A DNA stretch of 64,000 bases. Origin: Patescibacteria group bacterium. GTDB taxonomy: Bacteria; Patescibacteriota; Microgenomatia; UBA8517. Each line of letters starts with the position of its first letter. The first letter of the stretch is position 1. Location: the NCBI GenBank assembly GCA_022868165.1, contig JALHYA010000002.1, forward strand, positions 1,478-65,477, in the 5' to 3' direction. The translations under genes and the position numbers were made by a program. The notes under the pieces are model-generated. The model was not told where the DNA came from and searched no databases. It worked only from the letters and a program-made list of their open reading frames with translations. Positions 1-64,000 of this stretch are shown one piece after another.

Positions 1-670
1 TTATTGAACTATTCTCCGAACATGAGCCTACGCTAACATTGCCAAAACCTAAACTTGGCGGAGATACAGTTAGCCCAATAGTCGCTGCCGGCTCTGTAAT
101 CGTTGTGGTAAGCGGTACACCTGTTCCGGCTAAATCGGTATCGGTATAGTTGATTAAGTCCGTTTCAAATAAGAATCGTGTCGGCTGATATGAAGTAACT
201 GCCGGCTCAGCATAATCGCTTGACGGCACTAGCCAGATTTTCGCTCCATAAGCATGTGCATAATTATCTGGCGGTACATTATGAGGTACTACCATGTTTG
301 AATCTGGCGGTGTGGGTAGGCTCATGTTGAGGTCAGGCGTTCCTGATATCGTAAGCCCACCGCTACCATCCGATAAACCCGTACCTATCAGTTTGCCAGG
401 ATTATTCCCAGGCCACGGATTAGCGTAGTAGATTAGACTGTAATTCGTTGTCGCTTCCAACCCGGTAGCCGAAAAGGTAAAGGCAAAGGTATTACCAGAC
501 TCAAAATAATCTAGTGTGCCTTGGATAGTACCTATGATAGCCCATGTGCTTGGGTCTTTATTGACCAAATCCAAAGAACTATCGTAGGTAGTCGCTAGAG
601 TCGGCTGCACAAATGCCAAACCCATAAAAACAAGTGCCAAGCAAACCAAAATTCCAATGTACTTTTTCAA
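1..670 (-). CDS. Secreted protein, partial. N-terminus at ~670 and C-terminus beyond window start. Signal peptide MKKYIGILVCLALVFMGLAFVQPTLA, Thr/Pro-rich
   Basis: Hand translation of minus strand; open frame runs off position 1. GGAGGT SD at 678-683 on minus, 7 nt before a TTG start. An internal ATG is an alternative start. Confidence 0.4.
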   Translation of the reverse strand, partial: MKKYIGILVCLALVFMGLAFVQPTLATTYDSSLDLVNKDPSTWAIIGTIQGTLDYFESGNTFAFTFSATGLEATTNYSLIYYANPWPGNNPGKLIGTGLSDGSGGLTISGTPDLNMSLPTPPDSNMVVPHNVPPDNYAHAYGAKIWLVPSSDYAEPAVTSYQPTRFLFETDLINYTDTDLAGTGVPLTTTITEPAATIGLTVSPPSLGFGNVSVGSCSENSSI

Positions 671-739
671 TTCGATACCTCCTAATTTTGTATTTACATA
701 ATAGCATATAAGACTAATCATTGTCAATAGCTGGTTTCA

Positions 740-1009
740 TTATGAATCATATCCCAGTTTACAAGGAAATTGAAACATACGCTTGCAAGTACCACAATGC
801 CCTATGCCTTCGCAAATAATCTGTGTTTCCGCCAATACCGTCTCGGCATCTGTGTTATGGTATTTTAACGGCCTGATGCCAGTCGAGGCTATCAATCGCC
901 TAATCGTTGTATAGGATGTTCTCTCTGTAATCATAATCTCTCTTATGCCGTAGCCCTTTTTCAGTAGGGCTACAATGCGTCTCTCTTTGGCTGAACTAAA
1001 GACTGGCAT
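740..1009 (-). CDS. Small HTH DNA-binding protein (GYGIREIM..ERTSYTTIRRL helix-turn-helix) with C-terminal Cys/His cluster
   Basis: ORF track 89 aa. HTH resembles resolvase or sigma region-4 type. Confidence 0.5.
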   Translation of the reverse strand: MPVFSSAKERRIVALLKKGYGIREIMITERTSYTTIRRLIASTGIRPLKYHNTDAETVLAETQIICEGIGHCGTCKRMFQFPCKLGYDS

Positions 1010-1021
1010 CTAAATTATCTC

Positions 1022-1396
1022 TTATGGAGATATCTCGCCCATAGTATAACCCGCCGGATAGCCATACTGTGTATTCGATTCGGTTTCAAGATAGAATGCA
1101 CCGCATATCTTTGCGACGGCTTTCGGCACTCCATAAAGCTCTGCCAATCTCGGCCTAGCCGAAGGCGAAGCCAATCGCCACCTGCCGGCTTGTGTGGCAT
1201 TAAGGAACGGCGGTACGGGATTCTTTGCTACTATCAACGCTATTCTGGCATCTTCAGTCCATTGTACACCTGTGTCACCCCATTTAAGAAATCCCACCTT
1301 GACATACTTTGGCTCAGGCCAAGCGAGAACAGAATTCGGAAAAAGAACTAGACTAAAGATAATAATTACCGCTATTAGGTATTTCATTTCTACCAC
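1022..1396 (-). CDS. Secreted hypothetical protein (N-terminal signal peptide)
   Basis: ORF track 124 aa. Hydrophobic N-terminus followed by AWPEP. Confidence 0.5.
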   Translation of the reverse strand: MVEMKYLIAVIIIFSLVLFPNSVLAWPEPKYVKVGFLKWGDTGVQWTEDARIALIVAKNPVPPFLNATQAGRWRLASPSARPRLAELYGVPKAVAKICGAFYLETESNTQYGYPAGYTMGEISP

Positions 1397-1905
1397 TCCA
1401 CCTTGAAATCTTTTGGATTGCCTAACATTATTATGCAGGTGTCACCAACACCTTCTCTTATCTTGTAGTATTCGACCAGCGTGTATCCTTCGCTTACTTC
1501 AATAAGCGTATCATATCCTGAGCTTGCATCAACAAATACCAATTCTCCTTCTGTTACTTGGAAAGCATTGAAGGCATGACTCTGTTCGGAGCTTACTACT
1601 ACAGCACACCGGATACCAGCATTCTCGGCATTGTTGTGTAGGTCTACGCTAAAATTGAGACATTCATAACCGCTAGTTACAAATTCGTGTATTTTTTCAT
1701 TTCCTTTGCTATTGTGCGTGTAAGCTACTATCGGGTGATAATTCGTTGGGTCGCTTTGCAGGAATTTAACAAGCTCTTCTGAACTGACATCTTTGGCTTG
1801 ACTATTGTTGATGAGACTCAAACCGTAGAAATCCTTTGTTGTGGCACAGCCGGATAAGGCTAGAAGTACCATCAATAAGCCAAAACCTGCTAATTTCAGC
1901 CTCAT
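1390..1905 (-). CDS. Putative lipoprotein (lipobox LLALSGC)
   Basis: ORF track 171 aa. Signal peptide with an L-S-G-C lipobox. Confidence 0.55.
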   Translation of the reverse strand: MRLKLAGFGLLMVLLALSGCATTKDFYGLSLINNSQAKDVSSEELVKFLQSDPTNYHPIVAYTHNSKGNEKIHEFVTSGYECLNFSVDLHNNAENAGIRCAVVVSSEQSHAFNAFQVTEGELVFVDASSGYDTLIEVSEGYTLVEYYKIREGVGDTCIIMLGNPKDFKVEW

Positions 1906-2012
1906 TGTTCTAATATAGCATACCTGCTAACCCTTGTCAAGTACCCTAATCATTAACATCTTATGCAACATATTGACAAAACTAATTATTGTGTGTTATA
2001 CTAGATTTCGTT

Positions 2013-2168
2013 ATGAGTAATCGTGTAAAGATACCCCATAAGCTTTATTGTAGGCGTTGTGGCCACAGGTGGGTGCCACGCAAACAGATACAAGGTGTAT
2101 GTCCTAAATGCCATAGCCCTCATTGGAATAGGCGTAAACCTATAATTGAGAGTATCAATAATGAATAA
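2013..2168 (+). CDS. Small CxxC..CxxC zinc-ribbon protein (51 aa; CRRCGHRW..CPKCHSPHW)
   Basis: Hand-translated. Below the ORF-track size cut-off. Stop overlaps the start of the next gene. Paralogous to the small ORF at 59036-59188. Confidence 0.4.
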   Translation: MSNRVKIPHKLYCRRCGHRWVPRKQIQGVCPKCHSPHWNRRKPIIESINNE

Positions 2169-2661
2169 GACTGAGCAATTGGCTTATGATTGGCTTATAG
2201 GGCAAGGATATACTGGTATTAAGTATCAATATAATAAAACTCCTGATTTCTCTACAAAGCAGGGTGTAAATTTTGAAGTTAAGAAACCCACCCACAATGA
2301 CTATATAGTCTTTTGGGTTGCTCAACATCAAACATTAACTCAATTAAACAATTGTACCATCCTTATATTCGATGGCCTGCCTACCCCACTTGCTATCATT
2401 CCATTCTCCGATATACAAGAAGATAAACTGATATTAAATAGGTACAAGGTGTTAATACACCGGCAGACGCCAATAAGAATAAAGCGGAGTAATGGTCTTG
2501 TTTACACAACTGTGGCGAAAGCAGCTAAAATGTGTCTAGTGTCAGAACGAACTATTTATAGATTTTTTGACGAAGGATTACCCAAGTACCAACACAAAAA
2601 GTTTAGCAGGGTACTTATTAAACCTAAAGAGTTGCACGCTTTCTTGGGAAAGCAACGATAA
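2161..2661 (+). CDS. Protein with C-terminal excisionase-family HTH (HTH_17-like: AAKMCLVSERTIYRFFDEGLPKYQ)
   Basis: ORF track 2146-2661. The ATG at 2161 (MNKTEQ) is preferred over the upstream TTG. Confidence 0.6.
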   Translation: MNKTEQLAYDWLIGQGYTGIKYQYNKTPDFSTKQGVNFEVKKPTHNDYIVFWVAQHQTLTQLNNCTILIFDGLPTPLAIIPFSDIQEDKLILNRYKVLIHRQTPIRIKRSNGLVYTTVAKAAKMCLVSERTIYRFFDEGLPKYQHKKFSRVLIKPKELHAFLGKQR

Positions 2662-2776
2662 TGAAACGCTTTACTAAAGACCATTGGAAATCACTAGGAA
2701 TACTGGTAGCAATATGGTCTTTTATATTCGGACTTATAGCGTTTATAGTATACTTTATTAAGATAAGAGGACATTT

Positions 2777-3775
2777 ATGGTAAACCGTGAACAGATAGTC
2801 AACCGTGCCAAAGAACTCATAGCCCAAAACCCACTATGGGGTAAATACCGGCTCAATAGGCAACTAAGGTCTGAATTTGGCAAAGGTCTACGCTATACCG
2901 AAACACTAAAACTTAAACGCCAAGCCGTAATCCCCGAAACAGCTCGTGAAGTCCAGCAGACGCTTAACAGGCGGCAATCTTTAACTAAAGAACAATTCCT
3001 ACAAGAAGAGGCTATCTACTATGCCCAATTCCCAATCAGCACATCCGGTATGCTTCAACTGCGCCGATTCCGGAAGACTGAGATAAAAAGGGCTAGACGA
3101 GCCGGAATAACCCCAAAGCGAATATTGCCCTATATCTACGAATCCTACAAGGCTAGAGGCTTCATACAACGAGGCAGGCTTGATGTAAACAGCTGGACAC
3201 GGCAAGTTATAGCCCAATTAGAAAAGAAGCCGCGCCAGCGTCATTCAGTGGCGATTCCGCCCGATAACTACGTCACCTACCTGAAAGCACGGAAAACTAT
3301 ACCAGCTCAAGATGCGATAGACCTAGCCGACAAGATACCGGCAAAATACTGGACTGAACGGTCAAGGGATTACGCCATATTACAGCAACATCATTTTAGC
3401 CATTGGGAAATAATGCAGATAATCACGGCTCAGACACCAAAAGACAAAACTGGCAATCAAACGCTTCAAGAGCTAGACCTCACGAATCCTTACTGGGTTT
3501 TGCATATGGCAGACCGTGTTAAATGGTATAACGATACGGTACATGTTTTCATGCAACGTGGCATGACACGAGGACAGGCTCATAGTGCAACGATGCGTGA
3601 GCTCCGCATCTATTATGATAAAGACAGGAAACGAAAACCGTGGGATTGGTTAAAGGATTTCTCGCCGACAAAGGATAAAGGTGCTGGGAAGCAAATAGAC
3701 TTTATTGACTCGGCTAGGAAACGCCAGGAACGGATAGATAAAAAGAAGATGCCATATAGGGCTAGTAGGAGGTAA
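2777..3775 (+). CDS. Highly basic 332-aa hypothetical protein. Candidate replication-associated or terminal-protein-like protein.
   Basis: ORF track. Lys/Arg-rich with no recognisable catalytic motifs. Sits just upstream of the polB-like/HNH module. Confidence 0.55.
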   Translation: MVNREQIVNRAKELIAQNPLWGKYRLNRQLRSEFGKGLRYTETLKLKRQAVIPETAREVQQTLNRRQSLTKEQFLQEEAIYYAQFPISTSGMLQLRRFRKTEIKRARRAGITPKRILPYIYESYKARGFIQRGRLDVNSWTRQVIAQLEKKPRQRHSVAIPPDNYVTYLKARKTIPAQDAIDLADKIPAKYWTERSRDYAILQQHHFSHWEIMQIITAQTPKDKTGNQTLQELDLTNPYWVLHMADRVKWYNDTVHVFMQRGMTRGQAHSATMRELRIYYDKDRKRKPWDWLKDFSPTKDKGAGKQIDFIDSARKRQERIDKKKMPYRASRR

Positions 3776-3776
3776 T

Positions 3777-3947
3777 ATGACACATATAGGTAAGACACAG
3801 CACTTCTGGACATTTGCTGGACATGATAGCAAGGGTGATTATGAACACTGTGATAGATGCGACAAATTTAGACAAAATGGCAAAGTAGTCAGCAAGTCTA
3901 CCTATCTTAAAAGGCTTAGAGAGGGTAAGATTAAAAGATTAGTATAA
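3777..3947 (+). CDS. Small hypothetical protein (56 aa; HCDRCDKF Cys/His cluster)
   Basis: Hand-translated. GGAGGT SD at 3766-3771, ATG at 3777, TAA at 3945-3947. Confidence 0.5.
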   Translation: MTHIGKTQHFWTFAGHDSKGDYEHCDRCDKFRQNGKVVSKSTYLKRLREGKIKRLV

Positions 3948-3963
3948 TATTGGCTAGATTTTC

Positions 3964-4587
3964 ATGCAATCCAATAACGGCATCCTCGGTCTTCATGCTA
4001 TCAGACAAGGTGACAAAGTAACCATAGCCACCTCAGACGGCGAAACTATAGACAAGCCACCTTACCTTACAGAACTGGTATCACGCTATGGAAAATACCT
4101 TTGTATAGTTTACGACTTGGATTTGTTCGCAGCGTGTCTTTTAAAGGCTATTGGAATCACAAAGGAACAGGGGCAAATTCTTCACAAGACCGAACATCTT
4201 AGTATCCCGCCCTGGTCTATTACCTATTTCACTTCACGGTTTCTGAGCGTTGACTATGCCGGTGGCAGAATGCATCCCTACATAAACTTTGCAAATATGT
4301 CTCAATCTGGATATGGCGAAGCTCGATATGATAATCTGAAACCCACGATACCCGATGCCATAAAGAAAGCAAAATTAGCTAAAGAAGTAGGCGAAGATGT
4401 ACGGCATATTTTAGCATCACTAGGTCTTGACTACTCAAGTTTAATCAGTCCGGTAACACCCTTCCTAAGAAAGTTTACCCTGAAGTGGCCTACGCAGTCT
4501 GACATGGCGATAGAAGCAGGGCAGATGGCTACCGAAGCCGTGAAAGGCCACCGATTCGAGGCATATAAGATTGGAAAGTTCAAATGA
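3964..4587 (+). CDS. Hypothetical protein. Possible N-terminal half of a split family-B polymerase-like gene (weak DGE and YDLD exonuclease-like motifs).
   Basis: ORF track 207 aa. Stop overlaps the HNH gene start in an ATGA overlap. Confidence 0.55.
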   Translation: MQSNNGILGLHAIRQGDKVTIATSDGETIDKPPYLTELVSRYGKYLCIVYDLDLFAACLLKAIGITKEQGQILHKTEHLSIPPWSITYFTSRFLSVDYAGGRMHPYINFANMSQSGYGEARYDNLKPTIPDAIKKAKLAKEVGEDVRHILASLGLDYSSLISPVTPFLRKFTLKWPTQSDMAIEAGQMATEAVKGHRFEAYKIGKFK

Positions 4588-5483
4588 CAGAAACAATCTA
4601 TTGTGCATGTGGGTGTGGCAATCCAATAGTTTATAAGCCACATCATAAATATTATGGCTTCCCCAAATACCTGCGGGGACATCATCAGAGAGGTAAAACA
4701 GCAGCAACATGCCCATATATTGCAGCGATGGCTAAAAAACTATGTGGAAGAACAAAAGAAAATGACCCTAGTAGAGCAACACAAGCCAAAAAATTGCGTG
4801 GTAGGACAGCAGCGACACATCCAAGTATTGCGACAAGAGCTGAAAAACAGCGTGGAAAAACAAAAGAAAATGACCCAGGTCGTGCGGCACAGGCCAATAA
4901 AATACGTGGTAGAACAGCAACTACAAATCTAGGCATTGCAATAAGGGCAGAAAAGATACGTGGTAGAACAGCAAAAGACTACCCAGATATTGCTAGGTCG
5001 GCAGAAATAAGACGTGGACGGACAAAAGAAACTCACCCTAATCTTGCATCAAGGATACGGGGTAAAACAAAAGAAAATGATGTTAGTATCGCAGCACGTG
5101 CTGAAAAAATGCGTGGCCGAACAAAAGAAACACACCTATATATTGCTGAGGTGGCAAAAAGGCAGAGTGGAGCAGGAAATCCACGTTGGCTTGGTGGCAT
5201 ATCCTTTGAACCATACACATCTGCATTCAATGAAGACTTAAAAGAAACTATCCGACAAAGAGATGAATTTTGTTGTCAAAAGTGCGGAGTTCCACAGATA
5301 GAATGCATAACAAAACTAGCAGTTCACCATATAGATTATGACAAAGCTAATAGCATACCTAGTAATTTAATCTCACTTTGTATCGGATGTAATTCTCTAG
5401 TCAATTCAAACCGTGAATATTGGATAAATTATTTTCAATTCATACTAAAGGGAAGAGAACTATGGCTTTCGACTACGATATAA
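4584..5483 (+). CDS. HNH homing endonuclease with about 8 tandem NUMOD3-like DNA-binding repeats
   Basis: Repeating K.RGRTKE(N/T)(D/H)P....A.RAEK.RG unit. C-terminal HNH core CCQKCG...HHIDYDKANSIPSNLISLCIGCN. Confidence 0.75.
   Translation: MTETIYCACGCGNPIVYKPHHKYYGFPKYLRGHHQRGKTAATCPYIAAMAKKLCGRTKENDPSRATQAKKLRGRTAATHPSIATRAEKQRGKTKENDPGRAAQANKIRGRTATTNLGIAIRAEKIRGRTAKDYPDIARSAEIRRGRTKETHPNLASRIRGKTKENDVSIAARAEKMRGRTKETHLYIAEVAKRQSGAGNPRWLGGISFEPYTSAFNEDLKETIRQRDEFCCQKCGVPQIECITKLAVHHIDYDKANSIPSNLISLCIGCNSLVNSNREYWINYFQFILKGRELWLSTTI
4689..5154. repeat. Tandem 60-90 nt coding repeats (NUMOD3 units) inside the HNH gene
   Basis: Protein-level periodicity. These repeats generate the spurious overlapping ORFs on both strands. 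Confidence 0.7.
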
Positions 5484-6433
5484 ATGCGGCGTATTTATCA
5501 ATTTTGTCAACATTGCCTGATTTGCGTCGAGGTGAATGGGTACACATAAAAGAAAACGAGATACCGCCGGATGCCACGCTTGGCGTTGCTCGATGTATCA
5601 TAACTACCGATGCACCGTTTCACCCGTTCTCAATAGACATAGGCGAATCAAGTTATACGCCGATAGGTACTTTCCCAATAACGCTAACCCTTTATCATAT
5701 CCGTTTTTTCGATAAATGGAAGATGGGGAGCCTTGCTGTTAAAGAGGGTTGGTGGTGGATTCCTAAAGACGAGCAATACACAATTTATCGTGGGGCAATG
5801 TTATGGCTTTGGAAACAGCGTCAAGAGTCCACCGGCAGAAAACGCTTAATCGTGCAAAGATTGTATTCTGCGTTAGTCGGAAAACAGATAGAGGGATTAA
5901 CCACTGGACATTTTGGGGATATGTTCAACCCGTTCATACCGGCTCATGTCGAAGCTGCCAGCAACCTACAGGTAGCCGATGCCTGTCTGCAAAATAAGAT
6001 AATTCCTATAGCCTGTACCGGCGATGGTTTTGTTTCTGACAAAAAGGTAGACTTACCATTGAGTACCGAAATGGGTGGCTGGAAACTAAACCGGCAGGGC
6101 GAGTGCATCTGCATAGGCTCTAACGTAATCATGTTCAAAGACGGCAGCTCAGCCGATGACTACCAAGACCTGCTTAATCAAATAAACGCTAATCCAAAGC
6201 TCACCACGTATCAAAAGACCTGGTACTCGCCGGTGACGCTAGCCGTGGCTCTACAGGGCGATTGGGATAGCTTGGGCGAGATACGTCAATTAGACCGCAG
6301 TTTTGACATATCCGCCGAATCAAAGCGCATCTACCCGAAACGACCAACTACGGGTAGTGCCTTGATAAGCGGTAGGCACTATACCTCGCTTCCGTGGGCT
6401 TATGACCAGCTAATCCTACCCAAAAATCCATAA
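5462..6433 (+). CDS. Hypothetical protein with degenerate family-B DNA polymerase palm-like motifs. Motif A-like DINAAYLS, motif B-like LYSALVGK, KxY-like QKTWY. Catalytic motif C not conserved.
   Basis: ORF track 5420-6433. Start at internal M (MAFDYD), 22 nt overlap with the HNH gene. Motif spacing resembles phi29-type PolB. Confidence 0.5.
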   Translation: MAFDYDINAAYLSILSTLPDLRRGEWVHIKENEIPPDATLGVARCIITTDAPFHPFSIDIGESSYTPIGTFPITLTLYHIRFFDKWKMGSLAVKEGWWWIPKDEQYTIYRGAMLWLWKQRQESTGRKRLIVQRLYSALVGKQIEGLTTGHFGDMFNPFIPAHVEAASNLQVADACLQNKIIPIACTGDGFVSDKKVDLPLSTEMGGWKLNRQGECICIGSNVIMFKDGSSADDYQDLLNQINANPKLTTYQKTWYSPVTLAVALQGDWDSLGEIRQLDRSFDISAESKRIYPKRPTTGSALISGRHYTSLPWAYDQLILPKNP

Positions 6434-6460
6434 TTTTTCTCAAAAACAGCCTTTTCCCTA

Positions 6461-6874
6461 TTGACTTTCCTTGTAACACCTGTTACACTTCAGAAGCATC
6501 GACCCACTTCTGGACTGAAAAGGACTAAGGAAATGACAGAGGTAAATTACATAATAACTAAATACGAACTGGGTTGCATCAGGCGGGTTCAAGTACATTT
6601 GGAAAATAGACCTGCTGTAACCATAACCTATGAAAGTGAAGGCTTAACAGAACAACAATTAGTTCAAAGAGCTATTGCTTATTGGGAAGGCCATGATAAA
6701 CGAGAGGCGGCAGAAAAACAACTACGGGATAAATATGATAGGCAGGTTTACGCTGGTAATCTGCCATGTCATGATATTGAAACAAACCTAAACGGTTATT
6801 ACGCTTATGTCCTCAAGGATAGACGCTCTAAAGGTAAATATCAAATCCTCGAAGCTATCGAATTAGATAGGTAA
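6461..6874 (+). CDS. Hypothetical protein
   Basis: ORF track 137 aa. Possible alternative start at MTEVNY. Confidence 0.5.
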   Translation: MTFLVTPVTLQKHRPTSGLKRTKEMTEVNYIITKYELGCIRRVQVHLENRPAVTITYESEGLTEQQLVQRAIAYWEGHDKREAAEKQLRDKYDRQVYAGNLPCHDIETNLNGYYAYVLKDRRSKGKYQILEAIELDR

Positions 6875-6875
6875 A

Positions 6876-7187
6876 ATGGACATACAAGAGATAAGAACCA
6901 AACTCAATATGACGCAAGGTGAATTTGCCCAGTTTATTGGCGTATCACGAATGACCGTAAATCGCTGGGAAAACGGTAAAACCAAGCCATTGAAAATAAT
7001 CCAAGACCGGATAAATGAATTATTCACTAAAGATTTAATCGCCAAAGTGCGAAAAACCTATCCTAGAAGTGCCACGGAGGTAAGGCAAGACTATATTGAA
7101 AGGGCAAAACGACAAAAAACTAATTCGGACAAACCTAACAAGTTGGTATCCGGTAGTAACCCAAAGACTAAAAAGGATGGTGACTAA
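6876..7187 (+). CDS. XRE-family HTH transcriptional regulator (Cro/C1-type)
   Basis: LNMTQGEFAQFIGVSRMTVNRWENGK is a canonical HTH_3. Confidence 0.8.
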   Translation: MDIQEIRTKLNMTQGEFAQFIGVSRMTVNRWENGKTKPLKIIQDRINELFTKDLIAKVRKTYPRSATEVRQDYIERAKRQKTNSDKPNKLVSGSNPKTKKDGD

Positions 7188-7188
7188 A

Positions 7189-7560
7189 ATGAGAATCATT
7201 AAAGATATACTACGCAACCACCGCATATTCAATTCATGGGACATTGCCAGAACAGCAAAGAATAAATTGTTCATAAGCTATTCATCGGCAGAATTAGGCA
7301 GAGCATCTCGCCCTGCACATTGGCAAGTAGTTGGTATGGGTATAGTAACTGACAGGGATGCCCATTGGATGAATTATGGCAATAAAACATTTACTGTCTA
7401 CAACCGAGAAGAAAAGAACCCGAAATTACAAGAGGCAATTCAATGGGTCAAAACTACCTACAATATAGACATGGCCGACAAAGACCCGTTTGGTGCATAT
7501 CACCCCGCCGGCACTATAGCAAAACTACAAGAGCTAATTGCTAACAAAGGAGACAATTAA
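7189..7560 (+). CDS. Hypothetical protein
   Basis: ORF track 7096-7560. ATG at 7189 with AAGGATGGTGA SD preferred. Confidence 0.5.
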   Translation: MRIIKDILRNHRIFNSWDIARTAKNKLFISYSSAELGRASRPAHWQVVGMGIVTDRDAHWMNYGNKTFTVYNREEKNPKLQEAIQWVKTTYNIDMADKDPFGAYHPAGTIAKLQELIANKGDN

Positions 7561-7561
7561 A

Positions 7562-7780
7562 ATGACAGAGAGAATTTGCTCATGCTGTGGACAAGGCTAC
7601 ACCGACGAATCAGGACATGAACCTAATGCTTGTGTTCAAAGATGCCGTGAACGATTAGCTAGGTTACTGGATAATATTGAAGATACCCGAACTCGTCTAC
7701 ACAATGCACAGGATAGGCAACGATATTTTAATGACGAACAATATCATAAAATCTTACAAAGGGAAGGAGGACTAACATGA
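7562..7780 (+). CDS. Small Cys-rich protein (CSCCGQGY...CVQRC)
   Basis: ORF track 7538-7780. ATG at 7562 follows an AAGGAGA SD. Confidence 0.5.
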   Translation: MTERICSCCGQGYTDESGHEPNACVQRCRERLARLLDNIEDTRTRLHNAQDRQRYFNDEQYHKILQREGGLT

Positions 7781-7956
7781 AACAGCACAAACACAAGAGA
7801 GCCGAATACACAGAGGACAGTAAATCACGACATTCCAAGTATGCTCTCAAACACAAACAGGGGAGTGATATGAACCATAAGCGGCATACTGTACCGGTAA
7901 ACAACTGTTCACTATGCTATCCAGAATAAAGTCGGAAAAAATAAAGGGGGAATGAA

Positions 7957-8142
7957 ATGCTAATAACCCTACTACACTTTTCAAAGGAAGAGGGAAACTA
8001 TTGCAAAGAGTATATTGTCTTGGCAACCCATGATGTAATAGCCCAATCTAAGAACGATGCCAAAGAAGATGGCTATATACTAGCGAATAGCATCACATTT
8101 GATGGCGATGTATCGCTACCAATAAACAAGGTGTTGGATTAG
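7957..8142 (+). CDS. Small hypothetical protein (61 aa)
   Basis: ORF track. Preceded by the AAGTCGGAAA motif and a GGGGGA SD. Confidence 0.5.
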   Translation: MLITLLHFSKEEGNYCKEYIVLATHDVIAQSKNDAKEDGYILANSITFDGDVSLPINKVLD

Positions 8143-8185
8143 TCAAAGTCGAAATAGTTTATACTGATTGCAGGAGGTAAGGGAA

Positions 8186-8380
8186 ATGGCAAAAAGAGAA
8201 CTTAAATTTAACGAGTCCACCTTTAACGAAGAGTATATCTTAAACTTAATACGGCGAGAGATTGGGATGGGACGAATTGTGGAAGTTTTTAAGGGTTATG
8301 ATGCTTTCGGTAGATTTGATGGTAGCTATACAATAAATAGCTACTCCAATCCTGATTACATCAAAAGACAAAAGATATAG
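8186..8380 (+). CDS. Small hypothetical protein (64 aa)
   Basis: ORF track 8168-8380. ATG at 8186 after a GGAGGT SD. AAGTCGAAA motif upstream. Confidence 0.5.
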   Translation: MAKRELKFNESTFNEEYILNLIRREIGMGRIVEVFKGYDAFGRFDGSYTINSYSNPDYIKRQKI

Positions 8381-8413
8381 TTAAAGTCGAAAAAATAAGA
8401 GAGGAATTGAGAA

Positions 8414-8602
8414 ATGGCAAAGTATGATGTTGTTATCACTACAACCGACGGCAGGAGAATCACGGGAGAAACCACATACTCATTAAAACAGGCTGAGAAA
8501 CGATTGAAGTTTGAGCAACAAATTGGCGATGGTCGGATAGTTGACATTGTAAAGGACCTTCCGTACAAAGGTGGTTGTTACACCACGGAGGTCAAGTCAT
8601 GA
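8414..8602 (+). CDS. Small hypothetical protein (62 aa)
   Basis: ORF track. AAGTCGAAA motif upstream. Confidence 0.5.
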   Translation: MAKYDVVITTTDGRRITGETTYSLKQAEKRLKFEQQIGDGRIVDIVKDLPYKGGCYTTEVKS

Positions 8603-8970
8603 CCTCTCCTAAACTCTCTAAATCCCATAAAGTGTTGTTATTATGGGCAACCTTTTTTATTCTAGGTATAACTGCCGCCCTTTTAAAAAGTGCTCTTCCG
8701 TTCGTTATATTCATACTTATATGTTATTTGTTATTGATATATGACCACCATAAGGAAACAGGAAAGTGGCTGCTCGTTTCATGGCTAGGGGAACTTTTTA
8801 TTAAGCCACATAATCAGAAGACCAGCAGCAATAACACCAAGAAAAAGATAGATAAAAAAATCACCCCATTTGAGCACAATCGACAGAACAGCTCCGACAA
8901 CCCCAATTCCCATAGCTACACGAACCCATTCATTAAAGGTCATTCCACACCCCCAAAGGATAAATTATGA
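8599..8970 (+). CDS. Membrane protein (2 TM) with C-terminal Ser/Asn-rich tail
   Basis: ORF track 8575-8970. ATG at 8599 after a GGAGGT SD. Confidence 0.5.
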   Translation: MTSPKLSKSHKVLLLWATFFILGITAALLKSALPFVIFILICYLLLIYDHHKETGKWLLVSWLGELFIKPHNQKTSSNNTKKKIDKKITPFEHNRQNSSDNPNSHSYTNPFIKGHSTPPKDKL

Positions 8971-8978
8971 CTTTTATA

Positions 8979-9143
8979 TTAACGTCTAAAAGGTCTTTGT
9001 TTCATGCGTATGGGGTTAAAAAAGCTATGTCCACAGTTATGGCATTTGAAACGTCCAATCAAGTGATACCATTTTTGCCTGTGGAATCTAGCGTGTCCAC
9101 ATTTCGGGCAAGCAAACTTGATAGGAGTATACAACCTTGGCAT
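8979..9143 (-). CDS. Small double zinc-ribbon protein (54 aa; CPKCGHARF..CHNCGHSF)
   Basis: Hand-translated minus-strand ORF. It competes with a low-complexity + strand ORF at 8967-9383. Confidence 0.35.
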   Translation of the reverse strand: MPRLYTPIKFACPKCGHARFHRQKWYHLIGRFKCHNCGHSFFNPIRMKQRPFRR

Positions 9144-9205
9144 CTTCCACCCCCTGTATACGAACTTGGTTGTTATTCTAACATACGAGAGTGTAGAATA
9201 AAACC

Positions 9206-9616
9206 ATGCGAAGGCGTAATGTTCTGCTCATTTTCAATGAGTTCGTTGTTGAACCAATTCTTTTGGCTTTTGGGATATTTATTATATTTCCGCATTTTCA
9301 AACTGTTTATAACAATACGATGCCATATAAGATACATATCAAGGACACTCCAACATTTATCAATGGTATGTGGAAGGATATGAATATGTATCCAACTCCG
9401 TACATAATTTTCGGCATTATATTTGTGATTTGGGTTTCGCTGAAAGCATACCGATTTTGGAGTGACCGAAAAACAGAAAATGAACTCAAAAAATCTATTG
9501 ATGAATTGCCCCAAAATATTGCCGAAGCATTAAAAATAGATGAGTTGCCCAGAAAGATTGCAGAGGCATTGAAACCATCTAGTGATATATCAAAAAGAGG
9601 CAAGGATAATGTCTGA
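9206..9616 (+). CDS. Membrane protein with duplicated IDELP(Q/R)(N/K)IAEALK segment
   Basis: ORF track 136 aa. 3 TM helices. 39-nt imperfect tandem repeat at ~9513-9590. Confidence 0.4.
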   Translation: MRRRNVLLIFNEFVVEPILLAFGIFIIFPHFQTVYNNTMPYKIHIKDTPTFINGMWKDMNMYPTPYIIFGIIFVIWVSLKAYRFWSDRKTENELKKSIDELPQNIAEALKIDELPRKIAEALKPSSDISKRGKDNV

Positions 9617-10637
9617 CGAGATAATCTGTAAATACTGCAACTCTGTAAATACCATTAAATTTGGTACTCATACAGATATAGACGGCAACGATATACAGCG
9701 TTACTTTTGTAAAGATTGCAATCGTAAATTTACTGGTTTGGATACGCTGGAAAAGATGCAAACGCCTATCCCTGTTATAGGAGCAGCATTGAATATGTAC
9801 TACAGTGGCATGTCTCTAGATAACATACAGATGCAGATAAAACAGGATTATGGCTTGGATTTATCCCAGATGGGTATCTATGATTGGATTATTCGATTCA
9901 CCAAAGATACTGTGCAGCGTACGCAAAATTTGAAGCTTAAAGTAGGCAACATCTGGATAGCGGACGAAACCGAGCTTGACGTGAGTGGGCAGAAGGCTTG
10001 GTTTTGGGACATCATAGACCGAGATAGCCGTTACTTGCTTGCTTCGTATTTATCGTTCTCTCGTGAAACAGAAGATGCTCAGATATTGATAGAACAAGCG
10101 ATAAAACGAGCGGGCAAGATACCCAATACCATCATTACGGACAAACTCAGTACCTATGTTGACGGCATTGATATTGCCACGCATGGCAAAACTATGCACA
10201 TACAGAGTACGCCATTTACGGGAACTAACAGCACGAACATAATTGAGAGATTTCATGGGACGTTAAAAGACCGCACGAAGGTACTCAGGGGATTCAAAGA
10301 CCTTGCCACAGCACAACTGATTACTAACGGCTTTCTGGTGCATTACAACTTCATACGTCCTCACGAATCCTTAGAAAACGAGACACCAATAGAGCATATG
10401 AAAGTAGCTACGCCGTTTCATACATGGGCAGAAGCAATCCGAACCTCAGAGATAAAGAGCGATTACTATACCGTTAAAGCAATCCGCTTTGTACCGATAG
10501 GAATACCAAGAACACCAAAACAAGAGAGGCGTGTGTATTTACGTAAAGCAGCACGAAGACATAGGGCAAGAGAGATGGGAAGTACAGAGCCTACTATGAG
10601 ACTAATGCAACGAGGTAGGAAGAAGAAACAACCATGA
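9582..10637 (+). mobile_element. IS6-family insertion sequence (only the transposase ORF extent is given; terminal inverted repeats not identified)
   Basis: Transposase family signature. Flanks were inspected but no convincing 14-bp IRs found by eye. Confidence 0.45.
9609..10637 (+). CDS. IS6-family DDE transposase with N-terminal transposase-type zinc ribbon
   Basis: Zn ribbon CKYCNS..QRYFCKDCNRKF. DDE triad contexts IADETELDV, ITDKLSTY, NIIERFHGTLKDR. Confidence 0.8.
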   Translation: MSDEIICKYCNSVNTIKFGTHTDIDGNDIQRYFCKDCNRKFTGLDTLEKMQTPIPVIGAALNMYYSGMSLDNIQMQIKQDYGLDLSQMGIYDWIIRFTKDTVQRTQNLKLKVGNIWIADETELDVSGQKAWFWDIIDRDSRYLLASYLSFSRETEDAQILIEQAIKRAGKIPNTIITDKLSTYVDGIDIATHGKTMHIQSTPFTGTNSTNIIERFHGTLKDRTKVLRGFKDLATAQLITNGFLVHYNFIRPHESLENETPIEHMKVATPFHTWAEAIRTSEIKSDYYTVKAIRFVPIGIPRTPKQERRVYLRKAARRHRAREMGSTEPTMRLMQRGRKKKQP

Positions 10638-10734
10638 TTATACGGAACCGTAAAGGATGGGCAACGAACTGTAGTATCCACCCATCCAGACCGAGTATGG
10701 TAGCCTAAGACTATCAGGCAAAGGAGAAGAGAAA

Positions 10735-11016
10735 ATGGAGGAGCAACTAAAACCCATAATTGAAAGCTACCAACATTTTATGAGAAATCATACAAAATAT
10801 AGCCGAAGCCCTAGTTTTAATATGGACAGGCATGGATTCCATTACATCCATGAATTTGATTTACCTGTTTATGACAATAATACTACTCAAAGGAGCCGCG
10901 ATGCTGTTTCTGGCTTTGTCAAAGGTTATGGCGCAAAATGCAATCACTATGTTTATTACCGAACGGTAGAGGCATGGAAATTGCCATACATATTTATTTG
11001 GAGAAAATTAGATTAA
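10735..11016 (+). CDS. Hypothetical protein
   Basis: ORF track 93 aa. GGAGAAGAG SD. Confidence 0.5.
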   Translation: MEEQLKPIIESYQHFMRNHTKYSRSPSFNMDRHGFHYIHEFDLPVYDNNTTQRSRDAVSGFVKGYGAKCNHYVYYRTVEAWKLPYIFIWRKLD

Positions 11017-11059
11017 ATCCAAACCCTCGGCATAGTCCGGGGTAGAAAGGACACCAAAG

Positions 11060-11347
11060 ATGATGGATAAACTACTACCGACAATAGCCGACATGCCGGA
11101 TGAGGAACGTGAGATAGTCAATTGCCTTCTCACAGACCTTGTTCACTTGGCAAGGGAAAGATTCATGAAGCAATTGGCGATATTCACCGATACGGAGATT
11201 CGCCTGGGGCTGATAACGCTGTGGGAACACAACCTTATAAAAGCCGATATGAACGGCGATTACATTCAATGGATGCTCTACAAGCCGAGCAATGATTCAT
11301 GGATAAGATTACCCGCATCAAAGGCTTATCTAGACCGGATTTCTTAG
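11060..11347 (+). CDS. Hypothetical protein
   Basis: ORF track 95 aa. Confidence 0.5.
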   Translation: MMDKLLPTIADMPDEEREIVNCLLTDLVHLARERFMKQLAIFTDTEIRLGLITLWEHNLIKADMNGDYIQWMLYKPSNDSWIRLPASKAYLDRIS

Positions 11348-11715
11348 TCCTTCCTAAAAATCGAACCTTCCTTGAGGAATGCCGCAACTCCAAGAATAAC
11401 GTAAGCCAGCCCTATGGGTATGGCTAGCCACAGAAGGTGCTTTTCTGTTGTATATGGCAAGTCTAAAAGCTTGGTATCTCTGATGCTATAGCGTAGTATG
11501 GTTGGCATAGGTTCATCCTTAGTAGCCCTTTCTTTCCATACTTCGTCAGGATATGCAATCATCAACTTTGAGGCCATAGAAGAGACAAGCGGTATTTTGC
11601 CATTATAATGCTTGAGGAAACCGATATAACTTCCCCCTATGCAGATAATCAAGCCACATAGAATAAAGAATATGGCAAAAATGTACCTGATTAATGTTCT
11701 GTTATTAGTTTTCAT
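11344..11715 (-). CDS. Membrane protein (2-3 TM)
   Basis: ORF track 123 aa. Confidence 0.5.
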   Translation of the reverse strand: MKTNNRTLIRYIFAIFFILCGLIICIGGSYIGFLKHYNGKIPLVSSMASKLMIAYPDEVWKERATKDEPMPTILRYSIRDTKLLDLPYTTEKHLLWLAIPIGLAYVILGVAAFLKEGSIFRKD

Positions 11716-11962
11716 GTTTCAATACCTTTCTTTTCTCTAAAATATACTTAACGTATAATCCTCCACAATATGCACCACAACAGCACAAAACAATGCAACA
11801 AGCAAGGAGAATTGATATGTGGAGAAAACGCCAATCTTTTTCTGGAAATAGGATGATTTTGAACACATGGTCGAAATCAATAAAAACACTGACAAACCCA
11901 CACAAAATCCCAGCAAAAAGTGCGTTCCCGACATCCATAGATTTCCTAATAACCTTGCCCAT
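11705..11962 (-). CDS. Small membrane protein
   Basis: ORF track 85 aa. Alternative frame 11737-11979 also hydrophobic. Confidence 0.4.
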   Translation of the reverse strand: MGKVIRKSMDVGNALFAGILCGFVSVFIDFDHVFKIILFPEKDWRFLHISILLACCIVLCCCGAYCGGLYVKYILEKRKVLKHEN

Positions 11963-11968
11963 AATGCT

Positions 11969-12757
11969 TCATCTCCCATTTCGATTTAATAACCCTATCG
12001 CCCGGTATAGAAAAATTGTCCCCCAGCATACTTTCCATTGTGTTGGTCTTAGCCACCAATGAGAATATAACTTCTGCACTTCAAAAGCCTGCCTAGCTTC
12101 TGCCTTATGCTCTCGTTCGCTCAGCGAGCCACTGTGTGCTCTCCAGTTTGCTAGATATTTATTAACGAAATAAGGCTTACTAACCTTGCCGGCTCTTAGC
12201 CAGTATTCATAATCCATGACAAATCTTAGGTCAGGATTAAACCCTCCTATCTGCTTATAAAATTCCCTCCGCATAAATACCGTAGGTTGTACTATAAAGT
12301 CTACGCATTGCAAAACTGTATAACTGTACCGTGGTTGCAGAAACTCTTTAGACTTAGTAATGAAACCTCTGACCTCTCTACCTGTGCTATCTATTATCTC
12401 ACCTTTACCATATAGCCATTGTACCTTATGATGTCTCTTAAAACATTTAACTACATTCTCAAAACACTCGGTTCTGTACGTATCATCTGCACATATGTAA
12501 GCAACTATATCCCCAGTAGCTAATTGCATTCCTTTGTTAATAGCATCTGATTGCCCCATTGGTGAAGTATGTGCCCAAGTGAACTTACTGTTATACTTCT
12601 TATTATACTCCTCAAGTATTCTCTGTGTACCATCTTGAGAATTACTATCTACCACAATGACTTCAAAGTTTCGATAACTCTGGGAAAATATAGATTCTAG
12701 GGTATGCCTTAGAAACTTTACACTGTTCAGTGAAGGTATAACAATACTAATTTTCAT
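11969..12757 (-). CDS. Family 2 glycosyltransferase
   Basis: MKISIVIPSLNS...VIVVDSNSQDGT GT2 N-terminus. Start taken at internal M, giving an ATGA overlap with the upstream methyltransferase stop. Confidence 0.8.
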   Translation of the reverse strand: MKISIVIPSLNSVKFLRHTLESIFSQSYRNFEVIVVDSNSQDGTQRILEEYNKKYNSKFTWAHTSPMGQSDAINKGMQLATGDIVAYICADDTYRTECFENVVKCFKRHHKVQWLYGKGEIIDSTGREVRGFITKSKEFLQPRYSYTVLQCVDFIVQPTVFMRREFYKQIGGFNPDLRFVMDYEYWLRAGKVSKPYFVNKYLANWRAHSGSLSEREHKAEARQAFEVQKLYSHWWLRPTQWKVCWGTIFLYRAIGLLNRNGR

Positions 12758-13344
12758 ATCTTTAGCTCCATAACTTCCTGCCGACATCTATTTGCCGAAA
12801 TCTCGCAATACTTTTCCTCTATCTCAATTCCTATACATCGGCGATTTAACTTCTTGGCACAATAGGCTGTTGTACCTGAACCGAGAAAGGGGTCAAGGAT
12901 TAGGTCGTTAGGATTTGAATAATCGGCAATCAACTTCAATATAAGTTTCTGTGGTTTTTGTGAAGCGTGCCCCGTGTAAATGTCCCCCGTGTAACTAGCC
13001 GCCACTGTTGAATTTATAAGATAGGCTCGATACATTTTATAGATGCACTGTCCGTTCCGTTCAAATATCCTTTCATATTGCGATGCTGCCCCAACTTTCT
13101 TATCCCAAATATGAATTGCTGTGCAGTCGAGGGGAAAGTCAGCTTTTGCACTCCAAAATACCAGTTGTCTACAATTAAATTCTGCCAATTCGTTTATAGC
13201 TTCCGAATCTCCATATTCAGAGTGGTAATCGCTGTATGGCGGGTCAGTCAATACCAAGTCCACCTTAACGTCAAGTTGTGGCAGAATCTCACGGCAATCA
13301 CCATGATAGATTGTTACCCACTTGTCTTGATAATAAGGATTCAT
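12754..13344 (-). CDS. DNA methyltransferase, beta-class (motif IV DPPY precedes motif I DPFLGSGTT). N6-adenine or N4-cytosine.
   Basis: Motifs DPPYS and FLGSGTT. N-terminus nearly identical to the methyltransferase at 59847-60488. Confidence 0.8.
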   Translation of the reverse strand: MNPYYQDKWVTIYHGDCREILPQLDVKVDLVLTDPPYSDYHSEYGDSEAINELAEFNCRQLVFWSAKADFPLDCTAIHIWDKKVGAASQYERIFERNGQCIYKMYRAYLINSTVAASYTGDIYTGHASQKPQKLILKLIADYSNPNDLILDPFLGSGTTAYCAKKLNRRCIGIEIEEKYCEISANRCRQEVMELKI

Positions 13345-13460
13345 ATCTTCTTCCCTTTAGGAAAACACTTTTTCAGTAGTGGACATTTTTTGCCTATGCA
13401 GCATTCTCCCTGCCCTGACATTATGCACATTATTATACTCTCCGGCTTTACTTTTTTCAT
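13341..13460 (-). CDS. 39-aa Cys-rich leader ORF (MKKVKPESIIMCIMSGQGECCIGKKCPLLKKCF...) translationally coupled to the DNA methyltransferase
   Basis: GGGGGT SD 9 nt upstream. TGA stop overlaps the methyltransferase ATG. Confidence 0.45.
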   Translation of the reverse strand: MKKVKPESIIMCIMSGQGECCIGKKCPLLKKCFPKGKKI

Positions 13461-13483
13461 TTTCTTGATACCCCCTTTTTTAT

Positions 13484-14374
13484 TCATAGTTTCAAATTAA
13501 CCAGCCATTCTTTAATCTCATCTATGGGCAAAAGCTCACTATCCAAGTCGTCAGTAATAACATTTTCCGTAGGCAGAAAAAGTTTTTCGTGCATCCTTTC
13601 ATCTTTTCTTAATCCCACAGTTTCCACTTTCGTCATATTATTGCCGTAAACCTCTATCATCGCTTTTGCTAAATCGCCGAGCTTAATAAGTCTATGATGA
13701 TGTGGGATATATATTTTGCCATTCTCGCCTTGTTCAAGGATTTGTATAATGAAACTTGCTACCACATTGACATCGACAAAAAGCCGTGTCATCTCAGGGT
13801 TGGTTACCATCACTTTATTGTTCTGCTTTATTTGTTGCGCCCATTTCAATATTACACTGCCAGTCGAACCAAAAAAGTTACCGCTCCTAATTATCATATA
13901 CCTGCAACTTGAAACTATTTGTGCCTGTCCGAGAATTGCCCTCTCAAGAAGAAGTTTAGTAGCACCATAACATCCTATGGCTTCAACGGCCTTGTCACTT
14001 GACATCCCTATAAAGGTGGCACCCTTAAAATATTTTAGTAAGTCTAATGTAGCAGTAACATTTGTAGCAATAGCCTCCAGAGGATATTGCTCACAATAAT
14101 CAATGTGCTTCATGGCAGCCAAATGCACCACCGCATCGACCTCGTTTAACGCATACTTTAAGGTGTCAATATTCCGTATGTCGCCGATGATAGGATTCAC
14201 TCGTTTATCACCACCGCACAACAACATCAACATTGCCAATTCATTTTCTTGGCGGGAAATCACCTTGATTTTAATGTGACTGAACCTACCAAGTAATTCT
14301 TTTACCAAGTGCCTGCCTAAGAACCCAGCGCCACCCGTTATTAAACAGTCGCCAAATTCCCACTTAGCCATCAA
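13484..14374 (-). CDS. NAD-dependent sugar epimerase/dehydratase (CapD/UDP-GlcNAc 4,6-dehydratase-like SDR)
   Basis: ITGGAGFLGRHL Rossmann motif. Polysaccharide-biosynthesis SDR architecture. Confidence 0.8.
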   Translation of the reverse strand: MMAKWEFGDCLITGGAGFLGRHLVKELLGRFSHIKIKVISRQENELAMLMLLCGGDKRVNPIIGDIRNIDTLKYALNEVDAVVHLAAMKHIDYCEQYPLEAIATNVTATLDLLKYFKGATFIGMSSDKAVEAIGCYGATKLLLERAILGQAQIVSSCRYMIIRSGNFFGSTGSVILKWAQQIKQNNKVMVTNPEMTRLFVDVNVVASFIIQILEQGENGKIYIPHHHRLIKLGDLAKAMIEVYGNNMTKVETVGLRKDERMHEKLFLPTENVITDDLDSELLPIDEIKEWLVNLKL

Positions 14375-15044
14375 TTTTTAACCTCCAGTATATCGTTTTC
14401 CAGGCTAGTATTATTCCCTGTTTGACAGGGTTTAGGACGCTGTTCCTTCGCCTGTCTTTGTGGTATACACAGGATACCGGCACTTCTATTATTCTCGCAC
14501 CCGCTTTCCTAGCTTTCATAAGCATCTCCGTCGAAAAACCAAAGCCGTCTTCTGTAATTTCGATGTTCTGTACGACCTCTTTTTTGAAAGCCCTGAAACA
14601 ACATAGGCTATCGGAAACCTTTTGTTTTGAGCCGATGTTGTAGAGCCATGTGATTACATCTATTCCGAATTTACGGTATCTAGGCATGGAGTCATCTATA
14701 ATATTAAGAAACCTTGAGCCTATGGCCATATCAGCATGGCTGTTTTCCATCTGTTCCAGTAACCACGAAATGCCTTCAGGAATATGTTGCCCGTCGCCAT
14801 CCAGCGTAACAACAATATCGTAGTCGTGGCTAACTGCATTCAGTCCTAGCCTAGTGGCTGCACCTGCACCCTGTATAGGTTGTTTAAATATCAAAGCACC
14901 AGCTTCTTTCGCTATCCGTGCGGTTTCATCTATAGAGTTATTGTCCACTACTACCACAGTGTCTACATACTTTTTGGTAGACTCGACTATATCACCTATG
15001 GTGCTTGCTACATTGTATGCCGGTATAACTGCTGCTATTTCCAT
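14364..15044 (-). CDS. GT2 glycosyltransferase, dolichyl/polyprenyl-phosphate sugar synthase-like
   Basis: AVIPAYNVASTIGDIVES..VVVVDNNSIDET..DGDGQH. Confidence 0.8.
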   Translation of the reverse strand: MEIAAVIPAYNVASTIGDIVESTKKYVDTVVVVDNNSIDETARIAKEAGALIFKQPIQGAGAATRLGLNAVSHDYDIVVTLDGDGQHIPEGISWLLEQMENSHADMAIGSRFLNIIDDSMPRYRKFGIDVITWLYNIGSKQKVSDSLCCFRAFKKEVVQNIEITEDGFGFSTEMLMKARKAGARIIEVPVSCVYHKDRRRNSVLNPVKQGIILAWKTIYWRLKIDG

Positions 15045-15062
15045 TTCTTTGATACCTTCTTT

Positions 15063-15758
15063 CTATTTCAATGGAACCAGTTCTAATAAAGCTATGCTCT
15101 CTTCGCCACTTTTATTATCGACCAAAGCGGCTGTTTCTTCAGGCACAGCTTCCCAATATCCTTCATGGTTACGGACATAATAAATCTCCTCCTTGATTTT
15201 CCAGTTAAGAAATAATTGGCTTAGCCAGAATTTATCATAAACCTTATGCAGCGAGCCAACAATTCTCCGTCGGCCATAGGGTACAGTGACTAAAAAGGTG
15301 CCATTAGGACGGAGGATTCTCTTTATCTGAGCCACGGCTTTAATATCACCATCAGGATCGTCCGATGTAATGCCCCATCTGCCGCCCAAACCTATGTGCT
15401 CTAATGTAGAAAGAGCACAAACAACATCAAAGAAATTATCAGGACAGTGGGTATTCGTAATGTCTTCTAAAACGAAGTGAAAGTTTGGAAACCTGAGTTT
15501 GAATTCTCTGACATCTATACCGTATACTTCCCACCCTATCGAAGCCAAACTAGCTGGAAGGAAGTTTTGCCGGGCACTACAACCGACATCAAGTACCCTG
15601 CCCTTTTTCATTGAGTTCAACTTCCCAATTACAAAGGAATACTCAAAGATGCGAGCGTCAGGAGAAGCAGTTTCGCCCGATGCCTCTAAATCAACAAGGC
15701 GATAAGCGAACCTTACTAAGCTTGGTGATAATTTGAACTTAGGAAATAGTTTAATCAT
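15063..15758 (-). CDS. Class I SAM-dependent methyltransferase
   Basis: VLDVGCSARQN motif I. Confidence 0.7.
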   Translation of the reverse strand: MIKLFPKFKLSPSLVRFAYRLVDLEASGETASPDARIFEYSFVIGKLNSMKKGRVLDVGCSARQNFLPASLASIGWEVYGIDVREFKLRFPNFHFVLEDITNTHCPDNFFDVVCALSTLEHIGLGGRWGITSDDPDGDIKAVAQIKRILRPNGTFLVTVPYGRRRIVGSLHKVYDKFWLSQLFLNWKIKEEIYYVRNHEGYWEAVPEETAALVDNKSGEESIALLELVPLK

Positions 15759-15777
15759 AAATTCCTGCCTTCCAATT

Positions 15778-16875
15778 TTAATTATTTCTAAAGTAGCTTC
15801 TAATGCAATCGCAAACTCTTTCTATATCCTCATTGGTGAGAAAAGATGAAGATGGCAACCATAACCCCCGCTGCGAAATAGATTCTGAATTCCTGAAGTC
15901 TCCCTTGATATAGGAATAAGGCGGCTGGGTATGGATTGCCGGATAAAATGGCCGAACGCCTATGTCTTTTTCATCCAAGAATTTAGCTAAGTTATTTCTT
16001 GTTTCAGCCTCGTTGGCTAGAATGTCAATAAACCAAGGAACACAATCTTCTAGGTTGGTATCTATGAATTCTATTCGCTCGATGTTTTGTAACCGGTCAT
16101 AGTAAAGCGTATATATTTCTTTTTTCTTCTTCACCCGCCAATCGAGTTTTTTCATCTGCTCAAATCCAATTACTGCCTGAAGGTCGGTAAATTTGGCATT
16201 AAGCCCCATCGTTTCATGGTAATCTAGCCCCGCCTTAGGTCTGCCGAAGTCTTTTATCTTAGACACTCTACTGAATAGTTCCTCATCATCAGTAACTAAG
16301 GCACCGCCTTGACCGGTAGTAATGATTTTAGGAACGCTGAAAGAGAAACTTCCAAATCTCCCAAAGGTGCCCAGATGCTTACCTTTGTACCTTGACCCCA
16401 AAGATTGAGCCGCATCCTCAATCAAACATAGATTGTATTTGTTGGCTAGTGCTACAACTTTTTCCATATCAGGACAACGACCATTGATACTGACAAACAT
16501 TATAGCTCTGGTTTTAGACGTAATCGCTTCTATTGCCAATTCCAAGTCAAGGCATAGGTTCAAAGGGTCTATATCTACTAGGATAGGCTTGGCTCCGGCA
16601 ATAACAACAGCATTGGCTGAGGCTATCATAGTGTAGTCGGGAACAATGACCTCATCTTCCTTCCCAACGTCTAAGGCCATAAGGGCAATGACTAGGCTTA
16701 TCGTGCCGTTGCTGACCACCGAGGCGTACCTGCTGCCAACGTAATTGGCAATCGATTGTTCAAACTCTCTTGTTTTCTTGTGTTCGGTGAGCCACCCGCC
16801 ACTGTCAAGATATTCAGCCATCGCCTCTTTTTCCTCTTTGCCTATCCAGGGTTCTATTTGATTGATTCTCTTCAT
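15778..16875 (-). CDS. DegT/DnrJ/EryC1/StrS-family PLP-dependent sugar aminotransferase
   Basis: 365 aa with the family's characteristic length and conserved blocks. Confidence 0.8.
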   Translation of the reverse strand: MKRINQIEPWIGKEEKEAMAEYLDSGGWLTEHKKTREFEQSIANYVGSRYASVVSNGTISLVIALMALDVGKEDEVIVPDYTMIASANAVVIAGAKPILVDIDPLNLCLDLELAIEAITSKTRAIMFVSINGRCPDMEKVVALANKYNLCLIEDAAQSLGSRYKGKHLGTFGRFGSFSFSVPKIITTGQGGALVTDDEELFSRVSKIKDFGRPKAGLDYHETMGLNAKFTDLQAVIGFEQMKKLDWRVKKKKEIYTLYYDRLQNIERIEFIDTNLEDCVPWFIDILANEAETRNNLAKFLDEKDIGVRPFYPAIHTQPPYSYIKGDFRNSESISQRGLWLPSSSFLTNEDIERVCDCIRSYFRNN

Positions 16876-17399
16876 ATTTCCCCTTCAAAGTCTTTTTTTG
16901 ATAAAATTGGTGGCACTGTAACCCAGTTTATGCCAAACTTTGGGTCGTCATACCTAAAAGTCTTTTCCCTATTTGGGTCATAATACTCTGACATCATATA
17001 ATGGAATATGGCCACATCGCTTAATACCTGATAACTATTGCCATGCTTCGGTGGCACCAAAACTTGGTTGTGATTATCGCCTGACAATATAAAACCTTCC
17101 CACTTTCCACTTTTAGGCTCTACTACTACTTGATATACCTTGCCATAGAGACAGGTACATAACTTCCACCGCTTTGAATCCCAATGTATGCCACGAAGAA
17201 CACCTCTGGCACTGGTAGTGACAACTATTTCTTTCCACCTAACATTAATAAAGGTTTCATCTCGCAATAACACAGCAGAACTTAATCTTTTATGGTATTC
17301 AGCGTTATCCCAAATACCTATTACATTACCCCTATAATCTTCAAATGATTCAAGTTTTATCAGGTAAACACTATTTAGGGTTGTTTCTAACACTTTCAT
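16872..17399 (-). CDS. Cupin-fold sugar 3,4-ketoisomerase / 3,5-epimerase-like (FdtA/RmlC-like)
   Basis: FEDYRG motif. Adjacent to the aminotransferase, as in Fdt-type pathways. Confidence 0.55.
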   Translation of the reverse strand: MKVLETTLNSVYLIKLESFEDYRGNVIGIWDNAEYHKRLSSAVLLRDETFINVRWKEIVVTTSARGVLRGIHWDSKRWKLCTCLYGKVYQVVVEPKSGKWEGFILSGDNHNQVLVPPKHGNSYQVLSDVAIFHYMMSEYYDPNREKTFRYDDPKFGINWVTVPPILSKKDFEGEI

Positions 17400-17406
17400 T
17401 TTAATT

Positions 17407-17820
17407 TCAGATTCTTTCTCTGTCTCTCTCGGCTCCGGGATACGGGCCGTTCTTCACTTCCAATACTTTTGTGTTATCCTCCAATATCTCGTACCCATGC
17501 CCACCATTGAGAAGTATTATAGTGTCTCCCTTCCTCAAATTAACCGACTTCAAGAATTCCTTTTTCTCTGTGTAGATATCAGCCCTGACTTGCCCATCTT
17601 TTATGAAAATAACCTCCTGGGTGCGTAGCACTTGGCGAGGTTGAATTGAATGGATATGGGGAGCTAATTTTTGCCCTTTAGAATACTCCCATGTACCTAC
17701 TTGTTGATAATCCTCTTTAGAAGATACAAAACTTAGAATATTCCCACCCCCTTTCCAATCGGCATCCCTGATTATAATTGCTAAAGTTAAATCTCCATCC
17801 GTTATTTCTTCTGTTTTCAT
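17407..17820 (-). CDS. Cupin-domain protein (WxcM/sugar isomerase-like)
   Basis: 137 aa small beta-barrel protein in sugar-modification context. Confidence 0.45.
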   Translation of the reverse strand: MKTEEITDGDLTLAIIIRDADWKGGGNILSFVSSKEDYQQVGTWEYSKGQKLAPHIHSIQPRQVLRTQEVIFIKDGQVRADIYTEKKEFLKSVNLRKGDTIILLNGGHGYEILEDNTKVLEVKNGPYPGAERDRERI

Positions 17821-17839
17821 GTAGTTACCTCACTTGAAA

Positions 17840-19834
17840 TTATCTAGGTTTTAAGTTAGCAGCACGCATATCGGCATCTACCATCATTTTTACCAATTCT
17901 TTGAATTTCACTTTGGGTTTCCAGCCTATTAACTTCTCTGCTTTTCCAATATCAGCCTGTAATACATCAACCTCAGTAGGTCTATAATACCTTTCGTCTA
18001 TCTCGACGTATTTCTGCCAAGATAAACCTGCAATACCAAAAGCTTCCTCAACAAATTCTTTTACTGTGTGTGTTTCTCCAGTGCCTATAACTATATCTTC
18101 CGGATACGGTAATTGCATTATCTCCCAGATTGCCTCCATATATTCTTTTGCGTAGCCCCAATCACGCCTAGCCTCTAGGTTGCCTAGCAACAGCTTATCC
18201 TGTTTGCCTGATAATATATTAGCTATGCTCTTGGTAATCTTACGAGTAACAAAAGTCTCGCCTCTGCGTGGACTATTATGAACTTTGATCAGATTAGCAC
18301 CAGTGGCAAAGGATTGCGATTCTGTCTGAATGTCATAAAACCAGTTATCCTCTGCTGCAGTATCTACAATATCGACAATCTCGTCTTTATCTCTTGTCAG
18401 GTGCCTTCCTTTATTGGTAGGTTTATCTGTAGTAAACTGTGCATAATAGTAACGTCTTCCAGCACGATAATCACACTTAACTTTAGCTTCCTGGTTTGGC
18501 GATATAGCAAACATGAGATATACCAAACCTAAACACAGTGTCGCAGACTTCGTTGTGAATCCTTTATATTTATAAGTTTCATTGCCTTTTTGCCTACCAT
18601 CTGCCATATAATAACCCTCGTAGAAAACTTTCTTGGCGATATTGTCACTGTTTAATACAAAAATTGGAATTCTCTTTTCGCTGCTTCGTTCTGTATATAT
18701 ATGGCTTCTTAACCAATGACCAAACGCACTATCATTATTTATATCTAAATCCCAGATATCATTTCGGCATCCATCATATTCGCCAACACCTTTATTTGTT
18801 AATCTATAGCTCCATCCATATCGCTTGATAACAGGCAAGGCAATCGTCAGCAATTCCTCTTTGTCAATACCAATTAATCGTATTCCTCCATCAAGTGCTA
18901 TATGCCCATCGCCTACTATATAACCTATGAATCGCAAAAGAGAAATGTCATCATTAAATAATGATTGATTGTTCTCGGGGTATTCTATTTTGAAAAGCTT
19001 ATTACCAATACCTAGATTAACTGTCATTACTTCCGCCCCATCATCCTTGAATACTGCGTGTTCAAAGGTAGCTTCATAACATGCTTTTCTAGATTGAATA
19101 AGTCTTACTCTCTTTTTGGCATCTTTATAACATGAACCGCTTAGAACACGTGTCCATTCTTTCCCATTCCATACATGCGAGTTAGCATATTCATCTTTCA
19201 GTCCTTCATATTTATGTTTCTCAGTTCTAAACATATCCTCAATTGGAATTATATCTATTAATCCATTGTCCTTTTTGACAATCAATGGGCTATTCTTCAA
19301 TATGCTCTCATGGTTAAATAGAATCCCGTTCACGGCAAAGATACCATAACTGTTCCTATAATGTATGGTTTCAAAATAACTGTGTAATTTTGCGATTGCA
19401 TAAGGACTGCCGGGCAACATAGGAGTATCTTCATTTTGCGGTGGTGGAGAATTGCCAAATTGTTCCGAGCTGGCAGCATTATAAAATTTAGTGTCTGGCT
19501 TAACTTGCCTAACAGCTTCTAGCAATCTAGTAGTTCCAAGAGCCGTAACATTTTCCGTATATTCAGGAATTTCAAAACTCACTTTTACGTGGCTCATTGA
19601 AGCAAGGTTGTAAATTTCATCAGGCTGTATCTTATGTATTAAACTGAATAGACTTCCGCTATCTGTCATATCTCCAAAGTGTAGTTGCAGTTCATCAAAT
19701 ATATGGTCTATACGTTGCGTGTTGAATGATGAGCTGCGCCGAATTATTCCATGGACTTCATAGTTCTTAGATAATAGTAATTCTGCTAAGTAAGAACCAT
19801 CTTGCCCAGTAACGCCGGTGATTAGGGCTTTCAT
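17840..19834 (-). CDS. gmd: GDP-mannose 4,6-dehydratase interrupted by a 344-aa intein
   Basis: N-extein ends ..AVNGILFNHE and C-extein resumes SPRRGETFVTRKIT, so the canonical Gmd LFNHESPRRGETF is split. Confidence 0.85.
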   Translation of the reverse strand: MKALITGVTGQDGSYLAELLLSKNYEVHGIIRRSSSFNTQRIDHIFDELQLHFGDMTDSGSLFSLIHKIQPDEIYNLASMSHVKVSFEIPEYTENVTALGTTRLLEAVRQVKPDTKFYNAASSEQFGNSPPPQNEDTPMLPGSPYAIAKLHSYFETIHYRNSYGIFAVNGILFNHESILKNSPLIVKKDNGLIDIIPIEDMFRTEKHKYEGLKDEYANSHVWNGKEWTRVLSGSCYKDAKKRVRLIQSRKACYEATFEHAVFKDDGAEVMTVNLGIGNKLFKIEYPENNQSLFNDDISLLRFIGYIVGDGHIALDGGIRLIGIDKEELLTIALPVIKRYGWSYRLTNKGVGEYDGCRNDIWDLDINNDSAFGHWLRSHIYTERSSEKRIPIFVLNSDNIAKKVFYEGYYMADGRQKGNETYKYKGFTTKSATLCLGLVYLMFAISPNQEAKVKCDYRAGRRYYYAQFTTDKPTNKGRHLTRDKDEIVDIVDTAAEDNWFYDIQTESQSFATGANLIKVHNSPRRGETFVTRKITKSIANILSGKQDKLLLGNLEARRDWGYAKEYMEAIWEIMQLPYPEDIVIGTGETHTVKEFVEEAFGIAGLSWQKYVEIDERYYRPTEVDVLQADIGKAEKLIGWKPKVKFKELVKMMVDADMRAANLKPR
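18275..19306 (-). other. Intein with LAGLIDADG homing-endonuclease domain
   Basis: First residue Ser, block B TEKH, LAGLIDADG-like LLRFIGYIVGDGHI and FYEGYYMADG, terminal VHN followed by +1 Ser. Confidence 0.75.
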
Positions 19835-20613
19835 TATTTATTCTCCTTTTTGATTATGGCTCCGACACCGGTGAAATAAATCTCGGTTGACTTGCATCTT
19901 GCTTTCCGGGCAAAATCCGCAAAGGCATAGTTCCACGATACATCGTGAGAGAGCAACAACCCTCCAGTGCCTAGATAGTCCCAGACTGTGGTATATTCAA
20001 ATGTCATGTTATCATAGGTGTGTTCACTATCATGCAGAAAGATATCAACCTTACCAAGTTCAGCCAATAGGCTTGGCAGTAAATCTTTGCTCTTCCCTAA
20101 TCTTAGATTCCATCTTTCTTTGAGGTATGGGGGTATGGCAAGCCCTGTCTCCTTCCCTTCAGGAATGAGAGAGCTGTCGGTCAATGCGTAGTTGGGAAAA
20201 TCTATTGAATAGAGTGTGCCTTCCCCGTTGTCTTGCAATGCTTGCAGGATAAAAGCTGATGATATTCCGGCAGCAACTCCTGTCTCAACTACCACCTCTG
20301 GCCGTAGTATTCGAACTATGACATAAAGGAAGTCAGGCGTTGCGATTTCTCCATAATAGATCCCGTTCAAGGAGTTTGCTATATATGTTTGTAATTTCTG
20401 GTTAGAGGCAATGGCTTCCCAATACTCCTGTAAATTACCTACAGTCGCCCCTATGCGCTTTGTTAGTCGCTTAGTTTGGGATTGTATTACTCCAGCTTTC
20501 CCAGAAACCACATATCTGAGCATAGCTAATGGGTCAGTTAATCCTATTTTCAACGCTCTTGGACTGACTAGCGGTCTTGTGAGTGACTGATGTTTATAAA
20601 TCCCTTTAGGCAT
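19834..20613 (-). CDS. SAM-dependent methyltransferase, CmcI/TylF-like
   Basis: VVETGVAAGISSAF Rossmann motif. 259 aa. Confidence 0.6.
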   Translation of the reverse strand: MPKGIYKHQSLTRPLVSPRALKIGLTDPLAMLRYVVSGKAGVIQSQTKRLTKRIGATVGNLQEYWEAIASNQKLQTYIANSLNGIYYGEIATPDFLYVIVRILRPEVVVETGVAAGISSAFILQALQDNGEGTLYSIDFPNYALTDSSLIPEGKETGLAIPPYLKERWNLRLGKSKDLLPSLLAELGKVDIFLHDSEHTYDNMTFEYTTVWDYLGTGGLLLSHDVSWNYAFADFARKARCKSTEIYFTGVGAIIKKENK

Positions 20614-21169
20614 CTATCATTTCCTCAAGTTCTTGTCTGATGTCTTTCCCGCTTATGCTATTGCCAATACAATCCCAACCGTCTACTTTTTGGCGGGCAA
20701 ATAGTTCTATACGGGTAAGATCGCCAAATAATTTCACGATTTCATTTCTAAATTCACTAGGCTTTTTGGAGTGGTGAGCTCTTGGATAGAATTGGACATT
20801 TCTAACAGAAGCATCTAACCTCTTACAACCATTCCCTTTAGTTGCCAAAAGACATATTTCAGCGTTTGCCCTAGTATATCTCCCCATACCCATAAGCGGG
20901 TTGTTGCCGAGAGTAGTTTTAACCCAAGTGAAAGCTACCGTCTTATACTTAAAACCCCAAGCGTTTACGACTTTCAACCCCTCCTCTAGTTGCGGGTATG
21001 TAACCCATAGAAGCAACACGGAATTATCATCTGCGGGAATAACTAAATTGCAAATATCTTCAGTTGCCATCGTTGGATAATGGCTTTCAGCCCCACCGCC
21101 ATGACTTTTACTTTTATCGTTATAATGCCACGGCGGGTCAGCATAGATTATCTGGTATTTCTTATTCAT
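20606..21169 (-). CDS. MT-A70-family N6-adenine methyltransferase (DPPW motif IIYADPPWHY)
   Basis: DPPW catalytic motif. 187 aa. Confidence 0.75.
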   Translation of the reverse strand: MNKKYQIIYADPPWHYNDKSKSHGGGAESHYPTMATEDICNLVIPADDNSVLLLWVTYPQLEEGLKVVNAWGFKYKTVAFTWVKTTLGNNPLMGMGRYTRANAEICLLATKGNGCKRLDASVRNVQFYPRAHHSKKPSEFRNEIVKLFGDLTRIELFARQKVDGWDCIGNSISGKDIRQELEEMIDA

Positions 21170-21171
21170 AT

Positions 21172-21897
21172 TTATTTATGACCAGCCTCCCTTGCTTTTT
21201 TCCTGCAGATGAATATGTTTAGAAAGCAGAAATTTGGATAGGCGAATAAGTTTATAAAGCGAAACAGCCATAATGTTCTAGCAGGATAACGGGTAGTAAG
21301 TAGGTAGGAAATCGGCAATGTGGGAAATACCCCTTTCCTCTTTACAATGGCAAAGCCTTTCTTGATTAAGAGGTCTATATATTCAGCGATGGGTCTATCG
21401 CCTGGATGCTCTTGGATACTAGAAGTTCTGGCTAGCTTTCCTGTAAGGAGAAAGTATAGGCGACAAAGAATATGTGCTAAGTTAGGAATTGAGATGAGGA
21501 GAATGCCGTTGCGTTTCAGCACCCTGCTAATCTCTGCTAGGGCTTTCTCTTGATTAGAATAATGCAGATGCTCTATCGTATCTAGACAGAGAACTAAATT
21601 AAAATGATTGTCTTTGAATGGCATTTGGGTAATATCGCCTTGAACCACAACATCAGAGGCGTAGTTTAAGTCCAAGCCAATGATGCTGTAACCTTCCTTT
21701 TTGAACTGTTCAACTAGAATTCCTTCTCCGCATCCGGCATCAAGTATAGCCCAATTCTTGGGGATACTTTGGACATACTCTCGCACAAGTTTCATCTTAG
21801 CTTGGTAAGTGGGATAATAGGAATCGTTGGGGCTTAGGTATCTATGATACTCTCCTTTCTCGGCATATATTCCCGTCATTATGATTTCTTTTGGCAT
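21172..21897 (-). CDS. Class I SAM-dependent methyltransferase
   Basis: LDAGCGEG motif I. Start moved to internal M (MPKEIIM) to abut the upstream gene. Confidence 0.7.
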   Translation of the reverse strand: MPKEIIMTGIYAEKGEYHRYLSPNDSYYPTYQAKMKLVREYVQSIPKNWAILDAGCGEGILVEQFKKEGYSIIGLDLNYASDVVVQGDITQMPFKDNHFNLVLCLDTIEHLHYSNQEKALAEISRVLKRNGILLISIPNLAHILCRLYFLLTGKLARTSSIQEHPGDRPIAEYIDLLIKKGFAIVKRKGVFPTLPISYLLTTRYPARTLWLFRFINLFAYPNFCFLNIFICRKKAREAGHK

Positions 21898-21902
21898 AAG
21901 TG

Positions 21903-22706
21903 TTACTGTTCCTTTTCTGCGATTAGACAATATAACATAGCATAGTCGTCTACACCTACTTTTAGACGGCTTAGTATGTAAAAAATCAACCCTATAATAC
22001 GCAGAAGAATGTCCCAAGGCCACCAACTAACTGACAACGGCCACGGATGCCATCTAGGGCTTTGTAGGAATAGAGCCATAGCACTATAGTGGTTACCAAG
22101 TGCTTCAAAATGAAAAAGGTTAAATTTTGCCAGCATTTCTTTTATTGCTGAGGGGCTGAATCTATAGAAATCATCCGGTGCTCCATGAAAAGGAAAAATG
22201 AAGGGAACTGTTAAAAACAGCTTTCCCCCCGGCCTCAATACACGATATATTTCATCTATAGCTTTCTTAGGTGCGCTGATATGTTCAAAAACTACAAAGC
22301 AGGTAAAGGCATCTATCGAATTTGCCTCATAGTGCATGTTCATCATATCAAGGTATTCTAGACCTTCGCCTGAAATGTTGGTCATAGTATATTTCTGTGA
22401 CGAAGTGGCAAACCGCCCGTAATCTTCCGCTTTATCAGCACCTAATTCAACTATTTCACCTTTCAGCATGGGCATCAACTCTTTTATCGCCTTGTTTTGC
22501 AATATTCTAGCAGGTGTTTCCATCCCAACTATATATTTAATCAGCACACCAATGCCTAATGGAACAGGACGGCTAATTATGCCCTTATGTACTTTTGCTA
22601 AAGGAGTATGAAAGGCTAGCACAAAGGCCTTCTTTAGTAATGCGAAATTCTTGTGCATATCACTTGACCATATCGGATGTGCATTAAATTGTTTCTTAAG
22701 GCTCAT
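21903..22706 (-). CDS. Class I SAM-dependent methyltransferase (Methyltransf_11-like)
   Basis: IVELGADK...RVLRPGGKLFLTVP. Confidence 0.7.
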   Translation of the reverse strand: MSLKKQFNAHPIWSSDMHKNFALLKKAFVLAFHTPLAKVHKGIISRPVPLGIGVLIKYIVGMETPARILQNKAIKELMPMLKGEIVELGADKAEDYGRFATSSQKYTMTNISGEGLEYLDMMNMHYEANSIDAFTCFVVFEHISAPKKAIDEIYRVLRPGGKLFLTVPFIFPFHGAPDDFYRFSPSAIKEMLAKFNLFHFEALGNHYSAMALFLQSPRWHPWPLSVSWWPWDILLRIIGLIFYILSRLKVGVDDYAMLYCLIAEKEQ

Positions 22707-23283
22707 TTCTGTACTCGTATATAACAGATTGTCCGCTTCTGAAAACTTCTTGGCATAGAGTCATATCCAGAGACACCCAGTCTTTTATTGTCCTTAATCC
22801 TTCTCCCTTACCTAAGCCAACAATTTTCTGTTTTTCTGAGTTCCATGCTCGTACAAAGATATAATAATGTCCTGCAACAGGTTTGTTATCGATTAATATC
22901 ATAGGCAACTCTCGGAGGATAATGTTATGGAAACTGTTCAATAGTATTACTGCATTATAATCACCAACTATCGGTATACTTAAATCCCCTTTGTCATTAA
23001 GCCACTTGGCGCATTGCACGTCATCTTTGGTATATATTCCTACTATACCCGTACGCTCACCACTTAGGGCAAAGCTATAAGGCACAACCAGTTTGTCTAC
23101 GATATTGCTTCTCATTGCCTCATAAACTGAACCAGAGGTAAAAGCAAAATAGATTAACAATATTGTTATTGTTGACCAAATTGTTCTTTTGCTCATTGTG
23201 GTGGCATAAATGCTGGCATTTTTAGAAAGAATAATACAAAGATAGTTATTACTGCCAGCCCTAATAGTATTATGCAAAACCAT
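22696..23283 (-). CDS. Membrane-anchored hypothetical protein
   Basis: ORF track 195 aa. Signal-anchor STITILLIYFAFTSG after an internal Met. Confidence 0.5.
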   Translation of the reverse strand: MVLHNTIRAGSNNYLCIILSKNASIYATTMSKRTIWSTITILLIYFAFTSGSVYEAMRSNIVDKLVVPYSFALSGERTGIVGIYTKDDVQCAKWLNDKGDLSIPIVGDYNAVILLNSFHNIILRELPMILIDNKPVAGHYYIFVRAWNSEKQKIVGLGKGEGLRTIKDWVSLDMTLCQEVFRSGQSVIYEYRNEP

Positions 23284-23292
23284 CTTGCTACC

Positions 23293-24657
23293 TCAATCAT
23301 TATAGATTTCGTTCTTTGTACTTCCATTTGCAACTCCTTCGCATCCCAGCACCAACATTGGAGCTAGGAAAAATAGACTCATATGGTAAATTCTAGTTAT
23401 ATTTATAAGCAAATCAAAGTGGGGTACGAATACGCCACATAGCAAAAGCACAAAACTACAGCCCACCCCAGCTGTGAATTCAGCTGTGAATTTATATCTT
23501 GAATGTCTAAATAATAGATAGCCAGCACCAATGACTATCAATAACTGTGTTAAGTATTGCACTATTCTGAAAATCTTGCCTTCAATTGGCTGTCCGATGA
23601 AATCTAAACCTGTCCCTGCCAAGACAAGATGCCCATGTTCTTTGGAATATGGTTCGACATCAGTTGCTATTGCTTCACTAGGATTAGCTGCTTCACTAGG
23701 ATTGTCCGCTTCTTTGCTAACTGTTATATTGCTACTAACTGCCATACTGCTTGTGCCTATCTTTTTCTTTTCATCTGCTACGTCTGCCTTTTCCTCTTCA
23801 TGCTTTGCTTTTGCTTCGTCAAGCCTGTTTGATGCTAGCGTGCTGTAGCTGCTAGAAACAAAAGATAGTTGTTGGTTAATTGCACCTTTAGAAGCATAGT
23901 GATAATAGACATAGAATGTTCCCGAACAAAGTATAAATATTATAGACAGAATAGCAACAGGTATTCGCTTGAAAGAAAACAGTCCCCATTTAGATTTGCT
24001 CGTTGCTAATCGAACCATGACGATGCCTAACAAGTAGAGCAATGCTGCTATGCCTACAGTATAATGACAGATAATTGTTAAGATTAGACAAGTCAATATG
24101 ATAGTTCCCTTGTACCACAAAGACCAGTTGCCCACCATTGCTAAAATCATCAAAGCAAAGAAGAATTCAGCAACCATAGACTTTGCAATTTGAGCTATTT
24201 CAAGGCTATACACTGGCATTACTATAAAGAATAAGGAGGCATAGAAAGCCCTCTTGCTACCGATTTGTTCCTTGAAAGCATAATACAAAATTACTGGAAC
24301 GCCAACTAAGAACAAAGGCAGAATGGCTTTATATATCCATATGGCATCTATGCTTGATAGTTTTGATAACCAAGGAACTAAGAAGCCCATCACAATTGAT
24401 GTAATACTCCCACCTATGCCTCCAGACGTTGTACCGTTTAGGAAATCCCAGCCGGTACTCAATGCTATTTGGCTAACTGCAAGTTCACCTTGTATGTCCG
24501 AACCAACAACATAATCTCCAAGCATAGTTGTAGAGTAGACTAATCCTAGCGCCATTATGCCTATACAATAAGGATAATGCTTTGCTTTAATCACTTCAGT
24601 AGCTACCAGAATTGTGATGACTGCAACTACTAGAATTGATGCTACCCCTAAAATCAT
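23293..24657 (-). CDS. Polytopic membrane protein (10 or more TM) with a Lys/Glu/Ser-rich central loop. Putative glycan polymerase/flippase-like.
   Basis: Hydropathy. ADNPSEAANPSEA duplication in the loop. Confidence 0.5.
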   Translation of the reverse strand: MILGVASILVVAVITILVATEVIKAKHYPYCIGIMALGLVYSTTMLGDYVVGSDIQGELAVSQIALSTGWDFLNGTTSGGIGGSITSIVMGFLVPWLSKLSSIDAIWIYKAILPLFLVGVPVILYYAFKEQIGSKRAFYASLFFIVMPVYSLEIAQIAKSMVAEFFFALMILAMVGNWSLWYKGTIILTCLILTIICHYTVGIAALLYLLGIVMVRLATSKSKWGLFSFKRIPVAILSIIFILCSGTFYVYYHYASKGAINQQLSFVSSSYSTLASNRLDEAKAKHEEEKADVADEKKKIGTSSMAVSSNITVSKEADNPSEAANPSEAIATDVEPYSKEHGHLVLAGTGLDFIGQPIEGKIFRIVQYLTQLLIVIGAGYLLFRHSRYKFTAEFTAGVGCSFVLLLCGVFVPHFDLLINITRIYHMSLFFLAPMLVLGCEGVANGSTKNEIYND

Positions 24658-24693
24658 TTTTTCAACTCCATAACCATGTTTACTTCCTTATTT

Positions 24694-26064
24694 TCACCAA
24701 TAGACTAGTGGCTTGCCATGTAGCAACCTACCCAATGCCAAAAGCAAATTATAAAAATCTCCTTTGGGATTTCTTAAAGCCCGCTTCATTATTGTCAAAA
24801 TGTTTATTCTTCGAAATACAGAAAGAAAATGGTTTAGTTCTTCCTTTGTCAACTTCTCCGACAGGACTATCGGGCTTTTATTCTGCATGGCGTCTATGTC
24901 CAGTCTGCTCCAATCCATATTATCGTTGACCAAGCCCTTCTGCTTGGCATACTCCCATACCGGTGTTCCAGGAAGCGGGGTCAGCAAATGTACCGCAAAG
25001 GAACTCAACGGAGCTTTTTTGACAAATCTCAATGTTTGTAGGATATCAGCAAAAGTTTCCTGCGGTGAGCCAATAATAAACGTTCCACTCGCCTTTATCC
25101 CATATTTTCTAATTGTCTTGACAGCATTCATATTATCCTCTACTGTTACGCCTTTCCCTTTTAGGTATTCCAAAATCCGAGGTGAAGATGACTCCAGCCC
25201 TAGTGAAATCCCCGTCACATTCATCCGCTTCAATAACTGGGTTACCTCGTCAGTAATCAAGTTGGCTCTGGCATTGCAATCAGGGAAACTCACTTTGCCT
25301 AGGAGATTCCCCTCCTGCAGCAATTCTACTATTTGCCTGAGCCTTTGTCTGTCGGCTATGAATAGCGAATCGTAGATTGAAATGGTTTCAACTTTATGTT
25401 CCTCAACCAATTGCTTAATTTCAGCGACAACATAGCTAGGCGAGAAGAATCTAATTCCTCTCCAATACACAGTAGGATAACAAAAAGCACATCTATAGGG
25501 ACAGCCTCTTGAGGTAAGTATATAACTAGCTTTACACTTGCCAAATATATCTCTTGCCGCCATTGGTATCTTGTCTAAGGGCTCTATCAGCTTTCGCCTT
25601 TTGGTGATGACAAGTTCATTGTCCTTCTTGAAAACAATGCCATCGACACTATGTAATTGGTCTTTATCAAAGAAGCCTTTTTTGAGAAACAGGTAAAGAA
25701 GGTCAATAATGGTTTCTTCGCCTTCACCAATAACTCCCACATCCATATCTTTTGTCAACGTGGATGGCAGCGCAGAAATGTGTACGCCACCTATGATGAC
25801 CGGTAACTGATATTCCTTGCAGGTTTGGGCATAGCTGATTGCCCTATTGTAATATTGAGTCGTAGAGGTGATACCCACAATATCTGGCTTGAATGCCTTT
25901 ATGCCCTCGTCAATATCGTGGTCAATTACCTTGAACTCTACTGAATCAGAGCCAAAGTTTGTTCTTATCGAGCTGGCTAAATAAGCGAGACCTAGCGGCG
26001 GGTACATAACCTCAAATTCCCTCCTTAGATTGACGGCATTAACAAACATAAATTTCAGTTTCAT
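24694..26064 (-). CDS. B12-binding (class B) radical SAM enzyme
   Basis: N-terminal B12-binding-like domain. CPYRCAFC CxxxCxxC motif. Confidence 0.75.
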   Translation of the reverse strand: MKLKFMFVNAVNLRREFEVMYPPLGLAYLASSIRTNFGSDSVEFKVIDHDIDEGIKAFKPDIVGITSTTQYYNRAISYAQTCKEYQLPVIIGGVHISALPSTLTKDMDVGVIGEGEETIIDLLYLFLKKGFFDKDQLHSVDGIVFKKDNELVITKRRKLIEPLDKIPMAARDIFGKCKASYILTSRGCPYRCAFCYPTVYWRGIRFFSPSYVVAEIKQLVEEHKVETISIYDSLFIADRQRLRQIVELLQEGNLLGKVSFPDCNARANLITDEVTQLLKRMNVTGISLGLESSSPRILEYLKGKGVTVEDNMNAVKTIRKYGIKASGTFIIGSPQETFADILQTLRFVKKAPLSSFAVHLLTPLPGTPVWEYAKQKGLVNDNMDWSRLDIDAMQNKSPIVLSEKLTKEELNHFLSVFRRINILTIMKRALRNPKGDFYNLLLALGRLLHGKPLVYW

Positions 26065-27536
26065 TTTATATTCTTCAGTTTAGCACGTATATATTTGTAA
26101 TAGAATTTAGGAAAAAACATAAACTTTAGCAGTGAAAAGTCTCCTTTGGCAAGGCGTTGCAAACCTTGCACAATAGCAACTTTGGAATGTGACCCTGCAA
26201 AGGTGGCAATCAGCGAAACTTTCCTGTCTACTATAAAACTTTGCATAGTGGCTGGAAGTAATTTATCAATATATAATGGTATGTTAGACAATTGGTTCAA
26301 CTTGGCATTTAACTTGTATTCAACTCGGTCATACCACGAAAAGTCGTGTGGCAATGTACCTTGTTTGCGAGCAATTGCTTCTAGTTCTGTTCCGGGAAAA
26401 ATCATAGTTGGCTGAATAGGGCAAATAAAGCCATAGGTTCTCTCAATCCGATCAATCAGATTCGATGTTTCTATGAGGTCTTGCTCATCTTCCCCTGGGA
26501 AAGAGAACATAAAATAAGGTTGAACAATTATATCAATATCATGGCACTCCTTACAAAAGCTAAGAATCTGGCTAACTGAAATGCCTTTTCCTATTCGTGA
26601 AAGAATTCTTGGCGAACCAGATTCTACGCCTATTGCGATTGAAACACAGCCGGCCTTTTTCATAAGTTCTAATAGTTCCAGTGGTATATTGACCCTACTT
26701 TCACACCACCACTTCAATTTTAGATTCCTACCTATTAGTTCTTGGCACATCGCCCTGACATGATGAGGATTAGCTGTGAAAGTTAAATCAAGGAAGTTAA
26801 TGCCTTCTATATTGAATTTGTCCCTGTAAGACTCTATCTCATTGACAACATCTTTTGCCTTTCGTGTTCGGTATTTCATTCCAGCCTTTGAACAGAATAT
26901 ACATTTGTATGGGCAACCACGAGACGACATAACACTGATTGCACGAATAGGCTCTAGATACCCAAAGATATGTTCCGGGTATTCATCCCAACTAAATTTT
27001 GTATAGGGCTGTAAACTATCCAAATCATCAAAAATGGGTTGGTCTGGATTGTTAGTGATGCGATTATCCTCTCTATATGTAATGCCCTTTACCTGCCTCA
27101 AATCTTTCCCTTCATCTACATTATTTATTATCTCTACAATAGTTATTTCCCCTTCTCCCCGAACGACAATATCAACTTCCGGCACCCTTCGTAACGTATC
27201 TTCGGCACAATGCATGAAATGCACTCCTCCAACAACCACCAGTGACTTGGGATAAAGCTTCTTTACATATTCTGCTACCTTGACAGCCTCAAAGCGTGTG
27301 TGCGTTACTGAGGTAATTCCAAAGATGCGTGACTCATTATTCTTGAGCACTTCTTTTATGGGCTTGCCCTGATATCTTCTCTGTTCTAAGTCAATGATTT
27401 CCACCTTGTGCACAGTCCTACTTTCAATAGATGAGGCCAAATAAAAAAGGGAAAGGGGACGTGTTAGTTGCCAATATTGTTCCGTAGCAGCACCTGCAGA
27501 GACCGATTTTGCAGGTTGAATCAATGTTATTTTCAT
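26061..27536 (-). CDS. B12-binding (class B) radical SAM enzyme
   Basis: CPYKCIFC motif. Paralogue of the preceding gene, with an ATGA overlap. Confidence 0.75.
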   Translation of the reverse strand: MKITLIQPAKSVSAGAATEQYWQLTRPLSLFYLASSIESRTVHKVEIIDLEQRRYQGKPIKEVLKNNESRIFGITSVTHTRFEAVKVAEYVKKLYPKSLVVVGGVHFMHCAEDTLRRVPEVDIVVRGEGEITIVEIINNVDEGKDLRQVKGITYREDNRITNNPDQPIFDDLDSLQPYTKFSWDEYPEHIFGYLEPIRAISVMSSRGCPYKCIFCSKAGMKYRTRKAKDVVNEIESYRDKFNIEGINFLDLTFTANPHHVRAMCQELIGRNLKLKWWCESRVNIPLELLELMKKAGCVSIAIGVESGSPRILSRIGKGISVSQILSFCKECHDIDIIVQPYFMFSFPGEDEQDLIETSNLIDRIERTYGFICPIQPTMIFPGTELEAIARKQGTLPHDFSWYDRVEYKLNAKLNQLSNIPLYIDKLLPATMQSFIVDRKVSLIATFAGSHSKVAIVQGLQRLAKGDFSLLKFMFFPKFYYKYIRAKLKNIK

Positions 27537-27541
27537 TAGCT

Positions 27542-28468
27542 TTATATTTTGCTAGCCTCTCTCATTCCGGCCCAGAGCCCTCTCAAACTACCACTATCCT
27601 TCCTTACTATGCTCATCACCGCCTCCATCAGGAATAAACCAACTACTGACCAGTAAAAGGCAAGGTTATGCTTTAGGTCTTGGGGTAAATTCTTCTTAAA
27701 ATAACAGAGATGATTTATCATCAGCCCTTTTCTTCTATCATACAGACTTCTTTCAGCCGAAGAGTAATTATGAATTCCTTTGGCATAAGGAACGTAAACA
27801 TTCCTGTATTTTCTGGATAGCCTATAGGCAAACTCATCGTCTTCGGCATATCTGTATTTGTAGAGGTTTTCGTTGAATCTAAATTCGTCAAGTATTTCTT
27901 TTCTAAAAGCCATGCAATAGCCAAAGAGGAATTCGCAAAAGGTGATTTCATCAACAGCACCGCTCTTTATGAATGTCGGAAACCCTGATAGCTGGAATTT
28001 ACCATCACCCCACCGGGGCAAGAAAAAAATACTGAGTAAGAATTGGGATACGGTAGCATCTCTTATCTTATCAGAAAAATGAAGACTACTCTCTACTTGA
28101 TGCCGCTCTGCAATATTGGCAGTTACTCCACCAATATCTCTGGGATAAGTGTTGAAAACATACATAATCTCTTTCAGGCAATTTTTTTCTAATACGACAT
28201 CATCATCAATAAAGACGATTATATCTCCGGAACTGGCACTGATGCCGACATTCCTTTGAAGCGTTAAGCCAGGTTTACTATGAACATATTTTATTCTCTC
28301 GTTTCCAGTGAAGCAAAGTTTAATTTCCGAATTTAGCTTCTTTGTATCACTGCCATCAACAATGAGAATTTCATCAGGTGGAACTGCTTGGGTCAGAAGT
28401 GACTCAAGACATCTGACTACATCTTGAATTCTGTCTTTGGTTGGGATTATCACTGAGATTTTATCCAT
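27542..28468 (-). CDS. Family 2 glycosyltransferase
   Basis: ISVIIPTKDRIQDV...VDGSD. Confidence 0.75.
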   Translation of the reverse strand: MDKISVIIPTKDRIQDVVRCLESLLTQAVPPDEILIVDGSDTKKLNSEIKLCFTGNERIKYVHSKPGLTLQRNVGISASSGDIIVFIDDDVVLEKNCLKEIMYVFNTYPRDIGGVTANIAERHQVESSLHFSDKIRDATVSQFLLSIFFLPRWGDGKFQLSGFPTFIKSGAVDEITFCEFLFGYCMAFRKEILDEFRFNENLYKYRYAEDDEFAYRLSRKYRNVYVPYAKGIHNYSSAERSLYDRRKGLMINHLCYFKKNLPQDLKHNLAFYWSVVGLFLMEAVMSIVRKDSGSLRGLWAGMREASKI

Positions 28469-29409
28469 GCTAAACCCTCATTCAAAAACCAACTTGTATA
28501 CTTTCTTAGCCCATCCTCAATATTCGTCTTCGGGACATAACCAAGGTCTCTCCTTGCCTTATCAATGTTTGCCCATGTATGCTCAGCATCACCTTTCTGT
28601 GATAGTGTATGAATTATCCGTGACTTGCTGTTTGTTATGTTTACTATTTTTTGAGCCAACTCGTTTATAGTGACACGATTGCCACTGCCAATATTGTAAG
28701 TTTGACCATCACCCTTGTCTCCCGCCAATAAGGAGGCTTCAACAACATCGTCAACATAAGTAAAGTCTCTCGTCTTCTCCCCGGTGCCAAAGATTTCGAT
28801 TTTTTCGTTATTTAATGCTTTTCGGGTAAATATGGATATAGCCAAGTCAGGACGCATTCTAGCCCCATAGACCGTGAAAAACCTTAGTGAGGTAGTTCTT
28901 AATCCATAAACTTCGGTGAAAACTCGGCAATATTGCTCAGCGGCTAATTTAGACACCCCATAAGGTGAAACCGGCATCTTAGGGTGATCCTCATCAAACG
29001 GCAAGTATTCAACCTTGCCATACACTGAAGAAGAAGATGCGTTTATTAGCTTTTTAACATTTGATTTCAAGCAGGCTTGTAGAATATTCAGCGTACCAGT
29101 AGTGTTAATTTCATGGGGCTTTCTCGGATTATTTACAGAAATCCTAACGCCAGGCTGAGCAGCACAATGAAAAACGTATTCTATGTCCGGCCTTATTACA
29201 TTCTGAACCAACTTTTCATCGCAAATGCTACCCTCAATAAGTTTGAAGTTTTTATTTAGCAAGAATTGCTCAATGTTTTTGTGCTTCAATTTTGGGTCAT
29301 AGTATGAGTCAAAGTTGTCTAGACAGATAACTTCATAGTCCTTATCTAAAAGTTTTTGGCAAAGATGGCTTCCGATAAAGCCTGCACCACCAGTTATTAG
29401 GATTTTCAT
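28450..29409 (-). CDS. NAD-dependent nucleotide-sugar epimerase (SDR; UDP-glucuronate/GlcNAc 4-epimerase-like)
   Basis: ITGGAGFIGSHL and YxxxK SDR motifs. Confidence 0.8.
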   Translation of the reverse strand: MKILITGGAGFIGSHLCQKLLDKDYEVICLDNFDSYYDPKLKHKNIEQFLLNKNFKLIEGSICDEKLVQNVIRPDIEYVFHCAAQPGVRISVNNPRKPHEINTTGTLNILQACLKSNVKKLINASSSSVYGKVEYLPFDEDHPKMPVSPYGVSKLAAEQYCRVFTEVYGLRTTSLRFFTVYGARMRPDLAISIFTRKALNNEKIEIFGTGEKTRDFTYVDDVVEASLLAGDKGDGQTYNIGSGNRVTINELAQKIVNITNSKSRIIHTLSQKGDAEHTWANIDKARRDLGYVPKTNIEDGLRKYTSWFLNEGLAWIKSQ

Positions 29410-29417
29410 TCCAGAAC

Positions 29418-30302
29418 CTATTCTCTCACTCCATATTTTTCTGCCATGAACTTATTTATATCTTTGACTTTAGATAATAGTGTATTCTTAAAAAATAGCT
29501 CTTTTTCTATGAATTTATTGTATGCTTCCATATCTTTCGGAATGCATCTTCCTCCGGCTGCCATCCCATTGATAGTGCCATAAAACCCAATACGCTTATC
29601 CATCGCAGTAATTTTGCCTACTAAGCGTGAATCTATCTCTAGTTTCTGGCATACTAAGAACATCTCATTCCAATATGAAATCTTCGTAGCCAGCATCAGA
29701 TTGGCAGCATACTTACACATCTCAGCTGTTTTCAAGTCAGTACGAAATATCGGTATGTGCAAAGGCAAATAAATATCGGATAACACATCGCCTGATTTCT
29801 TATCCAATTCCCCAATAACTATTCGCTCTGTGTTCCGCATTCCTCTGTGATAATTAAAATCCTGAGTCCATGACTTCGCTATTTCCGTCAAGAACTCAGG
29901 ATTCATGCACAAGCCAAACTCTTTTCCGCTTGACTGTAAAATCGGCAAAACCACTTTCTCTGTGGTCAAGGGTATAACCGTGCTTTTAATCACCACTAGA
30001 TGCCAATGTTTTGAATTTCTTAATCCTTCTGTTATCTTTTTCACTGCATCAACCACATATGTCAAGTTTATTCCGTTATCCGATGGCGTGGGTACGCAAA
30101 CAAAGCTTACATCCGTTTTAGACACGGTTTGGGCAACATCATCACTCACACTTTTACCTTGCCTAGATAACTCCGAAATTGTATTCGGGTTTATATCGCA
30201 ATATATTACTTTATGCCCCAATTTCTCAAGGCATTCACCTGTTTCTCCACCTACCTTGCCACTGCCAATGATGCTAATGCTATTCACTACCTGCCTCTTC
30301 AT
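29418..30302 (-). CDS. UDP-glucose/GDP-mannose dehydrogenase-family protein (short form)
   Basis: N-terminal GSGKVG Rossmann. Catalytic-Cys motif GGRCIPKD. Confidence 0.65.
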   Translation of the reverse strand: MKRQVVNSISIIGSGKVGGETGECLEKLGHKVIYCDINPNTISELSRQGKSVSDDVAQTVSKTDVSFVCVPTPSDNGINLTYVVDAVKKITEGLRNSKHWHLVVIKSTVIPLTTEKVVLPILQSSGKEFGLCMNPEFLTEIAKSWTQDFNYHRGMRNTERIVIGELDKKSGDVLSDIYLPLHIPIFRTDLKTAEMCKYAANLMLATKISYWNEMFLVCQKLEIDSRLVGKITAMDKRIGFYGTINGMAAGGRCIPKDMEAYNKFIEKELFFKNTLLSKVKDINKFMAEKYGVRE

Positions 30303-30688
30303 AATTTTAGTTTGTCTAACCTGTTTTTTATATTATCGAACCCATCGCTCATCTGCCTTTTAATCTCTTCTAAATCTTTTTGGACTAGATTATCATGTTT
30401 GTAAAATTGTTCATTCCATGAACTTAAATAACTCGGCAATAAAAATTTCCATGCCAAAATATAAGTGATTATCAAAACACTAATAATGACAGACATAAAT
30501 ATCCAAAATCGAATGTATATGCCATACCCCATAAGCCAAGTTGATATCTCAACATACGCATTAACCGATGTCTCCAGCAATATTAAAAGTGATACCACCA
30601 TCCCCACTTGTGTAACCGTCAAGAAGAACATACCCAACCGTTTGCTAATATTCTGTTGCCCAAAAATATTGAGAATAGTTTTCTTCAT
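30299..30688 (-). CDS. Small membrane protein
   Basis: ORF track 129 aa, 2-3 TM. Confidence 0.5.
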   Translation of the reverse strand: MKKTILNIFGQQNISKRLGMFFLTVTQVGMVVSLLILLETSVNAYVEISTWLMGYGIYIRFWIFMSVIISVLIITYILAWKFLLPSYLSSWNEQFYKHDNLVQKDLEEIKRQMSDGFDNIKNRLDKLKL

Positions 30689-30819
30689 TTCATACCCGTT
30701 TCATAAAAAGTTCGGGCACAGTTTTTACACTGGTATCGTTGCTTCTTCCCTTTTCGGGTAACAACTATGCCAGCTTTTTTGGTTTTAGCGGATTTGCATT
30801 CAGGACATACCATAATCAT
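30685..30819 (-). CDS. Stand-alone transposase-type zinc-ribbon protein (44 aa; CPECKS..QRYQCKNCARTF)
   Basis: Hand-translated. TGA overlaps the ATG of the downstream gene. No clear SD. Confidence 0.35.
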   Translation of the reverse strand: MIMVCPECKSAKTKKAGIVVTRKGKKQRYQCKNCARTFYETGMK

Positions 30820-30845
30820 GTTGCCTATATTATATGTATATCTGT

Positions 30846-32465
30846 CTATCTAGTCAAATCGGTGCTTAGCACTTCAAATACTTTTACCTTGCCATCAGTT
30901 GATTCCCATACTGGCTTGCCAAAGTAGAACAGCTTATACACAGCAGTGTCCTCCGGCTTCACATTGTTGACGTAAAATATTGGATAGGCATTGGTGGTGA
31001 ACATTTCCTTGTCAAGTATGATGTATCTCCATTTGTTGGCTACTATGTCTAAAGTAATATCTGATTTACAGAGTATATCATTGCCACACCCATTGCCCGG
31101 CGTGTAACTTGCCGGCATGTGCCCTGCTTGCACAATCCAATAGCCATAGTTCCAATGGCTAAGAACTCCATAATTAAGCCTATCCGATTTCTGTGTCTCA
31201 TATATAACTGGGTCAAAAAGCATACCACCGAAATAGCAACCGGGGCTTATCTCCACTCCTCCAGTAAAATATAATCCCTCTTTTACATCGGTGGGAACAT
31301 TAGCTGGTTGCGTTCTAAGCCAAGTACAACATTCTTGCCAAGCCTTGGGCATTGTACCGAGACCCGATGTGGCTATCACCGTACTTCTATAACCAAATAG
31401 CAAGCAGAGCATTAAGGTTAGTGCGACAATAATCCTTGTCATCTTGACTTTATCGGTTCTGAATAGTTTAACGATATAGACTGATATAAAGGCACTCATT
31501 ATGGCAATGTTGATAGCAGAGTAATAAGCAAAACGTCTTGCAGAGAAAGTTAGAGCTAACATAATTACAGACCATACCAGAAATAACAACGTTTCCTTGT
31601 TCTTAGATTTGATGTACTGATGTAGTAAAACTCCAATCCCAAACAAGGTAAGAAAGAAGGCAATGCTGAAGTATCCAATTACAGTCACGAAATCGAATTG
31701 CCCGGCAGTAAAGAATAGGGGCATCATTTCACCTACTGTAGTTGTGATATTGGGTATGAATATACTAAGATTTTTAAATATATTAGGTACAAATAAATAT
31801 ACTGCCCCATAGACAATGGCGATTACTACCCATGCCTGCCATTTTTTACAGAATAGGGCAATCAAAAATATGGCGAGGATGAACAGGAATAGAGGTGCTC
31901 CGTACCACGATAAGAGATACAGCCCTGTAAATACAAGACCAAATAAACTATATACAATTCTTTGCTTGCCATCTTTTACTGCAAGTATGCCAAACATCAT
32001 TATCGTAGTGAGCAACAGTATCTCAAGACAATGATAATCGGCAGCCCCAAGCATGGTACGGCTCAGTATCTCTCCGGGCATCAAGGCCAATAAGAATACG
32101 CTAAGTGCTGCAATTAGTTTTTCCTTGAATAAAGCCCTAGCTATGACATAAACAGGAATCAGGGTCAGGAGAAATAGAATTGGCGGTATCCACGCCCCGG
32201 CTGTTGTTGTGTCAGTGTGAAATAATTTAGCGGTCAGAGCTATCATGGCAGGAAATACCATCTGCGACATTGGTTCTGTACCTACAGGATAGTTAAAGAA
32301 ATAATCGTGTGCTGGTATATTAGGCCAAATATCGGCATAGCGTACCATGTAGTAGGCATCTACTGTGTTTAACTGTATGCCGTTATGAAGCGGTAGGATT
32401 ATGTGAAATAGAAGAAAAAATATAGCACTAAATCCAAGTAGCAGGGAAATGAGCCACTTGTTCAT
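30846..32465 (-). CDS. STT3/AglB/PglB-family oligosaccharyltransferase (short form)
   Basis: About 13 N-terminal TM helices. WWDYG-like motif SHWNYGYWIV in the C-terminal soluble domain. Confidence 0.6.
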   Translation of the reverse strand: MNKWLISLLLGFSAIFFLLFHIILPLHNGIQLNTVDAYYMVRYADIWPNIPAHDYFFNYPVGTEPMSQMVFPAMIALTAKLFHTDTTTAGAWIPPILFLLTLIPVYVIARALFKEKLIAALSVFLLALMPGEILSRTMLGAADYHCLEILLLTTIMMFGILAVKDGKQRIVYSLFGLVFTGLYLLSWYGAPLFLFILAIFLIALFCKKWQAWVVIAIVYGAVYLFVPNIFKNLSIFIPNITTTVGEMMPLFFTAGQFDFVTVIGYFSIAFFLTLFGIGVLLHQYIKSKNKETLLFLVWSVIMLALTFSARRFAYYSAINIAIMSAFISVYIVKLFRTDKVKMTRIIVALTLMLCLLFGYRSTVIATSGLGTMPKAWQECCTWLRTQPANVPTDVKEGLYFTGGVEISPGCYFGGMLFDPVIYETQKSDRLNYGVLSHWNYGYWIVQAGHMPASYTPGNGCGNDILCKSDITLDIVANKWRYIILDKEMFTTNAYPIFYVNNVKPEDTAVYKLFYFGKPVWESTDGKVKVFEVLSTDLTR

Positions 32466-32468
32466 TGG

Positions 32469-32813
32469 CTATCTTTTAGCTGAAAAAAGTTGTGCTTCGT
32501 CAGAAAGTTCTTCTTTGACTTTTGGTTTGTTTCGAAATCTTTTTACTCTTGCTTTGCCAAATGCAAAGATGATCATTCCTAGCCCAACTATAGCACCTAT
32601 CCCATAAACCAAGATGGGATGGCTATATTGTTTGTTCATAGGTATAAGCGTCATAGCTAAAAATACACCAGCAACACAAAAAACTTCTATACCAATCATA
32701 AATAATATGAATGGACAGAAAGTAAAGGTGTATTCTTGGGTAAAGTCTCTCCCGATTTGGAGTGCCCCAAACTTCTTTTTTAGGTTGTACATTGCGTCTT
32801 TAAACTTTAGCAT
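32469..32813 (-). CDS. Small membrane protein
   Basis: ORF track 114 aa. Confidence 0.5.
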   Translation of the reverse strand: MLKFKDAMYNLKKKFGALQIGRDFTQEYTFTFCPFILFMIGIEVFCVAGVFLAMTLIPMNKQYSHPILVYGIGAIVGLGMIIFAFGKARVKRFRNKPKVKEELSDEAQLFSAKR

Positions 32814-32828
32814 TGCTTTACCTCCTAT

Positions 32829-33311
32829 TTATTTCTTCTGTGCCGTGAATATTGTTCTGGCATCAGGTGCAATCTTTATCATAGTCTTTGTTAATAGCGA
32901 TGTAACTTTTTCTAGTGTTATCTTGCCATCCTTCTCGCCTCCAAGACTTATATCTAACTTGCGTAGTAGATTTACTACAGTAGTACTCTGCATTATAGCT
33001 ATTAACGATTCCTCGGATATCTTGATGCCGGCTATTTTCCTGCGCTCATCATACCAGAAGCGTATGTCTGCTACATGAGGCATAAACATAAGACCTCTAC
33101 CAACTCTAATTATATATTGTCTGTAAACAGCTACGCCGAAGTTCCTATCTTTAAGCTCTTCTTGCTTACTCTCGTCATTGGTGTATCTCTCTGTTTCAAA
33201 GTCTCCGTCCCGGCTATCCTTGACACATTTGGCTGCGCCAGTTCTAACCAATTCCTTACAGGCATTTTCTAGTACTCTGATGCCATGATGATTGCTAGTA
33301 AACTCTATCAT
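32829..33311 (-). CDS. Hypothetical protein
   Basis: ORF track 160 aa. Confidence 0.5.
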   Translation of the reverse strand: MIEFTSNHHGIRVLENACKELVRTGAAKCVKDSRDGDFETERYTNDESKQEELKDRNFGVAVYRQYIIRVGRGLMFMPHVADIRFWYDERRKIAGIKISEESLIAIMQSTTVVNLLRKLDISLGGEKDGKITLEKVTSLLTKTMIKIAPDARTIFTAQKK

Positions 33312-33320
33312 TGTGACCTC

Positions 33321-33689
33321 CTATTTTACCTTGCTAATCTGCGTTACCTTGCCGGGCAATCCTGCCCTCAACACTTCTGAAATTGAATGCGCATGGACTG
33401 TGTGGTTTCTTTCAATGCCTTGATGCTTGGTAGTGACCGCATATTTAGGGTGCTCTTCCATCCTATATACGAAGAAGCACGTTATTCTCCTGCAGGTAGG
33501 ATTGTGTTTCAATGCCCAAAATGATCCTCCGCACTCTTTACACTTTTGAAGTTTTGGCTTACCACCGGTGAACTTCTGCTTTATGGCGATTTCCCGTACC
33601 TGGCTAGGAGAACCTGTGTATACTTTGAAATTGAGATATCCATGTGTTACAAATAGCCATTCTCGGAATGCTTTGAGAAACCTTATCAT
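33321..33689 (-). CDS. Zinc-ribbon protein (CKECGGSF...C..C)
   Basis: ORF track 122 aa. Confidence 0.5.
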   Translation of the reverse strand: MIRFLKAFREWLFVTHGYLNFKVYTGSPSQVREIAIKQKFTGGKPKLQKCKECGGSFWALKHNPTCRRITCFFVYRMEEHPKYAVTTKHQGIERNHTVHAHSISEVLRAGLPGKVTQISKVK

Positions 33690-33904
33690 CCGTTCACCTT
33701 CCTATCATAGAAATACCCCATGACAATCAATACTGGCAACATCAGCAAGCAGGGTATAGCCACAAACCAGTTCGTACTCTGCAAGTGCGTATAGTCTGTT
33801 ACCGGCTGCACTAGCTTATCCCTGAATATAAATCCAAGAACTAGGATAACACAGAGCAAAATTGAGCCGGTGATTATTGACCGGATAGTATGTTTATCCA
33901 ACAT
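33686..33904 (-). CDS. Small membrane protein
   Basis: ORF track 72 aa. Confidence 0.45.
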   Translation of the reverse strand: MLDKHTIRSIITGSILLCVILVLGFIFRDKLVQPVTDYTHLQSTNWFVAIPCLLMLPVLIVMGYFYDRKVNG

Positions 33905-34202
33905 TCTCTACTAAACCTTCATTCTTTAAGGCTTCTAAAGCTCTTTGCATCTTCCCTGCAGACCAATGCATATCATCTGCTACCTCTTGTGTGCTACTAG
34001 CTGGCTGAAGTTTCTTGACACTCGCCATTATTTCAAACCTTGTACCCCCCATTTCCATCTTCACATGCCTATCCTCTCCTATCTCGGTTAATTGCCAACG
34101 TGCTACTTTCTTTTTTAGCCCTAACGCTCCACCTACATTGTCGAAAAATCCTTTTGTCATATTAGTTATCCTCCTCTTTCTTTTTCTTTGGCCTATTACC
34201 AA
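33894..34202 (-). CDS. Small winged-helix-like DNA-binding protein
   Basis: STQEVADDMHWSAGKMQRALEALKNEGLVE. Likely starts at the internal MTKGFF. Confidence 0.4.
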   Translation of the reverse strand: MVIGQRKRKRRITNMTKGFFDNVGGALGLKKKVARWQLTEIGEDRHVKMEMGGTRFEIMASVKKLQPASSTQEVADDMHWSAGKMQRALEALKNEGLVENVG

Positions 34203-35070
34203 AGTGAATATTTACCCTACGTGATAATTGCGATATGCTATGGCTATTCCAAAGGTGTACCCAATTTTCTGGTTTTAGCCAAAGGTACTTTGATAAACCA
34301 GTACCACCTTTTCTATTATCCTGTATTAAAATACTACTATAACCTGGAATATGCCCCTGCCATTTGCAGTCTACTAGATGCGTAGCTTGGTCATATAATA
34401 TAGGTGCAAATCTTTCTATGTCTATCATTACCTCGATAGCACAAATATGCACATGCCCTCTTCTGTTTAAAATTCTGGCTATCAATTTTGTAAGATTTGT
34501 CTGGCTTTGCCTGTCCCCGTAAGTATCGCACTCATCGAGGCTGAAAACCGTATTGTATCCTATGAATTTCTCCAATTCTTCTTGTGGTGCTGGTTTCCTC
34601 GTTCCTTTTTCTATTAGGGATAATTTATTGAATCCATCCTCTAACTCACTCTGAAAACTTTCATCCCACAAGTCAAAGAGCTTACCGTAATATTCAGGAT
34701 TCGGCGGTGTCCAATCTAAGGTAGCCCTCTTACCAAATAACCTTACCACTTGGTAGGTATACCAAGCCATAAATAGAGATTTACCCGACCTGGGGTCTCC
34801 ACCAACAAGAATTACAGGATGCTCTAATAAGCCAAGGGAAAGGAGGAAATATTTAATGTATGTATCGGGATTGATAAAGTCTCTCTGGTTAAGTTTCCAT
34901 CTATATGGGCTGTCTTTAGATGCTAATTTCCACCAGGCATAACTAGAGGTAACATCTTCACGAGTAAGAATGGTCGGCTCAATCCCATATAATAACTTAC
35001 TGTTATCTTTTGGGAGTATAACAATCTCAGATATTCTAGTTGGACTAACGCCTATCAAGGAGACCTCCAT
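34162..35070 (-). CDS. P-loop NTPase (Walker A VGGDPRSGKS, Walker B FSLDECD). Possible packaging or terminase-like ATPase domain.
   Basis: Motif reading only, with no nuclease domain. Family not assigned. Confidence 0.55.
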   Translation of the reverse strand: MEVSLIGVSPTRISEIVILPKDNSKLLYGIEPTILTREDVTSSYAWWKLASKDSPYRWKLNQRDFINPDTYIKYFLLSLGLLEHPVILVGGDPRSGKSLFMAWYTYQVVRLFGKRATLDWTPPNPEYYGKLFDLWDESFQSELEDGFNKLSLIEKGTRKPAPQEELEKFIGYNTVFSLDECDTYGDRQSQTNLTKLIARILNRRGHVHICAIEVMIDIERFAPILYDQATHLVDCKWQGHIPGYSSILIQDNRKGGTGLSKYLWLKPENWVHLWNSHSISQLSRRVNIHFGNRPKKKKEEDN

Positions 35071-35479
35071 CTGATGATGATTGCTTTTCCTCGGCAGTTA
35101 GCCGGTGTAAGATAATACTTTCATCTCTGCCTTTACCATCCTCTGAAATCTCGTAACCCATGACTCCAAACTTGAGTTTATCAAAAACACTATCTTTTCT
35201 TTTAAGTTCAAAGAGCGATTGCTGCACATCTCCAATGGCAAAAGCCCATATCATCTTTTTATTGAGTCTGGTGGATTCATGCAAATGCTTTCGCTTAACA
35301 TGAAACAGATGCCCTCTGCCTGGTATCTCTCTATCAAGTTCCCTCTCTTCAAATGCATCTGCCTCAGCCTCAGAAATACTAGGGTTCTGCCCGTTGCCAC
35401 CAACAATGTCCTCCGGTACTTCTGTTTCTTCTGCAACTCCGAAGTTGGTGTCTTTTTCAAGTTGTTCTTTGTCCACCAT
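35045..35479 (-). CDS. Acidic hypothetical protein
   Basis: ORF track 144 aa. Confidence 0.45.
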   Translation of the reverse strand: MVDKEQLEKDTNFGVAEETEVPEDIVGGNGQNPSISEAEADAFEERELDREIPGRGHLFHVKRKHLHESTRLNKKMIWAFAIGDVQQSLFELKRKDSVFDKLKFGVMGYEISEDGKGRDESIILHRLTAEEKQSSSDGGLLDRR

Positions 35480-35489
35480 TTTAGTTTCC

Positions 35490-36176
35490 TTATTTTAAAT
35501 TCATAAATTTTAGTATAGTGTCGAGGCCTGATGATTGCCCACGTACCATAAATATAATAACTATTTCTGCTAGAAATACAAGCAGAATCCCAATAAGTAT
35601 CAATGGCACACGCTTCAGATAATTGAGAAATTCTTCCGCCTTCGCCCAAACTCCTCCCAATTCTGACACAAGCATTTGCATATTTTTCTCATCTAGTGCA
35701 AGCTTGCCCAGAGCTGCTGAAGTCTTATAGTACAGGTCAGGAGTCCATGCAGGATTACAAGTTATTTTGGGCATCTGGTCATTAACTACATAATATGTTT
35801 TCATTACTACCGTTTGCTCTTCATGTGGCCTGCCTTCTGGATAACGATAAGGAAAGCAATGGTCTTGGATTACCCAATAAAGGTCAACAGAATGCTCACC
35901 TGGTACTTCTTTTGCTTTGATAAATCTAGAAATAAGGAAGGTGCCTCTGCTTTTATCCTCTATTTTTTTAACTGCACCTTTCCACACCTCGCAAAGTACG
36001 GAGTAGGCACCCTCCGGACTACAAAACTCGCATAATAATTTGCCCTTTGCCTTTTCCAAAACAACTGAATGTCTCTTACCTTTGCGCCAGAGAATATAAA
36101 AAACAAAAAGTATTGCGATTGCTAAAGCCACAATACCCCAAAACGCTAACGGATAAAGCCCAAGTATACTTTTCAT
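35490..36176 (-). CDS. Membrane-anchored hypothetical protein (N-terminal TM and C-terminal TM)
   Basis: ORF track 228 aa. Confidence 0.5.
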   Translation of the reverse strand: MKSILGLYPLAFWGIVALAIAILFVFYILWRKGKRHSVVLEKAKGKLLCEFCSPEGAYSVLCEVWKGAVKKIEDKSRGTFLISRFIKAKEVPGEHSVDLYWVIQDHCFPYRYPEGRPHEEQTVVMKTYYVVNDQMPKITCNPAWTPDLYYKTSAALGKLALDEKNMQMLVSELGGVWAKAEEFLNYLKRVPLILIGILLVFLAEIVIIFMVRGQSSGLDTILKFMNLK

Positions 36177-36225
36177 ATTTCCACCTCTAACCTTTTATGG
36201 CTACAAGGCTAAATTTGTTTTTACC

Positions 36226-36405
36226 TTACTTATTCTTTCTTCTGGTTTTTAAGCCTTTATTGATGCTTGCTCTAAATGCCTTCGGATGTTTCTCTTCCCT
36301 ATGTTCTCGAAGCCACTTCATGCGCTTGGCAAAAGTCCCATGCCTTCGTAATTTCTCTGGAGCCTGAGCACCGCAAATCGAGCATCCCCAAGTTTTATAC
36401 GGCAT
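36226..36405 (-). CDS. Small basic zinc-binding protein (59 aa; CSICGAQ..H..H)
   Basis: Hand-translated. GGAGGT SD 5 nt upstream. Confidence 0.4.
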   Translation of the reverse strand: MPYKTWGCSICGAQAPEKLRRHGTFAKRMKWLREHREEKHPKAFRASINKGLKTRRKNK

Positions 36406-36420
36406 CTTTTACCTCCTTCC

Positions 36421-36558
36421 TTACTTGCCTAAAATCTGATACATACCCGTACCGCACACCGAGCATTTACCCTTCTTGGCTTTTCTGCCATTCTTCATGG
36501 TTACGGTTACGGGATTCTTCATTTCTCTTGTCGTCTTACACTTCATACAATATGCCAT
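36421..36558 (-). CDS. DUF5679-like small zinc-ribbon protein (45 aa; MAYCMKCKT..CSVCGT)
   Basis: Hand-translated. AGGAGA SD. Confidence 0.45.
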   Translation of the reverse strand: MAYCMKCKTTREMKNPVTVTMKNGRKAKKGKCSVCGTGMYQILGK

Positions 36559-36559
36559 A

Positions 36560-36724
36560 TTATTTGTCTCCTTTCTTCTTCAATTTTTCCTTTATCTTCT
36601 TAGCTTTCTCGACAATCGCTTTCCTTGTTTCCTTGCCAGACTTCGGTGCAAACAATATTCCTGTTATAGCACCCAACACTGCTCCTACGGCAAGACCGAT
36701 ACCAAACTTAGCACCTGTTTTCAA
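36560..36724 (-). CDS. YtxH-like small membrane-associated protein (54 aa; GIGLAVGAVLGAITGILFAPKSGKETRK)
   Basis: Hand-translated. TTG start after a GGAGG SD. Confidence 0.4.
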   Translation of the reverse strand: MKTGAKFGIGLAVGAVLGAITGILFAPKSGKETRKAIVEKAKKIKEKLKKKGDK

Positions 36725-36992
36725 TGCTTGCCTCCTTTGTTTACTCTTTTATTTCCCTTGCTACCTTTACGTCTGTATCTCATGTTATATCATATTTTCT
36801 ACGAGCTTCATCAAAGCGTTTATTTTTACGGGCATACACTCCATAGAATTTACGATAATATGGGCTTGTCTTGCTGGTTCTGCTTATTTTGATTTTCGGC
36901 ACCTAGCCTTTTCTACGCAATTCAGCACTTTTTCTCTCTGCCCAATCCTTAGTTCCTTCACCGACTTTTATCATATTGCTTACCTCCTTTCC

Positions 36993-37274
36993 TTATACCT
37001 GATGTCTCATCCTTCGCAATGCTTGGTCAGGGTCTCCAGTATCCATCAATGTATTATGCCTCATGTTGCCCTGCACCCTAGAAGGGTCTCTGTACGGCGA
37101 TTCAATGATTTCCCATACAACACCCTTTAGCCTTCTGAATGCTATCGTCCGAGCCTCTTCCTTTGAACGACAATCGGGAAGCGGGCCGTCAAAAAATGGT
37201 CGGCCTTTATAATTGGCAGCATAAATGTAATAGTACATCTGATGACTAACTGGCACTATCATCCTCTGTTTCAT
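36993..37274 (-). CDS. Hypothetical protein
   Basis: ORF track 93 aa. Confidence 0.45.
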   Translation of the reverse strand: MKQRMIVPVSHQMYYYIYAANYKGRPFFDGPLPDCRSKEEARTIAFRRLKGVVWEIIESPYRDPSRVQGNMRHNTLMDTGDPDQALRRMRHQV

Positions 37275-37276
37275 TG

Positions 37277-37558
37277 TTATTTCCTTCTCCGTTTTGGCTT
37301 ACCAAACACCATTCTATCGAGTTTACTAAGCGTCTTCCCTACCGACTTTATGCCTTTACGCAAATCCGTTGAGCCTCTTCTGCCTTTCAGTTGTCTAGTT
37401 TTTGCTCTCAATGTTTCTAGCTCCTTCTTTGCATTGATTTCCCCTTGCAATGCTTTATGTCTAGCTCTTTCTGCTTCGGTTAAAGCCTTTAATCGCTTCG
37501 TGTTATCGATGGCTTGCCTGACTCGCCTCTGCCTTCGTTTCTGTAGATATTTCATCAC
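37277..37558 (-). CDS. Highly basic coiled-coil small protein
   Basis: ORF track 93 aa, Lys/Arg-rich. Confidence 0.5.
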   Translation of the reverse strand: MMKYLQKRRQRRVRQAIDNTKRLKALTEAERARHKALQGEINAKKELETLRAKTRQLKGRRGSTDLRKGIKSVGKTLSKLDRMVFGKPKRRRK

Positions 37559-38274
37559 GTCCTCCTGCGCATTTTCCTATAGAATTCCATCTTTTCATCC
37601 AAGTCCTGTATGTGCTGATAGGGACTCGGCGGCAATATTGGCTCTTTCTTAGGTCGTAGAAAACCTAGCGAGCCAAACATCGTTACCATACAAAGTAGAA
37701 AGAAGCCCACTAACCCCAAATTAGCCGGCATATTATTATCGAGATTAAAATAAGCAAAGAACATAAGCACCATCCACGCACCGGCTGACAACACGGAAAG
37801 CACTGCTCTCCTGTAAATAAAAGTCAAGGCACTAATCGCTAGAGCTATGGCTACTAACCCAATCCACAAATAAGATAAACTCATGAATTTCGCCTCTTTG
37901 CTTGCCCCGATTGCTTCCCAAATTCCATCAGCCCTCTGCGACCAAGCCCTGTAGTAAGCAACTCTTGGCGACGTAAGGTCAGCATTTGAATCCGTAAAAC
38001 TGCTGTCAGTTCCATAATACACCTGATAGCCGTCTGTTCTGTCTATAGGCAAACTGCCGTATTTGACCCTCACCATTGTGTTGACAGCACCCGCCGGCTT
38101 CGTCCATGATATTCCCAATTCGTAATCGCTGACATAGGTTAATGTGAAATTCCCCGGTGAGGCTACCACAATACCCGTAACGGTTATCACCACATCCGCC
38201 GTTGTCGATGCCAATGCCGGGAACGGCACTAATCCCACAACGAGCAACCCAAGAACTATAAACCATTTCCACAA
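37555..38274 (-). CDS. Secreted protein with C-terminal TM helices. N-terminal mature sequence STTADVVITVT. Paralogue of 38888-39400 and 39460-39636.
   Basis: Signal peptide plus conserved TTADVVIT box. 3 C-terminal TM helices. Confidence 0.6.
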   Translation of the reverse strand: MWKWFIVLGLLVVGLVPFPALASTTADVVITVTGIVVASPGNFTLTYVSDYELGISWTKPAGAVNTMVRVKYGSLPIDRTDGYQVYYGTDSSFTDSNADLTSPRVAYYRAWSQRADGIWEAIGASKEAKFMSLSYLWIGLVAIALAISALTFIYRRAVLSVLSAGAWMVLMFFAYFNLDNNMPANLGLVGFFLLCMVTMFGSLGFLRPKKEPILPPSPYQHIQDLDEKMEFYRKMRRRT

Positions 38275-38284
38275 TCTTATTACC

Positions 38285-38842
38285 TCATCGCATGCTAACC
38301 AACCATCGACTGCATAGCTCAGTAGTCACGGTTCCTGCCTGCGAATTATCCATAACGCTAATCCAAAATTCCCATTTCATAGGATAGTTGGTAACATCTT
38401 TCGGCATTTCAAGCACCACTAAGATATCCCTTGTTTCTCTTGGGGCAAGAACAGGCGTGGGGTCGGCCACAATCACCCAATCCTGAGCTCCTACAGGAGG
38501 TTTCTCATAGCCCGGAGCTACATACGATGGCTCACGATATGTAACCGCAAATTTAGCAGGTAAACTGTTGCCGTTATGCACAGTTATATTGTATTCAGCC
38601 CTAGCTCCCGGATAGTAATTACTAATGTTCACCTTGCCTGGGCTGAGCCACGTTCTATCAGCCGGAGGTTCTTGGCTTGTTTCGCTTGTAACCTCTTTAA
38701 TGGCTTCAGGTGTTTGCGAAGCATCGTTAGGAGCTGACGGCTGAGGTGCTACAGGCGGAACTGCAGGAGCCACAGGATATGCCTGTACACATCCAATAGA
38801 CAATATTCCGATTAGTACTAATCCTAAAACTAAGTACTTCAT
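38285..38842 (-). CDS. Secreted or lipoprotein-like Pro/Ala-rich protein
   Basis: Signal peptide LSIGC, then a PAVPPVAPQPSAP linker. Confidence 0.55.
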   Translation of the reverse strand: MKYLVLGLVLIGILSIGCVQAYPVAPAVPPVAPQPSAPNDASQTPEAIKEVTSETSQEPPADRTWLSPGKVNISNYYPGARAEYNITVHNGNSLPAKFAVTYREPSYVAPGYEKPPVGAQDWVIVADPTPVLAPRETRDILVVLEMPKDVTNYPMKWEFWISVMDNSQAGTVTTELCSRWLVSMR

Positions 38843-38887
38843 AGTTTCACCTTATGCGTGATTTGTATGCGCATCCCACTATTCTTT

Positions 38888-39400
38888 TTAGTTCGCTGCT
38901 GCAGCAGTTATCCGAGTTGTCACTACCTTTGCATCGCCATCGAGAAAGCTAGTCGGAGCCCATATTGAAAGCCCGAATTGGTAAGAGCCGCCAGTAGTTT
39001 GGTTATCAGAAAGCATTGCAGCCGAAGCGATTTTTGGCACTGTGATGTCGCTAGTGCCCCATGTGCCACCCTTGTTTGCTTTCAAGCCAACGGTAGCTAC
39101 CGCCGGAACACATGTGTCACTGTGAATCCAGCCAGCACCGCCAGACCAATTGTCGGTAGTATTAACACCGATAGTCTGGTCTGTCACTATAGTACAAGCA
39201 TTAGTTACGGTAAAGTAAGTCGTAGTCGTATTTTCAGTCGTACTTTCCGTTACAGATGGATTCCACACACCAGGGTCTACTGAGATGCTGATATAACCCG
39301 GTGTAGCAGTTATAACAACATCGGCAGTTTTAGCAGCAAATACAGCCGTCGGCATCAGCAACACTACCAAGACTAAGAACACAAACAACCATCTTTTCAT
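38888..39400 (-). CDS. Secreted protein, mature N-terminus AKTADVVITAT (paralogue family)
   Basis: Signal peptide plus conserved box. Thr-rich. Confidence 0.6.
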   Translation of the reverse strand: MKRWLFVFLVLVVLLMPTAVFAAKTADVVITATPGYISISVDPGVWNPSVTESTTENTTTTYFTVTNACTIVTDQTIGVNTTDNWSGGAGWIHSDTCVPAVATVGLKANKGGTWGTSDITVPKIASAAMLSDNQTTGGSYQFGLSIWAPTSFLDGDAKVVTTRITAAAAN

Positions 39401-39459
39401 TTTAGCATACCTCCTTTCCTTATTTCTATTATATCACAGTCGACCTCTGTGTGTATCAT

Positions 39460-39636
39460 TTATCTCTTCTCCATATTAACATTCACTCGTACAGTTACGT
39501 GTGATGATAGATATGAGTTATCGCTTTTGACCGTAACGTCTGTTGTAGTTGCTTTAGCAGGAATATCACTCGTGCCAAACATTATGACAATTAGCAAAGC
39601 AACTAAAATTACTAAACTTTTAATCTTTCCTCTCAT
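39460..39636 (-). CDS. Small secreted protein (58 aa), mature N-terminus AKATTTDVTVK (paralogue family)
   Basis: Hand-translated. ATGA overlap with the stop of the upstream 569-aa gene. Confidence 0.45.
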   Translation of the reverse strand: MRGKIKSLVILVALLIVIMFGTSDIPAKATTTDVTVKSDNSYLSSHVTVRVNVNMEKR

Positions 39637-41342
39637 GGTATGTACACCGTGCTAGTCAGCGTAACGTTATCGGACTTCGCCACGCCATCGGTAAATTCTC
39701 CGGTCTCAAGTTTCAATTCCCACATCATCGTTGTGTTGTCTCCTAAGTTAGATATAAAAGGCTGGTCACTTGTGGTTAGCGTTACGTTATCAGTAACCAC
39801 ATCACCGCTCTTAAAAGCTAAAAGCCGTACCGTGCCCAAGCCCGGTATATTCGATGTCAGAGTCCAATTATCCCCAGCACCGGTAAAATTTGTAGCCTTT
39901 ATGCTTATGTCTATTGCAACCGAACCATCATTGGTAACAGAAAAACTGCATTCGCCATTATCAATTGGAAATATAGGAGCTGAACCTTTTGCCCAGTAGT
40001 CTGCATTCTCCTGCACATCTCCGATAACCCAGTAATCAGGTGTATTTGAGATGCTTGCCGTATCCCAAATTAAGTCATCACTTTTATAGAAATATACTTG
40101 ACCTGCCCAATAGTCTTGGTCAGTAATCTCTAGATAAATAAGTGCAAAACCAGTCTTAGTCCTATTTGTTTTAAGCCCGCTTACAGTAGGATACAATGCC
40201 CATATTAGCACAGGTGCTTCAAACACCCCCCCCCCGTCTGCTATTACTTCTAGAGTCTGCCAAGATATAGTTCTCTTTCTGTATTTTACATAATCTCCTT
40301 CGACCCATACAGTATGGACATTGTCTTCTGAGTCCATAGATATAGAGGAGTAAATGTTATCTCCGTCCATATTAGTTATCGCTTCCTGAGTTTGCCAGGA
40401 GGTAGTCCTTTCCCTATACTGAACTTGGTAGTGACTAGTGTAATCACCCCAGCTAGTTCCACACCAAACGACATGAATACTGTCCTCTGAGTCTACAGCT
40501 ATAGAACAATCAACCTGGTCTCCGTCTACGTTAGTCACTGCCTCTTGAGTTTGCCACGATGTAGTCCTCTTTCTATATTGAATCTGAGAGTGAACAGGAT
40601 AGTCTCCCCAACCCATTCCCCTCCAAGCTACATGGACATTATCCTGTGAATCTATGGCAATGGTAACGCAGTCGCCCCCATATCCGTAGTGAGCTTGAAT
40701 ATTATCTATATTAGTTATATCTTCTTGGGTCTGCCAGGAGGTGGTTCTCTCTCTATAATGAATCTGATACTGATTAGTATAAGTTCCTGTTCCTTCCCCC
40801 GCCCAAACGACATGAATGTTGTCTTGTGAATCTATGGCTATAGAAGGGGAATGTTGATAATATTCTACGTTTGTTACAGCTTCTTGAGTTTGCCAAGAAG
40901 TGGTTCTTTTTCTATATTGAATCTGAGTATAGTCAGGGTAAGTGCCCCATCCATATCCTTCCCAAACAATGTGAATATTGTCTTCTGAATCCACAGCAAT
41001 AGAAGGATTCATTTGGTAATTGCCTGATGTTGTTACACTTTCTTCTGTCCATGTTTGACCATTGTTGGTAGAATAGGCACAGCATATATTATAATCCCAC
41101 GTTTCTGCATCCTCTCTCATATATGTAGCCCATAAAGTGCCATCACTTGTACGAGCCAAGTTTTTTTGCCCATTATAAATGTCAGTAAGTTCATCTGCTA
41201 ATAGATAGGTAGAACCACCAGGATTAGCATGAACTACTGGAGTATCAATAGAGGGAATAAATAAACCAGCAACAACCAAGAAGACAACCATCAATATGGG
41301 TATAACTGGTGTCTTAGCAAGTAGCCAAGTTATCTTTTTCAT
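39633..41342 (-). CDS. Secreted 569-aa protein with five tandem ~47-aa repeats (beta-propeller-like)
   Basis: Repeat unit ..DN(I/V)H(I/V)VW.G.GWG.Y....QIQYRKRTTSWQTQEA(V/I)TN(V/M)D. Confidence 0.7.
   Translation of the reverse strand: MKKITWLLAKTPVIPILMVVFLVVAGLFIPSIDTPVVHANPGGSTYLLADELTDIYNGQKNLARTSDGTLWATYMREDAETWDYNICCAYSTNNGQTWTEESVTTSGNYQMNPSIAVDSEDNIHIVWEGYGWGTYPDYTQIQYRKRTTSWQTQEAVTNVEYYQHSPSIAIDSQDNIHVVWAGEGTGTYTNQYQIHYRERTTSWQTQEDITNIDNIQAHYGYGGDCVTIAIDSQDNVHVAWRGMGWGDYPVHSQIQYRKRTTSWQTQEAVTNVDGDQVDCSIAVDSEDSIHVVWCGTSWGDYTSHYQVQYRERTTSWQTQEAITNMDGDNIYSSISMDSEDNVHTVWVEGDYVKYRKRTISWQTLEVIADGGGVFEAPVLIWALYPTVSGLKTNRTKTGFALIYLEITDQDYWAGQVYFYKSDDLIWDTASISNTPDYWVIGDVQENADYWAKGSAPIFPIDNGECSFSVTNDGSVAIDISIKATNFTGAGDNWTLTSNIPGLGTVRLLAFKSGDVVTDNVTLTTSDQPFISNLGDNTTMMWELKLETGEFTDGVAKSDNVTLTSTVYIP
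40352..41042. repeat. Five tandem ~140-nt coding repeats within the 569-aa gene
   Basis: Protein periodicity. Confidence 0.65.
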
Positions 41343-41354
41343 TTTGTACCTTTC

Positions 41355-41525
41355 TCATTCGTTTATTATTACCGTGCCCGCACCTATAGCCGCCTTGCCA
41401 ACCGGTTTATCATTTATAACTGCCGTTGCCATATCGTAGTGTTCCGCACAATAGCATTTACCCTCTAACCAATCTTTACCTGTTTTCTTACATTTAGGCC
41501 AAGCACAACTGCCATTGTCTGCCAT
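41355..41525 (-). CDS. Small Cys-rich protein (56 aa; CAWPKCKK...CYCAEH)
   Basis: Hand-translated. GGAGA SD. Confidence 0.4.
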   Translation of the reverse strand: MADNGSCAWPKCKKTGKDWLEGKCYCAEHYDMATAVINDKPVGKAAIGAGTVIINE

Positions 41526-41526
41526 A

Positions 41527-41988
41527 CTATTTTCTCCTTACTGTTTTAAGCCCGGAATAAGGCTCTGCTCTGAATAGCCCGAACACACGTTTCTTTTTCT
41601 TTACGGGCTTCTTACCTCGCCCAAATATCCCAATTTGCGAGAAGAAGGAGTGATGTCCCCTTATATCCGCCATTACATCATAATTAAACGGCATTTTCTC
41701 CGTCTTTAACGCCACCAAATGAGCCGGCCAATATTCCACACCATTCTCCATCAGCCTCATTTCAATCAGTTCATGTTTCAAATTTTGAACTTGCGTTTCC
41801 TCTGACAATGTTTTGTCTATCAAAATTTCCTTTGTCTTTTTGTTGTTATCTATGTCAGGAAATCCCATAGCTCTGGCTGCTTCGGGGTTCATCGCTGAAT
41901 AATCGTGAAGGATTTTAGAATCGGTGAATACTACCTTTATGCCATTGTCTTTGCAGTACCCCAATAATTCCTTAAATTCTTTATTCAT
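41527..41988 (-). CDS. Hypothetical protein
   Basis: ORF track 153 aa. Confidence 0.5.
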   Translation of the reverse strand: MNKEFKELLGYCKDNGIKVVFTDSKILHDYSAMNPEAARAMGFPDIDNNKKTKEILIDKTLSEETQVQNLKHELIEMRLMENGVEYWPAHLVALKTEKMPFNYDVMADIRGHHSFFSQIGIFGRGKKPVKKKKRVFGLFRAEPYSGLKTVRRK

Positions 41989-41989
41989 C

Positions 41990-42271
41990 TTAGTATCCCG
42001 GTGGCAGCATTCCTGGTGGTTGTTTTGGTGGCTTCGGCGGAAAGATAAAGTCCTCTAAAGCCCAGACAAGAAATCCCAGAGGCACTACCAATGGAACAAA
42101 GGTCCCTATAGCAGTTATGTCTCTGGCATTCAGAAAATGGGCAGAAGATGACAGCATGGCAACAGCTACGCCTTTGACAATCCCATACCCGACACCGCCT
42201 GCAAATAAAGCTAGAGGTACTTTCCAGATTAGATTGACATACTTCTTGAACTCATCCATTTTATCTCGCAC
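41990..42271 (-). CDS. Small membrane protein (2 TM)
   Basis: ORF track 93 aa. Confidence 0.5.
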   Translation of the reverse strand: MRDKMDEFKKYVNLIWKVPLALFAGGVGYGIVKGVAVAMLSSSAHFLNARDITAIGTFVPLVVPLGFLVWALEDFIFPPKPPKQPPGMLPPGY

Positions 42272-45200
42272 CTCTTAGCGATGGCATAGGCTCTATCTGT
42301 GCCTTATGTTTTATGTGATGCTTTTTATATTTGTGAGCAAGCTCAAATTCTATTTCAGGTTTTTTACCAGCAGGTGTTTTGCTTATGTCAACATCCTGTA
42401 TGCCCATGCTAAATTTAATATCCTCTGGTATTCTACCATATTTGGCTATGATTGACTTTGCCACAGAGCCTATACCCTTTACATATTCAACTCCCTCAAT
42501 CGGGCTTCTGCTATAATAAGTATTCTTCTCAGGATAATGTCCATTCTTGTCTGGCCACTTTAGCCAAAAAATGAAACCCTGTTTCCAAGCCACAATGCCC
42601 TGTTTCTGTTTCTCTGTTAGTTCTATAGTTCCTTTGCCACCTGCACCGGGGATTATTATGATTGGCACAGGCAAACGAGGCTTTATAGGTGTTGCAAGTT
42701 TGGTAATTATCTTTTGTTGATATTTGGTTTCGATTAGTGTCTTGACCTTTGGGTTGGCAAGGGTTTTTAGCTGTGTTTGTATTGCAGCCCTTGTAGCTGC
42801 TTCAATTTTGGCTTGCAACTCTGCATTCGTTGCCGTTATGGTGGCTAGGTTCAGTTGAGTCTTCGTTAATCCCGCAGTACTGACACGAGAACTCGTCATG
42901 GCATCTACAAGCGTCTCATTATATGCTTTAATGGCTGCTTCAGTTACTGCTTGAAGCCCAGCCTGTAATTCTTTCTCTAATCCAGTCAGCGGCCTGGAAA
43001 CTGTAGTCACTATCTTAGGCATAAAAACACCAGGAATCTCAGGCATCTCTATAGGTTTTTCCGGCAACCACGGAGAGGTGGTAAAAATAAGTTTTCCACT
43101 AGTTCCAAATTTCGGTTCCTTCATTCCGGGAAAGACACTTCGGGTCTCTAATGTAACTTTTGGTTGAATAGCAATATGATTTGTGACTTTATAGGTCGAT
43201 TCACTATCGGAGATAACCTTCGGCACTTTTGTTGCACCTTCGGGCACGCTGGGTTTTTCTTTGATTTTATAATTTGGCTCTAACTCTAAGTCAAAAGTTA
43301 ATTGCTCGGCAACAACTGGCCTTTCTGCTACTGCAACAGGTCGAGGTCTTTGTTCAATTGTCTCTCTGGTTATCTCAATTTCCTTGCCAGTCTTTAGGTC
43401 AATCGCCTTTTCTTTGACAGTTTTCACAATGGGGCTGGCGGGAGAGATTGGCTCTTTTGGTTCAAGTTTGCTCTTCGGAGTCTTGCCCCAGTATGGCTCT
43501 GCTTTGCCAAAGCCCATTTTGTAATAGGTGGTTGCGTCAGCCGGCAAAGGCTGCCCTTTATTCATTAACTTGGTATATTCTGCCATTTTGGATTCTAGGT
43601 CGCCAATATCGCTATTCAATGACCTCAAATCATCTCTGATTATTTCTTTCTCTCCAGACGATGTGACTGGATTAGAATATTCTCTTTCGGCAATGCTACG
43701 TTGCCTCTTTGCCATTTCTAACCTTTTCTCTATTGTATTGATAACTTCTACGGAAGATGGTGCAGCAGTTGTCCGATACCGAGGCTTTGAGATATTGTCG
43801 TTCCAATTCTCAAGTGTTGCGTTCAATTTAGTTTTAGCATCATCAAGATTCTTTAATGCCTGCAATCTTTGAGGAGTATTCACCTTTGTTTTATCAACAA
43901 CATTCCAAGCCTTGTTAACACCTGAGATTGATTGGTTGATATCTTTGATACCTTGCCCGATACTTAACTTACCTCCAAGTTCTTTGAGCCTCTGCAACTG
44001 AGAAGTTGTCAGTTTTTCCGATACCTTTTCTGTTAAGCCTTTTAACTCTATAATTTCAGCAGGCGTCTTGTTTGTTATGCCTTGAAGTTGCTTTACTCTT
44101 GACAAAGTCTTGGCAGACATTGAAGATTCAGATATCTTCTGAACACTTATTTTATCAAGTTTACTCAATCTTTGAAATTCCAGTTCTTCCATTTTTGTTC
44201 TACCAATTAATTTGCTTAGTTTCTCCAATTGGCCAAGTTCCTTTGGAGTTATATCCTGTAATATCTGTAATTTGTTAAAGAGTGCTTTGTCAGTAACTCT
44301 CGATTTCTGTATAGCCTTCTGAACATCATTGGCTAACCTTGCATAACTATTGCTCTTCAAAGGAATCTTCTCAAGTTTAGTTAAACTTACTTTCATATCA
44401 TCATAAGCTGCGCCACTCTCTTTGGCTAACTTCAGAAGCTTCTCTGCTTCTAATCTGCCAACGCCAACTGCAACTTTGCCCTTTACTGACTCAAAGGCAA
44501 CTGCCTGTGGAACATTGGCTCGCAAGATTGCTGCTTCCTCTGGAGAAACAGTGACTAACTTATCTAGTTTTGCCTGCAAGGATTTAAGACTGATAGAATC
44601 TGGATGCACCAAAGCCTTTTTGAGATACCTACCAGAAAGGACATAATGTTCTGCCTCGGCTGGTGCCCATGTAGCAGCTTCTCCAGTAGGCTTAAACTTG
44701 GGCAGTTCTTTTGTAGGTATGTCAACAAAGTAAAGAACACTCTCGCCTTTTCCAGCTGTGTATGCTTTTGCCTCTCCAATATCTGCCGAGTACCACCTGC
44801 CTGATACCTTTTTCTCAGCACCAGCTAACTCGGCAGCAGTCTTGCCTCCAGTCATATAACTTCTGCCGGGTGAAGGCTCGCCACGATATACTCTTGTATA
44901 ACCTTCAGCTACCGGCATCGCTTTGCTTCTCAATATACCCAACTCTTGAGTATTCGCTATCTGCTTTATTGCTACAGAAGGCATTTTCGCTGTCTTGGGA
45001 ATCTCTACTTTAGCCTGTGCTTTAGCAGGTAGAGACCTGATTCCTTTCAGTCCACTCAGCACACCAGAAATAACCCAAGCATCCATCAAGGCACTAATAG
45101 CTATGTTTTTCTTTGCTTCATCTTGTTCAGCTATTGTCATGGTATCCCATTTTGTCATAACATCATTGGCACTCTTGACTGTTTCAGCAGTGAAGACTAC

Positions 45201-47528
45201 GCCTGCCGCTGACTGAATCCCTATGCTTGTTAATTTGCCAGCCAGTGGTGAAATAACTCTTCCAGCAGCTCCTCCGGCACCCGGCGCAGCCAGCAGAGCT
45301 ATTTGAGCTACTCCAACTCCCCATTCCATAGCAGTTATATCTTTCGGAGATATCTCAGGATATGTCATCTTGCCTGGCGTCCACAAAGTTGCTATTATTC
45401 CAGCACCAACAGCTAATTGCGATTGCCTTGTGCCATAAAGTTGTTCATACTTGAAAGCTGCCAAGTCTCTCATATTAGCTTTATCTAAATCCTTATGGAG
45501 AAACGCATGTACATCACCAATTCCTCTAGCAGCAGCATATTCAGCAGTAAAAGCATCTAAGGACAAGGATGGTTGTACACTCTTTCTGACAGCCTCTGCT
45601 CTCATTCCATTGACAGTTTGGAATAACTCTGCTGCCAACTGGGGGTATTGCTTGATAAATATGTCATGTTCTTGCCTAGCCTCATAACTAACTGCCGGAT
45701 AGAGTAGATGACTGAAAATTGGAAATTCACCCTTGGTCTCTCTTTGTATCTTATTCCAGACTGCTTCAACTTTGTTTTCCTCAGCAAACGGTTGTTTGTT
45801 GAACTCAACAGCATTGTCAATATCAACCTTTTTAAAACCAGCAAGCACAAGTTCACTTGCCAACTCTGGCTTATTCCCATTATCTCTTAGAAAAGAAGCG
45901 ACATCATAACCATCTTTGCTCTTGTAACTGACAAGCCTAGATTGGACTTCACCTTGCAAAGAGTTTAGTGCCACAATACCTTTCTCTTGCAAAAATTGCT
46001 GCACTTCAGGAGTTGATTTATTGAAATCCACCCTGGGCATATTTTCGCCAGTCGCTCCGAGCGTGATATACTTCGTTTTGAAAGCATACATATAGGCATC
46101 ATATCCATGTTCCGATAAAATCCCCGCCAATATAGAATCACTTTTTGTTAGTTCAGCTAAGGAATCTTTATCAACAAGCTCGCCTGTCTTTTTTATTGTT
46201 ATATAAATAGCTTTTAGCCCATCATTTACTGCCAATTTCTGCTTCTCAGTAGACAAGTTATCAAAAGTATTCTTTGGCAATAAGTCACCATTTTTCATTT
46301 GCACAGCAGAGATATTTGAGCCATCCGCAGTTTGTGCAATAGTTAATTTAGCACCAAGTTTTTCATATTGTGCTGATTGCTGAGCTATTTGAGGTACTAA
46401 GACTCTATATTCTTCTCTAGCCTTCAGCTTTTCTGTTATCGTTTCCCTTGGCATAGACTGGATAGCCTTAGTTTCAGCTTCATATTTTACTTTATCAGTA
46501 GGAGATAGTTCTGCAATAGCCTTCGCTGTTAATTTCTGACCTACAAGTTCACTTGCACCCTTATATTCAATGACATTGCCGCCAAGCTTTTGCACAGCCA
46601 AGGCTTCAGGAGTTATGCCCCATGTGCCACCAAGAACTGAAGATGTCCCTATGTAAACAGCTTCTACCCCTTTCATTTCTGGTAAACTTATAGGATTAAA
46701 GGTACTCACACTCTTTGGCCATTCTCCGGCTATTGCTGTTGGTGGAGAAATCGTTTTTTGCGTGCTATCAGGCCACTTGCCACCTATCCAAATCCTATTG
46801 CCTCCCGCATCAATCCCAATGTTTGGGTCAGCGGTTTTGGCAAATATCTCGTCCCTGCCCATATTGCTAAAATTAGTAATTATGATTAAGTCTTTTGAGC
46901 CGCCATAAGCTGTTTTCAGCCAAGATTGGAAACTGTCGGCACCACGAGCCTGCACTTCACTCTGCCAAGCAACAGGCAACTTATCATAATCCGTTTTGGC
47001 AATCCATGAACCATCATTTAGTTGAATGTTTTGAGATTTGAAAGTTTCAAACTCTGCCGTTTTCTTCTTGTTGAATTCCTCAATGCCTATGCTAGACAGC
47101 AAGGTTTTGTCATCAGCACTCAATGAATCGTAAAGCGTTTTAGTTACCCAACTGCCATCTTTCAGTTGAATATTGTTTGCCTTAAAATCAGTTTCCTTCT
47201 GGGCATAAAAGTTGTTGAAACCCTGTATGCCAAGTTGCCTCAGCCGAGCTTGATCGTCTTCACTCAGTTTGTAAAAAGTTTCCTTATTCACCCACGATCC
47301 ATCAGACAACTGCACATTATCCGCCATCATAGCCGGTGTCTGCTGAGCACTTGATGGAGCAGCCTGACTAATCGCAGCAGGAGCCTTCACGCCAAGTCCA
47401 GCAACCCTTTGCCTTTCCGCTAAAGCAGCGACATTTCTAGCAGCCTGTAACCTGCTTTGCAGTTGGACTTCAGTTTCAGCCATTATTGTTCGCCGCTCCT
47501 CATATTGCCCAATCCTATGATGATGCAA
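42261..47528 (-). CDS. Giant 1755-aa coiled-coil/repeat protein. Tape-measure-like or large surface/scaffold protein.
   Basis: Size, extensive predicted coiled coil, N-terminal triplicated ~37-aa motif. No enzymatic motifs recognised. Confidence 0.7.
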   Translation of the reverse strand: MHHHRIGQYEERRTIMAETEVQLQSRLQAARNVAALAERQRVAGLGVKAPAAISQAAPSSAQQTPAMMADNVQLSDGSWVNKETFYKLSEDDQARLRQLGIQGFNNFYAQKETDFKANNIQLKDGSWVTKTLYDSLSADDKTLLSSIGIEEFNKKKTAEFETFKSQNIQLNDGSWIAKTDYDKLPVAWQSEVQARGADSFQSWLKTAYGGSKDLIIITNFSNMGRDEIFAKTADPNIGIDAGGNRIWIGGKWPDSTQKTISPPTAIAGEWPKSVSTFNPISLPEMKGVEAVYIGTSSVLGGTWGITPEALAVQKLGGNVIEYKGASELVGQKLTAKAIAELSPTDKVKYEAETKAIQSMPRETITEKLKAREEYRVLVPQIAQQSAQYEKLGAKLTIAQTADGSNISAVQMKNGDLLPKNTFDNLSTEKQKLAVNDGLKAIYITIKKTGELVDKDSLAELTKSDSILAGILSEHGYDAYMYAFKTKYITLGATGENMPRVDFNKSTPEVQQFLQEKGIVALNSLQGEVQSRLVSYKSKDGYDVASFLRDNGNKPELASELVLAGFKKVDIDNAVEFNKQPFAEENKVEAVWNKIQRETKGEFPIFSHLLYPAVSYEARQEHDIFIKQYPQLAAELFQTVNGMRAEAVRKSVQPSLSLDAFTAEYAAARGIGDVHAFLHKDLDKANMRDLAAFKYEQLYGTRQSQLAVGAGIIATLWTPGKMTYPEISPKDITAMEWGVGVAQIALLAAPGAGGAAGRVISPLAGKLTSIGIQSAAGVVFTAETVKSANDVMTKWDTMTIAEQDEAKKNIAISALMDAWVISGVLSGLKGIRSLPAKAQAKVEIPKTAKMPSVAIKQIANTQELGILRSKAMPVAEGYTRVYRGEPSPGRSYMTGGKTAAELAGAEKKVSGRWYSADIGEAKAYTAGKGESVLYFVDIPTKELPKFKPTGEAATWAPAEAEHYVLSGRYLKKALVHPDSISLKSLQAKLDKLVTVSPEEAAILRANVPQAVAFESVKGKVAVGVGRLEAEKLLKLAKESGAAYDDMKVSLTKLEKIPLKSNSYARLANDVQKAIQKSRVTDKALFNKLQILQDITPKELGQLEKLSKLIGRTKMEELEFQRLSKLDKISVQKISESSMSAKTLSRVKQLQGITNKTPAEIIELKGLTEKVSEKLTTSQLQRLKELGGKLSIGQGIKDINQSISGVNKAWNVVDKTKVNTPQRLQALKNLDDAKTKLNATLENWNDNISKPRYRTTAAPSSVEVINTIEKRLEMAKRQRSIAEREYSNPVTSSGEKEIIRDDLRSLNSDIGDLESKMAEYTKLMNKGQPLPADATTYYKMGFGKAEPYWGKTPKSKLEPKEPISPASPIVKTVKEKAIDLKTGKEIEITRETIEQRPRPVAVAERPVVAEQLTFDLELEPNYKIKEKPSVPEGATKVPKVISDSESTYKVTNHIAIQPKVTLETRSVFPGMKEPKFGTSGKLIFTTSPWLPEKPIEMPEIPGVFMPKIVTTVSRPLTGLEKELQAGLQAVTEAAIKAYNETLVDAMTSSRVSTAGLTKTQLNLATITATNAELQAKIEAATRAAIQTQLKTLANPKVKTLIETKYQQKIITKLATPIKPRLPVPIIIIPGAGGKGTIELTEKQKQGIVAWKQGFIFWLKWPDKNGHYPEKNTYYSRSPIEGVEYVKGIGSVAKSIIAKYGRIPEDIKFSMGIQDVDISKTPAGKKPEIEFELAHKYKKHHIKHKAQIEPMPSLRGAR

Positions 47529-47761
47529 ACTGCAGCTCCGCCATAGAGCAGATACGGCAGATTATGCACAATGATATGGTCAAAGGAATTATAGTTAGGT
47601 ACTGTGCTATTATCGCTGGCGATATAGCCTGTAGTATTGTCCGTCAAGGGTTTTACCATAAGGGTATCTATGCTTGTATAAGCATCAAACACACCTGAGA
47701 ACATCATCAGTAGCCCTAACCCTGTCAAGACCGCTCCCAATATCAATAATCCTTTTCCCAT
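47483..47761 (-). CDS. Small membrane protein
   Basis: ORF track 92 aa, 2 TM. Confidence 0.5.
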   Translation of the reverse strand: MGKGLLILGAVLTGLGLLMMFSGVFDAYTSIDTLMVKPLTDNTTGYIASDNSTVPNYNSFDHIIVHNLPYLLYGGAAVCIIIGLGNMRSGEQ

Positions 47762-47772
47762 ATCTCACCCCG

Positions 47773-48132
47773 CTATTGCCCAAGCAACATAGTTCTAACC
47801 TTCCATATTATATCAATTAAGAAATACAGACTAGCTATGCTAAACACAATGCATATAGCACGGAGTATAACTAGCCAGCCTGTAAATATGCCATAGTCAA
47901 AGCTAAGAGCTTTCCATATATCCTTTACCACGTTCCATACCATCGTAACACCACTAGCACTCGCCAAGCCGGGGTCGCTCAAACCTCCTGTACCTTCAAC
48001 AGCAGGGTCGCCTAGAGCAGCTGACATACTGGCAGGCATCAAAGCTGGCTGTGCTGGTTCAAGCGCATTGCACCACATAGTTGCCCCTATCCAGAAAACC
48101 AAGACAAAGAAAAGCCATTTCGGAGTGTTCAT
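47773..48132 (-). CDS. Small membrane protein
   Basis: ORF track 119 aa, 2-3 TM. Confidence 0.5.
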   Translation of the reverse strand: MNTPKWLFFVLVFWIGATMWCNALEPAQPALMPASMSAALGDPAVEGTGGLSDPGLASASGVTMVWNVVKDIWKALSFDYGIFTGWLVILRAICIVFSIASLYFLIDIIWKVRTMLLGQ

Positions 48133-48133
48133 T

Positions 48134-49966
48134 TTACACTATACTCCTGATTCTGTAAATGCCATAGCCGATACCAACCAATGAGACAAATATCGGTACA
48201 AGCACCGGTATATGCAATGTAGGATAGGCTACCCAACTAGCAAATACACAGATTATCACAATAGCCTCTATACTATGCGTCCACTTGTAAATGGCATAAG
48301 ACAAACCAGCCAAGATTATTAGTAGGAAGATGTATGTAAGGCTGCCCATCGGTATTCCGGTTGAAGTAGAACCTCCTCTGATAAACACAAACAGGGGTAT
48401 ATTGTTTTCCAATGCAGCAGATACGCTTGGTGTCTGCGTCATACTACTAGGATTGCTTATTGCCGTGCCAGTAGTACCTATTGCAGAGCCAGCCGCAAGC
48501 GTTGTAGCATGTATTATGGTGTAATTATCGCTATATAATAATACTGGGTCATAACCTACTAAAAGATAGCAATAATCAATTCCGCTTGTCAGCCCAACAT
48601 GTGTGAAAGTGGAGCCGGTGGCAACATATATCAGGGCACCATCTGTTTCATCAGCTGGACAAGCATTGGCTCTGAATCTTATATAAGTATTGGGAGCACC
48701 GACACCCTTTACCCACGACAGTACAACATTGTCGTAGCCAGGTATAGCAGTGACATTGCTTGGGCTGCCCACACTTGACCCTGTTACAAATGATTTGCTT
48801 GTACCATTATCAGAACCGCAGACATTTTGAGCTTGCACATTGAAGTAAGTCGTGTTGTCAGAAACCAAATTATCAACATCAAGATATGGACTTTGACCTA
48901 TGGTATAAGCACCTGCAAAAGCCGAAGGTGAACCTACTCCGTTATAGGCATCTATGTCAGTACCTTTGTCTATTGACCCCCAGCCGAACCTGACTTGGCA
49001 GGTAGTTCCACCATCATCAACAAGATAAGACTGCAATCTAGCCGAAGATACGGTTTTATCAGTTGCATCAGCAGTTGCTATTACAGGGTCTTTCCAAGTG
49101 GTAAAACTTTTAGTAGTCCCCCAGCTTGTTCCTTCGGAATTTGTTGCGCTTGCACTGAAATACATCAGAGTGCCAGGGACTAAGCCAGTAACATCATGAT
49201 AAAATGCTGCTATGCCCTGAGTTGGCGTGCCAGGAGAAGTGATATTGTCCCCAGTAACACTATTGTCCCAACTTCCGGGTGTCGTCACGCCGTCATTATC
49301 ACCCCAATAAACAGTCACCGCAGGATCTACACCACCAGTGACCGTAATATTGCCATTCAAGGTCGCACTAGTACAAGCGAAAGGATTTGCTGTGCTTGTA
49401 GTTACTGTAGGTGCCGACAAAGGAGTATAATTAACGGTAATTTTAAGATAAGAAATGTGGACAGTAGAAGAACCGTCAGGAATAATGCTTTTTATTCCCC
49501 ACTCTGCATTATTCAAATCTGCTGTAGACCAGCCTGTTGTGGAAAAAGTGTATGTGCTTGTTTGATATACATACGTATTACTATATAGTATTGTGCCATA
49601 ATAGTTTGCGCCACCTATTCTGTAATAAGGAGTCGTTGAAGTACTTGCATTGCCTCCTCCATACCAAACCCTCGTCAAAGTTACACTATCTATTGACTGT
49701 GCAGGTTCTGCAAAATCAACCATATTGTAGCAATGATACCAGACACCATAATTATTAGTAATTAAATAACTTGTATCGCCATCATCTGAATTTAGATTAG
49801 TATAATCTCCGCCTGGCAAATAACCGCCATCCGTCTGCCCGCCTTCACCCGTAATATTTTCACTTATTGAATCAGCATACACAGGCTGTACAAAAGGTTG
49901 CACAAAAGGCAATGTCAAGCCTACCAGAAACAACAACAAAACCAGAGAATAAAATATCTTTTTCAT
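48134..49966 (-). CDS. Exported Thr/Ser/Gly-rich surface protein (611 aa) with multiple C-terminal TM helices
   Basis: ORF track 48134-50173. Start moved to MKKIFYSLVLLLF (signal peptide), which gives an ATGA overlap with the upstream stop. Confidence 0.65.
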   Translation of the reverse strand: MKKIFYSLVLLLFLVGLTLPFVQPFVQPVYADSISENITGEGGQTDGGYLPGGDYTNLNSDDGDTSYLITNNYGVWYHCYNMVDFAEPAQSIDSVTLTRVWYGGGNASTSTTPYYRIGGANYYGTILYSNTYVYQTSTYTFSTTGWSTADLNNAEWGIKSIIPDGSSTVHISYLKITVNYTPLSAPTVTTSTANPFACTSATLNGNITVTGGVDPAVTVYWGDNDGVTTPGSWDNSVTGDNITSPGTPTQGIAAFYHDVTGLVPGTLMYFSASATNSEGTSWGTTKSFTTWKDPVIATADATDKTVSSARLQSYLVDDGGTTCQVRFGWGSIDKGTDIDAYNGVGSPSAFAGAYTIGQSPYLDVDNLVSDNTTYFNVQAQNVCGSDNGTSKSFVTGSSVGSPSNVTAIPGYDNVVLSWVKGVGAPNTYIRFRANACPADETDGALIYVATGSTFTHVGLTSGIDYCYLLVGYDPVLLYSDNYTIIHATTLAAGSAIGTTGTAISNPSSMTQTPSVSAALENNIPLFVFIRGGSTSTGIPMGSLTYIFLLIILAGLSYAIYKWTHSIEAIVIICVFASWVAYPTLHIPVLVPIFVSLVGIGYGIYRIRSIV

Positions 49967-52722
49967 GATGATTGAAACAGCATCTTTGCCAACCACAGAA
50001 CTACTAACATTAAAAATACAAAACCTATTGCACCTATTATTGCTATTGGTATACCTCCAAAGACAAAGCCGGCACCACCGGCAAAAAACAGCCCTATGAT
50101 AAGCCCTGCTATGCCATGCCCTACACCAACGCAACCTATACCTATAAACAAAGCCAATCCCAAAAGCACCCAACCTATAATTGTTTCAGCGTCAACACCA
50201 ACTAGATTGGCTGCCTCCATAACTCTACCATAGGCATCCACCCCAAGTGCTGCAGCCGGGTCTGGAACAAGCAAGGTGTGTGAAGTTACACCCGGCTTGG
50301 CAATACCAAACGAGGTATAAAATAAATTAGGTCTGACTATTTCCAAGCCCGGAATGCCACGCATAAATATTATACTACCGGCCTCGTTAAGAACCTTGAC
50401 TGTTTGCCCAGCAGAACTAATTAAATAAGCAGTACTGTAATACGTTTCGTATGTTGAAGCCAATGTTCTGGCATAACTGTCAAGATACAGCAAACTGCCA
50501 GCACTCCAATCGGCAGGAACTAGTGCATACTCAGAAAGAACATCATTATTGAACAATGCCTGAATCCTGATTTTACAAGTGGTATCCCCCCATGACAAGG
50601 CACTTGCTGTACCTGCGTTCAGGTAGATTGCCAATGGTTGCCTTCCCCAAGCCCTAAAATTAGTGGCACCTTTTGTTATATTGTCGCTTATAAGTTGCAG
50701 TTGGAAATACAATTGTGAATCATTGTCAGGATAATAAGGTACATAGATATTATTCACATCAGCCACTATCAGCCAATCATCAGCTTGTTTATAGCCAGTG
50801 AAAACCTTCGTGCTTAGCACTTCTATACAGGGGTTGCCCCATATCTCAAACAAGGCGTCTTTTGAAGCATCTGCTACGAATATCAATCCACCATCGGTTG
50901 ATGTGCCATATATTGCATCAGCCAATCCTCCTCCGTTGTCAACACCCCAAAGTATATAGTTTGATGCATCACCAGTCTTAGCAGCAATTACTATAGCGTA
51001 TTGCTGCCCACCTTCAAGATTCACATTGATAGGCAGGCCTGCCGCATCTGTATCAAAATGATACATCGTATAACCTGTCGAAATAGCATTGCCATCAAAG
51101 GTTGTAACTACTAGGTCATTACCCGTAGGCTTTCCGCCTGCAGCGTGTTTCAATGAAAGTGTTACCGTGCCTACCAAAGGAGTTGCGGCACTAACACGCT
51201 TGATATAAACATTTATACTTGTTACCGTATGCGAAATATTATCAGAAGTCAGAGGATTGGTAACTGTAAATTGCTGATACCCCCAAGTATTGCCATAGAT
51301 AGCAGCACTGTTATTATCAGACCCACTATCCAAATATTCATATCTGGCTGGCGAACCTTTGGTGCTGAAAACTGCATCGACACCATTGCCTTGGGCACCA
51401 TTCAAGGCTATAGCTCTGTAGTGATAGACCGTAGCCGGTGATAAGCCAGTCAGGTTAGCCCAGTAATTTATGCCCAAAGTAGGTGTAGCTGTAACCAAGT
51501 ATTGAATGCCATAGGATGTAGTCAACCCATATTCAAAGCCATATTGTGTAGGCACGGCAGCACCGTTTGCTGTCACCATGCCATTAAGCACTGCAGTACT
51601 GTCTGTAAAGCCTGAGCATACCCCAGTTACAACTGTTGGTGGTACGAAAGGAGGAGGAACAGACTCTTCACTTCCAAAGCTCCCCCATGTTGGTTCGGTA
51701 GCCGTATAAGCACGAACTAATACCCAGTCAACCTGAATTTGTGTAGGTACAGAATTTTTATAAGTACCTATTACAAGTGGCAAATCAACAGTAGGCGGAT
51801 GTGTGTTATGGGTAACAATAGATGTGCCATTGGCGTAAAAGTATTGAGCACTTGTACTTTTAATATAAAAGATATCGTATATATCCCAACCATTTCTAGT
51901 AATAAGGTTTTGAGTAGTAGTCTCTTGATGTGCTCCGTCTCTTGTTATAACATCATCGGCACCCTCCATTTCAAAACGTGCTGATGCTACAGTTGCATTT
52001 AAGTCTTCTCCGTAGCCCATAGCTGTATATTTACCACCACCAGGTTCCAATATTGCTTTCGCCCTAAGTGCAGATGTGCCATAATTCGTTACTCCGTTTA
52101 TCTGCTCATAAGCTGCATCAACGCCAGTAACAGTTACAATTGAACTGGCAACAACTACAGTTGGACTTCCCACCTGTTCCCAAGTTGGATAGGCAACTAG
52201 GAAAGCTGCGAGATTAGCAGCATCAGCATCAAAATGGTTAAAGAATGAGAAGGTATTTGCCCCACTACTTACTGCTGGTGCAGCAGCATTGCCATAATAT
52301 AAATAGATAGTAGTGTCGGCAGCACCCGCCAACAAAGGTACTTCAACCCAGACTATTGCACTAACTCCATCCGTTTTGTTTTCAATCCAGTAATCAAGTA
52401 ATGTATTCTCCGCCGAATTAGTAAATCTTACATCGTCAAAGTCAGCAACAGAGGCGTTGGGCATATGAATAATAGCCGTTGCTTGCGCCCCTGTAACATC
52501 GTCAATATCAGCTCCACCGTAGTGAAGCGTTATTTTCATCGGATAATTAACAGCACCCAAATCGTCTGTTTGGTCTACTACTTTTTGCTTCTTATATGCC
52601 CAATCTGTATCATACCAGGCAGCTTCTGCTCTTTGCGGGAATAATGAAACAACTAGGCTAGCAATAAGGAATACCGCCAAAAGAATTGGCAATCTCTTTG
52701 TTATGTTCCTAATTAAATTCAA
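49963..52722 (-). CDS. Exported 919-aa Thr/Gly-rich surface protein with C-terminal multi-TM anchor
   Basis: Signal peptide MNLIRNITKRLPILLAVFLIASLVVSLFPQRAEA. Gly-rich C-terminal TM helices. Confidence 0.7.
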   Translation of the reverse strand: MNLIRNITKRLPILLAVFLIASLVVSLFPQRAEAAWYDTDWAYKKQKVVDQTDDLGAVNYPMKITLHYGGADIDDVTGAQATAIIHMPNASVADFDDVRFTNSAENTLLDYWIENKTDGVSAIVWVEVPLLAGAADTTIYLYYGNAAAPAVSSGANTFSFFNHFDADAANLAAFLVAYPTWEQVGSPTVVVASSIVTVTGVDAAYEQINGVTNYGTSALRAKAILEPGGGKYTAMGYGEDLNATVASARFEMEGADDVITRDGAHQETTTQNLITRNGWDIYDIFYIKSTSAQYFYANGTSIVTHNTHPPTVDLPLVIGTYKNSVPTQIQVDWVLVRAYTATEPTWGSFGSEESVPPPFVPPTVVTGVCSGFTDSTAVLNGMVTANGAAVPTQYGFEYGLTTSYGIQYLVTATPTLGINYWANLTGLSPATVYHYRAIALNGAQGNGVDAVFSTKGSPARYEYLDSGSDNNSAAIYGNTWGYQQFTVTNPLTSDNISHTVTSINVYIKRVSAATPLVGTVTLSLKHAAGGKPTGNDLVVTTFDGNAISTGYTMYHFDTDAAGLPINVNLEGGQQYAIVIAAKTGDASNYILWGVDNGGGLADAIYGTSTDGGLIFVADASKDALFEIWGNPCIEVLSTKVFTGYKQADDWLIVADVNNIYVPYYPDNDSQLYFQLQLISDNITKGATNFRAWGRQPLAIYLNAGTASALSWGDTTCKIRIQALFNNDVLSEYALVPADWSAGSLLYLDSYARTLASTYETYYSTAYLISSAGQTVKVLNEAGSIIFMRGIPGLEIVRPNLFYTSFGIAKPGVTSHTLLVPDPAAALGVDAYGRVMEAANLVGVDAETIIGWVLLGLALFIGIGCVGVGHGIAGLIIGLFFAGGAGFVFGGIPIAIIGAIGFVFLMLVVLWLAKMLFQSS

Positions 52723-52808
52723 TTTTCAGTTTCCTTTTTTTAGATGAAGAGCCCAGCCTCTTATAAAGGCCGGGCTCTCCCGATTGCACCACGTTCCGGC
52801 AGCTAGCT

Positions 52809-53003
52809 CTACAGCATGCTTCCGCCCTTGCGCATGGCCTTGATAAACGCCCAGATGACCAAGAGAACACCAAGACCCACTACCAATGCAAGTAGTGGCG
52901 TTGCCCACGTTGGCAACAGATCGGTGTTTACGGTGGCGATGAACCCAGCCAAGAAGCCGCATATCAGGACTAGCCCGACTACTAACTCTAGAATCGCATC
53001 CAT
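52809..53003 (-). CDS. Small two-TM membrane protein (64 aa) in a locally GC-rich segment
   Basis: ORF track. Competing frames at 52726-53049 (-) and 52816-53085 (+). The hydrophobic frame is preferred. Confidence 0.4.
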   Translation of the reverse strand: MDAILELVVGLVLICGFLAGFIATVNTDLLPTWATPLLALVVGLGVLLVIWAFIKAMRKGGSML

Positions 53004-53079
53004 TTACTTTTACCCTCCCGCACCAAATCAGTGCTGTTTGCCTTTGCAAGTGAGAGGTATAATGAAAACTCGTTGTTTA

Positions 53080-53838
53080 TCATAATGCCTTTATCCCTAA
53101 AGTCCAAGTGACAACATTAGTTGTCCGAACATCAAAATTCAGCCAGATACTTTTGCTCGTACCGCTATTCAAGGAAAACTCAGGAGTAATCCAATATAAT
53201 TTAGACAGCAAAGTTGAAACATCCGAATTAGATTGAACTGCCCCTGTTTGATTATCTGCTGTAAAACCAGACAACGTACTCTTTACACATCTGTGAGTTG
53301 CATTCAAGTCTAAAGTTGCAAATGTCGATGGGCTTAAAGGTATCAGGGAAATTAAAAGAGAAGGCGTCGCTGAGGCACCTGTGTTGTTTACCACTACAAC
53401 TGAAACATCTTTGTTGCCAGTCTCTGATGCCATGCTGATAATTTGATTGCGGTCTAAGGTAACTGAATATCCCCCACTAGTCGCCGTAGTGCCTCCTGCT
53501 GTCGTTGTCGAAGTTGTTGCTGTAGCAACTACCGGATGAGCAACAAGATAAGCTGCAATGGCTGCATTTAAATCAGATGTTTTTACATAGCCAGTAAGCG
53601 AGCTATTTATCGCTGCCTGAACATCTGCCTGGCTTACGCCGGATTTGCCAGCAATGGTATTTATACTCTGCCCTTGTGCAGTGATTTGCCCTTGCAATCC
53701 TGCTATATCAGATTTATAAGCGATGCCATCTGCGGGAGCCGCCGGAGTTGCTGTTTGCGGTACACAAGCTATCGTAACCATCAAAAGAACGAGTAATAGC
53801 ACTATGCCCATTGAAAGAGCAAATACATGCCTTTTCAT
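53080..53838 (-). CDS. Secreted or lipoprotein-like Thr/Ala-rich protein
   Basis: Signal peptide ...LLMVTIACVPQ. GGAGG SD. Confidence 0.6.
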   Translation of the reverse strand: MKRHVFALSMGIVLLLVLLMVTIACVPQTATPAAPADGIAYKSDIAGLQGQITAQGQSINTIAGKSGVSQADVQAAINSSLTGYVKTSDLNAAIAAYLVAHPVVATATTSTTTAGGTTATSGGYSVTLDRNQIISMASETGNKDVSVVVVNNTGASATPSLLISLIPLSPSTFATLDLNATHRCVKSTLSGFTADNQTGAVQSNSDVSTLLSKLYWITPEFSLNSGTSKSIWLNFDVRTTNVVTWTLGIKAL

Positions 53839-53942
53839 CGTACTGCCTCCTTGTTTATTTTATTCGCCTAGCCTAAAAATAATTATAATCTACTTTAAAT
53901 AGTAGACTATAAAAGTGCGTTTGTCAAATACACTACCTGAGA

Positions 53943-54371
53943 TTAGCCCTGCTTTTGCCAGAAGAACACATAACCATGCGAGTAGGAATACCATAAATAG
54001 ACCCCTACTAATGCCAATATAACCAGTATCACCAAAACCAGATAAACCTTACGTCCTGATGACTTCTTCTTGACCTGCTTTTCCTTTTTCTGCTGCAATC
54101 TTTCACTGTTCTGCTGCAATCTTTCCCTTTCGGTCTGTTCCCAGATTGCTGTGGCTTTCTCTAATTTATGCTCTGGCTCGCCACCGGTCTCTGCCTTCGG
54201 CTTCGAATTCTGTGGCTGGCTGATTAAAAAATCGAGTTGCTCTTTGATAAAATTGATACCCTGAATGATAGCGGTGTATTGAGTTATTAACATTGGCTCG
54301 TTAATGGCCGGCGACGTTTCCTTTTGCTGTTTGATTTTCAGTATTCTCGGTTTGTCTGATTGTTCTAACAT
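53943..54371 (-). CDS. Protein with C-terminal TM anchor and ERLQQ coiled-coil repeats
   Basis: ORF track 142 aa. DNA direct repeat TCTGCTGCAATCTTTC twice at ~54075-54125. Confidence 0.5.
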   Translation of the reverse strand: MLEQSDKPRILKIKQQKETSPAINEPMLITQYTAIIQGINFIKEQLDFLISQPQNSKPKAETGGEPEHKLEKATAIWEQTERERLQQNSERLQQKKEKQVKKKSSGRKVYLVLVILVILALVGVYLWYSYSHGYVFFWQKQG

Positions 54372-54381
54372 TTATTTTCTC

Positions 54382-54603
54382 CTATTCCAATTTTCGCTGT
54401 GCTCTTACTTCTCTCTGGTAATCCGTTTGCTCGTTAAAGGTGCAATCCGGCTCTGTGCAATCCTCGCACAAAACAACTGAAACCGGGCAACTTTTGGGCT
54501 TTGTGGTATTGTAGTTGTGGTCACCTCGATGCCTCTTGTATGGGTTGCAAGGCAAGGCACAACCTATGCTGCCAAAGGTGTTTATCCGGTCTCTAAGATT
54601 CAC
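54382..54603 (-). CDS. Small Cys-rich protein
   Basis: ORF track 73 aa. Confidence 0.45.
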   Translation of the reverse strand: MNLRDRINTFGSIGCALPCNPYKRHRGDHNYNTTKPKSCPVSVVLCEDCTEPDCTFNEQTDYQREVRAQRKLE

Positions 54604-54922
54604 CGACTTTCCTTACTGGATTGATTACATTTCCCTGCAACCGTGCATGACAATCATTCCGTACCATTAAAGAATTTTTCAGACTCAATCGCCCGCCCAG
54701 TCCCCGGTGATTCTCTTCATGTGGATGCAATCCTTCGTAATTCGCTGGTCTACCGCAACCGCATTCGCAGATTCCGCCACGGCAATAACCACCGACTAAA
54801 TTATTAGCCTTTACCCACTCTCCGCCAACTCGGATGCAGAGCTTAATTCTTGTCGGCAGTTCGTCTTTTAGCTGTTGTCGTTTTCTTTGGCTTATCGGGC
54901 TTAGCCGTGTCCGTTTTAACAT
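54593..54922 (-). CDS. Small HNH endonuclease
   Basis: CECGCG....LHPHEENHRG....KNSLMVRNDCHARL HNH core. Confidence 0.55.
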   Translation of the reverse strand: MLKRTRLSPISQRKRQQLKDELPTRIKLCIRVGGEWVKANNLVGGYCRGGICECGCGRPANYEGLHPHEENHRGLGGRLSLKNSLMVRNDCHARLQGNVINPVRKVGES

Positions 54923-55121
54923 CGGTTTTCACCTCACCATGCAACCAGGGTATGAATCTTTGAATTGGCTTAACCAAAAACTCACAATCCTCCGCCTTAA
55001 ACTCTCCCGACTTCGGGCAAACTACCATACCGGAGCCTTCACCTTGCCATGCTTTGCAAAAGTATTTTGGGTTTAGCGGGTCATTGGGTATTTTATGACA
55101 AACACTTGAACAGTAATTCAT
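54843..55121 (-). CDS. Cys-rich small protein with Lys/Thr-rich tail
   Basis: ORF track 92 aa. Overlaps the HNH ORF by 80 nt, so one start may be wrong. Confidence 0.4.
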   Translation of the reverse strand: MNYCSSVCHKIPNDPLNPKYFCKAWQGEGSGMVVCPKSGEFKAEDCEFLVKPIQRFIPWLHGEVKTDVKTDTAKPDKPKKTTTAKRRTADKN

Positions 55122-55378
55122 CTTCTTACTCCTTCCCTAAAGGCATCTAGGGGTATCATCACCAATCGTCTGCCCTTGATTACTCGCTCCGGATAACCCA
55201 CGGTTTTGTATTTTGAAATGTAAAACGGATTCGGGAACACCTTTGAGCCATCGCCTTTCCTGCTCAAGGTAAACTGGACTTCGATAACTTCGCTTTCACG
55301 TATGATTTTGTCCTTTGCAATTCCAACTTGCATTCGTCCCGTGTCGGCATGCATTTCTGGTTTTTTTAATTCAATCAT
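55118..55378 (-). CDS. Hypothetical protein
   Basis: ORF track 86 aa. Confidence 0.5.
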   Translation of the reverse strand: MIELKKPEMHADTGRMQVGIAKDKIIRESEVIEVQFTLSRKGDGSKVFPNPFYISKYKTVGYPERVIKGRRLVMIPLDAFREGVRR

Positions 55379-55770
55379 TTCAACGCCTCATTCTGCCACT
55401 TTCTTATCAAGCTCCAGTGATTCTCAAGTATATCATCGGGTATCTTTACGGTCTCTGAAAGAGACATGTCGGCAACCGCCTTAACCGTTACCTGAGCCTG
55501 TATCGAAGCCTCACGGCTCGGCTCCGGCTGAATAACCTTAACCACTACATTCTGCCCTTTCTCTTTGTCTATCTCCACATCAGCGTCTATGGTTTTGCCT
55601 TCTACTAAGGCTTCCATAACCTGCGGCCTAAAAGTTACGAACTCCGAAACCTTCTCGCCCGTTCTGTCGCACATCGCAGTAAAGGTTAATTTCTCGTAGG
55701 GCTTACCCTCTACCGGGGACTTGACACCGATTTTGACTATCGTGAGCTTGAACCTTATAGGATTACCCAT
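55375..55770 (-). CDS. Hypothetical protein (possible OB-fold or ssDNA-binding-like; not established)
   Basis: ORF track 131 aa. Confidence 0.45.
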   Translation of the reverse strand: MGNPIRFKLTIVKIGVKSPVEGKPYEKLTFTAMCDRTGEKVSEFVTFRPQVMEALVEGKTIDADVEIDKEKGQNVVVKVIQPEPSREASIQAQVTVKAVADMSLSETVKIPDDILENHWSLIRKWQNEALK

Positions 55771-55899
55771 TTTGAATTCTCCTTTACCAAAGTTTAAACA
55801 CTGGTCGATTCCAAATACCCCAAAATCCTAAAAAGAAAACAACAGCCCTAACTAGCACGCCGATACCAGCTAACACAATGAGAATTATCAGTACTTTTT

Positions 55900-56121
55900 T
55901 CATGGCACTGGCACTTCATTAAGGCTTCGTTCCTGACACCTTTCATAAAGGCATCGTTCACAATTACAATCTGCCGGATGCAATTCATTTTCCGAATATT
56001 TACACTCTCGTTTTTTATTTGACGGATAAGCCCCGACTGCGCAAAACAGAAAGTGCTTACCGCAGGTTTTATCATCCCAGCCTTTCTCATTCTTACACTG
56101 TAAACAGATACTCTCAACCAT
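55900..56121 (-). CDS. Cys-rich small protein (CLQCKNEKG..C..C..CNCERC)
   Basis: ORF track 73 aa. Preferred over the overlapping 55848-56117 frame. Confidence 0.45.
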   Translation of the reverse strand: MVESICLQCKNEKGWDDKTCGKHFLFCAVGAYPSNKKRECKYSENELHPADCNCERCLYERCQERSLNEVPVP

Positions 56122-56336
56122 TAACTTTCCTTTATGGATTCAATAAGCCTTGTTAGCCGGCGACTCGTGCCACCATCAGCAAAAACTAAGGTTGTGTATT
56201 TCCCATCTTTGCTTTTTTTAATTTCTACAACATCATCAAATGATAACCGTTGATAAGTAGTCCTATATTGTTTCGGTTCTTTAGCGATAACCCTATACCT
56301 TTTCGCCATTTCTCTTAATCTCCCTCTATTCCGCAT
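56121..56336 (-). CDS. Small basic hypothetical protein
   Basis: ORF track 71 aa. Confidence 0.5.
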   Translation of the reverse strand: MRNRGRLREMAKRYRVIAKEPKQYRTTYQRLSFDDVVEIKKSKDGKYTTLVFADGGTSRRLTRLIESIKES

Positions 56337-56796
56337 ATTCTCCGTACTTTTTGCCTGTTATTGTCTCCAACTCATTCCGAAGTTCGCCTATCTTTTCATC
56401 TAGTTTATTCACTTCTACATGGCATTTGTGCATTGAATCAATGAGGATTTGGTTAGCATCTGTTTTTCTAAAAAGTTCTCTTGCCTTTTCCTTGCTACGT
56501 CTTTGCTTCCCTTTTTCAGTCCTTATTACCCAAGCCTCTCCATCTTCGGATAAAGATGTGACTGTAACGATTTCGGTATCAATATCTCTCCACCCAAAAT
56601 ACCAAGCGTCAAAGCGTTCAAATTCCTTTTTGGCTAAGTTATCTATCCTTTGCTTAATGAGCTTAAAGATATTCTGTGTAGACGAATCCAGTATTTTCGC
56701 AGTTTCTCTTATGGTATAGCCGGAGGATTGCTTCATTGATTCTTTCCCGCTATTGTTGCTATGATAACAAATATTAAAGTCATAAACGAGAACCAT
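56326..56796 (-). CDS. Hypothetical protein
   Basis: ORF track 156 aa. Confidence 0.5.
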   Translation of the reverse strand: MVLVYDFNICYHSNNSGKESMKQSSGYTIRETAKILDSSTQNIFKLIKQRIDNLAKKEFERFDAWYFGWRDIDTEIVTVTSLSEDGEAWVIRTEKGKQRRSKEKARELFRKTDANQILIDSMHKCHVEVNKLDEKIGELRNELETITGKKYGEYAE

Positions 56797-56910
56797 ACCA
56801 AACCACTTAAAACACCTATCAGTTGGTTATTTATGCTTAATATCAAAGCCGAACCGCCACTTACTACACCAACGAAGTATGATACCATCGCAATAATTCT
56901 ACCAAGCATC

Positions 56911-57225
56911 TTATTTACTTGCCTCGCTCATTTTTAATTCCGCATCTAGTGCCTGATGAAATAAACTCTGGGTTTCTGCATCGAACTCTTCCGGCGTAAA
57001 AGGTTTCCATCCAGTAGGGGATAGTACCAAAGCACCGCTATCAACATAAAAGGCTCTGTTTACCCAAAACATTCCAGTCTCTCTATACTTCGGCTCGAAA
57101 TAATAGACTTTACTTTTCTCGGCAACACCTTTACTGAATACCATGCTTAATCCCTGCCGGTATAGTTCTTTCTTATCTTCAATTTCTTCGGGTTTCATAA
57201 TGGAAATTCCTGCCTCAACTTCCAA
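56911..57225 (-). CDS. Hypothetical protein
   Basis: ORF track 104 aa. Confidence 0.5.
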   Translation of the reverse strand: MEVEAGISIMKPEEIEDKKELYRQGLSMVFSKGVAEKSKVYYFEPKYRETGMFWVNRAFYVDSGALVLSPTGWKPFTPEEFDAETQSLFHQALDAELKMSEASK

Positions 57226-57929
57226 GTGCCATGCTCAATATCACGATTTAATAACTCTACGCCAGCGTTTGCATACCCACCATCTCTTATCAATAGTGGC
57301 TTCAGATTATCTTTCAGAAATACGGGTGTTTCTGCTTTATCCGCAGCCTCGACAATCTCCTGTATCCATTCTATTTTAGGTTGTGTCTTGGCTGAGATTG
57401 GTGTCTGTTGCCCGATGATGAGCCATTTTATTTCAGGCTGAGATTTCAAGTCTGTCTCAATAAGCCAAGATTCAATGTGCCAATCCAGTAATGGTTCAAA
57501 GGAAATAAATTGTACTGGTGCCTTAACATGCACTAGATTATTTAGAGCATCAACAAATTCTTGTCCATCTGTAGCCGTCACTCCAACCCAGCAATTCTCC
57601 GGGAACGGTGACCACTTGCTTAAGTTTTGAGGTTGCTTGGTAAGGAAGATAAAAGTGTGTTGTGATTCAATTTGACAATGAAGGAAAATGTCCTTTAGCC
57701 ATTCATCGGGAATCCAATCTCCGAATAATTCCATAGTTGAACCGATAAAAATGCGGGATGGTTTTATATGGGGCAATTCGCTCCACCAGCGAGACGTAAG
57801 GTGTATTTTAGGATTCCACTTGAACCGTTTATACATCGCCCTAGCGTAGCAATAAGAGCAAGCCATAGGGCATAAACCTTTTACGGGGTTAAGCGAGTAA
57901 TCACACCACTCAATTTTTGATTTCTGCAT
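57195..57929 (-). CDS. Phage Gp37/Gp68-family protein (DUF5131)
   Basis: N-terminal IEWCDYSLNPVKGLCPMACSYCYA signature. Confidence 0.8.
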   Translation of the reverse strand: MQKSKIEWCDYSLNPVKGLCPMACSYCYARAMYKRFKWNPKIHLTSRWWSELPHIKPSRIFIGSTMELFGDWIPDEWLKDIFLHCQIESQHTFIFLTKQPQNLSKWSPFPENCWVGVTATDGQEFVDALNNLVHVKAPVQFISFEPLLDWHIESWLIETDLKSQPEIKWLIIGQQTPISAKTQPKIEWIQEIVEAADKAETPVFLKDNLKPLLIRDGGYANAGVELLNRDIEHGTWKLRQEFPL

Positions 57930-57930
57930 T

Positions 57931-58275
57931 TCAGCTTTTCACCATATGCCCGTATTTGCCTTGTGTAAACTTGTTCCGGTCTGCCGTATCGACCCTATGC
58001 CTTTGCTGGTCACGGCTCAACATTTTTTGGATGTAGTTTAAGTGGCTACCCTGGATTCCATTAGCTGAAGCTATCCACATCAATTGTAACACCCGGCAGT
58101 AATCACCGCCAGCCTGCTTGATTATTCCAGCGATTCTACCACCTAAGTTTTCAAAATCCTCCGGCAACGCTTCGCTGTGCAGGGTATTGAAACACTCAAC
58201 TAGAAACGCTACTTTATTCGTGCTTTCGATAGCTCTTTGGCGTAACTGTTGAAAACTGAGAAATTTAGTGTCCAT
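57931..58275 (-). CDS. Hypothetical protein
   Basis: ORF track 114 aa. Confidence 0.5.
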   Translation of the reverse strand: MDTKFLSFQQLRQRAIESTNKVAFLVECFNTLHSEALPEDFENLGGRIAGIIKQAGGDYCRVLQLMWIASANGIQGSHLNYIQKMLSRDQQRHRVDTADRNKFTQGKYGHMVKS

Positions 58276-58474
58276 GATTTTTTAAATTACTGTCGATGAG
58301 ATAGTTATCGGCAGCCGTGATTATGTCCAGTATCAATGCCCCAGTTCCAGGGAATGACTTTATCAATTTCATGTTAAAGTCGAGCAACTGTAAATCGCCA
58401 TCTTTGTCAACAAGGCTCAGCCCAGCATCCCTGTGGCGTGGTGCGAGAGTTCCGTTAAGAATTTGTTGCATCAT
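58265..58474 (-). CDS. Small hypothetical protein
   Basis: ORF track 69 aa. Confidence 0.45.
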   Translation of the reverse strand: MMQQILNGTLAPRHRDAGLSLVDKDGDLQLLDFNMKLIKSFPGTGALILDIITAADNYLIDSNLKNHGH

Positions 58475-58475
58475 T

Positions 58476-58844
58476 TTAAACTTTCACCAGTTCTGAATTT
58501 TTAAGGACACTATCTATAATCAAGTATCCCTTATGATTCTTGCGACTTGGGCGGATATTCCATCCCGCAGTTTTCTGATTCCATTCTACAACCTTGGAAT
58601 AAAGTTGAGGCAACTTAGTGCCATTGGGTGTGTTCACGCTTAATAACCGGACTGTATCACCCTCGTAAATATCTCTGCCGGCTTCATCCTTGTGCCCTGT
58701 GTATTGTTCTTCGGTTCCAATGGCACAAGGTATAACCCCAATATAAAAAACACCATCTGATTCAAAGCAATTGGTAACATCGTGCAATGAAAAATAGACA
58801 AGTTCGCCGTCAAGTGTTTTTGCTCTGAATTTTAATTCTCGCAT
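58476..58844 (-). CDS. YopX-family phage protein
   Basis: MRELKFRAKTLDGE...GRDIYEGDTV pattern. Confidence 0.7.
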   Translation of the reverse strand: MRELKFRAKTLDGELVYFSLHDVTNCFESDGVFYIGVIPCAIGTEEQYTGHKDEAGRDIYEGDTVRLLSVNTPNGTKLPQLYSKVVEWNQKTAGWNIRPSRKNHKGYLIIDSVLKNSELVKV

Positions 58845-58845
58845 T

Positions 58846-59046
58846 TCAACCTCTAATCACCCTATTCGCCGGCAACCTTTCAATCATGCTCTGCAACTGT
58901 TTCTCGGTAATCCCTACCCGTAATCCGTTTATCGAGTAAGAATACCGACCATTGTTTTTGAGAAGCGTGACTCCGCCGTTCTTGGTTTCGATGTGGGCTT
59001 TGCCCACCTTATCGAGCAACTTCTTAATATCGGAATTATTTGCCAT
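58846..59046 (-). CDS. Small hypothetical protein
   Basis: ORF track 66 aa. Confidence 0.5.
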   Translation of the reverse strand: MANNSDIKKLLDKVGKAHIETKNGGVTLLKNNGRYSYSINGLRVGITEKQLQSMIERLPANRVIRG

Positions 59047-59188
59047 TGTTACATTCCTTCACAACTAACGGTTTTGGTTTATCAAAAAAAGGTGTTTTGC
59101 ATTTAGGACAAAGCCGGACATCTTCGCTCCGGGGTGTCCACTTATGCCCGCAACGCAAACACTCAAGCGTCAGTAACTCTAACTTCAT
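59036..59188 (-). CDS. Small zinc-ribbon protein (50 aa; CLRCGHKW..CPKCKTPFF), paralogue of 2013-2168
   Basis: Hand-translated. AGAGG SD. Stop overlaps the downstream gene start. Confidence 0.4.
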   Translation of the reverse strand: MKLELLTLECLRCGHKWTPRSEDVRLCPKCKTPFFDKPKPLVVKECNNGK

Positions 59189-59479
59189 ATTTTAACCTCT
59201 TACCTATATTATACTATATGGGTAACTTTGTCAAGCGATTTTAGCCACTTTTTAGAGAAAATTTTGAGAAACCGTAAAAGCCACCAGGTTAGCAACAGAG
59301 GCACTTAAAAGCTGAAAGTATAGCGGAATAGCTAGTAAGGCGGGTATGGCAAATTTCCACTTGTGGGCGAACGCAACATTTACAATTATAGCTATACAAT
59401 GTATGTCAATATATTATAAGCCAATCGTAGCTAGATGTGGAAATTGTTGCCATTTATTGTAAAGTAGCAATCGCAAAGA

Positions 59480-59845
59480 CTAGCTACGGTTACGGTGTTT
59501 GATATGCCTGCGTTTCTGCTTCCAATGATAACTTCGCTTCTCTCTCGGTCTGCCAGGCTTAGGTGATGGCTCAGTAGTTAATTGTGTGGAATCAAAAGGG
59601 ATATTGGCGAGTTGCCCATAGGAGCCAAGATAATACAGATTACGCTTACGGGATTTGTTGCGGACTATCTTGACTATGGTTCGTGGCCGGTTGCGGTCTA
59701 TGAGTTTTAATCCTTCTGGATTCGGGGTGTAGACTATTCCGCCTTTCTTGTAGGAATGCTTGGGCTTCTTGGTCTTGCCGGTTATTATTTTGGTCTCATG
59801 CCCAGTAAGGCGTACACGGTCACCAATTTTAAACTTCGCTGACAT
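59480..59845 (-). CDS. Basic protein with N-terminal KOW-like KIGDRVRL motif and Lys/Arg-rich tail
   Basis: ORF track 121 aa. Confidence 0.5.
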   Translation of the reverse strand: MSAKFKIGDRVRLTGHETKIITGKTKKPKHSYKKGGIVYTPNPEGLKLIDRNRPRTIVKIVRNKSRKRNLYYLGSYGQLANIPFDSTQLTTEPSPKPGRPREKRSYHWKQKRRHIKHRNRS

Positions 59846-59846
59846 T

Positions 59847-60488
59847 TTATAACCCTAATTCCATTACTCCTTGTAAGCATCGCCCCGCAGCGATTTCACA
59901 ATATTTCTCGGAGATTTCAACCCCGATTGACTTTCTATTTAACGCTTTAGCTGCTTCAAGCGTAGTACCACTTCCCATAAATGGGTCTAAAATTATACTA
60001 CCCGGAAGAGATGCTCTTGTTACAATTTGCTTCCATAGAGATATTGGTTTAGCGCAAGGATGTTCATTATCACTTGCTTGTTCATTGCTGAATATTACAT
60101 CTGGTCTTCTCCCTAGTTTATTAGCTAAATAAGGATCATTCCCATAAGCCAAGATTGGTTGCCAGCAACAGAATCCCCATTTTCCGCTGCCAATACCTGC
60201 GTTAGATACCCATAGTAATGTCCAGTCTGGCTCTGGATACAACCATAAATTACCAACGCCACAAGTAATCAAAACTCTCGCTGATTTATCCCTAACTATT
60301 GGCAGAGTTGTCTTAATTAGATTACCTAGATTTTCTTTTGTATCTAAGTAGTTATCATATTCTGTGTTGTTGCCATATGGCAAATCAGTTATGGTTGAAT
60401 CAACCTTAATATCCAACTGTGGCAATACCTCCCTGCAATCGCCTAGGAATATTTTAACCCATTTATCCTGATAATACGGCTTTATCAT
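59847..60488 (-). CDS. DNA methyltransferase, beta-class (motif IV DLPY, motif I DPFMGSGTT). Paralogue of 12754-13344.
   Basis: Shared N-terminus M..PYYQDKWV.I..GDCRE.LPQLD.KVD. Confidence 0.8.
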   Translation of the reverse strand: MIKPYYQDKWVKIFLGDCREVLPQLDIKVDSTITDLPYGNNTEYDNYLDTKENLGNLIKTTLPIVRDKSARVLITCGVGNLWLYPEPDWTLLWVSNAGIGSGKWGFCCWQPILAYGNDPYLANKLGRRPDVIFSNEQASDNEHPCAKPISLWKQIVTRASLPGSIILDPFMGSGTTLEAAKALNRKSIGVEISEKYCEIAAGRCLQGVMELGL

Positions 60489-60667
60489 CTCTACTTCCTA
60501 AAGTTTTTATACACCCCGTCTTTAACCGCCCTTTGTATACATCCGGTATTTAAGCAGTTCACCGGCTTTGAATCCCTTACGTAATACTCGAAAACCTTTT
60601 GGCAGTACCGGCAGGTGGTATGATATACCTTATCCTCTCTGGTTCGCCTAGTTGTTGGTTTCGGCAT

Positions 60668-60952
60668 TTAAAATCTCCATCTTGGATGGGTTCGTTGATA
60701 CTCATTCCAACACGCCCTATTGCAATAAATTCGTTTCCGTCTTGCCAGTGTTGAAGGACATAAGTCATCTCGAATAATCTTCTCGCCACAATTAGGACAA
60801 AGAAGTTCTGTGATAGTCTTTTGATGCTGTCTGTGTCCTCGTGGGGATACTTGATATATCTTCTTCGGCTTCACCTCTTTGGCTATTGGTTTTTCGTTAC
60901 GGAACTGAGCTAAACGAATCTTCGCTGTTGTCTCTTGTGTCTCAGTATCCAT
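60668..60952 (-). CDS. Zinc-ribbon protein (CPNCGEKI...C..C)
   Basis: ORF track 94 aa. Confidence 0.5.
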   Translation of the reverse strand: MDTETQETTAKIRLAQFRNEKPIAKEVKPKKIYQVSPRGHRQHQKTITELLCPNCGEKIIRDDLCPSTLARRKRIYCNRACWNEYQRTHPRWRF

Positions 60953-60970
60953 TTTAAATCTTTAACTCCA

Positions 60971-61180
60971 TTACCCCTTGACAGCTTTACCACGTCTCGT
61001 CATAGGTGGTATCCATCCCCAATGTTCAAAAGCTTTCTCTAAACACCATAAATAATTTTGGGCATCTACATCTCCTGAGCAAAACCAGCCACCTATCGCT
61101 ACCAGTCTGTCGTCTAATGTTTCATTTGTACCTAATGGCTCGCTATTGTCATTACTTTTAACTTTATACTTGTGCTTCAT
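60971..61180 (-). CDS. Small hypothetical protein
   Basis: ORF track 69 aa. Confidence 0.45.
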   Translation of the reverse strand: MKHKYKVKSNDNSEPLGTNETLDDRLVAIGGWFCSGDVDAQNYLWCLEKAFEHWGWIPPMTRRGKAVKG

Positions 61181-61205
61181 AGTCCTAGCTCCATTGACAG
61201 CATTG

Positions 61206-61448
61206 CTATCTCTTGCTCAACTTATACTTTTTGTCTTGTCTATACTGTAAAAGGCCATAATTATTTCTACGCAGTTGTGCAGTTGCTCGTCTGTCCTTAA
61301 CAAATTGCAATTTGACTAAAGAATTGCCAACAACTGTAATCCCAATATAATGGACTAGCCCACAATCGCAGCAAGCCAATTTTAATGTCTCATTCTCTGC
61401 GTTGATTATTTGACTATCCCCGTCCTTATATTTATGGTATTTAGTCAT
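61206..61448 (-). CDS. Small Cys-containing protein (CCDCGLVHY)
   Basis: ORF track 80 aa. Confidence 0.45.
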   Translation of the reverse strand: MTKYHKYKDGDSQIINAENETLKLACCDCGLVHYIGITVVGNSLVKLQFVKDRRATAQLRRNNYGLLQYRQDKKYKLSKR

Positions 61449-61483
61449 TTAGATTGTTACCCAGTAGTCAGAATAATAGGGAT

Positions 61484-61669
61484 TCATCTTTTCTCTCCGC
61501 ATTGCATAGGCTGAGAATCCTGTTTAACTTTCGTAGAACTGTTAATTAGGCTTCTACCTAGCGGAGATTCCACACAACGCCGACTTCCGCAAGTGGCTGG
61601 TTTAAAACACACCACGTAGCCGTAGCGTCTATTGCATACCGGGCAAATAGCCCACTCTAACTCTACCAT
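61484..61669 (-). CDS. Small zinc-ribbon protein (CPVCNRRY..C..C)
   Basis: ORF track 61 aa. Confidence 0.45.
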   Translation of the reverse strand: MVELEWAICPVCNRRYGYVVCFKPATCGSRRCVESPLGRSLINSSTKVKQDSQPMQCGEKR

Positions 61670-62001
61670 TATAGCTTATTCCCATATTGTATAGACTCTG
61701 GCTCAAGGAATCTAACTACTTTATTATGCGCCTTAGCATATTCTAACTCTCGTTTAGTGGATTCTCCAATATAACCCCCAACATTCAAAATCAGAACTTC
61801 GTCAGCCATATCTATTTTACGCAGATGTAATTCATCAAGTTTTACTTTTTGCTCAGGGGCTATTGGTATTCTATCAGCGTGCATAAAACACCCAACGGAA
61901 AGAACGATGTTATTGTTTAATGTCTCTAGATATGTGGCTTGATAGAAGAATTCCTTAAACTTTGTAGAGCCACAAAGGCAAACTATTTTAGGTCTGTTCA
62001 T
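61669..62001 (-). CDS. Small Rossmann-like protein (IVCLCGSTKF). Nucleoside 2-deoxyribosyltransferase-like fold suspected.
   Basis: Motif impression only. Confidence 0.4.
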   Translation of the reverse strand: MNRPKIVCLCGSTKFKEFFYQATYLETLNNNIVLSVGCFMHADRIPIAPEQKVKLDELHLRKIDMADEVLILNVGGYIGESTKRELEYAKAHNKVVRFLEPESIQYGNKL

Positions 62002-62014
62002 TATTCACCACCTT

Positions 62015-62221
62015 TTAACTTGTTAAATTCCTCATGCCTTCAGTATGAAAATCCATGTGCATTGTAGCTACATTCAAATATCCATATTCCAATAGCATAC
62101 GGCAGTATGTGTCACCATGCCACGGCGATATGAAACGCACAAAATTGCTAGCCCCAATAATGTTATCAAACTCGAAAACGCCACGGTATTTTATAGGGCA
62201 TTTTACTATTAACTTAATCAT
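62015..62221 (-). CDS. Small hypothetical protein
   Basis: ORF track 68 aa. Confidence 0.45.
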   Translation of the reverse strand: MIKLIVKCPIKYRGVFEFDNIIGASNFVRFISPWHGDTYCRMLLEYGYLNVATMHMDFHTEGMRNLTS

Positions 62222-63281
62222 TTTGCCCTTTCAGGAGTTCCAACTTACTATCAACCCAGCCTAGCAACCGCAAATCCTCTATAGTACGATTAACATATGC
62301 TACCGACATTTTAGCAGCATCAGCAATGTCCTGCTGCTTCTGTAGCCCTTCTAACCATGCCCTGATAATTACAGCCCGCTTCTTGCTCATGCAGTCCATA
62401 ACCAACCGAACCAAATATGGTTTCAGTTCACTTATTGGTACACCAATCATTAACAATCCTCTAGCTAATCGGCTAATAGCCTGCCCGAACCTAGTGCCTA
62501 ACTCTATATCAGGTATATCGTAAATCTCATTGGTGCGTGTGTTCCTCTCAACTGGTGTCCTTAGCATGGCAGCTAAATTAGCCAATGGTGCAAGATATTC
62601 TAGCTTCGGCTTAGGATAGGCTACGGTGTTGAGAATAATATCTGTCATAGCCTCTTTGAGTTTTATTCTTATCGCTGTCAAGTTGCCATCATTATAAACA
62701 GCCTTATCTACCGCTACGCCTTCTTCTATCGGTCTGCCCCATCGTAAATCCATAAATCTCGAACCAAGCAACTGCTCTAGTTGTCTTTGCCTTTCAACAA
62801 ACTGCGTTGTGCCTAATATCCAATCAAACTTCGTTTCTTGGTGCAGATGTCCTTCTTCGCTACCATAATCAGCATCTAGTTCGCCATCATGGACTCCACG
62901 CAACAAGCCAAAAATTTCTTTTTGCGTATCTAGGTCTTTAGTAAGTATAACAGCAAACTCTTTAGTAATCACCAACTTGCCATCAAGCCTTTCCAATAAT
63001 GGTTTTTGAATGTCCTTATCTCTTTTAAACGAATAGCCACGCCGGATAGCCCCCGGCGTTATACTTTCCATTGTCGTGCTATATCCCTCTTGCTCAGCTA
63101 TAGTCCTCAATAACTCTGTTTTGCCCGTGCCAGATGCACCTATAATTCGTAGCCATAGCATTTCACTTAGTGGTATTTTATGACTGACTGCCGCCGCTAC
63201 TACAATGTCCACAGCCTGCATATCGTCAATCTCAAAATGTTCGGTAAATAGTTGTTTGAAGTCCTCAACCTGCTGTATCAT
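62214..63281 (-). CDS. P-loop NTPase (Walker A GASGTGKT) with C-terminal HTH. Candidate replication initiator or regulator.
   Basis: Walker A. C-terminal QQDIADAAKMSVAYVNRTIEDL HTH. First gene of the leftward operon, next to a repeat-bearing intergenic region. Confidence 0.6.
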   Translation of the reverse strand: MIQQVEDFKQLFTEHFEIDDMQAVDIVVAAAVSHKIPLSEMLWLRIIGASGTGKTELLRTIAEQEGYSTTMESITPGAIRRGYSFKRDKDIQKPLLERLDGKLVITKEFAVILTKDLDTQKEIFGLLRGVHDGELDADYGSEEGHLHQETKFDWILGTTQFVERQRQLEQLLGSRFMDLRWGRPIEEGVAVDKAVYNDGNLTAIRIKLKEAMTDIILNTVAYPKPKLEYLAPLANLAAMLRTPVERNTRTNEIYDIPDIELGTRFGQAISRLARGLLMIGVPISELKPYLVRLVMDCMSKKRAVIIRAWLEGLQKQQDIADAAKMSVAYVNRTIEDLRLLGWVDSKLELLKGQND

Positions 63282-63294
63282 TCAGTCCTCCATG

Positions 63295-63464
63295 TATTTT
63301 TACTAATACTAGCACGTTTTTGTTGTCTTGTCAAGTATTTTCGGTGTAATTAGTAAATATCTCCTGTTTCTTTTTATACCGTAGCTACATTTTTACTATT
63401 ACAGGGGATACCCACACACCCCCTATATAGGTATATAAAAAAGAATTGTTTTTTACTAATTTTG
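63295..63464. promoter_or_regulatory. Divergent control region with three direct copies and one inverted copy of TTTTACTAAT-like elements plus TATATA boxes
   Basis: Copies at 63295-63310, 63389-63404 and 63449-63464. Inverted copy at ~63346-63360. Confidence 0.4.
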
Positions 63465-63675
63465 GATACCCATACCTTAAAAATCAGCGAGGTATAGTAA
63501 AACCCCTATAATTCACGTTGGTTATAGCACCAGAGCAGTAGCTACGTACCCGCAAAGCGGGATTGCCTACGCAATCTTGTAATATCAAATAATACCACGC
63601 CACTATCACGTGACTTGACTAACACGCTTGTTTGGTGTATCATATAGTTAATAACATGAAGGAGGTTTTATTGTA

Positions 63676-63906
63676 ATGGCTATTGTGTCAAAGAGTGTAC
63701 CAACTAAGTTGGACTATCGTAGCAGGGTTAAATTGCCAGAGGTTATTATCGAAGAGCTTGCGCTTACCAAGGATAGCAAGGTAGTTGTTACGTATGGTCG
63801 TAACTATAGCTGTGTGATAATTACGCCGGTAGAAACAAAGCTAGGCAGTATACAGAAAGAACGTATAAACAAGCTGACTTGTGAACCATTAGAGACTGAA
63901 CGCTAG
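63676..63906 (+). CDS. AbrB/MazE/SpoVT-type (swapped-hairpin) small DNA-binding protein
   Basis: SRVKLPEVIIEELALTKDSKVVVTYG. GAAGGAGGT SD. Confidence 0.55.
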   Translation: MAIVSKSVPTKLDYRSRVKLPEVIIEELALTKDSKVVVTYGRNYSCVIITPVETKLGSIQKERINKLTCEPLETER

Positions 63907-63936
63907 AAAAAATAAAAAAGAGGAGGTATTTTACAA

Positions 63937-64000
63937 TGAAAGTGTTAGTAGTACTAAATGATGGTGCATTACTTGTCGGAGACAGGAATTGGAAGGATGA
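63937..64000 (+). CDS. Hypothetical protein, 5' partial (MKVLVVLNDGALLVGDRNWKD...)
   Basis: AGGAGG SD at 63921-63926. Runs off the window end. Confidence 0.4.

What the first reader, a model, noticed from the sequence alone, without database searches (positions are those of the whole stretch)
11969..32465. 20-kb glycan-biosynthesis island with an STT3/AglB-like oligosaccharyltransferase, flanked on both sides by phage-like genes
The island runs from GT2 genes through dehydratases and epimerases, a DegT aminotransferase, cupin isomerases, Gmd, two class-B radical SAM enzymes, four SAM methyltransferases and a UDP-sugar dehydrogenase. It ends in a 539-aa 13-TM protein with a WWDYG-like HWNYGYWIV motif, consistent with an STT3-family oligosaccharyltransferase. 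It is bracketed by mobile, virus-like genes on both sides (IS6 and HNH on one side; ATPase, Gp37/68, YopX and DNA methyltransferases on the other). If the whole window is one virus or provirus, a virus-encoded N-glycosylation pathway with its own oligosaccharyltransferase would be notable. The two B12-dependent radical SAM enzymes suggest unusual methylation or epimerisation of the glycan.
Basis: partly seen in the sequence, partly recalled or inferred. Interest (0 to 1): 0.6.

Follow-up and report, generated by a model that had tools for sequence, protein, structure and literature searches.

The report
Mobile element carrying its own N-glycosylation system
A 65-kb virus-like mobile element of an uncultured bacterium carries a complete sugar-building gene set plus its own archaeal-type enzyme for attaching sugar chains to proteins, and related elements carry the same enzyme, which I found reported for no phage.

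Summary
Positions 11969-32465 are one co-directional block of 22 genes for sugar activation, modification and transfer. It starts with a 539-aa protein that is a genuine AglB/STT3-family oligosaccharyltransferase (OST) by Pfam, a PDB profile hit (E 2e-59) and an AlphaFold model matching solved AglB (TM 0.75). The catalytic residues are invariant in its family. The acceptor-binding WWDYG motif reads HWNYG, and the DK-motif lysine is asparagine.

The island is not chromosomal filler. Its composition matches the right flank. It contains element-type DNA methylases and an intein. The OST lies in a tight gene string with a conserved ATPase and other core genes, and that string recurs on unrelated contigs of 13-91 kb. 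The glycan genes downstream of it differ between relatives.

Canonical sigma-70 promoters, one conserved across relatives, indicate a bacterial host. The nearest cellular OSTs are in Dehalococcoidia.

Virus status is likely but unproven. The ATPase fold resembles STIV B204 and Zot morphogenesis ATPases, and a split, weakly protein-primed-polymerase-like gene is present. No capsid gene was recognised and IMG/VR holds no relative.

One unnoticed precedent exists: ORF25 of a Nitrosopumilaceae spindle-shaped virus is an STT3 homolog.

The parts
30846..32465 (-). AglB/STT3-family oligosaccharyltransferase, short 'AglB-S-like' form (539 aa). It has D36, D143-x-H145, E148, TVGE246 and RR310-311. WWDYG is replaced by HWNYG.
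   Evidence: Pfam STT3 38.1 bits, above the cut-off of 24.5. Family profile against PDB: AfAglB-L 3WAJ E 1.9e-59, AglB-S C-terminal domains 3VU0/3VGP E about 1e-20. AF2 pLDDT 86. Foldseek top hit 7E9S, TMq 0.75. Motifs.
30299..30688 (-). 129-aa protein with two TM helices and a coiled-coil tail. It accompanies the OST in relatives. Function unknown.
   Evidence: Homologs in L001, L002, L003 and next to the STT3 cluster of L016. Sequence. No Pfam hit.
29418..30302 (-). Nucleotide-sugar 6-dehydrogenase with N-terminal and central domains only.
   Evidence: Pfam UDPG_MGDP_dh_N and central domain. TIGR03026 208 bits, profile positions 67-299 of 413. The same short form, 50% identical, is in L016.
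28450..29409 (-). SDR nucleotide-sugar epimerase/dehydratase.
   Evidence: Pfam Epimerase 222 bits. GalE, RmlB and TviC-like partial matches.
27542..28468 (-). GT2 glycosyltransferase.
   Evidence: Pfam Glycos_transf_2; NCBIfam partial matches.
24694..27536 (-). Two B12-binding (class B) radical SAM enzymes (491 and 456 aa).
   Evidence: Pfam B12-binding plus Radical_SAM for both. NCBIfam matches to HpnJ, BchE, PhpK and Mcr C-methyltransferase are all below cut-off. In relative L080 the equivalent enzyme is fused to a GtrA_DPMS_TM domain.
22696..24657 (-). DUF2206 polytopic membrane protein encoded as two ORFs (454 + 195 aa). Suggested second outer-face glycosyltransferase (inference).
   Evidence: Pfam DUF2206 positions 114-197 in the first ORF and 215-331 in the second. 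The same two-ORF split is in L016 (438 + 194 aa). It follows the B12-rSAM in L080.
21172..22706 (-). Two class-I SAM methyltransferases. The ORFs overlap and the start of the second is uncertain.
   Evidence: Pfam Methyltransf_11/25/23.
20606..21169 (-). MT-A70 DNA adenine methyltransferase. It is an element housekeeping gene, not a glycan gene.
   Evidence: Pfam MT-A70 90 bits. A 51% identical homolog lies next to Gp37/68 in the replication module of relative L067.
19834..20613 (-). Methyltransf_24 SAM methyltransferase.
   Evidence: Pfam 70 bits.
17840..19834 (-). GDP-mannose 4,6-dehydratase interrupted by a 344-aa LAGLIDADG intein (nt 18275-19306).
   Evidence: TIGR01472 gmd 450 bits, above the cut-off of 415, in two stretches. 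The junctions NHE|SILKN...KVHN|SPRRGE and the two LAGLIDADG motifs were read.
16872..17820 (-). RmlC-like 3,5-epimerase (175 aa) and WbuC-like cupin (137 aa).
   Evidence: Pfam dTDP_sugar_isom 118.6 bits. TIGR04366 at 28.6 bits is below its cut-off of 42.
15778..16875 (-). DegT/LegC/PseC-type sugar aminotransferase.
   Evidence: Pfam DegT 342.7 bits; NCBIfam.
15063..15758 (-). SAM methyltransferase.
   Evidence: Pfam Methyltransf_23/11.
14364..15044 (-). Polyprenyl-phosphate glycosyl synthase (AglJ / PpgS / Dol-P-hexose transferase-like GT2). It is the only glycan gene conserved with the OST across distant relatives.
   Evidence: NCBIfam AglJ 143.8 bits, PpgS 111.6 bits, Dol-P hexose transferase 86.4 bits, all below their equivalog cut-offs. 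45-49% identity to the GT2 beside the STT3 in L001 and L003, and 35-39% to GT2s in four Dehalococcoidia aglB loci.
13484..14374 (-). PseB/FnlA-like UDP-GlcNAc 4,6-dehydratase.
   Evidence: Pfam Polysacc_synt_2 206.5 bits. TIGR03589 165.6 bits, below cut-off.
12754..13344 (-). Compact N6/N4 DNA methyltransferase, paralog of the one at 59847-60488.
   Evidence: Pfam N6_N4_Mtase. 38% identity over full length to 59847-60488.
11969..12787 (-). GT2 glycosyltransferase, last gene of the island.
   Evidence: Pfam Glycos_transf_2 96 bits.
32829..36176 (-). Conserved core string directly upstream of the OST: 228-aa TM protein (35490-36176), 144 aa (35045-35479), P-loop ATPase 302 aa (34162-35070), 102-aa protein whose homologs in relatives have weak TrmB hits (33894-34202), small ORFs, and a 160-aa protein (32829-33311).
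   Evidence: Collinear homologs in L001, L002, L003, L055 and L057. ATPase family: 42 clusters. AF2 pLDDT 90. Best folds are STIV2 B204 and Zot, with KaiC and RecA close behind.
37555..53838 (-). Block of secreted or membrane-anchored proteins, the candidate acceptors and particle components. Members: 252 aa (53080), 919 aa with DUF2341 (49963), 679 aa (48134), small 2-4-TM proteins, 1755 aa (42261), conserved 153 aa (41527), 569-aa BNR-like propeller (39633), 170, 185 and 239 aa.
   Evidence: Signal peptides, lipoboxes and TM anchors were read in the translations. Pfam DUF2341 and BNR. N-X-S/T density is 0.4-2.4 per 100 aa against 0.49 elsewhere. Homologs of the 1755-aa C-terminus and the 153-aa protein occur in relatives.
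62214..63281 (-). P-loop helicase/primase-like replication protein, with a conserved sigma-70 promoter upstream (about 63290-63330).
   Evidence: 3953 homologs, many fused to N-terminal domains. TTGACA-17-TAnnAT is conserved in the window, L062 and L063.
3964..6433 (+). Putative protein-primed family-B DNA polymerase split into 207-aa and 337-aa ORFs by an inserted HNH endonuclease gene (4584-5483).
   Evidence: It is a single ORF of 531-549 aa in L064, L072 and L075. Weak phrog_11768 DNA polymerase hit. Sub-threshold DNA_pol_B_2 hit, 21.7 bits, for the L075 copy. HNH PHROGs.

Best explanation
The window is almost the whole of a 65.7-kb mobile genetic element of a bacterium, most likely a non-tailed, membrane-associated virus. 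It carries a self-contained protein N-glycosylation system as part of its conserved late or structural gene string.

Proposed mechanism (steps 1-3 are inferred from family membership):
1. Cytoplasmic enzymes make unusual activated sugars. One route gives a GDP-mannose-derived 6-deoxy/amino sugar (Gmd, RmlC-like, cupin, DegT). A second gives a UDP-GlcNAc-derived 4,6-dehydrated sugar (PseB-like). A third gives a uronic acid (dehydrogenase plus epimerase). SAM methyltransferases and two B12-radical-SAM enzymes add methyl or other radical modifications.
2. An AglJ/PpgS-like GT2 loads sugar onto polyprenyl phosphate, and further GT2s extend it.
3. After flipping, the lipid-linked glycan is used on the outer face of the membrane. 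The flippase was not identified in the window; a GtrA domain is fused to the radical SAM enzyme in a relative.
4. The element's own AglB-type OST transfers the glycan to asparagine of secreted proteins. Fold and catalytic residues are shown here; activity is inferred. The DUF2206 membrane protein may add further sugars.

The likely acceptors are the element's many secreted or membrane-anchored proteins, the host envelope, or both. This gives the particle, or the infected cell, a glycan coat that the element specifies itself. The glycan cassette downstream of the OST differs between relatives.

The altered Ser/Thr-binding pocket (HWNYG, DK Lys to Asn) suggests a non-standard acceptor motif in this clade.
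For: - **OST identity:**
- **Pathway genes:**
- **Tight operon structure:** the OST start lies 3 nt after the preceding gene, and all genes from 35070 to 30846 overlap or lie within about 15 nt of each other.
- **Island native to the element:** GC is flat. The tetranucleotide signature of the island (r 0.78-0.89) equals that of the right flank. DNA methylase paralogs lie inside and outside. An MT-A70 homolog sits in a relative's replication module. The island carries a homing intein.
- **Conserved in a family:** OST plus ATPase plus core genes are collinear on contigs of 13-91 kb with different glycan cassettes. The element OSTs form one deep clade separate from cellular ones.
- **No cellular housekeeping gene** was recognised anywhere in the 64 kb.
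- **Bacterial host:** canonical TTGACA-17-TAnnnT promoters in intergenic regions, one conserved in three relatives, plus GGAGG ribosome-binding sites and lipoboxes.
- **Virus-like:** the ATPase fold is closest to STIV2 B204, Zot and A32-type ATPases. There is a split polymerase with weak pPolB-like hits, together with HNH, YopX, Gp37/68 and DNA methylases.
- **Candidate acceptors with sequons:**
Against: - No capsid, portal, terminase or other virion hallmark was recognised.
- No relative was found in IMG/VR or GenBank phages.
- The ATPase matches are modest (TMq 0.35-0.43), and KaiC and RecA score nearly as well.
- The host is unidentified and the contig sits in a Patescibacteria bin.
- The WWDYG Asp and the DK Lys are replaced, so N-X-S/T-directed activity is not assured.
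- No flippase was found in the window.
- The nucleotide-sugar dehydrogenase lacks its C-terminal domain.
- The sequon excess over composition is small: 49 observed against about 37 expected.
- The contig ends were not available, so completeness and termini are unknown.
Confidence: 0.6

Rival explanations
1. The element is a plasmid or other non-viral mobile element, for example a linear protein-primed plasmid or a vesicle-transferred plasmid. Its cargo remodels the host cell surface. The OST glycosylates host envelope proteins rather than virion proteins.
For: No virion hallmark gene was found and IMG/VR holds no relative. The ATPase fold is also close to KaiC and RecA. An IS6 transposase is present. 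Megaplasmids of haloarchaea do carry aglB.
Against: No relaxase, partition or conjugation genes were recognised. The best ATPase folds are virion-morphogenesis ATPases. The gene content is phage-typical: HNH, YopX, Gp37/68, several DNA methylases, an intein and a split polymerase. A long co-directional block of secreted and membrane proteins directly precedes the ATPase.
Confidence: 0.25
2. The island is ordinary chromosomal DNA lying between two unrelated prophage or IS remnants.
For: The contig was binned with a cellular MAG. The left 12 kb has a slightly lower tetranucleotide similarity (r 0.73-0.81) and carries an IS.
Against: There is no compositional break at 11969 or 32465. The OST is collinear with the ATPase and core genes in at least eight other contigs. 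Element-type methylases and an intein lie inside the island. No housekeeping gene was found in 64 kb. None of the 51 loci recovered from 185,579 GTDB species representatives carries this OST clade; the best is 36% identity over the best aligned segment.
Confidence: 0.04
3. The element is an archaeal virus or plasmid, as the archaeal-type OST, DUF2206 and weak TrmB hits in relatives would suggest.
For: The OST belongs to the AglB family and its best solved relative is archaeal. Pfam describes DUF2206 only as a predicted membrane protein; that the family is archaeal is my recollection. Small two-TM hydrophobic proteins resemble spindle-virus capsid proteins, by reading only. One archaeal spindle virus encodes an STT3.
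Against: Several canonical sigma-70 promoters lie at the right distance from GGAGG sites, and one is conserved in three relatives. The closest cellular OSTs and the named IS6 relatives are bacterial, from Dehalococcoidia and Chloroflexota. No gene other than the OST is shared with the archaeal virus.
Confidence: 0.06
4. The STT3-like protein is not a protein N-glycosyltransferase here. With its altered acceptor pocket it may transfer the lipid-linked glycan to another acceptor, such as a polysaccharide, a lipid or a hydroxyl side chain. That would resemble the GT-C enzyme of phage gtrABC systems.
For: WWDYG reads HWNYG and the DK Lys is Asn in the window clade, with other variants (QWSYG, TWDNG, HADYG) in the family. 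The AglJ/PpgS-like synthase and the GtrA-domain fusion in L080 recall three-component lipid-sugar systems. The score against TIGR04154 is below cut-off.
Against: The metal-binding and catalytic residues and the TIXE-type loop, which position the acceptor carboxamide in solved OSTs, are invariant. About half of the family keeps canonical WWDYG and DxxMxxxK. The overall fold is closest to AglB, not to other GT-C enzymes.
Confidence: 0.15

Closest known systems
Archaeal AglB, especially the short paralogs AglB-S1/S2 of Archaeoglobus fulgidus (PDB 3VU0, 3VGP) and AglB-L (3WAJ, 7E9S)
   Same: 13-TM GT-C fold. Conserved EL1 Asp, D-x-H plus Glu, TIXE-type loop and Arg-Arg. Minimal C-terminal globular domain of about 150 aa that matches the AglB-S domains.
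   Different: About 19% identity. It forms a separate deep clade. WWDYG reads HWNYG and the DK Lys is Asn in this clade. It is encoded on a mobile element with bacterial promoters. It scores below the curated cut-off of TIGR04154.
agl/pgl N-glycosylation gene clusters (Haloferax aglB-aglJ..., Campylobacter pgl)
   Same: The OST is clustered with a polyprenyl-phosphate sugar transferase, GT2s, a DegT aminotransferase, 4,6-dehydratases and a nucleotide-sugar dehydrogenase. The same aglB plus AglJ-like pairing occurs in Dehalococcoidia MAGs.
   Different: It is carried by a mobile element. It includes B12-radical-SAM enzymes, DUF2206 and an intein. No flippase was recognised.
Phage gtrABC serotype-conversion modules and the mycobacterial PpgS / Rv3789 / Rv3779 system (from general knowledge)
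   Same: The logic of a mobile-element-encoded polyprenyl-P-sugar synthase, plus a small membrane or GtrA component, plus a GT-C transferase acting outside the membrane. The GT2 matches PpgS and AglJ, and a GtrA domain is present in relative L080.
   Different: Here the GT-C enzyme is an STT3-family OST and it comes with a 20-kb sugar-biosynthesis set. No GtrA was found in the window itself.
[quoted passage not shown]
   Same: A virus genome in GenBank that encodes an STT3/AglB homolog: Pfam STT3 98.6 bits, hhalign probability 98.4% to the window's family.
   Different: It is an archaeal virus of 38 kb with canonical WWDYG. It has no accompanying sugar-biosynthesis island and shares no other gene with the window. 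The ORF is unannotated, and the paper describing this virus group reports no confident glycosyltransferase annotation for its reference genome NYMAG-47 (PMC10866085).
Chlorovirus (PBCV-1) virus-encoded capsid glycosylation (from general knowledge; PMC7019647 was listed but not read)
   Same: A virus that specifies the glycan on its own structural proteins with its own enzymes.
   Different: It is a eukaryotic virus with cytoplasmic glycosyltransferases, and no STT3-type OST or lipid-linked en-bloc transfer is known for it.
Membrane-containing non-tailed viruses with FtsK/HerA-type or Zot-type ATPases (STIV, PRD1-like, inoviruses)
   Same: The best structural matches of the core ATPase. Possible protein-primed polymerase. 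Many small membrane proteins.
   Different: The element is 45-98 kb, much larger than PRD1-like phages and inoviruses (my recollection of their sizes). No jelly-roll capsid protein was identified. Similarity is limited to the P-loop core.

Membership tests
STT3/AglB/PglB oligosaccharyltransferase (GT-C, GT66) | Pfam STT3 domain above the gathering score | tested here: met
   PF02516 38.1 bits against a cut-off of 24.5, E 1.7e-9.
STT3/AglB/PglB oligosaccharyltransferase (GT-C, GT66) | Multi-TM GT-C fold superimposable on solved OSTs | tested here: met
   AF2 pLDDT 86, pTM 0.87. Foldseek: 7E9S AglB E 7e-20, TMq 0.75, followed by yeast and human STT3 and then PglB.
STT3/AglB/PglB oligosaccharyltransferase (GT-C, GT66) | Metal-binding and catalytic acidic residues (EL1 Asp; D-x-D or D-x-H motif) and the TIXE/SVSE loop Glu | tested here: met
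   D36, D143, H145, E148 and E246 are invariant in 30 family members and align to the corresponding AfAglB motifs (NDPWYY, NDHHIWE, TIAE) in the alignment.
STT3/AglB/PglB oligosaccharyltransferase (GT-C, GT66) | WWDYG motif (binds the +2 Ser/Thr of the sequon) | tested here: not met
   The window has H-W-N-Y-G. Five other family members share it, and about half of the family keeps WWDYG.
STT3/AglB/PglB oligosaccharyltransferase (GT-C, GT66) | DK/MI motif contributing to the Ser/Thr pocket | tested here: not met
   The window has D-K-E-M-F-T-T-N where AfAglB and the WWDYG-bearing relatives have D-x-x-M-x-x-x-K.
STT3/AglB/PglB oligosaccharyltransferase (GT-C, GT66) | Transfer of a lipid-linked glycan to Asn | not testable with these tools
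   Needs biochemistry or glycoproteomics.
TIGR04154 'oligosaccharyl transferase, archaeosortase A system-associated' | Score at or above the curated cut-off | tested here: not met
   205.5 bits against a cut-off of 450. Only profile positions 310-596 of 831 are covered by the best stretch.
Short AglB (AglB-S type) | C-terminal globular domain reduced to the core unit | tested here: met
   Profile positions 386-530 match the 162-164-aa C-terminal domains 3VU0 and 3VGP, E 2e-20 and 1e-19.
Virus (virion-forming element) | Recognisable capsid, portal or terminase gene, or other virion hallmark | tested here: not met
   No such PHROGs or Pfam hit in any flank ORF. This is a sequence-level test only; folds of most ORFs were not predicted.
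Virus (virion-forming element) | Genome-packaging or morphogenesis ATPase | tested here: inconclusive
   The best folds are STIV2 B204 (E 3e-7, TMt 0.51-0.56), the Zot N-domain and A32-like ATPases, but KaiC and RecA are close.
Virus (virion-forming element) | Relatives among catalogued viral genomes | tested here: not met
   No relative of the OST or the ATPase in IMG/VR or in 50,697 GenBank phage records.
Protein-primed family-B DNA polymerase | DNA_pol_B_2 domain with exonuclease and polymerase motifs | tested here: inconclusive
   phrog_11768 E 1.6e-5. DNA_pol_B_2 at 21.7 bits is below the cut-off of 25.8, and only for the L075 homolog. No PDB sequence hit.
Class B (B12-dependent) radical SAM enzymes | N-terminal B12-binding domain plus radical SAM core | tested here: met
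   PF02310 and PF04055 are above cut-off in both ORFs. No equivalog-level assignment.
Polyprenyl-phosphate glycosyl synthases (AglJ / DPM / GtrB / PpgS type GT2) | Family-level HMM match | tested here: inconclusive
   AglJ 143.8 bits (cut-off 325), PpgS 111.6 (cut-off 370) and Dol-P hexose transferase 86.4 (cut-off 375). These are the best matches for this ORF but all lie below the equivalog cut-offs.
Intein (class 1, with LAGLIDADG endonuclease) | Nucleophile at position 1, C-terminal His-Asn followed by Ser/Thr/Cys, two LAGLIDADG motifs, and a host protein continuous across the insertion | tested here: met
   Ser177...His-Asn520|Ser521. Motifs at residues 299 and 401. The exteins rejoin as ...FNHE|SPRRGE..., a 320-aa Gmd. 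Motif reading only; no intein HMM hit was listed.

The most novel reading that the evidence does not exclude
The window and its relatives represent a previously unrecognised lineage of large (45-98 kb), non-tailed, membrane-containing bacteriophages. They may infect Dehalococcoidia/Chloroflexota, which I recall (not checked here) as bacteria with an S-layer-type envelope and no peptidoglycan. These phages would encode their own N-glycosylation machinery as a core function, including a deep viral clade of minimal AglB-type oligosaccharyltransferases. The acceptor pocket of those enzymes has diversified (HWNYG, QWSYG, TWDNG...), implying new acceptor specificities.
Probability: 0.35. Interest if true: 0.85.

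Novelty: new variant of a known kind. Interest (0 to 1): 0.72.

Why it matters
Viruses of bacteria and archaea are thought to depend on host OSTs for N-glycans. Phages are known to bring glycosyltransferases or gtr modules, not an STT3-type enzyme.

Here the OST is a core gene of a mobile-element family, and the glycan cassette behind it differs from one relative to the next. That would mean the element, not the host, decides what is displayed on secreted proteins. The consequences touch receptor recognition, superinfection exclusion and particle stability.

The family also offers about 30 very small (500-560 aa) single-subunit OSTs with natural variation in the sequon-binding pocket. These are directly testable and could be useful for glyco-engineering.

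Two further points follow:
- AglB-type N-glycosylation loci occur in many MAGs assigned to bacterial phyla (Dehalococcoidia and other Chloroflexota, Acidobacteria, Planctomycetes), which raises the question of how they spread.
- Current virus catalogues miss this element family entirely.

Tried and rejected
- **Nucleotide search of the structural half against GenBank phages:** no match.
- **tRNA and Rfam scans:** nothing.
- **Terminal or inverted repeats within the window:** none informative, because the window lacks 1,751 bp of the contig. Retrieving the contig by exact protein look-up failed twice.
- **PHROGs and Pfam on all flank ORFs:** run on GS-linked concatenates to save searches; almost empty. 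The 'Serglycin' hits are artefacts of my linker.
- **ATPase profile against PDB sequences:** only noise.
- **DUF2206 against PDB sequences:** nothing.
- **Polymerase-like profile against PDB:** nothing.
- **'DUF2206 is a frameshifted pseudogene':** rejected, because the same two-ORF split is conserved in L016.
- **'The 196-aa DNA methylase is truncated':** rejected, because it aligns end to end with the 213-aa paralog.
- **'The 129-aa protein is GtrA':** rejected, because it has two TM helices rather than four and no Pfam hit.
- **First tetranucleotide comparison:** it gave r about 0.6 for the left 12 kb. A sliding analysis with a larger pseudocount gave 0.73-0.81, so the low value is probably a pseudocount effect (not tested separately). 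No boundary is claimed.
- **Host from the OST tree:** the element clade is separate from all cellular clades, so the tree does not name a host.
- **Relationship to the archaeal virus NBC1 beyond the OST:** none found.
- **Tailed-phage reading, with the 1755-aa protein as tape measure:** considered and set aside, because the neighbouring genes encode signal-peptide and TM proteins rather than tail or head proteins. This is an inference.

Full report
**1. What the window is**

The 64-kb window has a flat GC content of about 0.40, no tRNA and no Rfam match. Genes run on the plus strand from about 2.1 to 11.3 kb. From 11.3 to 63.3 kb they run on the minus strand in one almost uninterrupted series.

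The 539-aa protein is in NCBI as MCJ7805197.1 (locus tag MUP46_00955). It lies on a 65,751-bp contig binned as 'Patescibacteria group bacterium'. The window is therefore nearly the whole contig.

**2. The observation**

In transcription order, from 32465 down to 11969:
- STT3-like protein
- a 129-aa two-TM protein
- a nucleotide-sugar dehydrogenase with N-terminal and central domains only
- an SDR epimerase
- a GT2
- two B12-binding radical SAM enzymes
- a DUF2206 membrane protein in two ORFs
- two SAM methyltransferases
- an MT-A70 DNA methylase
- a Methyltransf_24 enzyme
- Gmd
- a WbuC-like cupin
- an RmlC-like epimerase
- a DegT aminotransferase
- a SAM methyltransferase
- an AglJ/PpgS-like GT2
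- a PseB/FnlA-like dehydratase
- a compact N6/N4 DNA methylase
- a GT2

Gmd is 664 aa because a 344-aa LAGLIDADG intein sits between ...FNHE and SPRRGE....

**3. The 539-aa protein is an AglB/STT3-family OST**
- It passes the Pfam STT3 threshold.
- A profile of 30 family members hits A. fulgidus AglB-L at E 1.9e-59 over both the membrane and the C-terminal parts. It hits the isolated C-terminal domains of the short paralogs AglB-S at E about 1e-20.
- An AlphaFold model (pLDDT 86, pTM 0.87) is closest to solved AglB (TMq 0.75). Yeast and human STT3 come next, then PglB, and other GT-C enzymes only after those.
- D36, D143, H145, E148, E246 (TVGE, the TIXE loop) and R310/R311 are invariant across the family.

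Two defining motifs are not canonical, however:
- WWDYG is HWNYG.
- The DK-motif lysine is asparagine.

In solved OSTs these two elements form the pocket for the +2 Ser/Thr of the sequon. That statement rests on established knowledge of PglB and AglB structures.

About half of the family keeps both WWDYG and DxxMxxxK. The rest show HWNYG, QWSYG, TWDNG, WWTYG, HADYG and similar variants. The catalytic machinery is thus under constraint while the acceptor pocket has diversified.

**4. The island belongs to the element**
- No GC or tetranucleotide break occurs at either island border. In sliding 4-kb windows the island gives r 0.78-0.89, the same as the right flank at 0.77-0.89; the left 12 kb gives 0.73-0.81.
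- The island contains two DNA methylases. One is a 38% paralog of the methylase at 59847-60488. The MT-A70 gene has a 51% homolog beside Gp37/68 in a relative's replication module.
- The OST start lies 3 nt after the preceding gene. It is part of a tightly packed string running back to the ATPase.
- That string recurs, collinear, on contigs of 13-91 kb from unrelated samples. It comprises the 1755-aa protein C-terminus, a 153-aa protein, a 228-aa TM protein, a 144-aa protein, the 302-aa ATPase, a 102-aa protein, a 160-aa protein and the OST.
- The ATPase family has only 42 clusters and the close OST family about 32, out of 5.8 billion. At least eight of their longest contigs have identical lengths, so I infer they are the same contigs.

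What follows the OST differs between relatives:
- L001 and L003 have an acetyltransferase, two rSAM-SPASM enzymes, WbqC, an epimerase, DegT (with an intein in L003) and a GT1.
- L055 has methyltransferases, a GT4 and an asparagine synthase.
- L080, the closest relative, shares the sub-cassette GT2, epimerase, B12-rSAM and DUF2206. Its B12-rSAM is fused to a GtrA_DPMS_TM domain.

Apart from the OST and its 129-aa partner, the glycan genes with detectable homologs in the distant relatives are the AglJ/PpgS-like GT2 (45-49% identity) and, at about 30%, the DegT aminotransferase and the SDR epimerase.

One ATPase lineage (L057-L059) has no OST directly after the 157-aa gene in the DNA available.

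**5. Host domain**

Intergenic regions carry canonical TTGACA-17-TAnnnT promoters at sensible distances from GGAGG ribosome-binding sites. They lie upstream of 62214-63281, 63676-63906, 1390-1905, 53080-53838 and 8575. The promoter upstream of the helicase-like gene is conserved in two relatives, while the surrounding sequence is not.

Several secreted proteins have lipobox signal peptides. This points to a bacterial host.

The nearest cellular OSTs among 185,579 species representatives are in Dehalococcoidia and other Chloroflexota (26-36% identity over the best aligned segment). Acidobacteria, Planctomycetes and Methanosarcinales follow. Four of those Dehalococcoidia loci also carry an AglJ-like GT2. 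Named relatives of the IS6 transposase are mostly Chloroflexi.

In a neighbour-joining tree the element OSTs form their own deep clade, so the tree does not name the host. A Chloroflexota host is a reasonable guess of about 0.4. The Patescibacteria bin label is weak evidence.

**6. Virus or not**

Evidence against:
- PHROGs and Pfam recognise no capsid, portal or terminase.
- IMG/VR and GenBank phages contain no relative of the OST or the ATPase.

Evidence for:
- The ATPase model (pLDDT 90) is closest to the STIV2 B204 packaging NTPase, the Zot N-domain, inovirus Zot proteins, A32-like ATPases and the PH1 ATPase. TM-scores are modest, and KaiC and RecA are close.
- A polymerase-like gene of about 540 aa has weak protein-primed-polymerase signals. 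It is one ORF in relatives and is split here by an HNH gene.
- HNH, YopX, Gp37/68, three or more DNA methylases and an intein are present.
- A 16-kb block of secreted, lipoprotein-like and TM-anchored proteins immediately precedes the ATPase.

I put 'virus' at about 0.55-0.6 and 'other mobile element' at about 0.25-0.3.

**7. Mechanism**

The mechanism is as given under best explanation. What is shown is gene identities, the OST fold and catalytic residues, operon structure and conservation. What is inferred is the sugar structures, lipid-linked assembly, outer-face transfer, acceptors and altered specificity.

N-X-S/T sites are two to five times denser in most of the secreted proteins than in the rest of the proteome. 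Most of that difference is compositional: 49 observed against about 37 expected.

**8. Comparison with what is known**

The OST is an AglB-S-like member of the STT3 family, but it fails two acceptor-pocket motifs and the TIGR04154 cut-off. The cluster resembles agl and pgl loci. In logic it also resembles phage gtrABC and mycobacterial PpgS-type three-component systems.

With the searches I ran, I found no paper in the held library that reports a prokaryotic virus or phage encoding an OST.

The sequence search did turn up one unannotated case. [quoted passage not shown] The paper describing that virus group reports no confident glycosyltransferase annotation for its reference genome NYMAG-47 (PMC10866085). 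It shares nothing else with the window.

**9. Verdict**

The finding is real and more interesting than a simple cargo island. The OST and its lipid-sugar synthase are core genes of a rare, uncatalogued family of bacterial mobile elements, and the glycan cassettes that accompany them are interchangeable. The claim 'virus-encoded' remains probable rather than shown.

Noticed in passing
L060/L061 = GenBank BK067786.1, 9580-11373: ORF25 (597 aa) of Nitrosopumilaceae spindle-shaped virus NBC1 (Nipumfusiviridae) is an unannotated STT3/AglB homolog. Pfam STT3 scores 98.6 bits, it carries AWWDYGYWIQ, and hhalign probability to the window's family is 98.4%. The paper describing this virus group reports no confident glycosyltransferase annotation for its reference genome NYMAG-47.
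   Followed up: partly
window 18275-19306 (within 17840-19834, minus strand); L003 18816-21104: A 344-aa LAGLIDADG intein interrupts Gmd at ...FNHE|S...HN|SPRRGE. A relative has an intein in its DegT aminotransferase. Inteins in sugar-nucleotide enzymes of these elements suggest homing among co-infecting relatives.
   Followed up: partly
window 3964-4587, 4584-5483, 5420-6433 (plus strand); L064 5735-7384, L072 18462-20093, L075 3845-5440: A polymerase-like gene of about 540 aa is a single ORF in three relatives. In the window it is split into 207-aa and 337-aa ORFs by an inserted HNH endonuclease gene. Only weak protein-primed family-B polymerase signals were found.
   Followed up: partly
window 4692-5146: The HNH ORF contains five or more tandem 54-nt (18-aa) repeats of the type RGRT..(D/H)P...A..A.K. 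This is an unusual repeat domain N-terminal to the HNH motif.
   Followed up: no
window about 63290-63420; L062 and L063, first about 700 nt: Upstream of the helicase-like gene, a sigma-70 promoter (TTGACA-17-TATAAT), a GGGTATCCCC palindrome and an AATTCTTTTTAATATA box are conserved in three relatives. The flanking sequence is not conserved. This may be an operator or an origin.
   Followed up: no
window 22696-24657; L016 8014-9911; L080 9034-12269: DUF2206 is encoded as two adjacent ORFs both here and in an unrelated MAG locus, and it always lies near an STT3 gene. In L080 it follows a B12-radical-SAM enzyme fused to a GtrA_DPMS_TM domain, which hints that the radical SAM enzyme acts on a lipid-linked sugar.
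   Followed up: partly
window 29418-30302; L016 66-944: The nucleotide-sugar dehydrogenase lacks the C-terminal domain that full-length family members have. The same 292-294-aa short form (50% identity) occurs in L016, so the truncation is conserved rather than decay.
   Followed up: no
L004-L040 (GTDB genome contigs): AglB-type OST genes of 650-960 aa occur in many MAGs of Dehalococcoidia and other Chloroflexota, and also in MAGs of Acidobacteria, Planctomycetes and one 'Clostridiales' bin. In four Dehalococcoidia loci an AglJ-like GT2 lies nearby.
   Followed up: partly
window 61450-61494 (also 13307-13351, 60448-60492): A third copy of the DNA-methylase 5' end (MNPYYSDYWVTI followed by a stop) lies just upstream of ORF 61206-61448. 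It looks like a remnant of a decayed third methylase gene.
   Followed up: no
window 9500-10637: The IS6-type transposase's closest relatives (77-79% identity) are on tiny contigs, and its named relatives at about 54% are mostly Chloroflexi. It is preceded by a 39-nt tandem repeat at 9500-9574. Inverted repeats of the IS were not looked for.
   Followed up: partly
window 6900-9500: This stretch has low coding confidence: only short or TTG-start ORFs on both strands, and large intergenic gaps. It may be a regulatory or origin region, or decayed genes.
   Followed up: no
window 40304-41003 (within 39633-41342): Four to five diverged 159/180-nt repeats encode BNR/Asp-box-like blades (SIAxDSxDNxHVVW) of a membrane-anchored 569-aa beta-propeller protein. 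It may be a glycan-binding or sialidase-like protein of the particle.
   Followed up: no
L063 (Ga0172375_10000172, 98,273 bp): A 98-kb contig carries a 75% identical helicase-like gene. In the 10 kb downstream of it, the only other homolog of a window gene is an HNH match (48% over 81 aa). Replication modules therefore appear to be exchanged between otherwise different elements.
   Followed up: no

Follow-up and report, generated by a model that had tools for sequence, protein, structure and literature searches.

A gene module of about 23 kb, which runs on the minus strand from the gene for a 252-aa protein to that for an STT3/AglB-type oligosaccharyltransferase (53838 to 30846), is, judging from gene order and sequence comparison, the backbone of a rare and undescribed family of extrachromosomal mobile elements of about 27–91 kb. 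We describe it in a window, which is the whole stretch of 64 kb analysed out of a 65.7-kb contig (JALHYA010000002.1 of assembly GCA_022868165.1). Tentatively, and with slightly less than even confidence, we interpret it as the module for envelope formation and morphogenesis of a membrane-associated virus without a tail, or of a virus-like vesicle, the spikes of which would be glycosylated by the element itself. The particle, we think, may be a virion of pleomorphic, filamentous or internal-membrane type, or else a virus-like vesicle.

Extent and conservation of the module

The window had originally been predicted to hold a discrete operon of exported proteins at 37555–53838. All genes of this block lie on the minus strand, as do all features given below unless stated otherwise, and encode, in order, proteins of 252, 919, about 610, 119, 92, 1755, 93, 153, 569, 170, 185 and 239 aa. 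Strand, order and lengths were as predicted, the 1755-aa ORF corresponding to 1740 aa from its ATG. The genes are tightly coupled, as had been proposed, with gaps of -4 to +12 nt at most junctions, an ATGA overlap at the 919/610 junction and 4-nt or 1-nt overlaps elsewhere. Directly upstream of the first gene lies a sigma-70-like promoter (TTGACA-17-TACTAT, 53899–53927), followed by TATAAT and an AGGAGG ribosome-binding site. The gene list was incomplete, because a conserved two-helix membrane protein of 64 aa (p64, 52809–53003) and ORFs of 56 and 58 aa had been overlooked. Also overlooked were the embedded Zot/FtsK-HerA-like ATPase, the small DNA-binding-type proteins and the place of the module as the backbone of small extrachromosomal elements.

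The limits of the block did not survive comparison with syntenic loci in about ten related metagenomic contigs. The conserved module runs on to 30846, and 37555–53838 is, on the evidence of this synteny, its larger half and not a unit by itself, the boundary at 37555 being arbitrary. Independent contigs from different samples keep the gene order 250 aa, DUF2341 protein, about 610, about 118, about 90, giant, small genes, about 230, about 145–180, about 300 (ATPase), about 88 and transferase, and BLAST bears out the orthology of the module genes across contigs.

Contigs of the family measure 23–91 kb and none is of chromosome size. In the 27-kb contig L004 the module occupies about 15 kb, which is more than half of such smallest elements. 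The lone match among 185,579 species genomes was one 1.9-kb contig, and neither IMG/VR nor the phages in GenBank include the family. The family of the module's ATPase has 129 representatives among 1.84 billion clusters and is a practical marker for finding further members of the element family. In relatives, the module adjoins replication and mobile-element genes (D5_N/DUF5906 primase-helicase and AAA_25), and the window also carries YopX, DUF5131, DNA methyltransferases, and HNH and HTH proteins. Host signals conflict: two contigs are binned with Patescibacteria genomes and the promoters are of bacterial type, whereas the transferase is of archaeal type. Such mixed signals, together with the anoxic, methanogenic habitats of the elements, suggest that these could be markers of genes moving between episymbiotic bacteria and archaea.

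Exported and small membrane proteins

Signal peptides and membrane anchors dominate the block, as the original prediction held, and its proteins are largely of a Sec-type exported, membrane-anchored and adhesin-like kind with DUF2341, fn3-like and BNR-like domains. Signal-like N-terminal hydrophobic segments are found in the proteins of 252, 919, 610, 119, 92, 569, 170, 185 and 239 aa, and C-terminal multi-helix anchors in those of 919, 610 and 239 aa; Thr and Ser together make up 21–25% of p252, p610 and p170. The first gene encodes p252 (53080–53838), in which a lipobox-like signal peptide is followed by a coiled segment rich in Ala and Gln, a linker rich in Thr and a beta-rich C-terminal domain; p252 has no family match in Pfam, PHROG or NCBIfam and is kept in the related contigs L002 (75%), L003 and L004. 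The small p64 has two hydrophobic helices and is a candidate for a major membrane or coat protein; its homologues occupy the equivalent place in L002, which has two copies, and in L003 and L004.

p919 (49963–52722) consists of a signal peptide, a DUF2341 adhesin-type domain (Pfam, 1.7e-20), an fn3-like domain and a Gly-rich multi-helix C-terminal anchor, and is kept in L002, L003, L004 and L008. DUF2341 is known from pilus-tip and large Patescibacteria exoproteins (PMC4858521, PMC11809585). The start of the conserved p610 (48134–49966) overlaps the stop of p919; p610 carries a signal peptide, Thr/Ser-rich fn3-like ectodomains and two to three C-terminal helices. p239 (37555–38274) joins a signal peptide and an fn3-like domain to a multi-helix membrane domain that is conserved and has a basic tail; L003, L004 and L008 have this membrane domain alone. 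The fn3-like domain is common to p239 and p610 (E 3e-9) and to p610 and p919 (E 8e-4). Among the smaller proteins, p119 (47773–48132) has a signal peptide and a C-terminal transmembrane helix, and p92 (47483–47761) and p89/93 (41990–42259) have two transmembrane helices each; p56 (41355–41525) is conserved and Cys-rich, and p153 (41527–41988) is soluble, with weak M78/IrrE-like matches and a homologue in the distant member L021.

A cassette between the giant gene and p239 differs from element to element, which fits the expectation for host-recognition proteins. Its p569 (39633–41342) has a signal peptide, five to six BNR/Asp-box-like propeller repeats and a beta-rich C-terminal domain. Five repeats of about 53 aa, each closing on Y[RK][KE]RTxSWQT, and weak BNR/SBBP Pfam matches bear out its earlier description as a five-repeat protein; no homologue is present in L002–L004 or L008. 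p58 (39460–39636) is a short secreted peptide with a TTTDVTV motif, p170 (38888–39400) is a secreted, Thr-rich beta protein with its own upstream extended -10 promoter-like site (39455–39428), and p185 (38285–38842) is a Pro-rich, lipobox-like secreted protein with a weak homologue in L002. Paralogy, which had been proposed for three secreted proteins, is not detectable (BLAST E-values above 0.4); the proteins of 58, 170 and 239 aa have nothing in common beyond a signal peptide and, after it, a T(A/T)DV(V)(I/T)(T/V) motif.

The giant protein and searches for hallmark genes

The giant protein (42261–47483, the ORF extending to 47528) has 48-aa repeats in its N-terminal part and the motif GIDAGGNRIWIGG, a single hydrophobic helix that lies centrally and is conserved, a spacer of coiled-coil and Pro-rich sequence that varies, and a conserved C-terminal domain of about 110 aa. 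It had been counted among the exported proteins; it has no signal peptide and so is not exported, and its sequon density is low. Its description as a coiled-coil protein suits the middle third, which is coiled-coil-like in composition, but not the rest. Among relatives, the length varies from 1062 to 1755 aa via the variable helical middle part. A model of the N-terminal 560 residues consists of hairpin-plus-helix repeats and beta elements, not of a continuous helix, and a PDB search with the conserved N-terminal region gave no structural neighbour. The flanking genes encode small membrane proteins, not tail chaperones.

All ORFs of at least 50 aa in the window were scanned with Pfam and PHROG, and NCBIfam was also used. 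The Pfam and PHROG scans, which covered essentially every window ORF, gave no capsid, portal, terminase, tail, VirB4 or PilB-type protein, in agreement with the earlier statement that no capsid, portal, tail tube or sheath is recognisable in the block. Likewise, no window ORF matched a tape-measure, tail tube, sheath, baseplate, Dit/Tal or HK97 capsid family in Pfam, PHROGs or NCBIfam, and no block protein matched a tail chaperone family; the sole tail trace in the block was tail_tube_6XGR at an E-value of 0.059, far below the cut-off. There is no sequence-profile match in the window to a double or paired single jelly-roll major capsid protein, and no PilB/FlaI-type ATPase, PilC/FlaJ platform or prepilin peptidase among the window ORFs. 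VirB4/TraC, VirD4 and relaxase are found neither in the window nor in the precomputed Pfam annotation of related contigs. No Rep family was found, and no block protein has a PHROG match of VP3/VP4-type membrane or spike homology. The capsid negatives hold at the level of sequence profiles, and fold-level comparison covered two proteins, p302 and the N-terminal region of the giant.

The ATPase p302 and its neighbours

p302 (34162–35070) is a P-loop ATPase with the Walker A motif GDPRSGKS and the Walker B motif LDECD. Judged from its AF2 model (pLDDT 88), it is structurally closest to viral morphogenesis and packaging ATPases such as STIV2 B204 and Zot/pI. The top 13 neighbours in the PDB are all the STIV2 B204 genome-packaging NTPase (E 7e-7 to 2e-5; TM 0.52–0.57 on target), and the Zot N-terminal domain comes next (2r2a, 2.4e-5). 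This similarity is at fold level only, with a TM of about 0.5 and 12–18% identity, and RecA and KaiC are just one to two orders of magnitude worse. The top three models in BFVD are Inoviridae Zot proteins (E 3e-7 to 1e-6); also listed are proteins of AMDV archaeal viruses, the ATPases of mavirus and PH1, the A32 ATPase, ATV ORF286 and a protein of Acholeplasma phage L2. Of 92 distant sequence relatives of p302, 18 match Pfam Zot (best 1e-10), two match Pox_A32 and one matches HerA. p302 itself has no Pfam match at an E-value of 0.01 or better, and profile comparison by hhalign is weak (about 6% probability for M13 pI and about 5–6% for STIV B164). It has an extra N-terminal part of 75 residues and a C-terminal beta domain, and no hydrophobic segment; the transmembrane segment that Zot and pI have C-terminal to the ATPase domain is missing.

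p144 (35045–35479) is soluble and conserved and has an acidic N-terminus; there is a 26-nt overlap between its gene and that of the ATPase. p228 (35490–36176) has one transmembrane helix at either end; its gene always lies two genes upstream of the ATPase gene, with p144 in between, and on this gene order p228 is likely to be the membrane partner of p302. The interval 36226–36724 encodes a YtxH-like protein of 54 aa, a DUF5679-like zinc-ribbon of 45 aa and a zinc-ribbon of 59 aa; a 284-aa plus-strand ORF at the same place looks spurious. Two small soluble proteins, a very basic one of 92 aa and the conserved 93-aa p93c, are encoded at 36993–37555. Conserved small genes at 32469–34160 encode wHTH-like (88 aa), two-helix (72 aa), zinc-ribbon (122 aa), 160-aa and multi-helix (114 aa) proteins.

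Oligosaccharyltransferase and glycan island

The last gene of the module (30846–32465) encodes a short (539 aa) STT3/AglB-type oligosaccharyltransferase, which matches Pfam STT3 (1.7e-9). Its best NCBIfam model is archaeo_STT3 (1.6e-60), the score of 205 bits being below the family cut-off of 450. The enzyme is like archaeal AglB and archaeosortase-A-associated oligosaccharyltransferases in this best model, in its STT3 core domain and in an HWNYG sequence in place of the WWDYG-type motif. However, those enzymes are 700–900 aa long, and the present one belongs to a separate clade, which is found only on contigs of at most 91 kb, together with the module.

An island of glycan-synthesis genes (11969–30688) encodes GT2 glycosyltransferases, epimerases/dehydratases, a DegT aminotransferase, methyltransferases, B12-radical SAM enzymes and two DUF2206 membrane proteins. 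The transferase is syntenic with the module in the window and in five related contigs (L003, L004/L005, L007, L018 and L021), and glycan-synthesis genes come after it wherever the contig extends far enough. Such linkage upholds one part of the original suggestion that the adjacent island glycosylates the surface structure; glycosylation itself is presumptive. Sequons are present in the exported proteins, and their counts are not significantly above those of composition-matched shuffles.

A tentative model for assembly of a possible membrane-based particle

The ATPase, the small DNA-binding-type proteins and the role of the module as the backbone of small elements together move the balance, we infer, from a cell-surface apparatus to a particle-forming module. 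In the model that we propose, the promoter at 53927–53899 would drive a translationally coupled operon, as the motifs and the gene coupling suggest. p252, p919, p610, p239 and the variable cassette (p569 propeller, p170 and p185) would be exported by Sec, in keeping with their sequence features, and held in the cytoplasmic membrane by a lipobox or C-terminal helices, where they may act as spikes or adhesins. The small two-helix proteins p64, p92, p119, p89, p72 and p114 may form the membrane matrix. The ectodomains would be N-glycosylated by the element's short STT3/AglB-type enzyme with glycans from the adjacent island, the synteny being observed and the chemistry presumed. Soluble Zot/FtsK-HerA-like p302, docked on p228, would move or condense the element DNA into the nascent particle, helped by p144, by the basic protein of 92 aa and by the proteins of zinc-ribbon and wHTH type; such a DNA-loading role is proposed because of fold similarity and gene linkage. 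More speculatively, the giant, anchored by its one central helix, could link the side of the DNA and the ATPase to the envelope as an internal tether, or serve between the two as a scaffold or ruler.

Known viruses and vesicles offer partial parallels. The best viral-model matches of p302 are Zot proteins, its distant relatives match Pfam Zot, and the gene map of the inovirus M13 (Tubulavirales) likewise combines Sec-exported proteins with C-terminal helix anchors, adjoining tiny hydrophobic proteins and an ATPase downstream. Inoviruses have 5–15 kb of ssDNA, a rolling-circle Rep protein and a pVIII-type coat. In contrast, the elements here are 27–91 kb long and have a D5-type primase-helicase and DNA methyltransferases, p302 lacks the transmembrane segment of pI and itself fails the Zot model, and the giant, the transferase and the glycan island have no inovirus counterpart. 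Membrane-containing icosahedral viruses, whose ATPases (STIV2 B204, PRD1 P9 and A32 type) belong to the FtsK-HerA superfamily, provide the closest solved structure, B204, as well as the PH1, mavirus and A32-type neighbours of p302, and they too have genes for numerous small membrane proteins and for spikes that are glycosylated or turret-like. However, no jelly-roll capsid is found here by sequence, the conserved core is almost devoid of capsid-size soluble proteins, and p302 differs from those ATPases in its extra N-terminal part and C-terminal beta domain. Pleolipoviridae, Plasmaviridae and plasmid vesicles (pR1SE) do without a capsid and have a single P-loop NTPase, small membrane proteins, and spikes that carry a signal peptide and are anchored at the C-terminus. 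Their gene logic is alike, the architecture being analogous only, and the structural neighbours of p302 include a protein of Acholeplasma phage L2. In contrast, the proteins here have no PHROG sequence similarity to theirs, the genomes are several times larger, and the giant, the self-encoded transferase and the glycan island are without counterpart there.

Alternative explanations

Several observations weigh against a particle. No capsid protein of known fold was identified, the likeness of p302 is confined to the fold, with RecA and KaiC close and profile comparisons weak, virus catalogues lack the family, and sequons do not exceed shuffles. A surface function that is purely cellular would also agree with the DUF2341, fn3 and BNR domains and the glycan island. 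A possible, if rather unlikely, alternative is that the module serves cell-surface remodelling or adhesion on a plasmid-like element, forming a new glycosylated coat or attachment organ used, for example, by an episymbiotic Patescibacterium or for the exclusion of competing viruses, with the ATPase serving element maintenance. The adhesin-type domain shared with Patescibacteria exoproteins, the typical cell-envelope functions of the glycan island and the transferase, the lack of a capsid in the window, the absence from virus-detection catalogues and the two contigs binned with Patescibacteria genomes all agree with it. However, every member has the module linked to an ATPase that is structurally nearest to enzymes of virion assembly and packaging, the module also encodes small basic, zinc-ribbon and wHTH proteins, it fills over half of the smallest elements and is never on chromosome-sized contigs, and the giant has no signal peptide.

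An unconventional DNA-transfer apparatus of a plasmid, either a conjugation pore or a vesicle system of the pR1SE kind, by which the plasmid would reach recipient cells without a true capsid, is improbable. Many membrane proteins, one FtsK-HerA/Zot-type ATPase, the lack of a capsid, contigs of extrachromosomal size with primase-helicase genes and adhesin-like ectodomains that could mediate cell contact would suit it. Against it, no ORF matches VirB4, VirD4, relaxase, TraG or a T2SSE-type ATPase, and the ATPase has just 302 aa and no membrane segment; a vesicle-borne plasmid would be functionally near-identical to the virus-like particle that we favour, and sequence cannot tell the two apart.

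A divergent tail module of Caudoviricetes, with the giant as tape-measure protein, is hardly tenable and was rejected: the length-variable helical middle part and hydrophobic segment of the giant recall many tape-measure proteins, and phage-type accessory genes (YopX, DUF5131 and HNH) are nearby, but no terminase, portal, HK97 capsid, tube, sheath, Dit/Tal or tape-measure family was found in the window, the domain content differs, the N-terminal 560 residues of the giant match nothing in the PDB, its neighbours are Sec-exported and membrane-anchored, and GenBank phages and IMG/VR give no match.

Implications

Within the preferred reading of a virus or virus-like vesicle, a more specific proposition, that the elements are dsDNA viruses of Patescibacteria (CPR) that form a new lineage, non-tailed and enveloped by a membrane (pleomorphic or filamentous), is unlikely. 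Such viruses would assemble at the membrane via the Zot/FtsK-HerA-like ATPase, and an archaeal-type N-oligosaccharyltransferase of their own, fed by a private glycan pathway, would decorate their spikes. If this were true, no virus family with a self-encoded N-glycosylation transferase would have been known before them, and they would be the first type of non-tailed virus for CPR. If the broader reading is true, large mobile elements or viruses have been wholly missed by current virus-detection catalogues, being absent from IMG/VR and free of PHROG and Pfam hallmarks, and a membrane-based particle would be built from orphan proteins by an element that brings its own STT3/AglB-type transferase and a glycan pathway of 18 kb. 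By N-glycosylating particle or surface proteins with an enzyme of its own, a mobile element would then have a new route to the control of cell-surface recognition and immunity.

Organization of the gene block

All real genes between positions 37555 and 53838 lie on the minus strand, in the order and with the lengths given in the original prediction. The tight coupling described there is also borne out: the junctions are mostly -4 to +12 nt, and the 919-aa and 610-aa genes overlap by ATGA. Most gene starts are preceded by strong AGGAGG-type ribosome-binding sites. A promoter-like TTGACA-17-TACTAT followed by TATAAT (53927–53899) lies within the 104-nt gap that precedes the first gene, and comparable sites, having either a perfect -35 or an extended -10, are located upstream of the 170-aa gene and of the 355-aa gene (63281).

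The expected abundance of signal peptides and membrane anchors is seen in hydropathy profiles: the 919-, 610- and 239-aa proteins (p919, p610 and p239, named by length) have N-terminal signal-like segments and C-terminal multi-helix anchors, and the small transmembrane proteins have one or two membrane helices. The 569-aa protein does consist of five clear repeats of ~53 aa; it contains an Asp-box-like STNNGQTW, and its BNR/SBBP matches are weak. An fn3-like domain is common to p239 and p610 (3e-9), and one is common to p610 and p919 (8e-4). The 170-, 185- and 239-aa secreted proteins had been regarded as paralogues. They show no detectable kinship (BLAST E > 0.4), and what they have in common is signal peptides and a short motif only. 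The motif (A/S)(K/T)T(A/T)DV(V)(I/T)(T/V) is located directly after the predicted signal-peptide cleavage site in the 58-, 170- and 239-aa proteins (37555–39636, minus strand), and their homologues in the related metagenomic contig L002 have a similar hydrophobic, beta-strand-like start. This motif may act as a common signal for processing or for assembly by strand exchange.

A 64-aa protein, a 56-aa ORF, a 58-aa ORF and a DUF5679-like zinc ribbon are to be added to the original gene list. The 64-aa protein (52809–53003, minus strand) lies between the 252-aa and 919-aa genes, has a good ribosome-binding site and two hydrophobic helices, and is conserved, with positional homologues in L002 (two tandem copies) and in two further related contigs, L003 and L004. 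It is a candidate for a major membrane or coat protein. The plus-strand 284-aa ORF at 36276–37130, called by one gene caller, is low-complexity and Phe/Leu/Ser-rich. It runs antisense to three short conserved minus-strand genes encoding YtxH-like (54 aa), DUF5679-like (45 aa) and zinc-ribbon (59 aa) proteins and is probably not a real gene.

Conserved module and its relatives

The NCBI contig, 65.7 kb long and binned as "Patescibacteria group bacterium", is covered almost entirely by the window. Comparison with syntenic loci places the block within a larger conserved module (53838 down to 30846) whose gene order is kept. In the relatives, the order is ~250 aa, a DUF2341 protein, ~610, ~118, ~90, the giant protein (1062–1755 aa) and small genes, followed by ~230, ~145–180, ~300 and ~88 aa, more small genes and an STT3/AglB transferase; orthology across contigs was confirmed by BLAST. 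The tightest core in distant members comprises p93c, p228, p144, the 302-aa ATPase, a wHTH protein, p72, p122, p160 and the transferase. In every contig that is long enough, glycan-synthesis genes come after the module.

The p569-p58-p170-p185 stretch between the giant gene and p239 varies between elements, being replaced by other secreted proteins in L002 and missing from the related contig L008. Pfam searches with the cassette proteins of the relatives matched nothing. Because this stretch differs between elements and p239 is reduced to its membrane domain in L003, L004 and L008, it may represent an exchangeable host-recognition cassette.

The module is rare. Only nine further cluster representatives of the giant protein were found among 5.8 billion clusters, and its alignment matched, among 185,579 species genomes, solely a 1.9-kb contig of a Saccharibacteria MAG. 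Searches of GenBank phages by tblastn with the giant protein, the ATPase and p610 gave nothing except one insignificant p610 match, and neither single sequences nor alignments of the giant protein and the ATPase matched IMG/VR. At the end of the 27.4-kb JGI contig L004 (19943–20011) there are four iteron-like (A/T)ATTATCAC copies, which may be a replication origin or an assembly-breaking repeat; L005, an independent assembly of the same element, stops 69 nt earlier.

The 302-aa ATPase

The ATPase gene (34162–35070, on the strand of the module) encodes Walker A GDPRSGKS and Walker B LDECD motifs, and its product matches nothing in Pfam, PHROG or NCBIfam. The family is rare: 29 clusters are close, and 1.84 billion clusters contain 129 representatives with E of at most 1e-3; a profile scan of JGI metagenomes yielded no more than 11 short contigs. 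A confident AlphaFold2 model computed from 30 sequences (pLDDT 88, pTM 0.85) has as its top 13 PDB matches the B204 genome-packaging NTPase of Sulfolobus turreted icosahedral virus 2 (E 7e-7 to 2e-5, TM 0.51–0.57 on target), followed by the Zot N-terminal domain and then KaiC and RecA. Among the BFVD viral models, the top three are Inoviridae Zot proteins (3e-7 to 1e-6), and other matches include AMDV archaeal viruses, mavirus, PH1, A32-type ATPases, ATV ORF286 and an Acholeplasma phage L2 protein. Distant relatives match Pfam Zot (18/92, best 1e-10), Pox_A32 (2/92) and HerA (1/92). Direct profile comparison with M13 pI and STIV B164 was weak (~6% probability), and M13 pI has a membrane segment whereas the 302-aa ATPase does not. 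We conclude that, by its fold, the ATPase probably falls in the broad Zot/FtsK-HerA group, which serves virion morphogenesis and packaging in non-tailed viruses, but in none of the named families.

The giant protein

For the giant ORF of 1755 aa, the most likely start is the ATG at 47483, which yields 1740 aa, the length in NCBI record MCJ7805215.1. It had been listed among exported proteins. Because it lacks a signal peptide and has a single central hydrophobic helix kept in all ten homologues, with low sequon density on both sides of that helix, it is not regarded as exported. The model of its N-terminal 560 residues (pLDDT 77) consists of repeated hairpin-plus-helix units and beta elements, with no structural neighbour in the PDB by Foldseek (best E 0.76). 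The conserved C-terminal domain of ~110 aa matched nothing in Pfam or in a PDB sequence search with the domain profile, and PDB sequence searches with the full-length protein, with its residues 850–1000 and with the 332-, 337- and 355-aa proteins gave nothing useful. An R-S-E pattern, RVYRGE ... WYSAD ... AEAEHYV, is found at residues ~868–960 (44700–45000, minus strand) in this member only; its reading as an ADP-ribosyltransferase-like YRG...S...ExE was rejected, as neither Pfam nor PDB sequence searches supported it. Speculatively, the giant protein would act as an internal tether or ruler.

The transferase and the glycan genes

The 539-aa STT3/AglB-type transferase (30846–32465, on the strand of the module) matches Pfam STT3 at 1.7e-9 and NCBIfam archaeo_STT3 at 1.6e-60; the latter score, 205 bits, lies below the cut-off of 450. 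Its close relatives, 500–580 aa long and forming ~32 clusters, are all on contigs of at most 91 kb, whereas cellular enzymes of 700–900 aa, such as that of Methanolobus, are much more distant; by these sequence comparisons, the transferase is therefore of a lineage specific to these elements. The predicted link between the block and glycosylation genes is conserved across contigs as synteny. Sequon enrichment was discarded as evidence of glycosylation, the counts being not above shuffled expectation.

A GDP-mannose 4,6-dehydratase gene (17840–19834, minus strand) is double the normal length at 664 aa: the sequence breaks after ...LFNHES and restarts at SPRRGETF, with an insert of ~325 aa between. 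The insert terminates in HN and includes a LAGLIDADG-like motif, GYIVGDGH, and so resembles an intein that carries a homing endonuclease. In the related contig L021, an intein is found in a DegT aminotransferase. The glycan island also encodes two adjacent paralogous DUF2206 membrane proteins of 454 and 456 aa (23293–26064, minus strand), presumably the two with DUF2206 matches, next to a B12-binding radical SAM enzyme (26061–27536). The pair may be glycan polymerase or ligase-type proteins.

Other genes of the window and the host

Pfam and PHROG scans covered essentially every window ORF of at least 50 aa. They matched DNA methyltransferases, HTH regulators, a helicase, HNH, YopX, DUF5131, an IS240-type transposase and many sugar enzymes. 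Not one of these ORFs matched a capsid, portal, terminase, tail, VirB4/VirD4, relaxase or PilB/PilC family, in line with the earlier statement that the block has no capsid, portal or recognisable tail tube or sheath. Related contigs additionally carry a D5_N/DUF5906 primase-helicase and an AAA_25 protein. Neither a type IV pilus nor a conjugation system was retained, for want of a matching ATPase or platform proteins, and an inovirus proper was rejected on the grounds of genome size and replication genes.

A 39-bp tandem repeat lies ahead of the IS240/IS6-type DDE transposase (9500–10637, plus strand, 351 aa), which is located where gene orientation and GC skew switch, at ~11.3 kb. The gene of the HNH endonuclease-like protein (4584–5483, plus strand) contains a 108-bp tandem repeat (4744–4970) that would encode a repeated Lys/Gln-rich peptide segment. 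The 355-aa P-loop protein (62214–63281, minus strand), with weak AAA_28/ABC matches, a weak HVO_A0261-like C-terminal wHTH domain and a near-consensus extended promoter upstream, may be a replication or partition ATPase of the element.

A bacterial host is suggested by two independent bins assigned to Patescibacteria or Saccharibacteria, by sigma-70-type promoters that are placed between genes as expected and have short Shine-Dalgarno leaders, and by the YtxH-like protein. Archaeal affinity is suggested by the archaeal-type transferase and the two DUF2206 membrane proteins, DUF2206 being mainly archaeal. No tRNA genes were found in the window or in 14 related loci and no Rfam families were found, so that tRNA and RNA families gave no clue to the host.

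Interpretation

The best single explanation, which we hold tentatively and at somewhat less than an even chance, is that the block is a particle-forming module of a non-tailed, membrane-associated virus or virus-like vesicle. This reading is favoured because the module is always accompanied by a morphogenesis-type ATPase and small nucleic-acid-binding-type proteins, because it serves as backbone for small extrachromosomal elements (in L004, ~15 of 27 kb) and is absent from chromosome-sized contigs, and because it holds a cassette exchangeable between elements. The surface apparatus of the original prediction is half right: exported, membrane-anchored and adhesin-like proteins are indeed encoded in the block, but the further observations point beyond a cell-surface structure, and a plasmid-borne module for cell-surface remodelling is rather unlikely. 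An apparatus for DNA transfer or vesicle formation is improbable. The tail module proposed at the outset, with the giant protein as tape measure, was rejected since the window scans found no hallmark genes, and even a divergent one is very hard to credit. The probability left over falls to explanations outside those considered.

The element family was not described in the literature searched, including searches for virus-encoded AglB and for Zot with oligosaccharyltransferase. In function, the proposed particle-forming module looks like membrane-based morphogenesis of non-tailed viruses with a Zot/FtsK-HerA-type ATPase. Compared with such morphogenesis systems, it is unusual in that it includes a giant orphan protein and encodes an N-glycosylation system of its own.

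What the first reader, a model, noticed from the sequence alone, without database searches (positions are those of the whole stretch)
37555..39636. Three paralogous secreted proteins share a conserved mature N-terminus (TTADVVIT box)
After cleavable signal peptides, 38888-39400 (AAKTADVVITATPG), 37555-38274 (ASTTADVVITVTG) and the unannotated 58-aa ORF at 39460-39636 (AKATTTDVTVKS) begin with the same short box, then diverge in length to 58, 170 and 239 aa. The longest has C-terminal TM helices. A conserved N-terminal box on subunits of different lengths recalls major and minor subunits of a polymerising fibre such as a pilus or fibril. The signal peptides are Sec-type rather than prepilin-type.
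Basis: seen in the sequence. Interest (0 to 1): 0.55.

Follow-up and report, generated by a model that had tools for sequence, protein, structure and literature searches.

The report
Usher-free donor-strand pilus gene module
The shared "TADVVIT" box is real. It is probably the strand that links the subunits of a surface fibre encoded by a conserved four-gene module (tip adhesin, pilin, PapD-like lipoprotein, membrane anchor). The module resembles chaperone-usher pili but has no usher, and I found no published description of it.

Summary
The box is real for two of the three proteins. P3 (38888-39400) and P1 (37555-38274) carry TADVVIT[A/V]T two to three residues after predicted Sec cleavage sites. 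They are unrelated beyond their first 33 residues. The 58-aa ORF P4 is a marginal singleton.

The box is a hallmark of both protein families. In 35 loci, the P3 and P1 boxes of the same locus co-vary: 59% identity against 45% for shuffled pairs, and 0 of 10,000 shuffles reach the observed value.

The P3 domain without the box forms the extreme C-terminus of many long secreted proteins with variable N-terminal domains. In every locus examined with enough sequence, one of these lies directly upstream of P3; here it is P5 (39633-41342).

The gene between P3 and P1, P2 (38285-38842), is a conserved lipoprotein. Its confident AlphaFold model matches PapD-like domains, including the pilus chaperones Caf1M, FimC and PapD.

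The order tip-pilin-lipoprotein-anchor recurs on mobile-element-like contigs and in one bacterial chromosome. No usher gene was found beside it.

Best reading (confidence 0.6): a fibre built by donor-strand complementation with chaperone-usher polarity. The tip only accepts a strand, the pilin donates and accepts, and the membrane anchor only donates. The lipoprotein acts as a tethered chaperone. Polymerisation itself is inferred, because no multimer model or experiment was possible.

The parts
39633..41342 (-). P5, predicted tip adhesin (569 aa). It has a signal peptide, a repeat region with weak beta-propeller (SBBP) and BNR-like Pfam matches, and a C-terminal P3-like acceptor domain that lacks the box.
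   Evidence: Pfam gives weak SBBP and BNR_2 matches. hhalign aligns P3-family profile positions 44-172 to P5 residues 430-565, E=7e-5. hmmsearch gives E=1.1e-6. A protein of the same architecture lies directly upstream of P3 in other loci.
39648..40055 (-). Acceptor (pilin-like) domain of P5, residues about 430-565. It starts where the P3 domain starts after the box and ends 4 residues from the C-terminus.
   Evidence: Among the 150 best profile hits, 69 long proteins carry this domain 0-4 residues from their C-terminus, and the match most often starts at profile positions 39-40.
39460..39636 (-). P4, a 58-aa ORF made of a signal peptide, a box-like strand (TTTDVTVKS at about 39526-39546) and a short tail. 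It is either a strand-only peptide or the relic of a second pilin gene.
   Evidence: Its ATG overlaps the P5 stop codon (ATGA). hhalign to the P3 profile gives E=1e-4. hmmsearch gives E=4.9e-4 and E=0.039. No homologue was found in 96 other loci. L025 carries two tandem P3 genes.
39401..39455 (-). Intergenic region upstream of P3, with a promoter-like site (TACACA, 16-nt spacer, TG-extended TATAAT) and the strongest ribosome-binding site of the cluster (AAGGAAAGGAGG).
   Evidence: These are consensus matches only. They fit P3 being the most abundant subunit.
38888..39400 (-). P3, predicted major pilin (170 aa): Sec signal peptide, donor-strand box, then an all-beta acceptor domain that runs to the C-terminus.
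   Evidence: The family of about 170-aa proteins conserves the mature N-terminus A|xTTADVTVTATPxYISISV. A profile search finds 834 relatives at E<=1e-3. The AF2 model has pLDDT 76 and pTM 0.70. The best PDB match is a type-1 fimbrial subunit, 5n2b_A, at a weak E=4e-3.
39302..39328 (-). Box TADVVITAT of P3, residues 24-32, predicted strand beta-1.
   Evidence: The position profile is V 97%, T, V/I, T, A, T, P, with hydrophobic residues alternating with Thr.
38285..38842 (-). P2, a lipoprotein (185 aa): signal peptide with a lipobox Cys18 (codon 38789-38791), a variable Pro/Thr-rich linker, and a conserved 125-aa domain with a PapD-like fold. Predicted membrane-tethered chaperone.
   Evidence: G17 and C18 are conserved in at least 90% of 43 homologues. 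AF2 pLDDT is about 97 over residues 61-185. Foldseek against the PDB gives 168 hits at E<=1e-3, led by PapD-like/ASH domains and the chaperones Caf1M, DraB, CsuC, FaeE, PapD, SfaE and FimC. A P2 homologue lies directly upstream of P1 in 21 of 28 loci with enough sequence.
37555..38274 (-). P1, predicted membrane anchor and fibre terminator (239 aa): Sec signal peptide, the same box, an fn3-like domain, three C-terminal hydrophobic segments and a basic tail.
   Evidence: The box is conserved across the family (xTSxDVTITATG). Start codons are often GTG or TTG: 18 of 43, against 0 of 11 for P3.
38176..38202 (-). Box TADVVITVT of P1. It lies N-terminal to the fn3-like domain, which starts at PGNFTLTYVSD.
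   Evidence: It co-varies with the P3 box of the same locus.

Best explanation
Genes 37555-41342 encode a surface fibre assembled by donor-strand complementation. The TADVVIT box is the donor strand: an amphipathic beta-strand exposed at the new N-terminus after signal-peptidase cleavage.

Proposed roles:

- **P5 is the tip.** A variable binding domain is followed by a C-terminal pilin-like domain that can accept a strand but has none to give.
- **P3 is the repeating pilin.** Its box inserts into the domain of the subunit ahead of it, and its own domain accepts the box of the next subunit.
- **P1 ends and anchors the fibre.** It offers the same box but has no acceptor domain, and it sits in the cytoplasmic membrane through three helices.
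- **P2 is the chaperone.** It is a lipid-anchored single domain with a PapD-like fold. It would hold freshly secreted subunits at the membrane and be displaced by the next incoming box. This would make an outer-membrane usher unnecessary.

The polarity is that of chaperone-usher pili.

Shown: the anatomy, the conservation, the co-variation of the boxes, the separability of strand and acceptor domain, the predicted fold of P2, and the gene order.

Inferred: polymerisation, polarity, the chaperone role of P2, the terminator role of P1, and whether the fibre sits on a cell or on a particle.
For: 1. **The box defines two unrelated families at the same place.** It lies 2-3 residues after the A-x-A cleavage site in both. 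The position profiles are nearly identical, with hydrophobic residues alternating with Thr.

2. **Selection, not gene conversion.** Five of 7 box codons differ synonymously between P1 and P3.

3. **Co-variation.** The test used 35 unique same-locus P3/P1 box pairs.
   - They are 59% identical over 9 core positions, against 45% (sd 2.2) when pairs are shuffled. None of 10,000 shuffles reaches the observed value.
   - There are two box types: TTADVTVTATP with TSxDVTITATG (29 loci), and NPxVTITVSA in both proteins (5 loci). Only one locus is mixed.

4. **Strand and acceptor domain are separable modules.**
   - Among the 150 best of 834 profile hits, 71 are pilins of about 173 aa that match from the signal peptide onward.
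   - Another 69 are long proteins (median 510 aa, up to 1328 aa). Their match most often starts just after the box and ends 0-4 residues from the C-terminus.
   - In L005, an 879-aa protein carries a C-terminal copy of the neighbouring pilin's domain that starts at SVSISV, without the box.
   - P5 fits this pattern.

5. **The box recurs on other anchor scaffolds.** In the bacterial chromosome L092 it reads NTADITITATPG and is followed by a Gly-rich linker, other domains and a single transmembrane helix. In L002 it is followed by an extra domain.

6. **P2 is a conserved lipoprotein with a PapD-like predicted fold.** Its matches include many chaperone-usher chaperones.

7. **Conserved gene order.** The order tip-P3-P2-P1 holds in almost all loci with enough sequence. 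In L092 the module stands alone between housekeeping genes, so it appears self-contained.

8. **Expression signals fit a major pilin and a rare terminator.** P3 has the best ribosome-binding site and its own promoter-like site. P1 often starts with GTG or TTG.
Against: - No multimer model, structure or experiment shows a strand inserting in trans.
- The P3 fold match to a chaperone-usher pilin is weak (E=4e-3, TM 0.44-0.50). Jelly-roll and carbohydrate-binding-module hits score similarly.
- In P3 the box is joined to the next strand by only about two residues (P-x). It could instead form an intramolecular hairpin.
- Tip proteins may supply a non-homologous strand of their own.
- The PapD-like/MSP/ASH fold is a widespread Ig-like sandwich. 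P2 has one domain rather than two, and Pfam PapD_N and PapD_C do not match it.
- The co-variation test does not correct for relatedness among loci.
- Four of 28 loci have no P2 detectable with this HMM. Those inspected do carry a divergent lipoprotein at the same position.
Confidence: 0.6

Rival explanations
1. The proteins form a fixed, non-polymerising surface complex. One P5, one or a few P3 and one P1 are joined by strand augmentation into a short spike on the envelope of a virus-like particle or on the cell. P2 is a structural Ig-like lipoprotein at its base.
For: - The window and most related contigs look like mobile elements: HNH endonuclease, DUF5131, DNA methylases, a small P-loop ATPase, many small ORFs, and no tRNA or rRNA.
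- P1 has a basic cytoplasmic tail and is followed by a very basic 93-aa protein, as in envelope proteins that contact a genome.
- Nothing here measures how many P3 copies are present.
Against: - P3 has both a donor strand and an acceptor domain, which is the arrangement that allows open-ended polymerisation.
- P3 has the strongest translation signals of the cluster.
- The module also stands alone in a bacterial chromosome between housekeeping genes.
- No match was found in IMG/VR, INPHARED or the BFVD viral structure library.
Confidence: 0.17
2. The box is a shared sorting or processing signal rather than a structural strand. It might be recognised by a dedicated peptidase, by the glycosylation machinery, or by P2 to retain proteins at the membrane. 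Co-variation would then reflect co-evolution with that one recogniser.
For: - The box sits immediately after the cleavage site. TasA/TapA and tafi pilins depend on dedicated signal peptidases (TafD: PMC11821415, PMC12337348; TasA/TapA with SipW is from my own knowledge).
- Glycosylation genes, including an STT3/AglB-like transferase, are linked to the module in the window, L007 and L095.
- Co-variation alone cannot separate a shared recogniser from a shared groove.
Against: - No peptidase gene is part of the conserved module. In L092 the module contains only tip, pilin, lipoprotein and anchor.
- The box has no N-x-S/T sequon.
- Tip proteins and P2 are secreted without the box.
- A sorting signal does not explain why the acceptor domain always sits at the extreme C-terminus, or why it exists with and without the box.
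Confidence: 0.13
3. The similarity is chance, or the ordinary composition of signal-peptide cleavage regions.
For: Signal peptides are compositionally alike, and this inflates N-terminal alignment scores.
Against: - The motif occurs only at these three sites in six frames of 64 kb.
- It is conserved across families that are 30-70% identical overall.
- It co-varies within loci.
- It is absent from four other secreted proteins in the window.
Confidence: 0.02

Closest known systems
Chaperone-usher pili of diderm bacteria (type 1/Fim, P/Pap, Caf1, Csu)
   Same: - The logic and polarity match. The pilin has an N-terminal donor strand and an acceptor domain.
- The adhesin has two domains, and its C-terminal pilin domain lacks the donor strand, as in FimH.
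- A terminating subunit donates a strand but cannot be extended (compare PapH; this comparison is from my own knowledge).
- A protein with a PapD-like fold is encoded in the operon.
- The best PDB match of the pilin model is a type-1 fimbrial subunit, though weakly.
   Different: - No usher was found.
- The PapD-like protein has one domain, is lipid-anchored, and matches no Pfam PapD model.
- The terminator is an integral cytoplasmic-membrane protein.
- No sequence similarity to any solved pilin was found.
- The host envelope is unknown. A cytoplasmic-membrane anchor suggests assembly on that membrane rather than through an outer membrane.
Haloarchaeal Tat-fimbriae (tafi: TafA/TafE pilins, TafC tip, TafF anchor) and their Sec-dependent DUF1102 relatives (PMC11821415, PMC12337348)
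   Same: - A multi-gene locus encodes a tip with a lectin-like domain, pilins, and an anchor with three C-terminal transmembrane helices.
- Strand donation is the proposed assembly mechanism.
- The pilins are glycosylated.
   Different: - The polarity is opposite. In tafi models the tip donates its N-terminal strand and the anchor TafF carries an acceptor domain.
- Tafi loci encode a dedicated signal peptidase, TafD, with TafG, and no PapD-like protein.
- No DUF1102 match was found in any of the 20 P3-family members.
Archaeal threads (Saci_0406 with Saci_0405), bundling pili (AbpA), TasA fibres and Pyrodictium cannulae (CanA)
   Same: - Sec signal peptide cleaved by signal peptidase I.
- The first residues of the mature protein are conserved and form the donor strand.
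- A strand-only or groove-less partner is encoded next door: Saci_0405 is proposed as a cap (PMC9715654).
   Different: - Cannulae are described as assembling without a chaperone (title of 10.1101/2024.12.30.630787). For threads the assembly pathway is unknown and no chaperone has been identified.
- No tip adhesin with a C-terminal acceptor domain and no donor-only membrane anchor came up in what I read of these systems.
- No sequence relation to P3 was found.
Type V pili of Bacteroidia (FimA/Mfa1); comparison from my own knowledge
   Same: Fibres are built by strand exchange, have anchor, stalk and tip subunits, and involve lipoproteins.
   Different: - There the pilins themselves are lipoproteins.
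- The donor strand is C-terminal.
- A protease activates the subunits.
- Here only P2 is a lipoprotein and the strand is N-terminal.

Membership tests
Chaperone-usher pilus system | An outer-membrane usher (Pfam Usher, PF00577) encoded with the pilins | tested here: not met
   No usher match among the window proteins scanned. In L092 the module is flanked directly by housekeeping genes.
Chaperone-usher pilus system | A two-domain periplasmic PapD-type chaperone (PapD_N plus PapD_C) | tested here: not met
   P2 has a PapD-like fold by Foldseek (E about 1e-6 to Caf1M, DraB, CsuC, PapD and FimC). However, it has a single 125-aa domain, a lipobox, and no Pfam PapD_N or PapD_C match. The resemblance is at fold level only.
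Chaperone-usher pilus system | A pilin with an incomplete Ig-like fold and an N-terminal extension that completes the neighbouring subunit | tested here: inconclusive
Chaperone-usher pilus system | A two-domain tip adhesin whose C-terminal pilin domain lacks the N-terminal extension | tested here: met
   P5 fits. So do 69 of the 150 best profile hits and the L005 879-aa protein. This is shown at sequence level.
Type IV pili / archaeal type IV pilins | A class III (prepilin) signal peptide with a conserved hydrophobic N-terminal helix retained in the mature pilin | tested here: not met
   The cleavage sites are A-x-A type and are followed by a polar beta-strand. Only P4 gives a sub-threshold Pilin_N match (E=0.011, 17 bits against a 25.2-bit cut-off). 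No prepilin peptidase or assembly ATPase was seen.
Tafi / DUF1102 fimbriae | A DUF1102/TafA-like pilin, a TafD signal peptidase in the locus, and a tip that donates its N-terminal strand | tested here: not met
   No DUF1102 match in 20 family members. No peptidase in the module. The polarity is opposite.
TasA/camelysin, thread and ABP families | Sequence or profile homology to Peptidase_M73/TasA or arCOG10215 | tested here: not met
   No Pfam hit. A profile search of all PDB sequences returned nothing, even at E<=10.
Sortase-assembled pili | A C-terminal LPXTG-type sorting signal and a sortase gene | tested here: not met
   P3 ends ...RITAAAAN, 0-2 residues after the conserved domain, with no sorting motif or transmembrane tail. 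No sortase was found among the scanned proteins.

The most novel reading that the evidence does not exclude
This is a previously unrecognised assembly pathway for donor-strand pili: chaperone-assisted but usher-free. A lipid-anchored, single-domain PapD-like chaperone keeps subunits and the growing fibre at the cytoplasmic membrane. A donor-only transmembrane protein terminates and anchors the fibre. The pathway occurs in uncultivated anaerobic-sediment bacteria and possibly archaea, and is spread by their mobile elements together with glycosylation genes. It would be either an evolutionary relative of the chaperone-usher pathway that predates the usher or escaped from it, or a striking convergence on the same logic.
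Probability: 0.35. Interest if true: 0.8.

Novelty: new variant of a known kind. Interest (0 to 1): 0.68.

Why it matters
Donor-strand complementation is known in two settings. In diderm bacteria it needs a periplasmic chaperone and an outer-membrane usher. In TasA fibres and archaeal cannulae it proceeds without a chaperone, and no chaperone is known for archaeal threads, bundling pili or tafi.

A module that pairs chaperone-usher-style subunits with a PapD-like protein, has no usher, and anchors the fibre in the cytoplasmic membrane would sit between these two settings. It could show how such fibres are built on a single membrane, and where PapD-type chaperones came from.

The four proteins have no Pfam, NCBIfam or PHROG family, although the pilin domain alone has more than 800 representative relatives. 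Defining them would annotate a large block of metagenomic 'dark matter'.

The variable tip domains are candidate adhesins or receptor-binding proteins of uncultivated organisms or their mobile elements.

Tried and rejected
- **Family scans.** Pfam, PHROGs and NCBIfam scans of P1-P5 and their neighbours gave no family for P1-P4.
- **PDB sequence searches.** Single sequences and profiles found nothing for P3 or P2, and only a weak fn3 consensus hit for P1.
- **P3 as a known viral capsid or fibre protein: not supported.** The BFVD search gave nothing at E<=1e-3. tblastn against 50,697 phage and archaeal-virus records found nothing. IMG/VR gave nothing.
- **P2 as a distant, box-less paralogue of the P3 acceptor domain: rejected.** hhalign finds similarity only in the signal peptide.
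- **P4 as a conserved strand-only subunit: not supported.** No other locus has one.
- **Archaeal type IV pilin reading of P4: rejected.** The Pilin_N match is below threshold.
- **Recent gene conversion as the source of the shared box: rejected.** The box codons differ at synonymous sites.
- **Host assignment: unresolved.**
  - The window is binned as Patescibacteria and L011 as Dehalococcoidia.
  - One chromosomal copy is clearly bacterial, with bL27 and DnaN nearby.
  - The window's own STT3 is closest to an archaeal model.
  - Promoter and terminator scans were uninformative on this point.
- **Literature.** Searches found no description of a PapD-like protein linked to archaeal or monoderm donor-strand pili.
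Full report
**Observation**

The region 37555-41342 holds five co-directional minus-strand genes. I call them P5 (39633-41342, 569 aa), P4 (39460-39636, 58 aa), P3 (38888-39400, 170 aa), P2 (38285-38842, 185 aa) and P1 (37555-38274, 239 aa).

P3 and P1 begin with similar Sec-type signal peptides ending in A-x-A. After two to three more residues they read TADVVITAT and TADVVITVT. P4 reads TTTDVTVKS at the same place. A six-frame regular-expression scan finds this motif only at these three sites in the 64-kb window. By my rough estimate about 0.05 matches would be expected by chance.

The other secreted proteins in the window (P2, P5, and the 679-aa and 919-aa proteins) lack the motif. BLASTP aligns P1 and P3 only over residues 1-33 (17/33 identical), so they are not paralogues over their length.

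After the box, P1 continues as an fn3-like domain (PGNFTLTYVSDYELGISW...), three hydrophobic segments and a basic tail. The box codons of P1 and P3 differ at 5 of 7 synonymous sites. The amino-acid identity is therefore maintained by selection, not by recent gene conversion.

**The box is a family hallmark**

P3 has 20 homologues in a 5.8-billion-protein collection. All are about 170 aa and share the mature N-terminus A|xTTADVTVTATPxYISISV. P1 has 18 homologues, with xTSxDVTITATG before the fn3-like domain.

With 80 further metagenomic loci, the position profiles of the two families are almost superimposable: V (96-97%), T, V/I, T, A, T, then P in P3 or G in P1. Hydrophobic residues alternate with threonines, as expected for an amphipathic beta-strand.

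**Co-variation**

In 35 unique loci that carry both genes, the P3 and P1 boxes of the same locus are 59% identical over nine core positions. Shuffled pairs give 45% (sd 2.2), and none of 10,000 shuffles reaches the observed value.

There are two box types. Twenty-nine loci have TTADVTVTATP with TSxDVTITATG. Five loci have NPxVTITVSA in both proteins. Only one locus is mixed. The test does not correct for relatedness among loci. It does, however, compare two different gene families, so shared descent alone does not predict convergence on the same residues.

**Strand and domain are separable**

A profile of the P3 family, searched exhaustively against 1.84 billion representatives, finds 834 proteins at E<=1e-3 and 380 at E<=1e-10. 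The best 150 fall into two classes.

- Seventy-one are pilins with a median length of 173 aa. They match from the signal peptide onward.
- Sixty-nine are long proteins (median 510 aa, up to 1328 aa). Their match ends 0-4 residues from the C-terminus and most often starts at profile positions 39-40. The box occupies positions 25-35, so these matches begin just after it.

The N-terminal parts of the long proteins are diverse and mostly unknown. A few contain Big_5 repeats, laminin-G or DUF2341 domains.

In every locus examined with enough sequence, such a protein lies directly upstream of the pilin gene. In L005 its C-terminal domain is a close copy of the neighbouring pilin that starts at SVSISV, without the box.

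The window's P5 fits this pattern. After its repeat region, which gives weak beta-propeller (SBBP) and BNR-like Pfam matches, residues 430-565 align with the P3 profile after the box (hhalign E=7e-5; hmmsearch E=1.1e-6).

The box also occurs on anchors built differently from P1. In L092 a 336-aa protein has a signal peptide, NTADITITATPG, a glycine-rich linker, unrelated domains and a single transmembrane helix. In L002 the box precedes an extra domain.

There are thus three classes of protein: acceptor-only, donor-plus-acceptor, and donor-only with a membrane anchor. That is the parts list of a fibre built by donor-strand complementation.

**The fourth component**

P2 is the most conserved protein of the module, with 154 homologues that are 42-75% identical in the aligned sample. 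It has no Pfam, NCBIfam or PHROG family.

Gly17-Cys18 at the end of its signal peptide is conserved in at least 90% of 43 aligned homologues, which is a lipobox. A variable Pro/Thr-rich linker follows, and then a 125-aa domain.

AlphaFold2 models that domain at pLDDT of about 97. Foldseek against the PDB returns 168 hits at E<=1e-3. The list is led by PapD-like/ASH/MSP domains and by many chaperone-usher chaperones: Caf1M, DraB, CsuC, FaeE, PapD, SfaE and FimC, at E of about 1e-6 to 1e-5 and probability 1.00.

P2 is not detectably related to the P3 domain.

The AlphaFold2 model of P3 is all-beta (pLDDT 76, pTM 0.70), and the box forms strand 24-32. Its best PDB match is a Burkholderia type-1 fimbrial subunit. 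That match is weak (E=4e-3), and jelly-roll hits score similarly.

**Context**

Of 28 loci with at least 2.5 kb upstream of P1, 21 have P2 adjacent and a P3-type domain upstream. Most of the exceptions I inspected have a divergent lipoprotein at the P2 position.

Beyond this module, almost nothing in the window is shared with other loci, apart from close relatives L007, L009 and L010.

The window looks like a mobile element.

- It has no tRNA or Rfam hits.
- It carries an IS240-type transposase, an HNH endonuclease, DUF5131 and DNA methylases.
- It carries a 20-kb glycosylation cluster with an STT3/AglB-like transferase.
- It has no relatives in IMG/VR or among known phages.

The module also occurs alone in a bacterial chromosome (GCA_042408205.1). 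There it lies between genes for bL27, histidine biosynthesis, methylmalonyl-CoA mutase and DnaN, with no usher nearby.

The host of the window's element is unresolved. It was binned as Patescibacteria.

**Mechanism proposed**

After Sec export and cleavage, the box is exposed at the N-terminus. I propose the following sequence.

1. P5 starts the fibre, because it can only accept a strand.
2. P3 subunits add at the base. Each inserts its box into the subunit ahead of it.
3. P2, tethered to the membrane by its lipid, caps free subunits and the basal subunit. The next incoming box displaces it, as in donor-strand exchange at the usher.
4. P1 donates its box but cannot be extended. This stops growth and fixes the fibre in the membrane.

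Expression signals fit this scheme. P3 has the best ribosome-binding site and a promoter-like site of its own. P1 genes often start with GTG or TTG (18 of 43, against 0 of 11 for P3).

The strictly C-terminal position of the acceptor domain recalls the role of the free C-terminus of chaperone-usher pilins. That comparison is from my own knowledge and was not tested.

P4 may be a strand-only cap, or the remnant of a second pilin gene. L025 has two tandem pilin genes. I leave P4's role open.

**Comparison with known systems**

The logic and polarity are those of chaperone-usher pili. Two defining features of that family are not met: there is no usher, and there is no two-domain PapD chaperone. 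I therefore do not file the module as a member of that family.

Tafi have a similar parts list, but the polarity is opposite and they use a dedicated peptidase. Cannulae are described as assembling without a chaperone. For threads the assembly pathway is unknown and no chaperone has been identified.

Literature searches found no description of a PapD-like protein linked to donor-strand fibres outside diderm bacteria.

I rate this a new variant of a known kind.

**Limits**

Noticed in passing
window 17840-19834 (-): The GDP-mannose 4,6-dehydratase gene is interrupted by an insertion of about 330 aa, placed between NHE and SPRRGETF. The insertion starts with Ser, ends in His-Asn, and contains LAGLIDADG-like motifs (FIGYIVGDGH, YEGYYMADG). 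It looks like an intein with a homing endonuclease. Pfam reported the dehydratase in two stretches and no intein model.
   Followed up: partly
window 30846-32465 (-); L007 16205-17764: The element carries an STT3-type oligosaccharyltransferase. Its best NCBIfam match is the archaeal model TIGR04154 (E=1.6e-60, below the cut-off). It is 61% identical to, and syntenic with, the gene in L007. A 20-kb glycan-synthesis cluster lies next to it (12-30 kb), with GT2 enzymes, two B12-binding radical SAM enzymes, DegT and DUF2206. L095 also has glycosylation genes right after the module. The fibre may be glycosylated by genes carried on the element itself.
   Followed up: partly
window 48134-52722 (-): Two further large surface proteins are encoded here. 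One is a 919-aa protein with DUF2341 and C-terminal transmembrane helices. The other is about 610 aa from its likely start (MKKIFYSL...). Its last fn3-like domain and transmembrane region resemble those of P1, and relatives occur in 20 loci. Its mature N-terminus (DSISENITG) is not a clear box.
   Followed up: partly
window 42261-47528 (-): A 1755-aa protein with no family match: its N- and C-terminal parts are rich in Lys, Glu and Ala, and a hydrophobic stretch lies in the middle. Size-matched counterparts (1354-1479 aa) occur in L007 and L002. Its function is unknown.
   Followed up: no
window 9582-10637 (+): An IS240/IS6-type DDE transposase sits at the switch in gene orientation, where genes change from the plus strand (1-11 kb) to the minus strand (11-64 kb).
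   Followed up: no
L092 8339-9371: In the bacterial chromosomal copy, the tip gene is split over two overlapping reading frames (8339-8956 and 8886-9371). The acceptor domain lies in the second frame. This could be a frameshift, a sequencing error or a pseudogene.
   Followed up: no
L097 1-965 and 4203-5267: The same bacterial contig carries bL27 and DnaN, and also encodes two tubulin-family proteins with the CetZ_C domain. I know this domain mostly from archaea.
   Followed up: no
L011 2659-5418; L057 6059-8818; L060 6066-8786: In these tip proteins (906-919 aa), the P3-like acceptor domain matches the profile in three pieces that are separated by insertions of 150-200 residues. Whole domains appear to be inserted into loops of the pilin-like domain.
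   Followed up: no
L025 1127-1750 and 1776-2354: This locus has two tandem pilin genes, both with boxes (ETSQDVTVTATP and ATSQDVTVTATP). This is a possible major/minor pilin pair, and a model for what P4 in the window may once have been.
   Followed up: no
window 37277-37558 (-): Directly after P1 lies a very basic 93-aa protein with a predicted coiled coil. It is conserved in L007 and L010. Small charged proteins occupy the same position in L004 and L008. Any link to the module is unknown.
   Followed up: no
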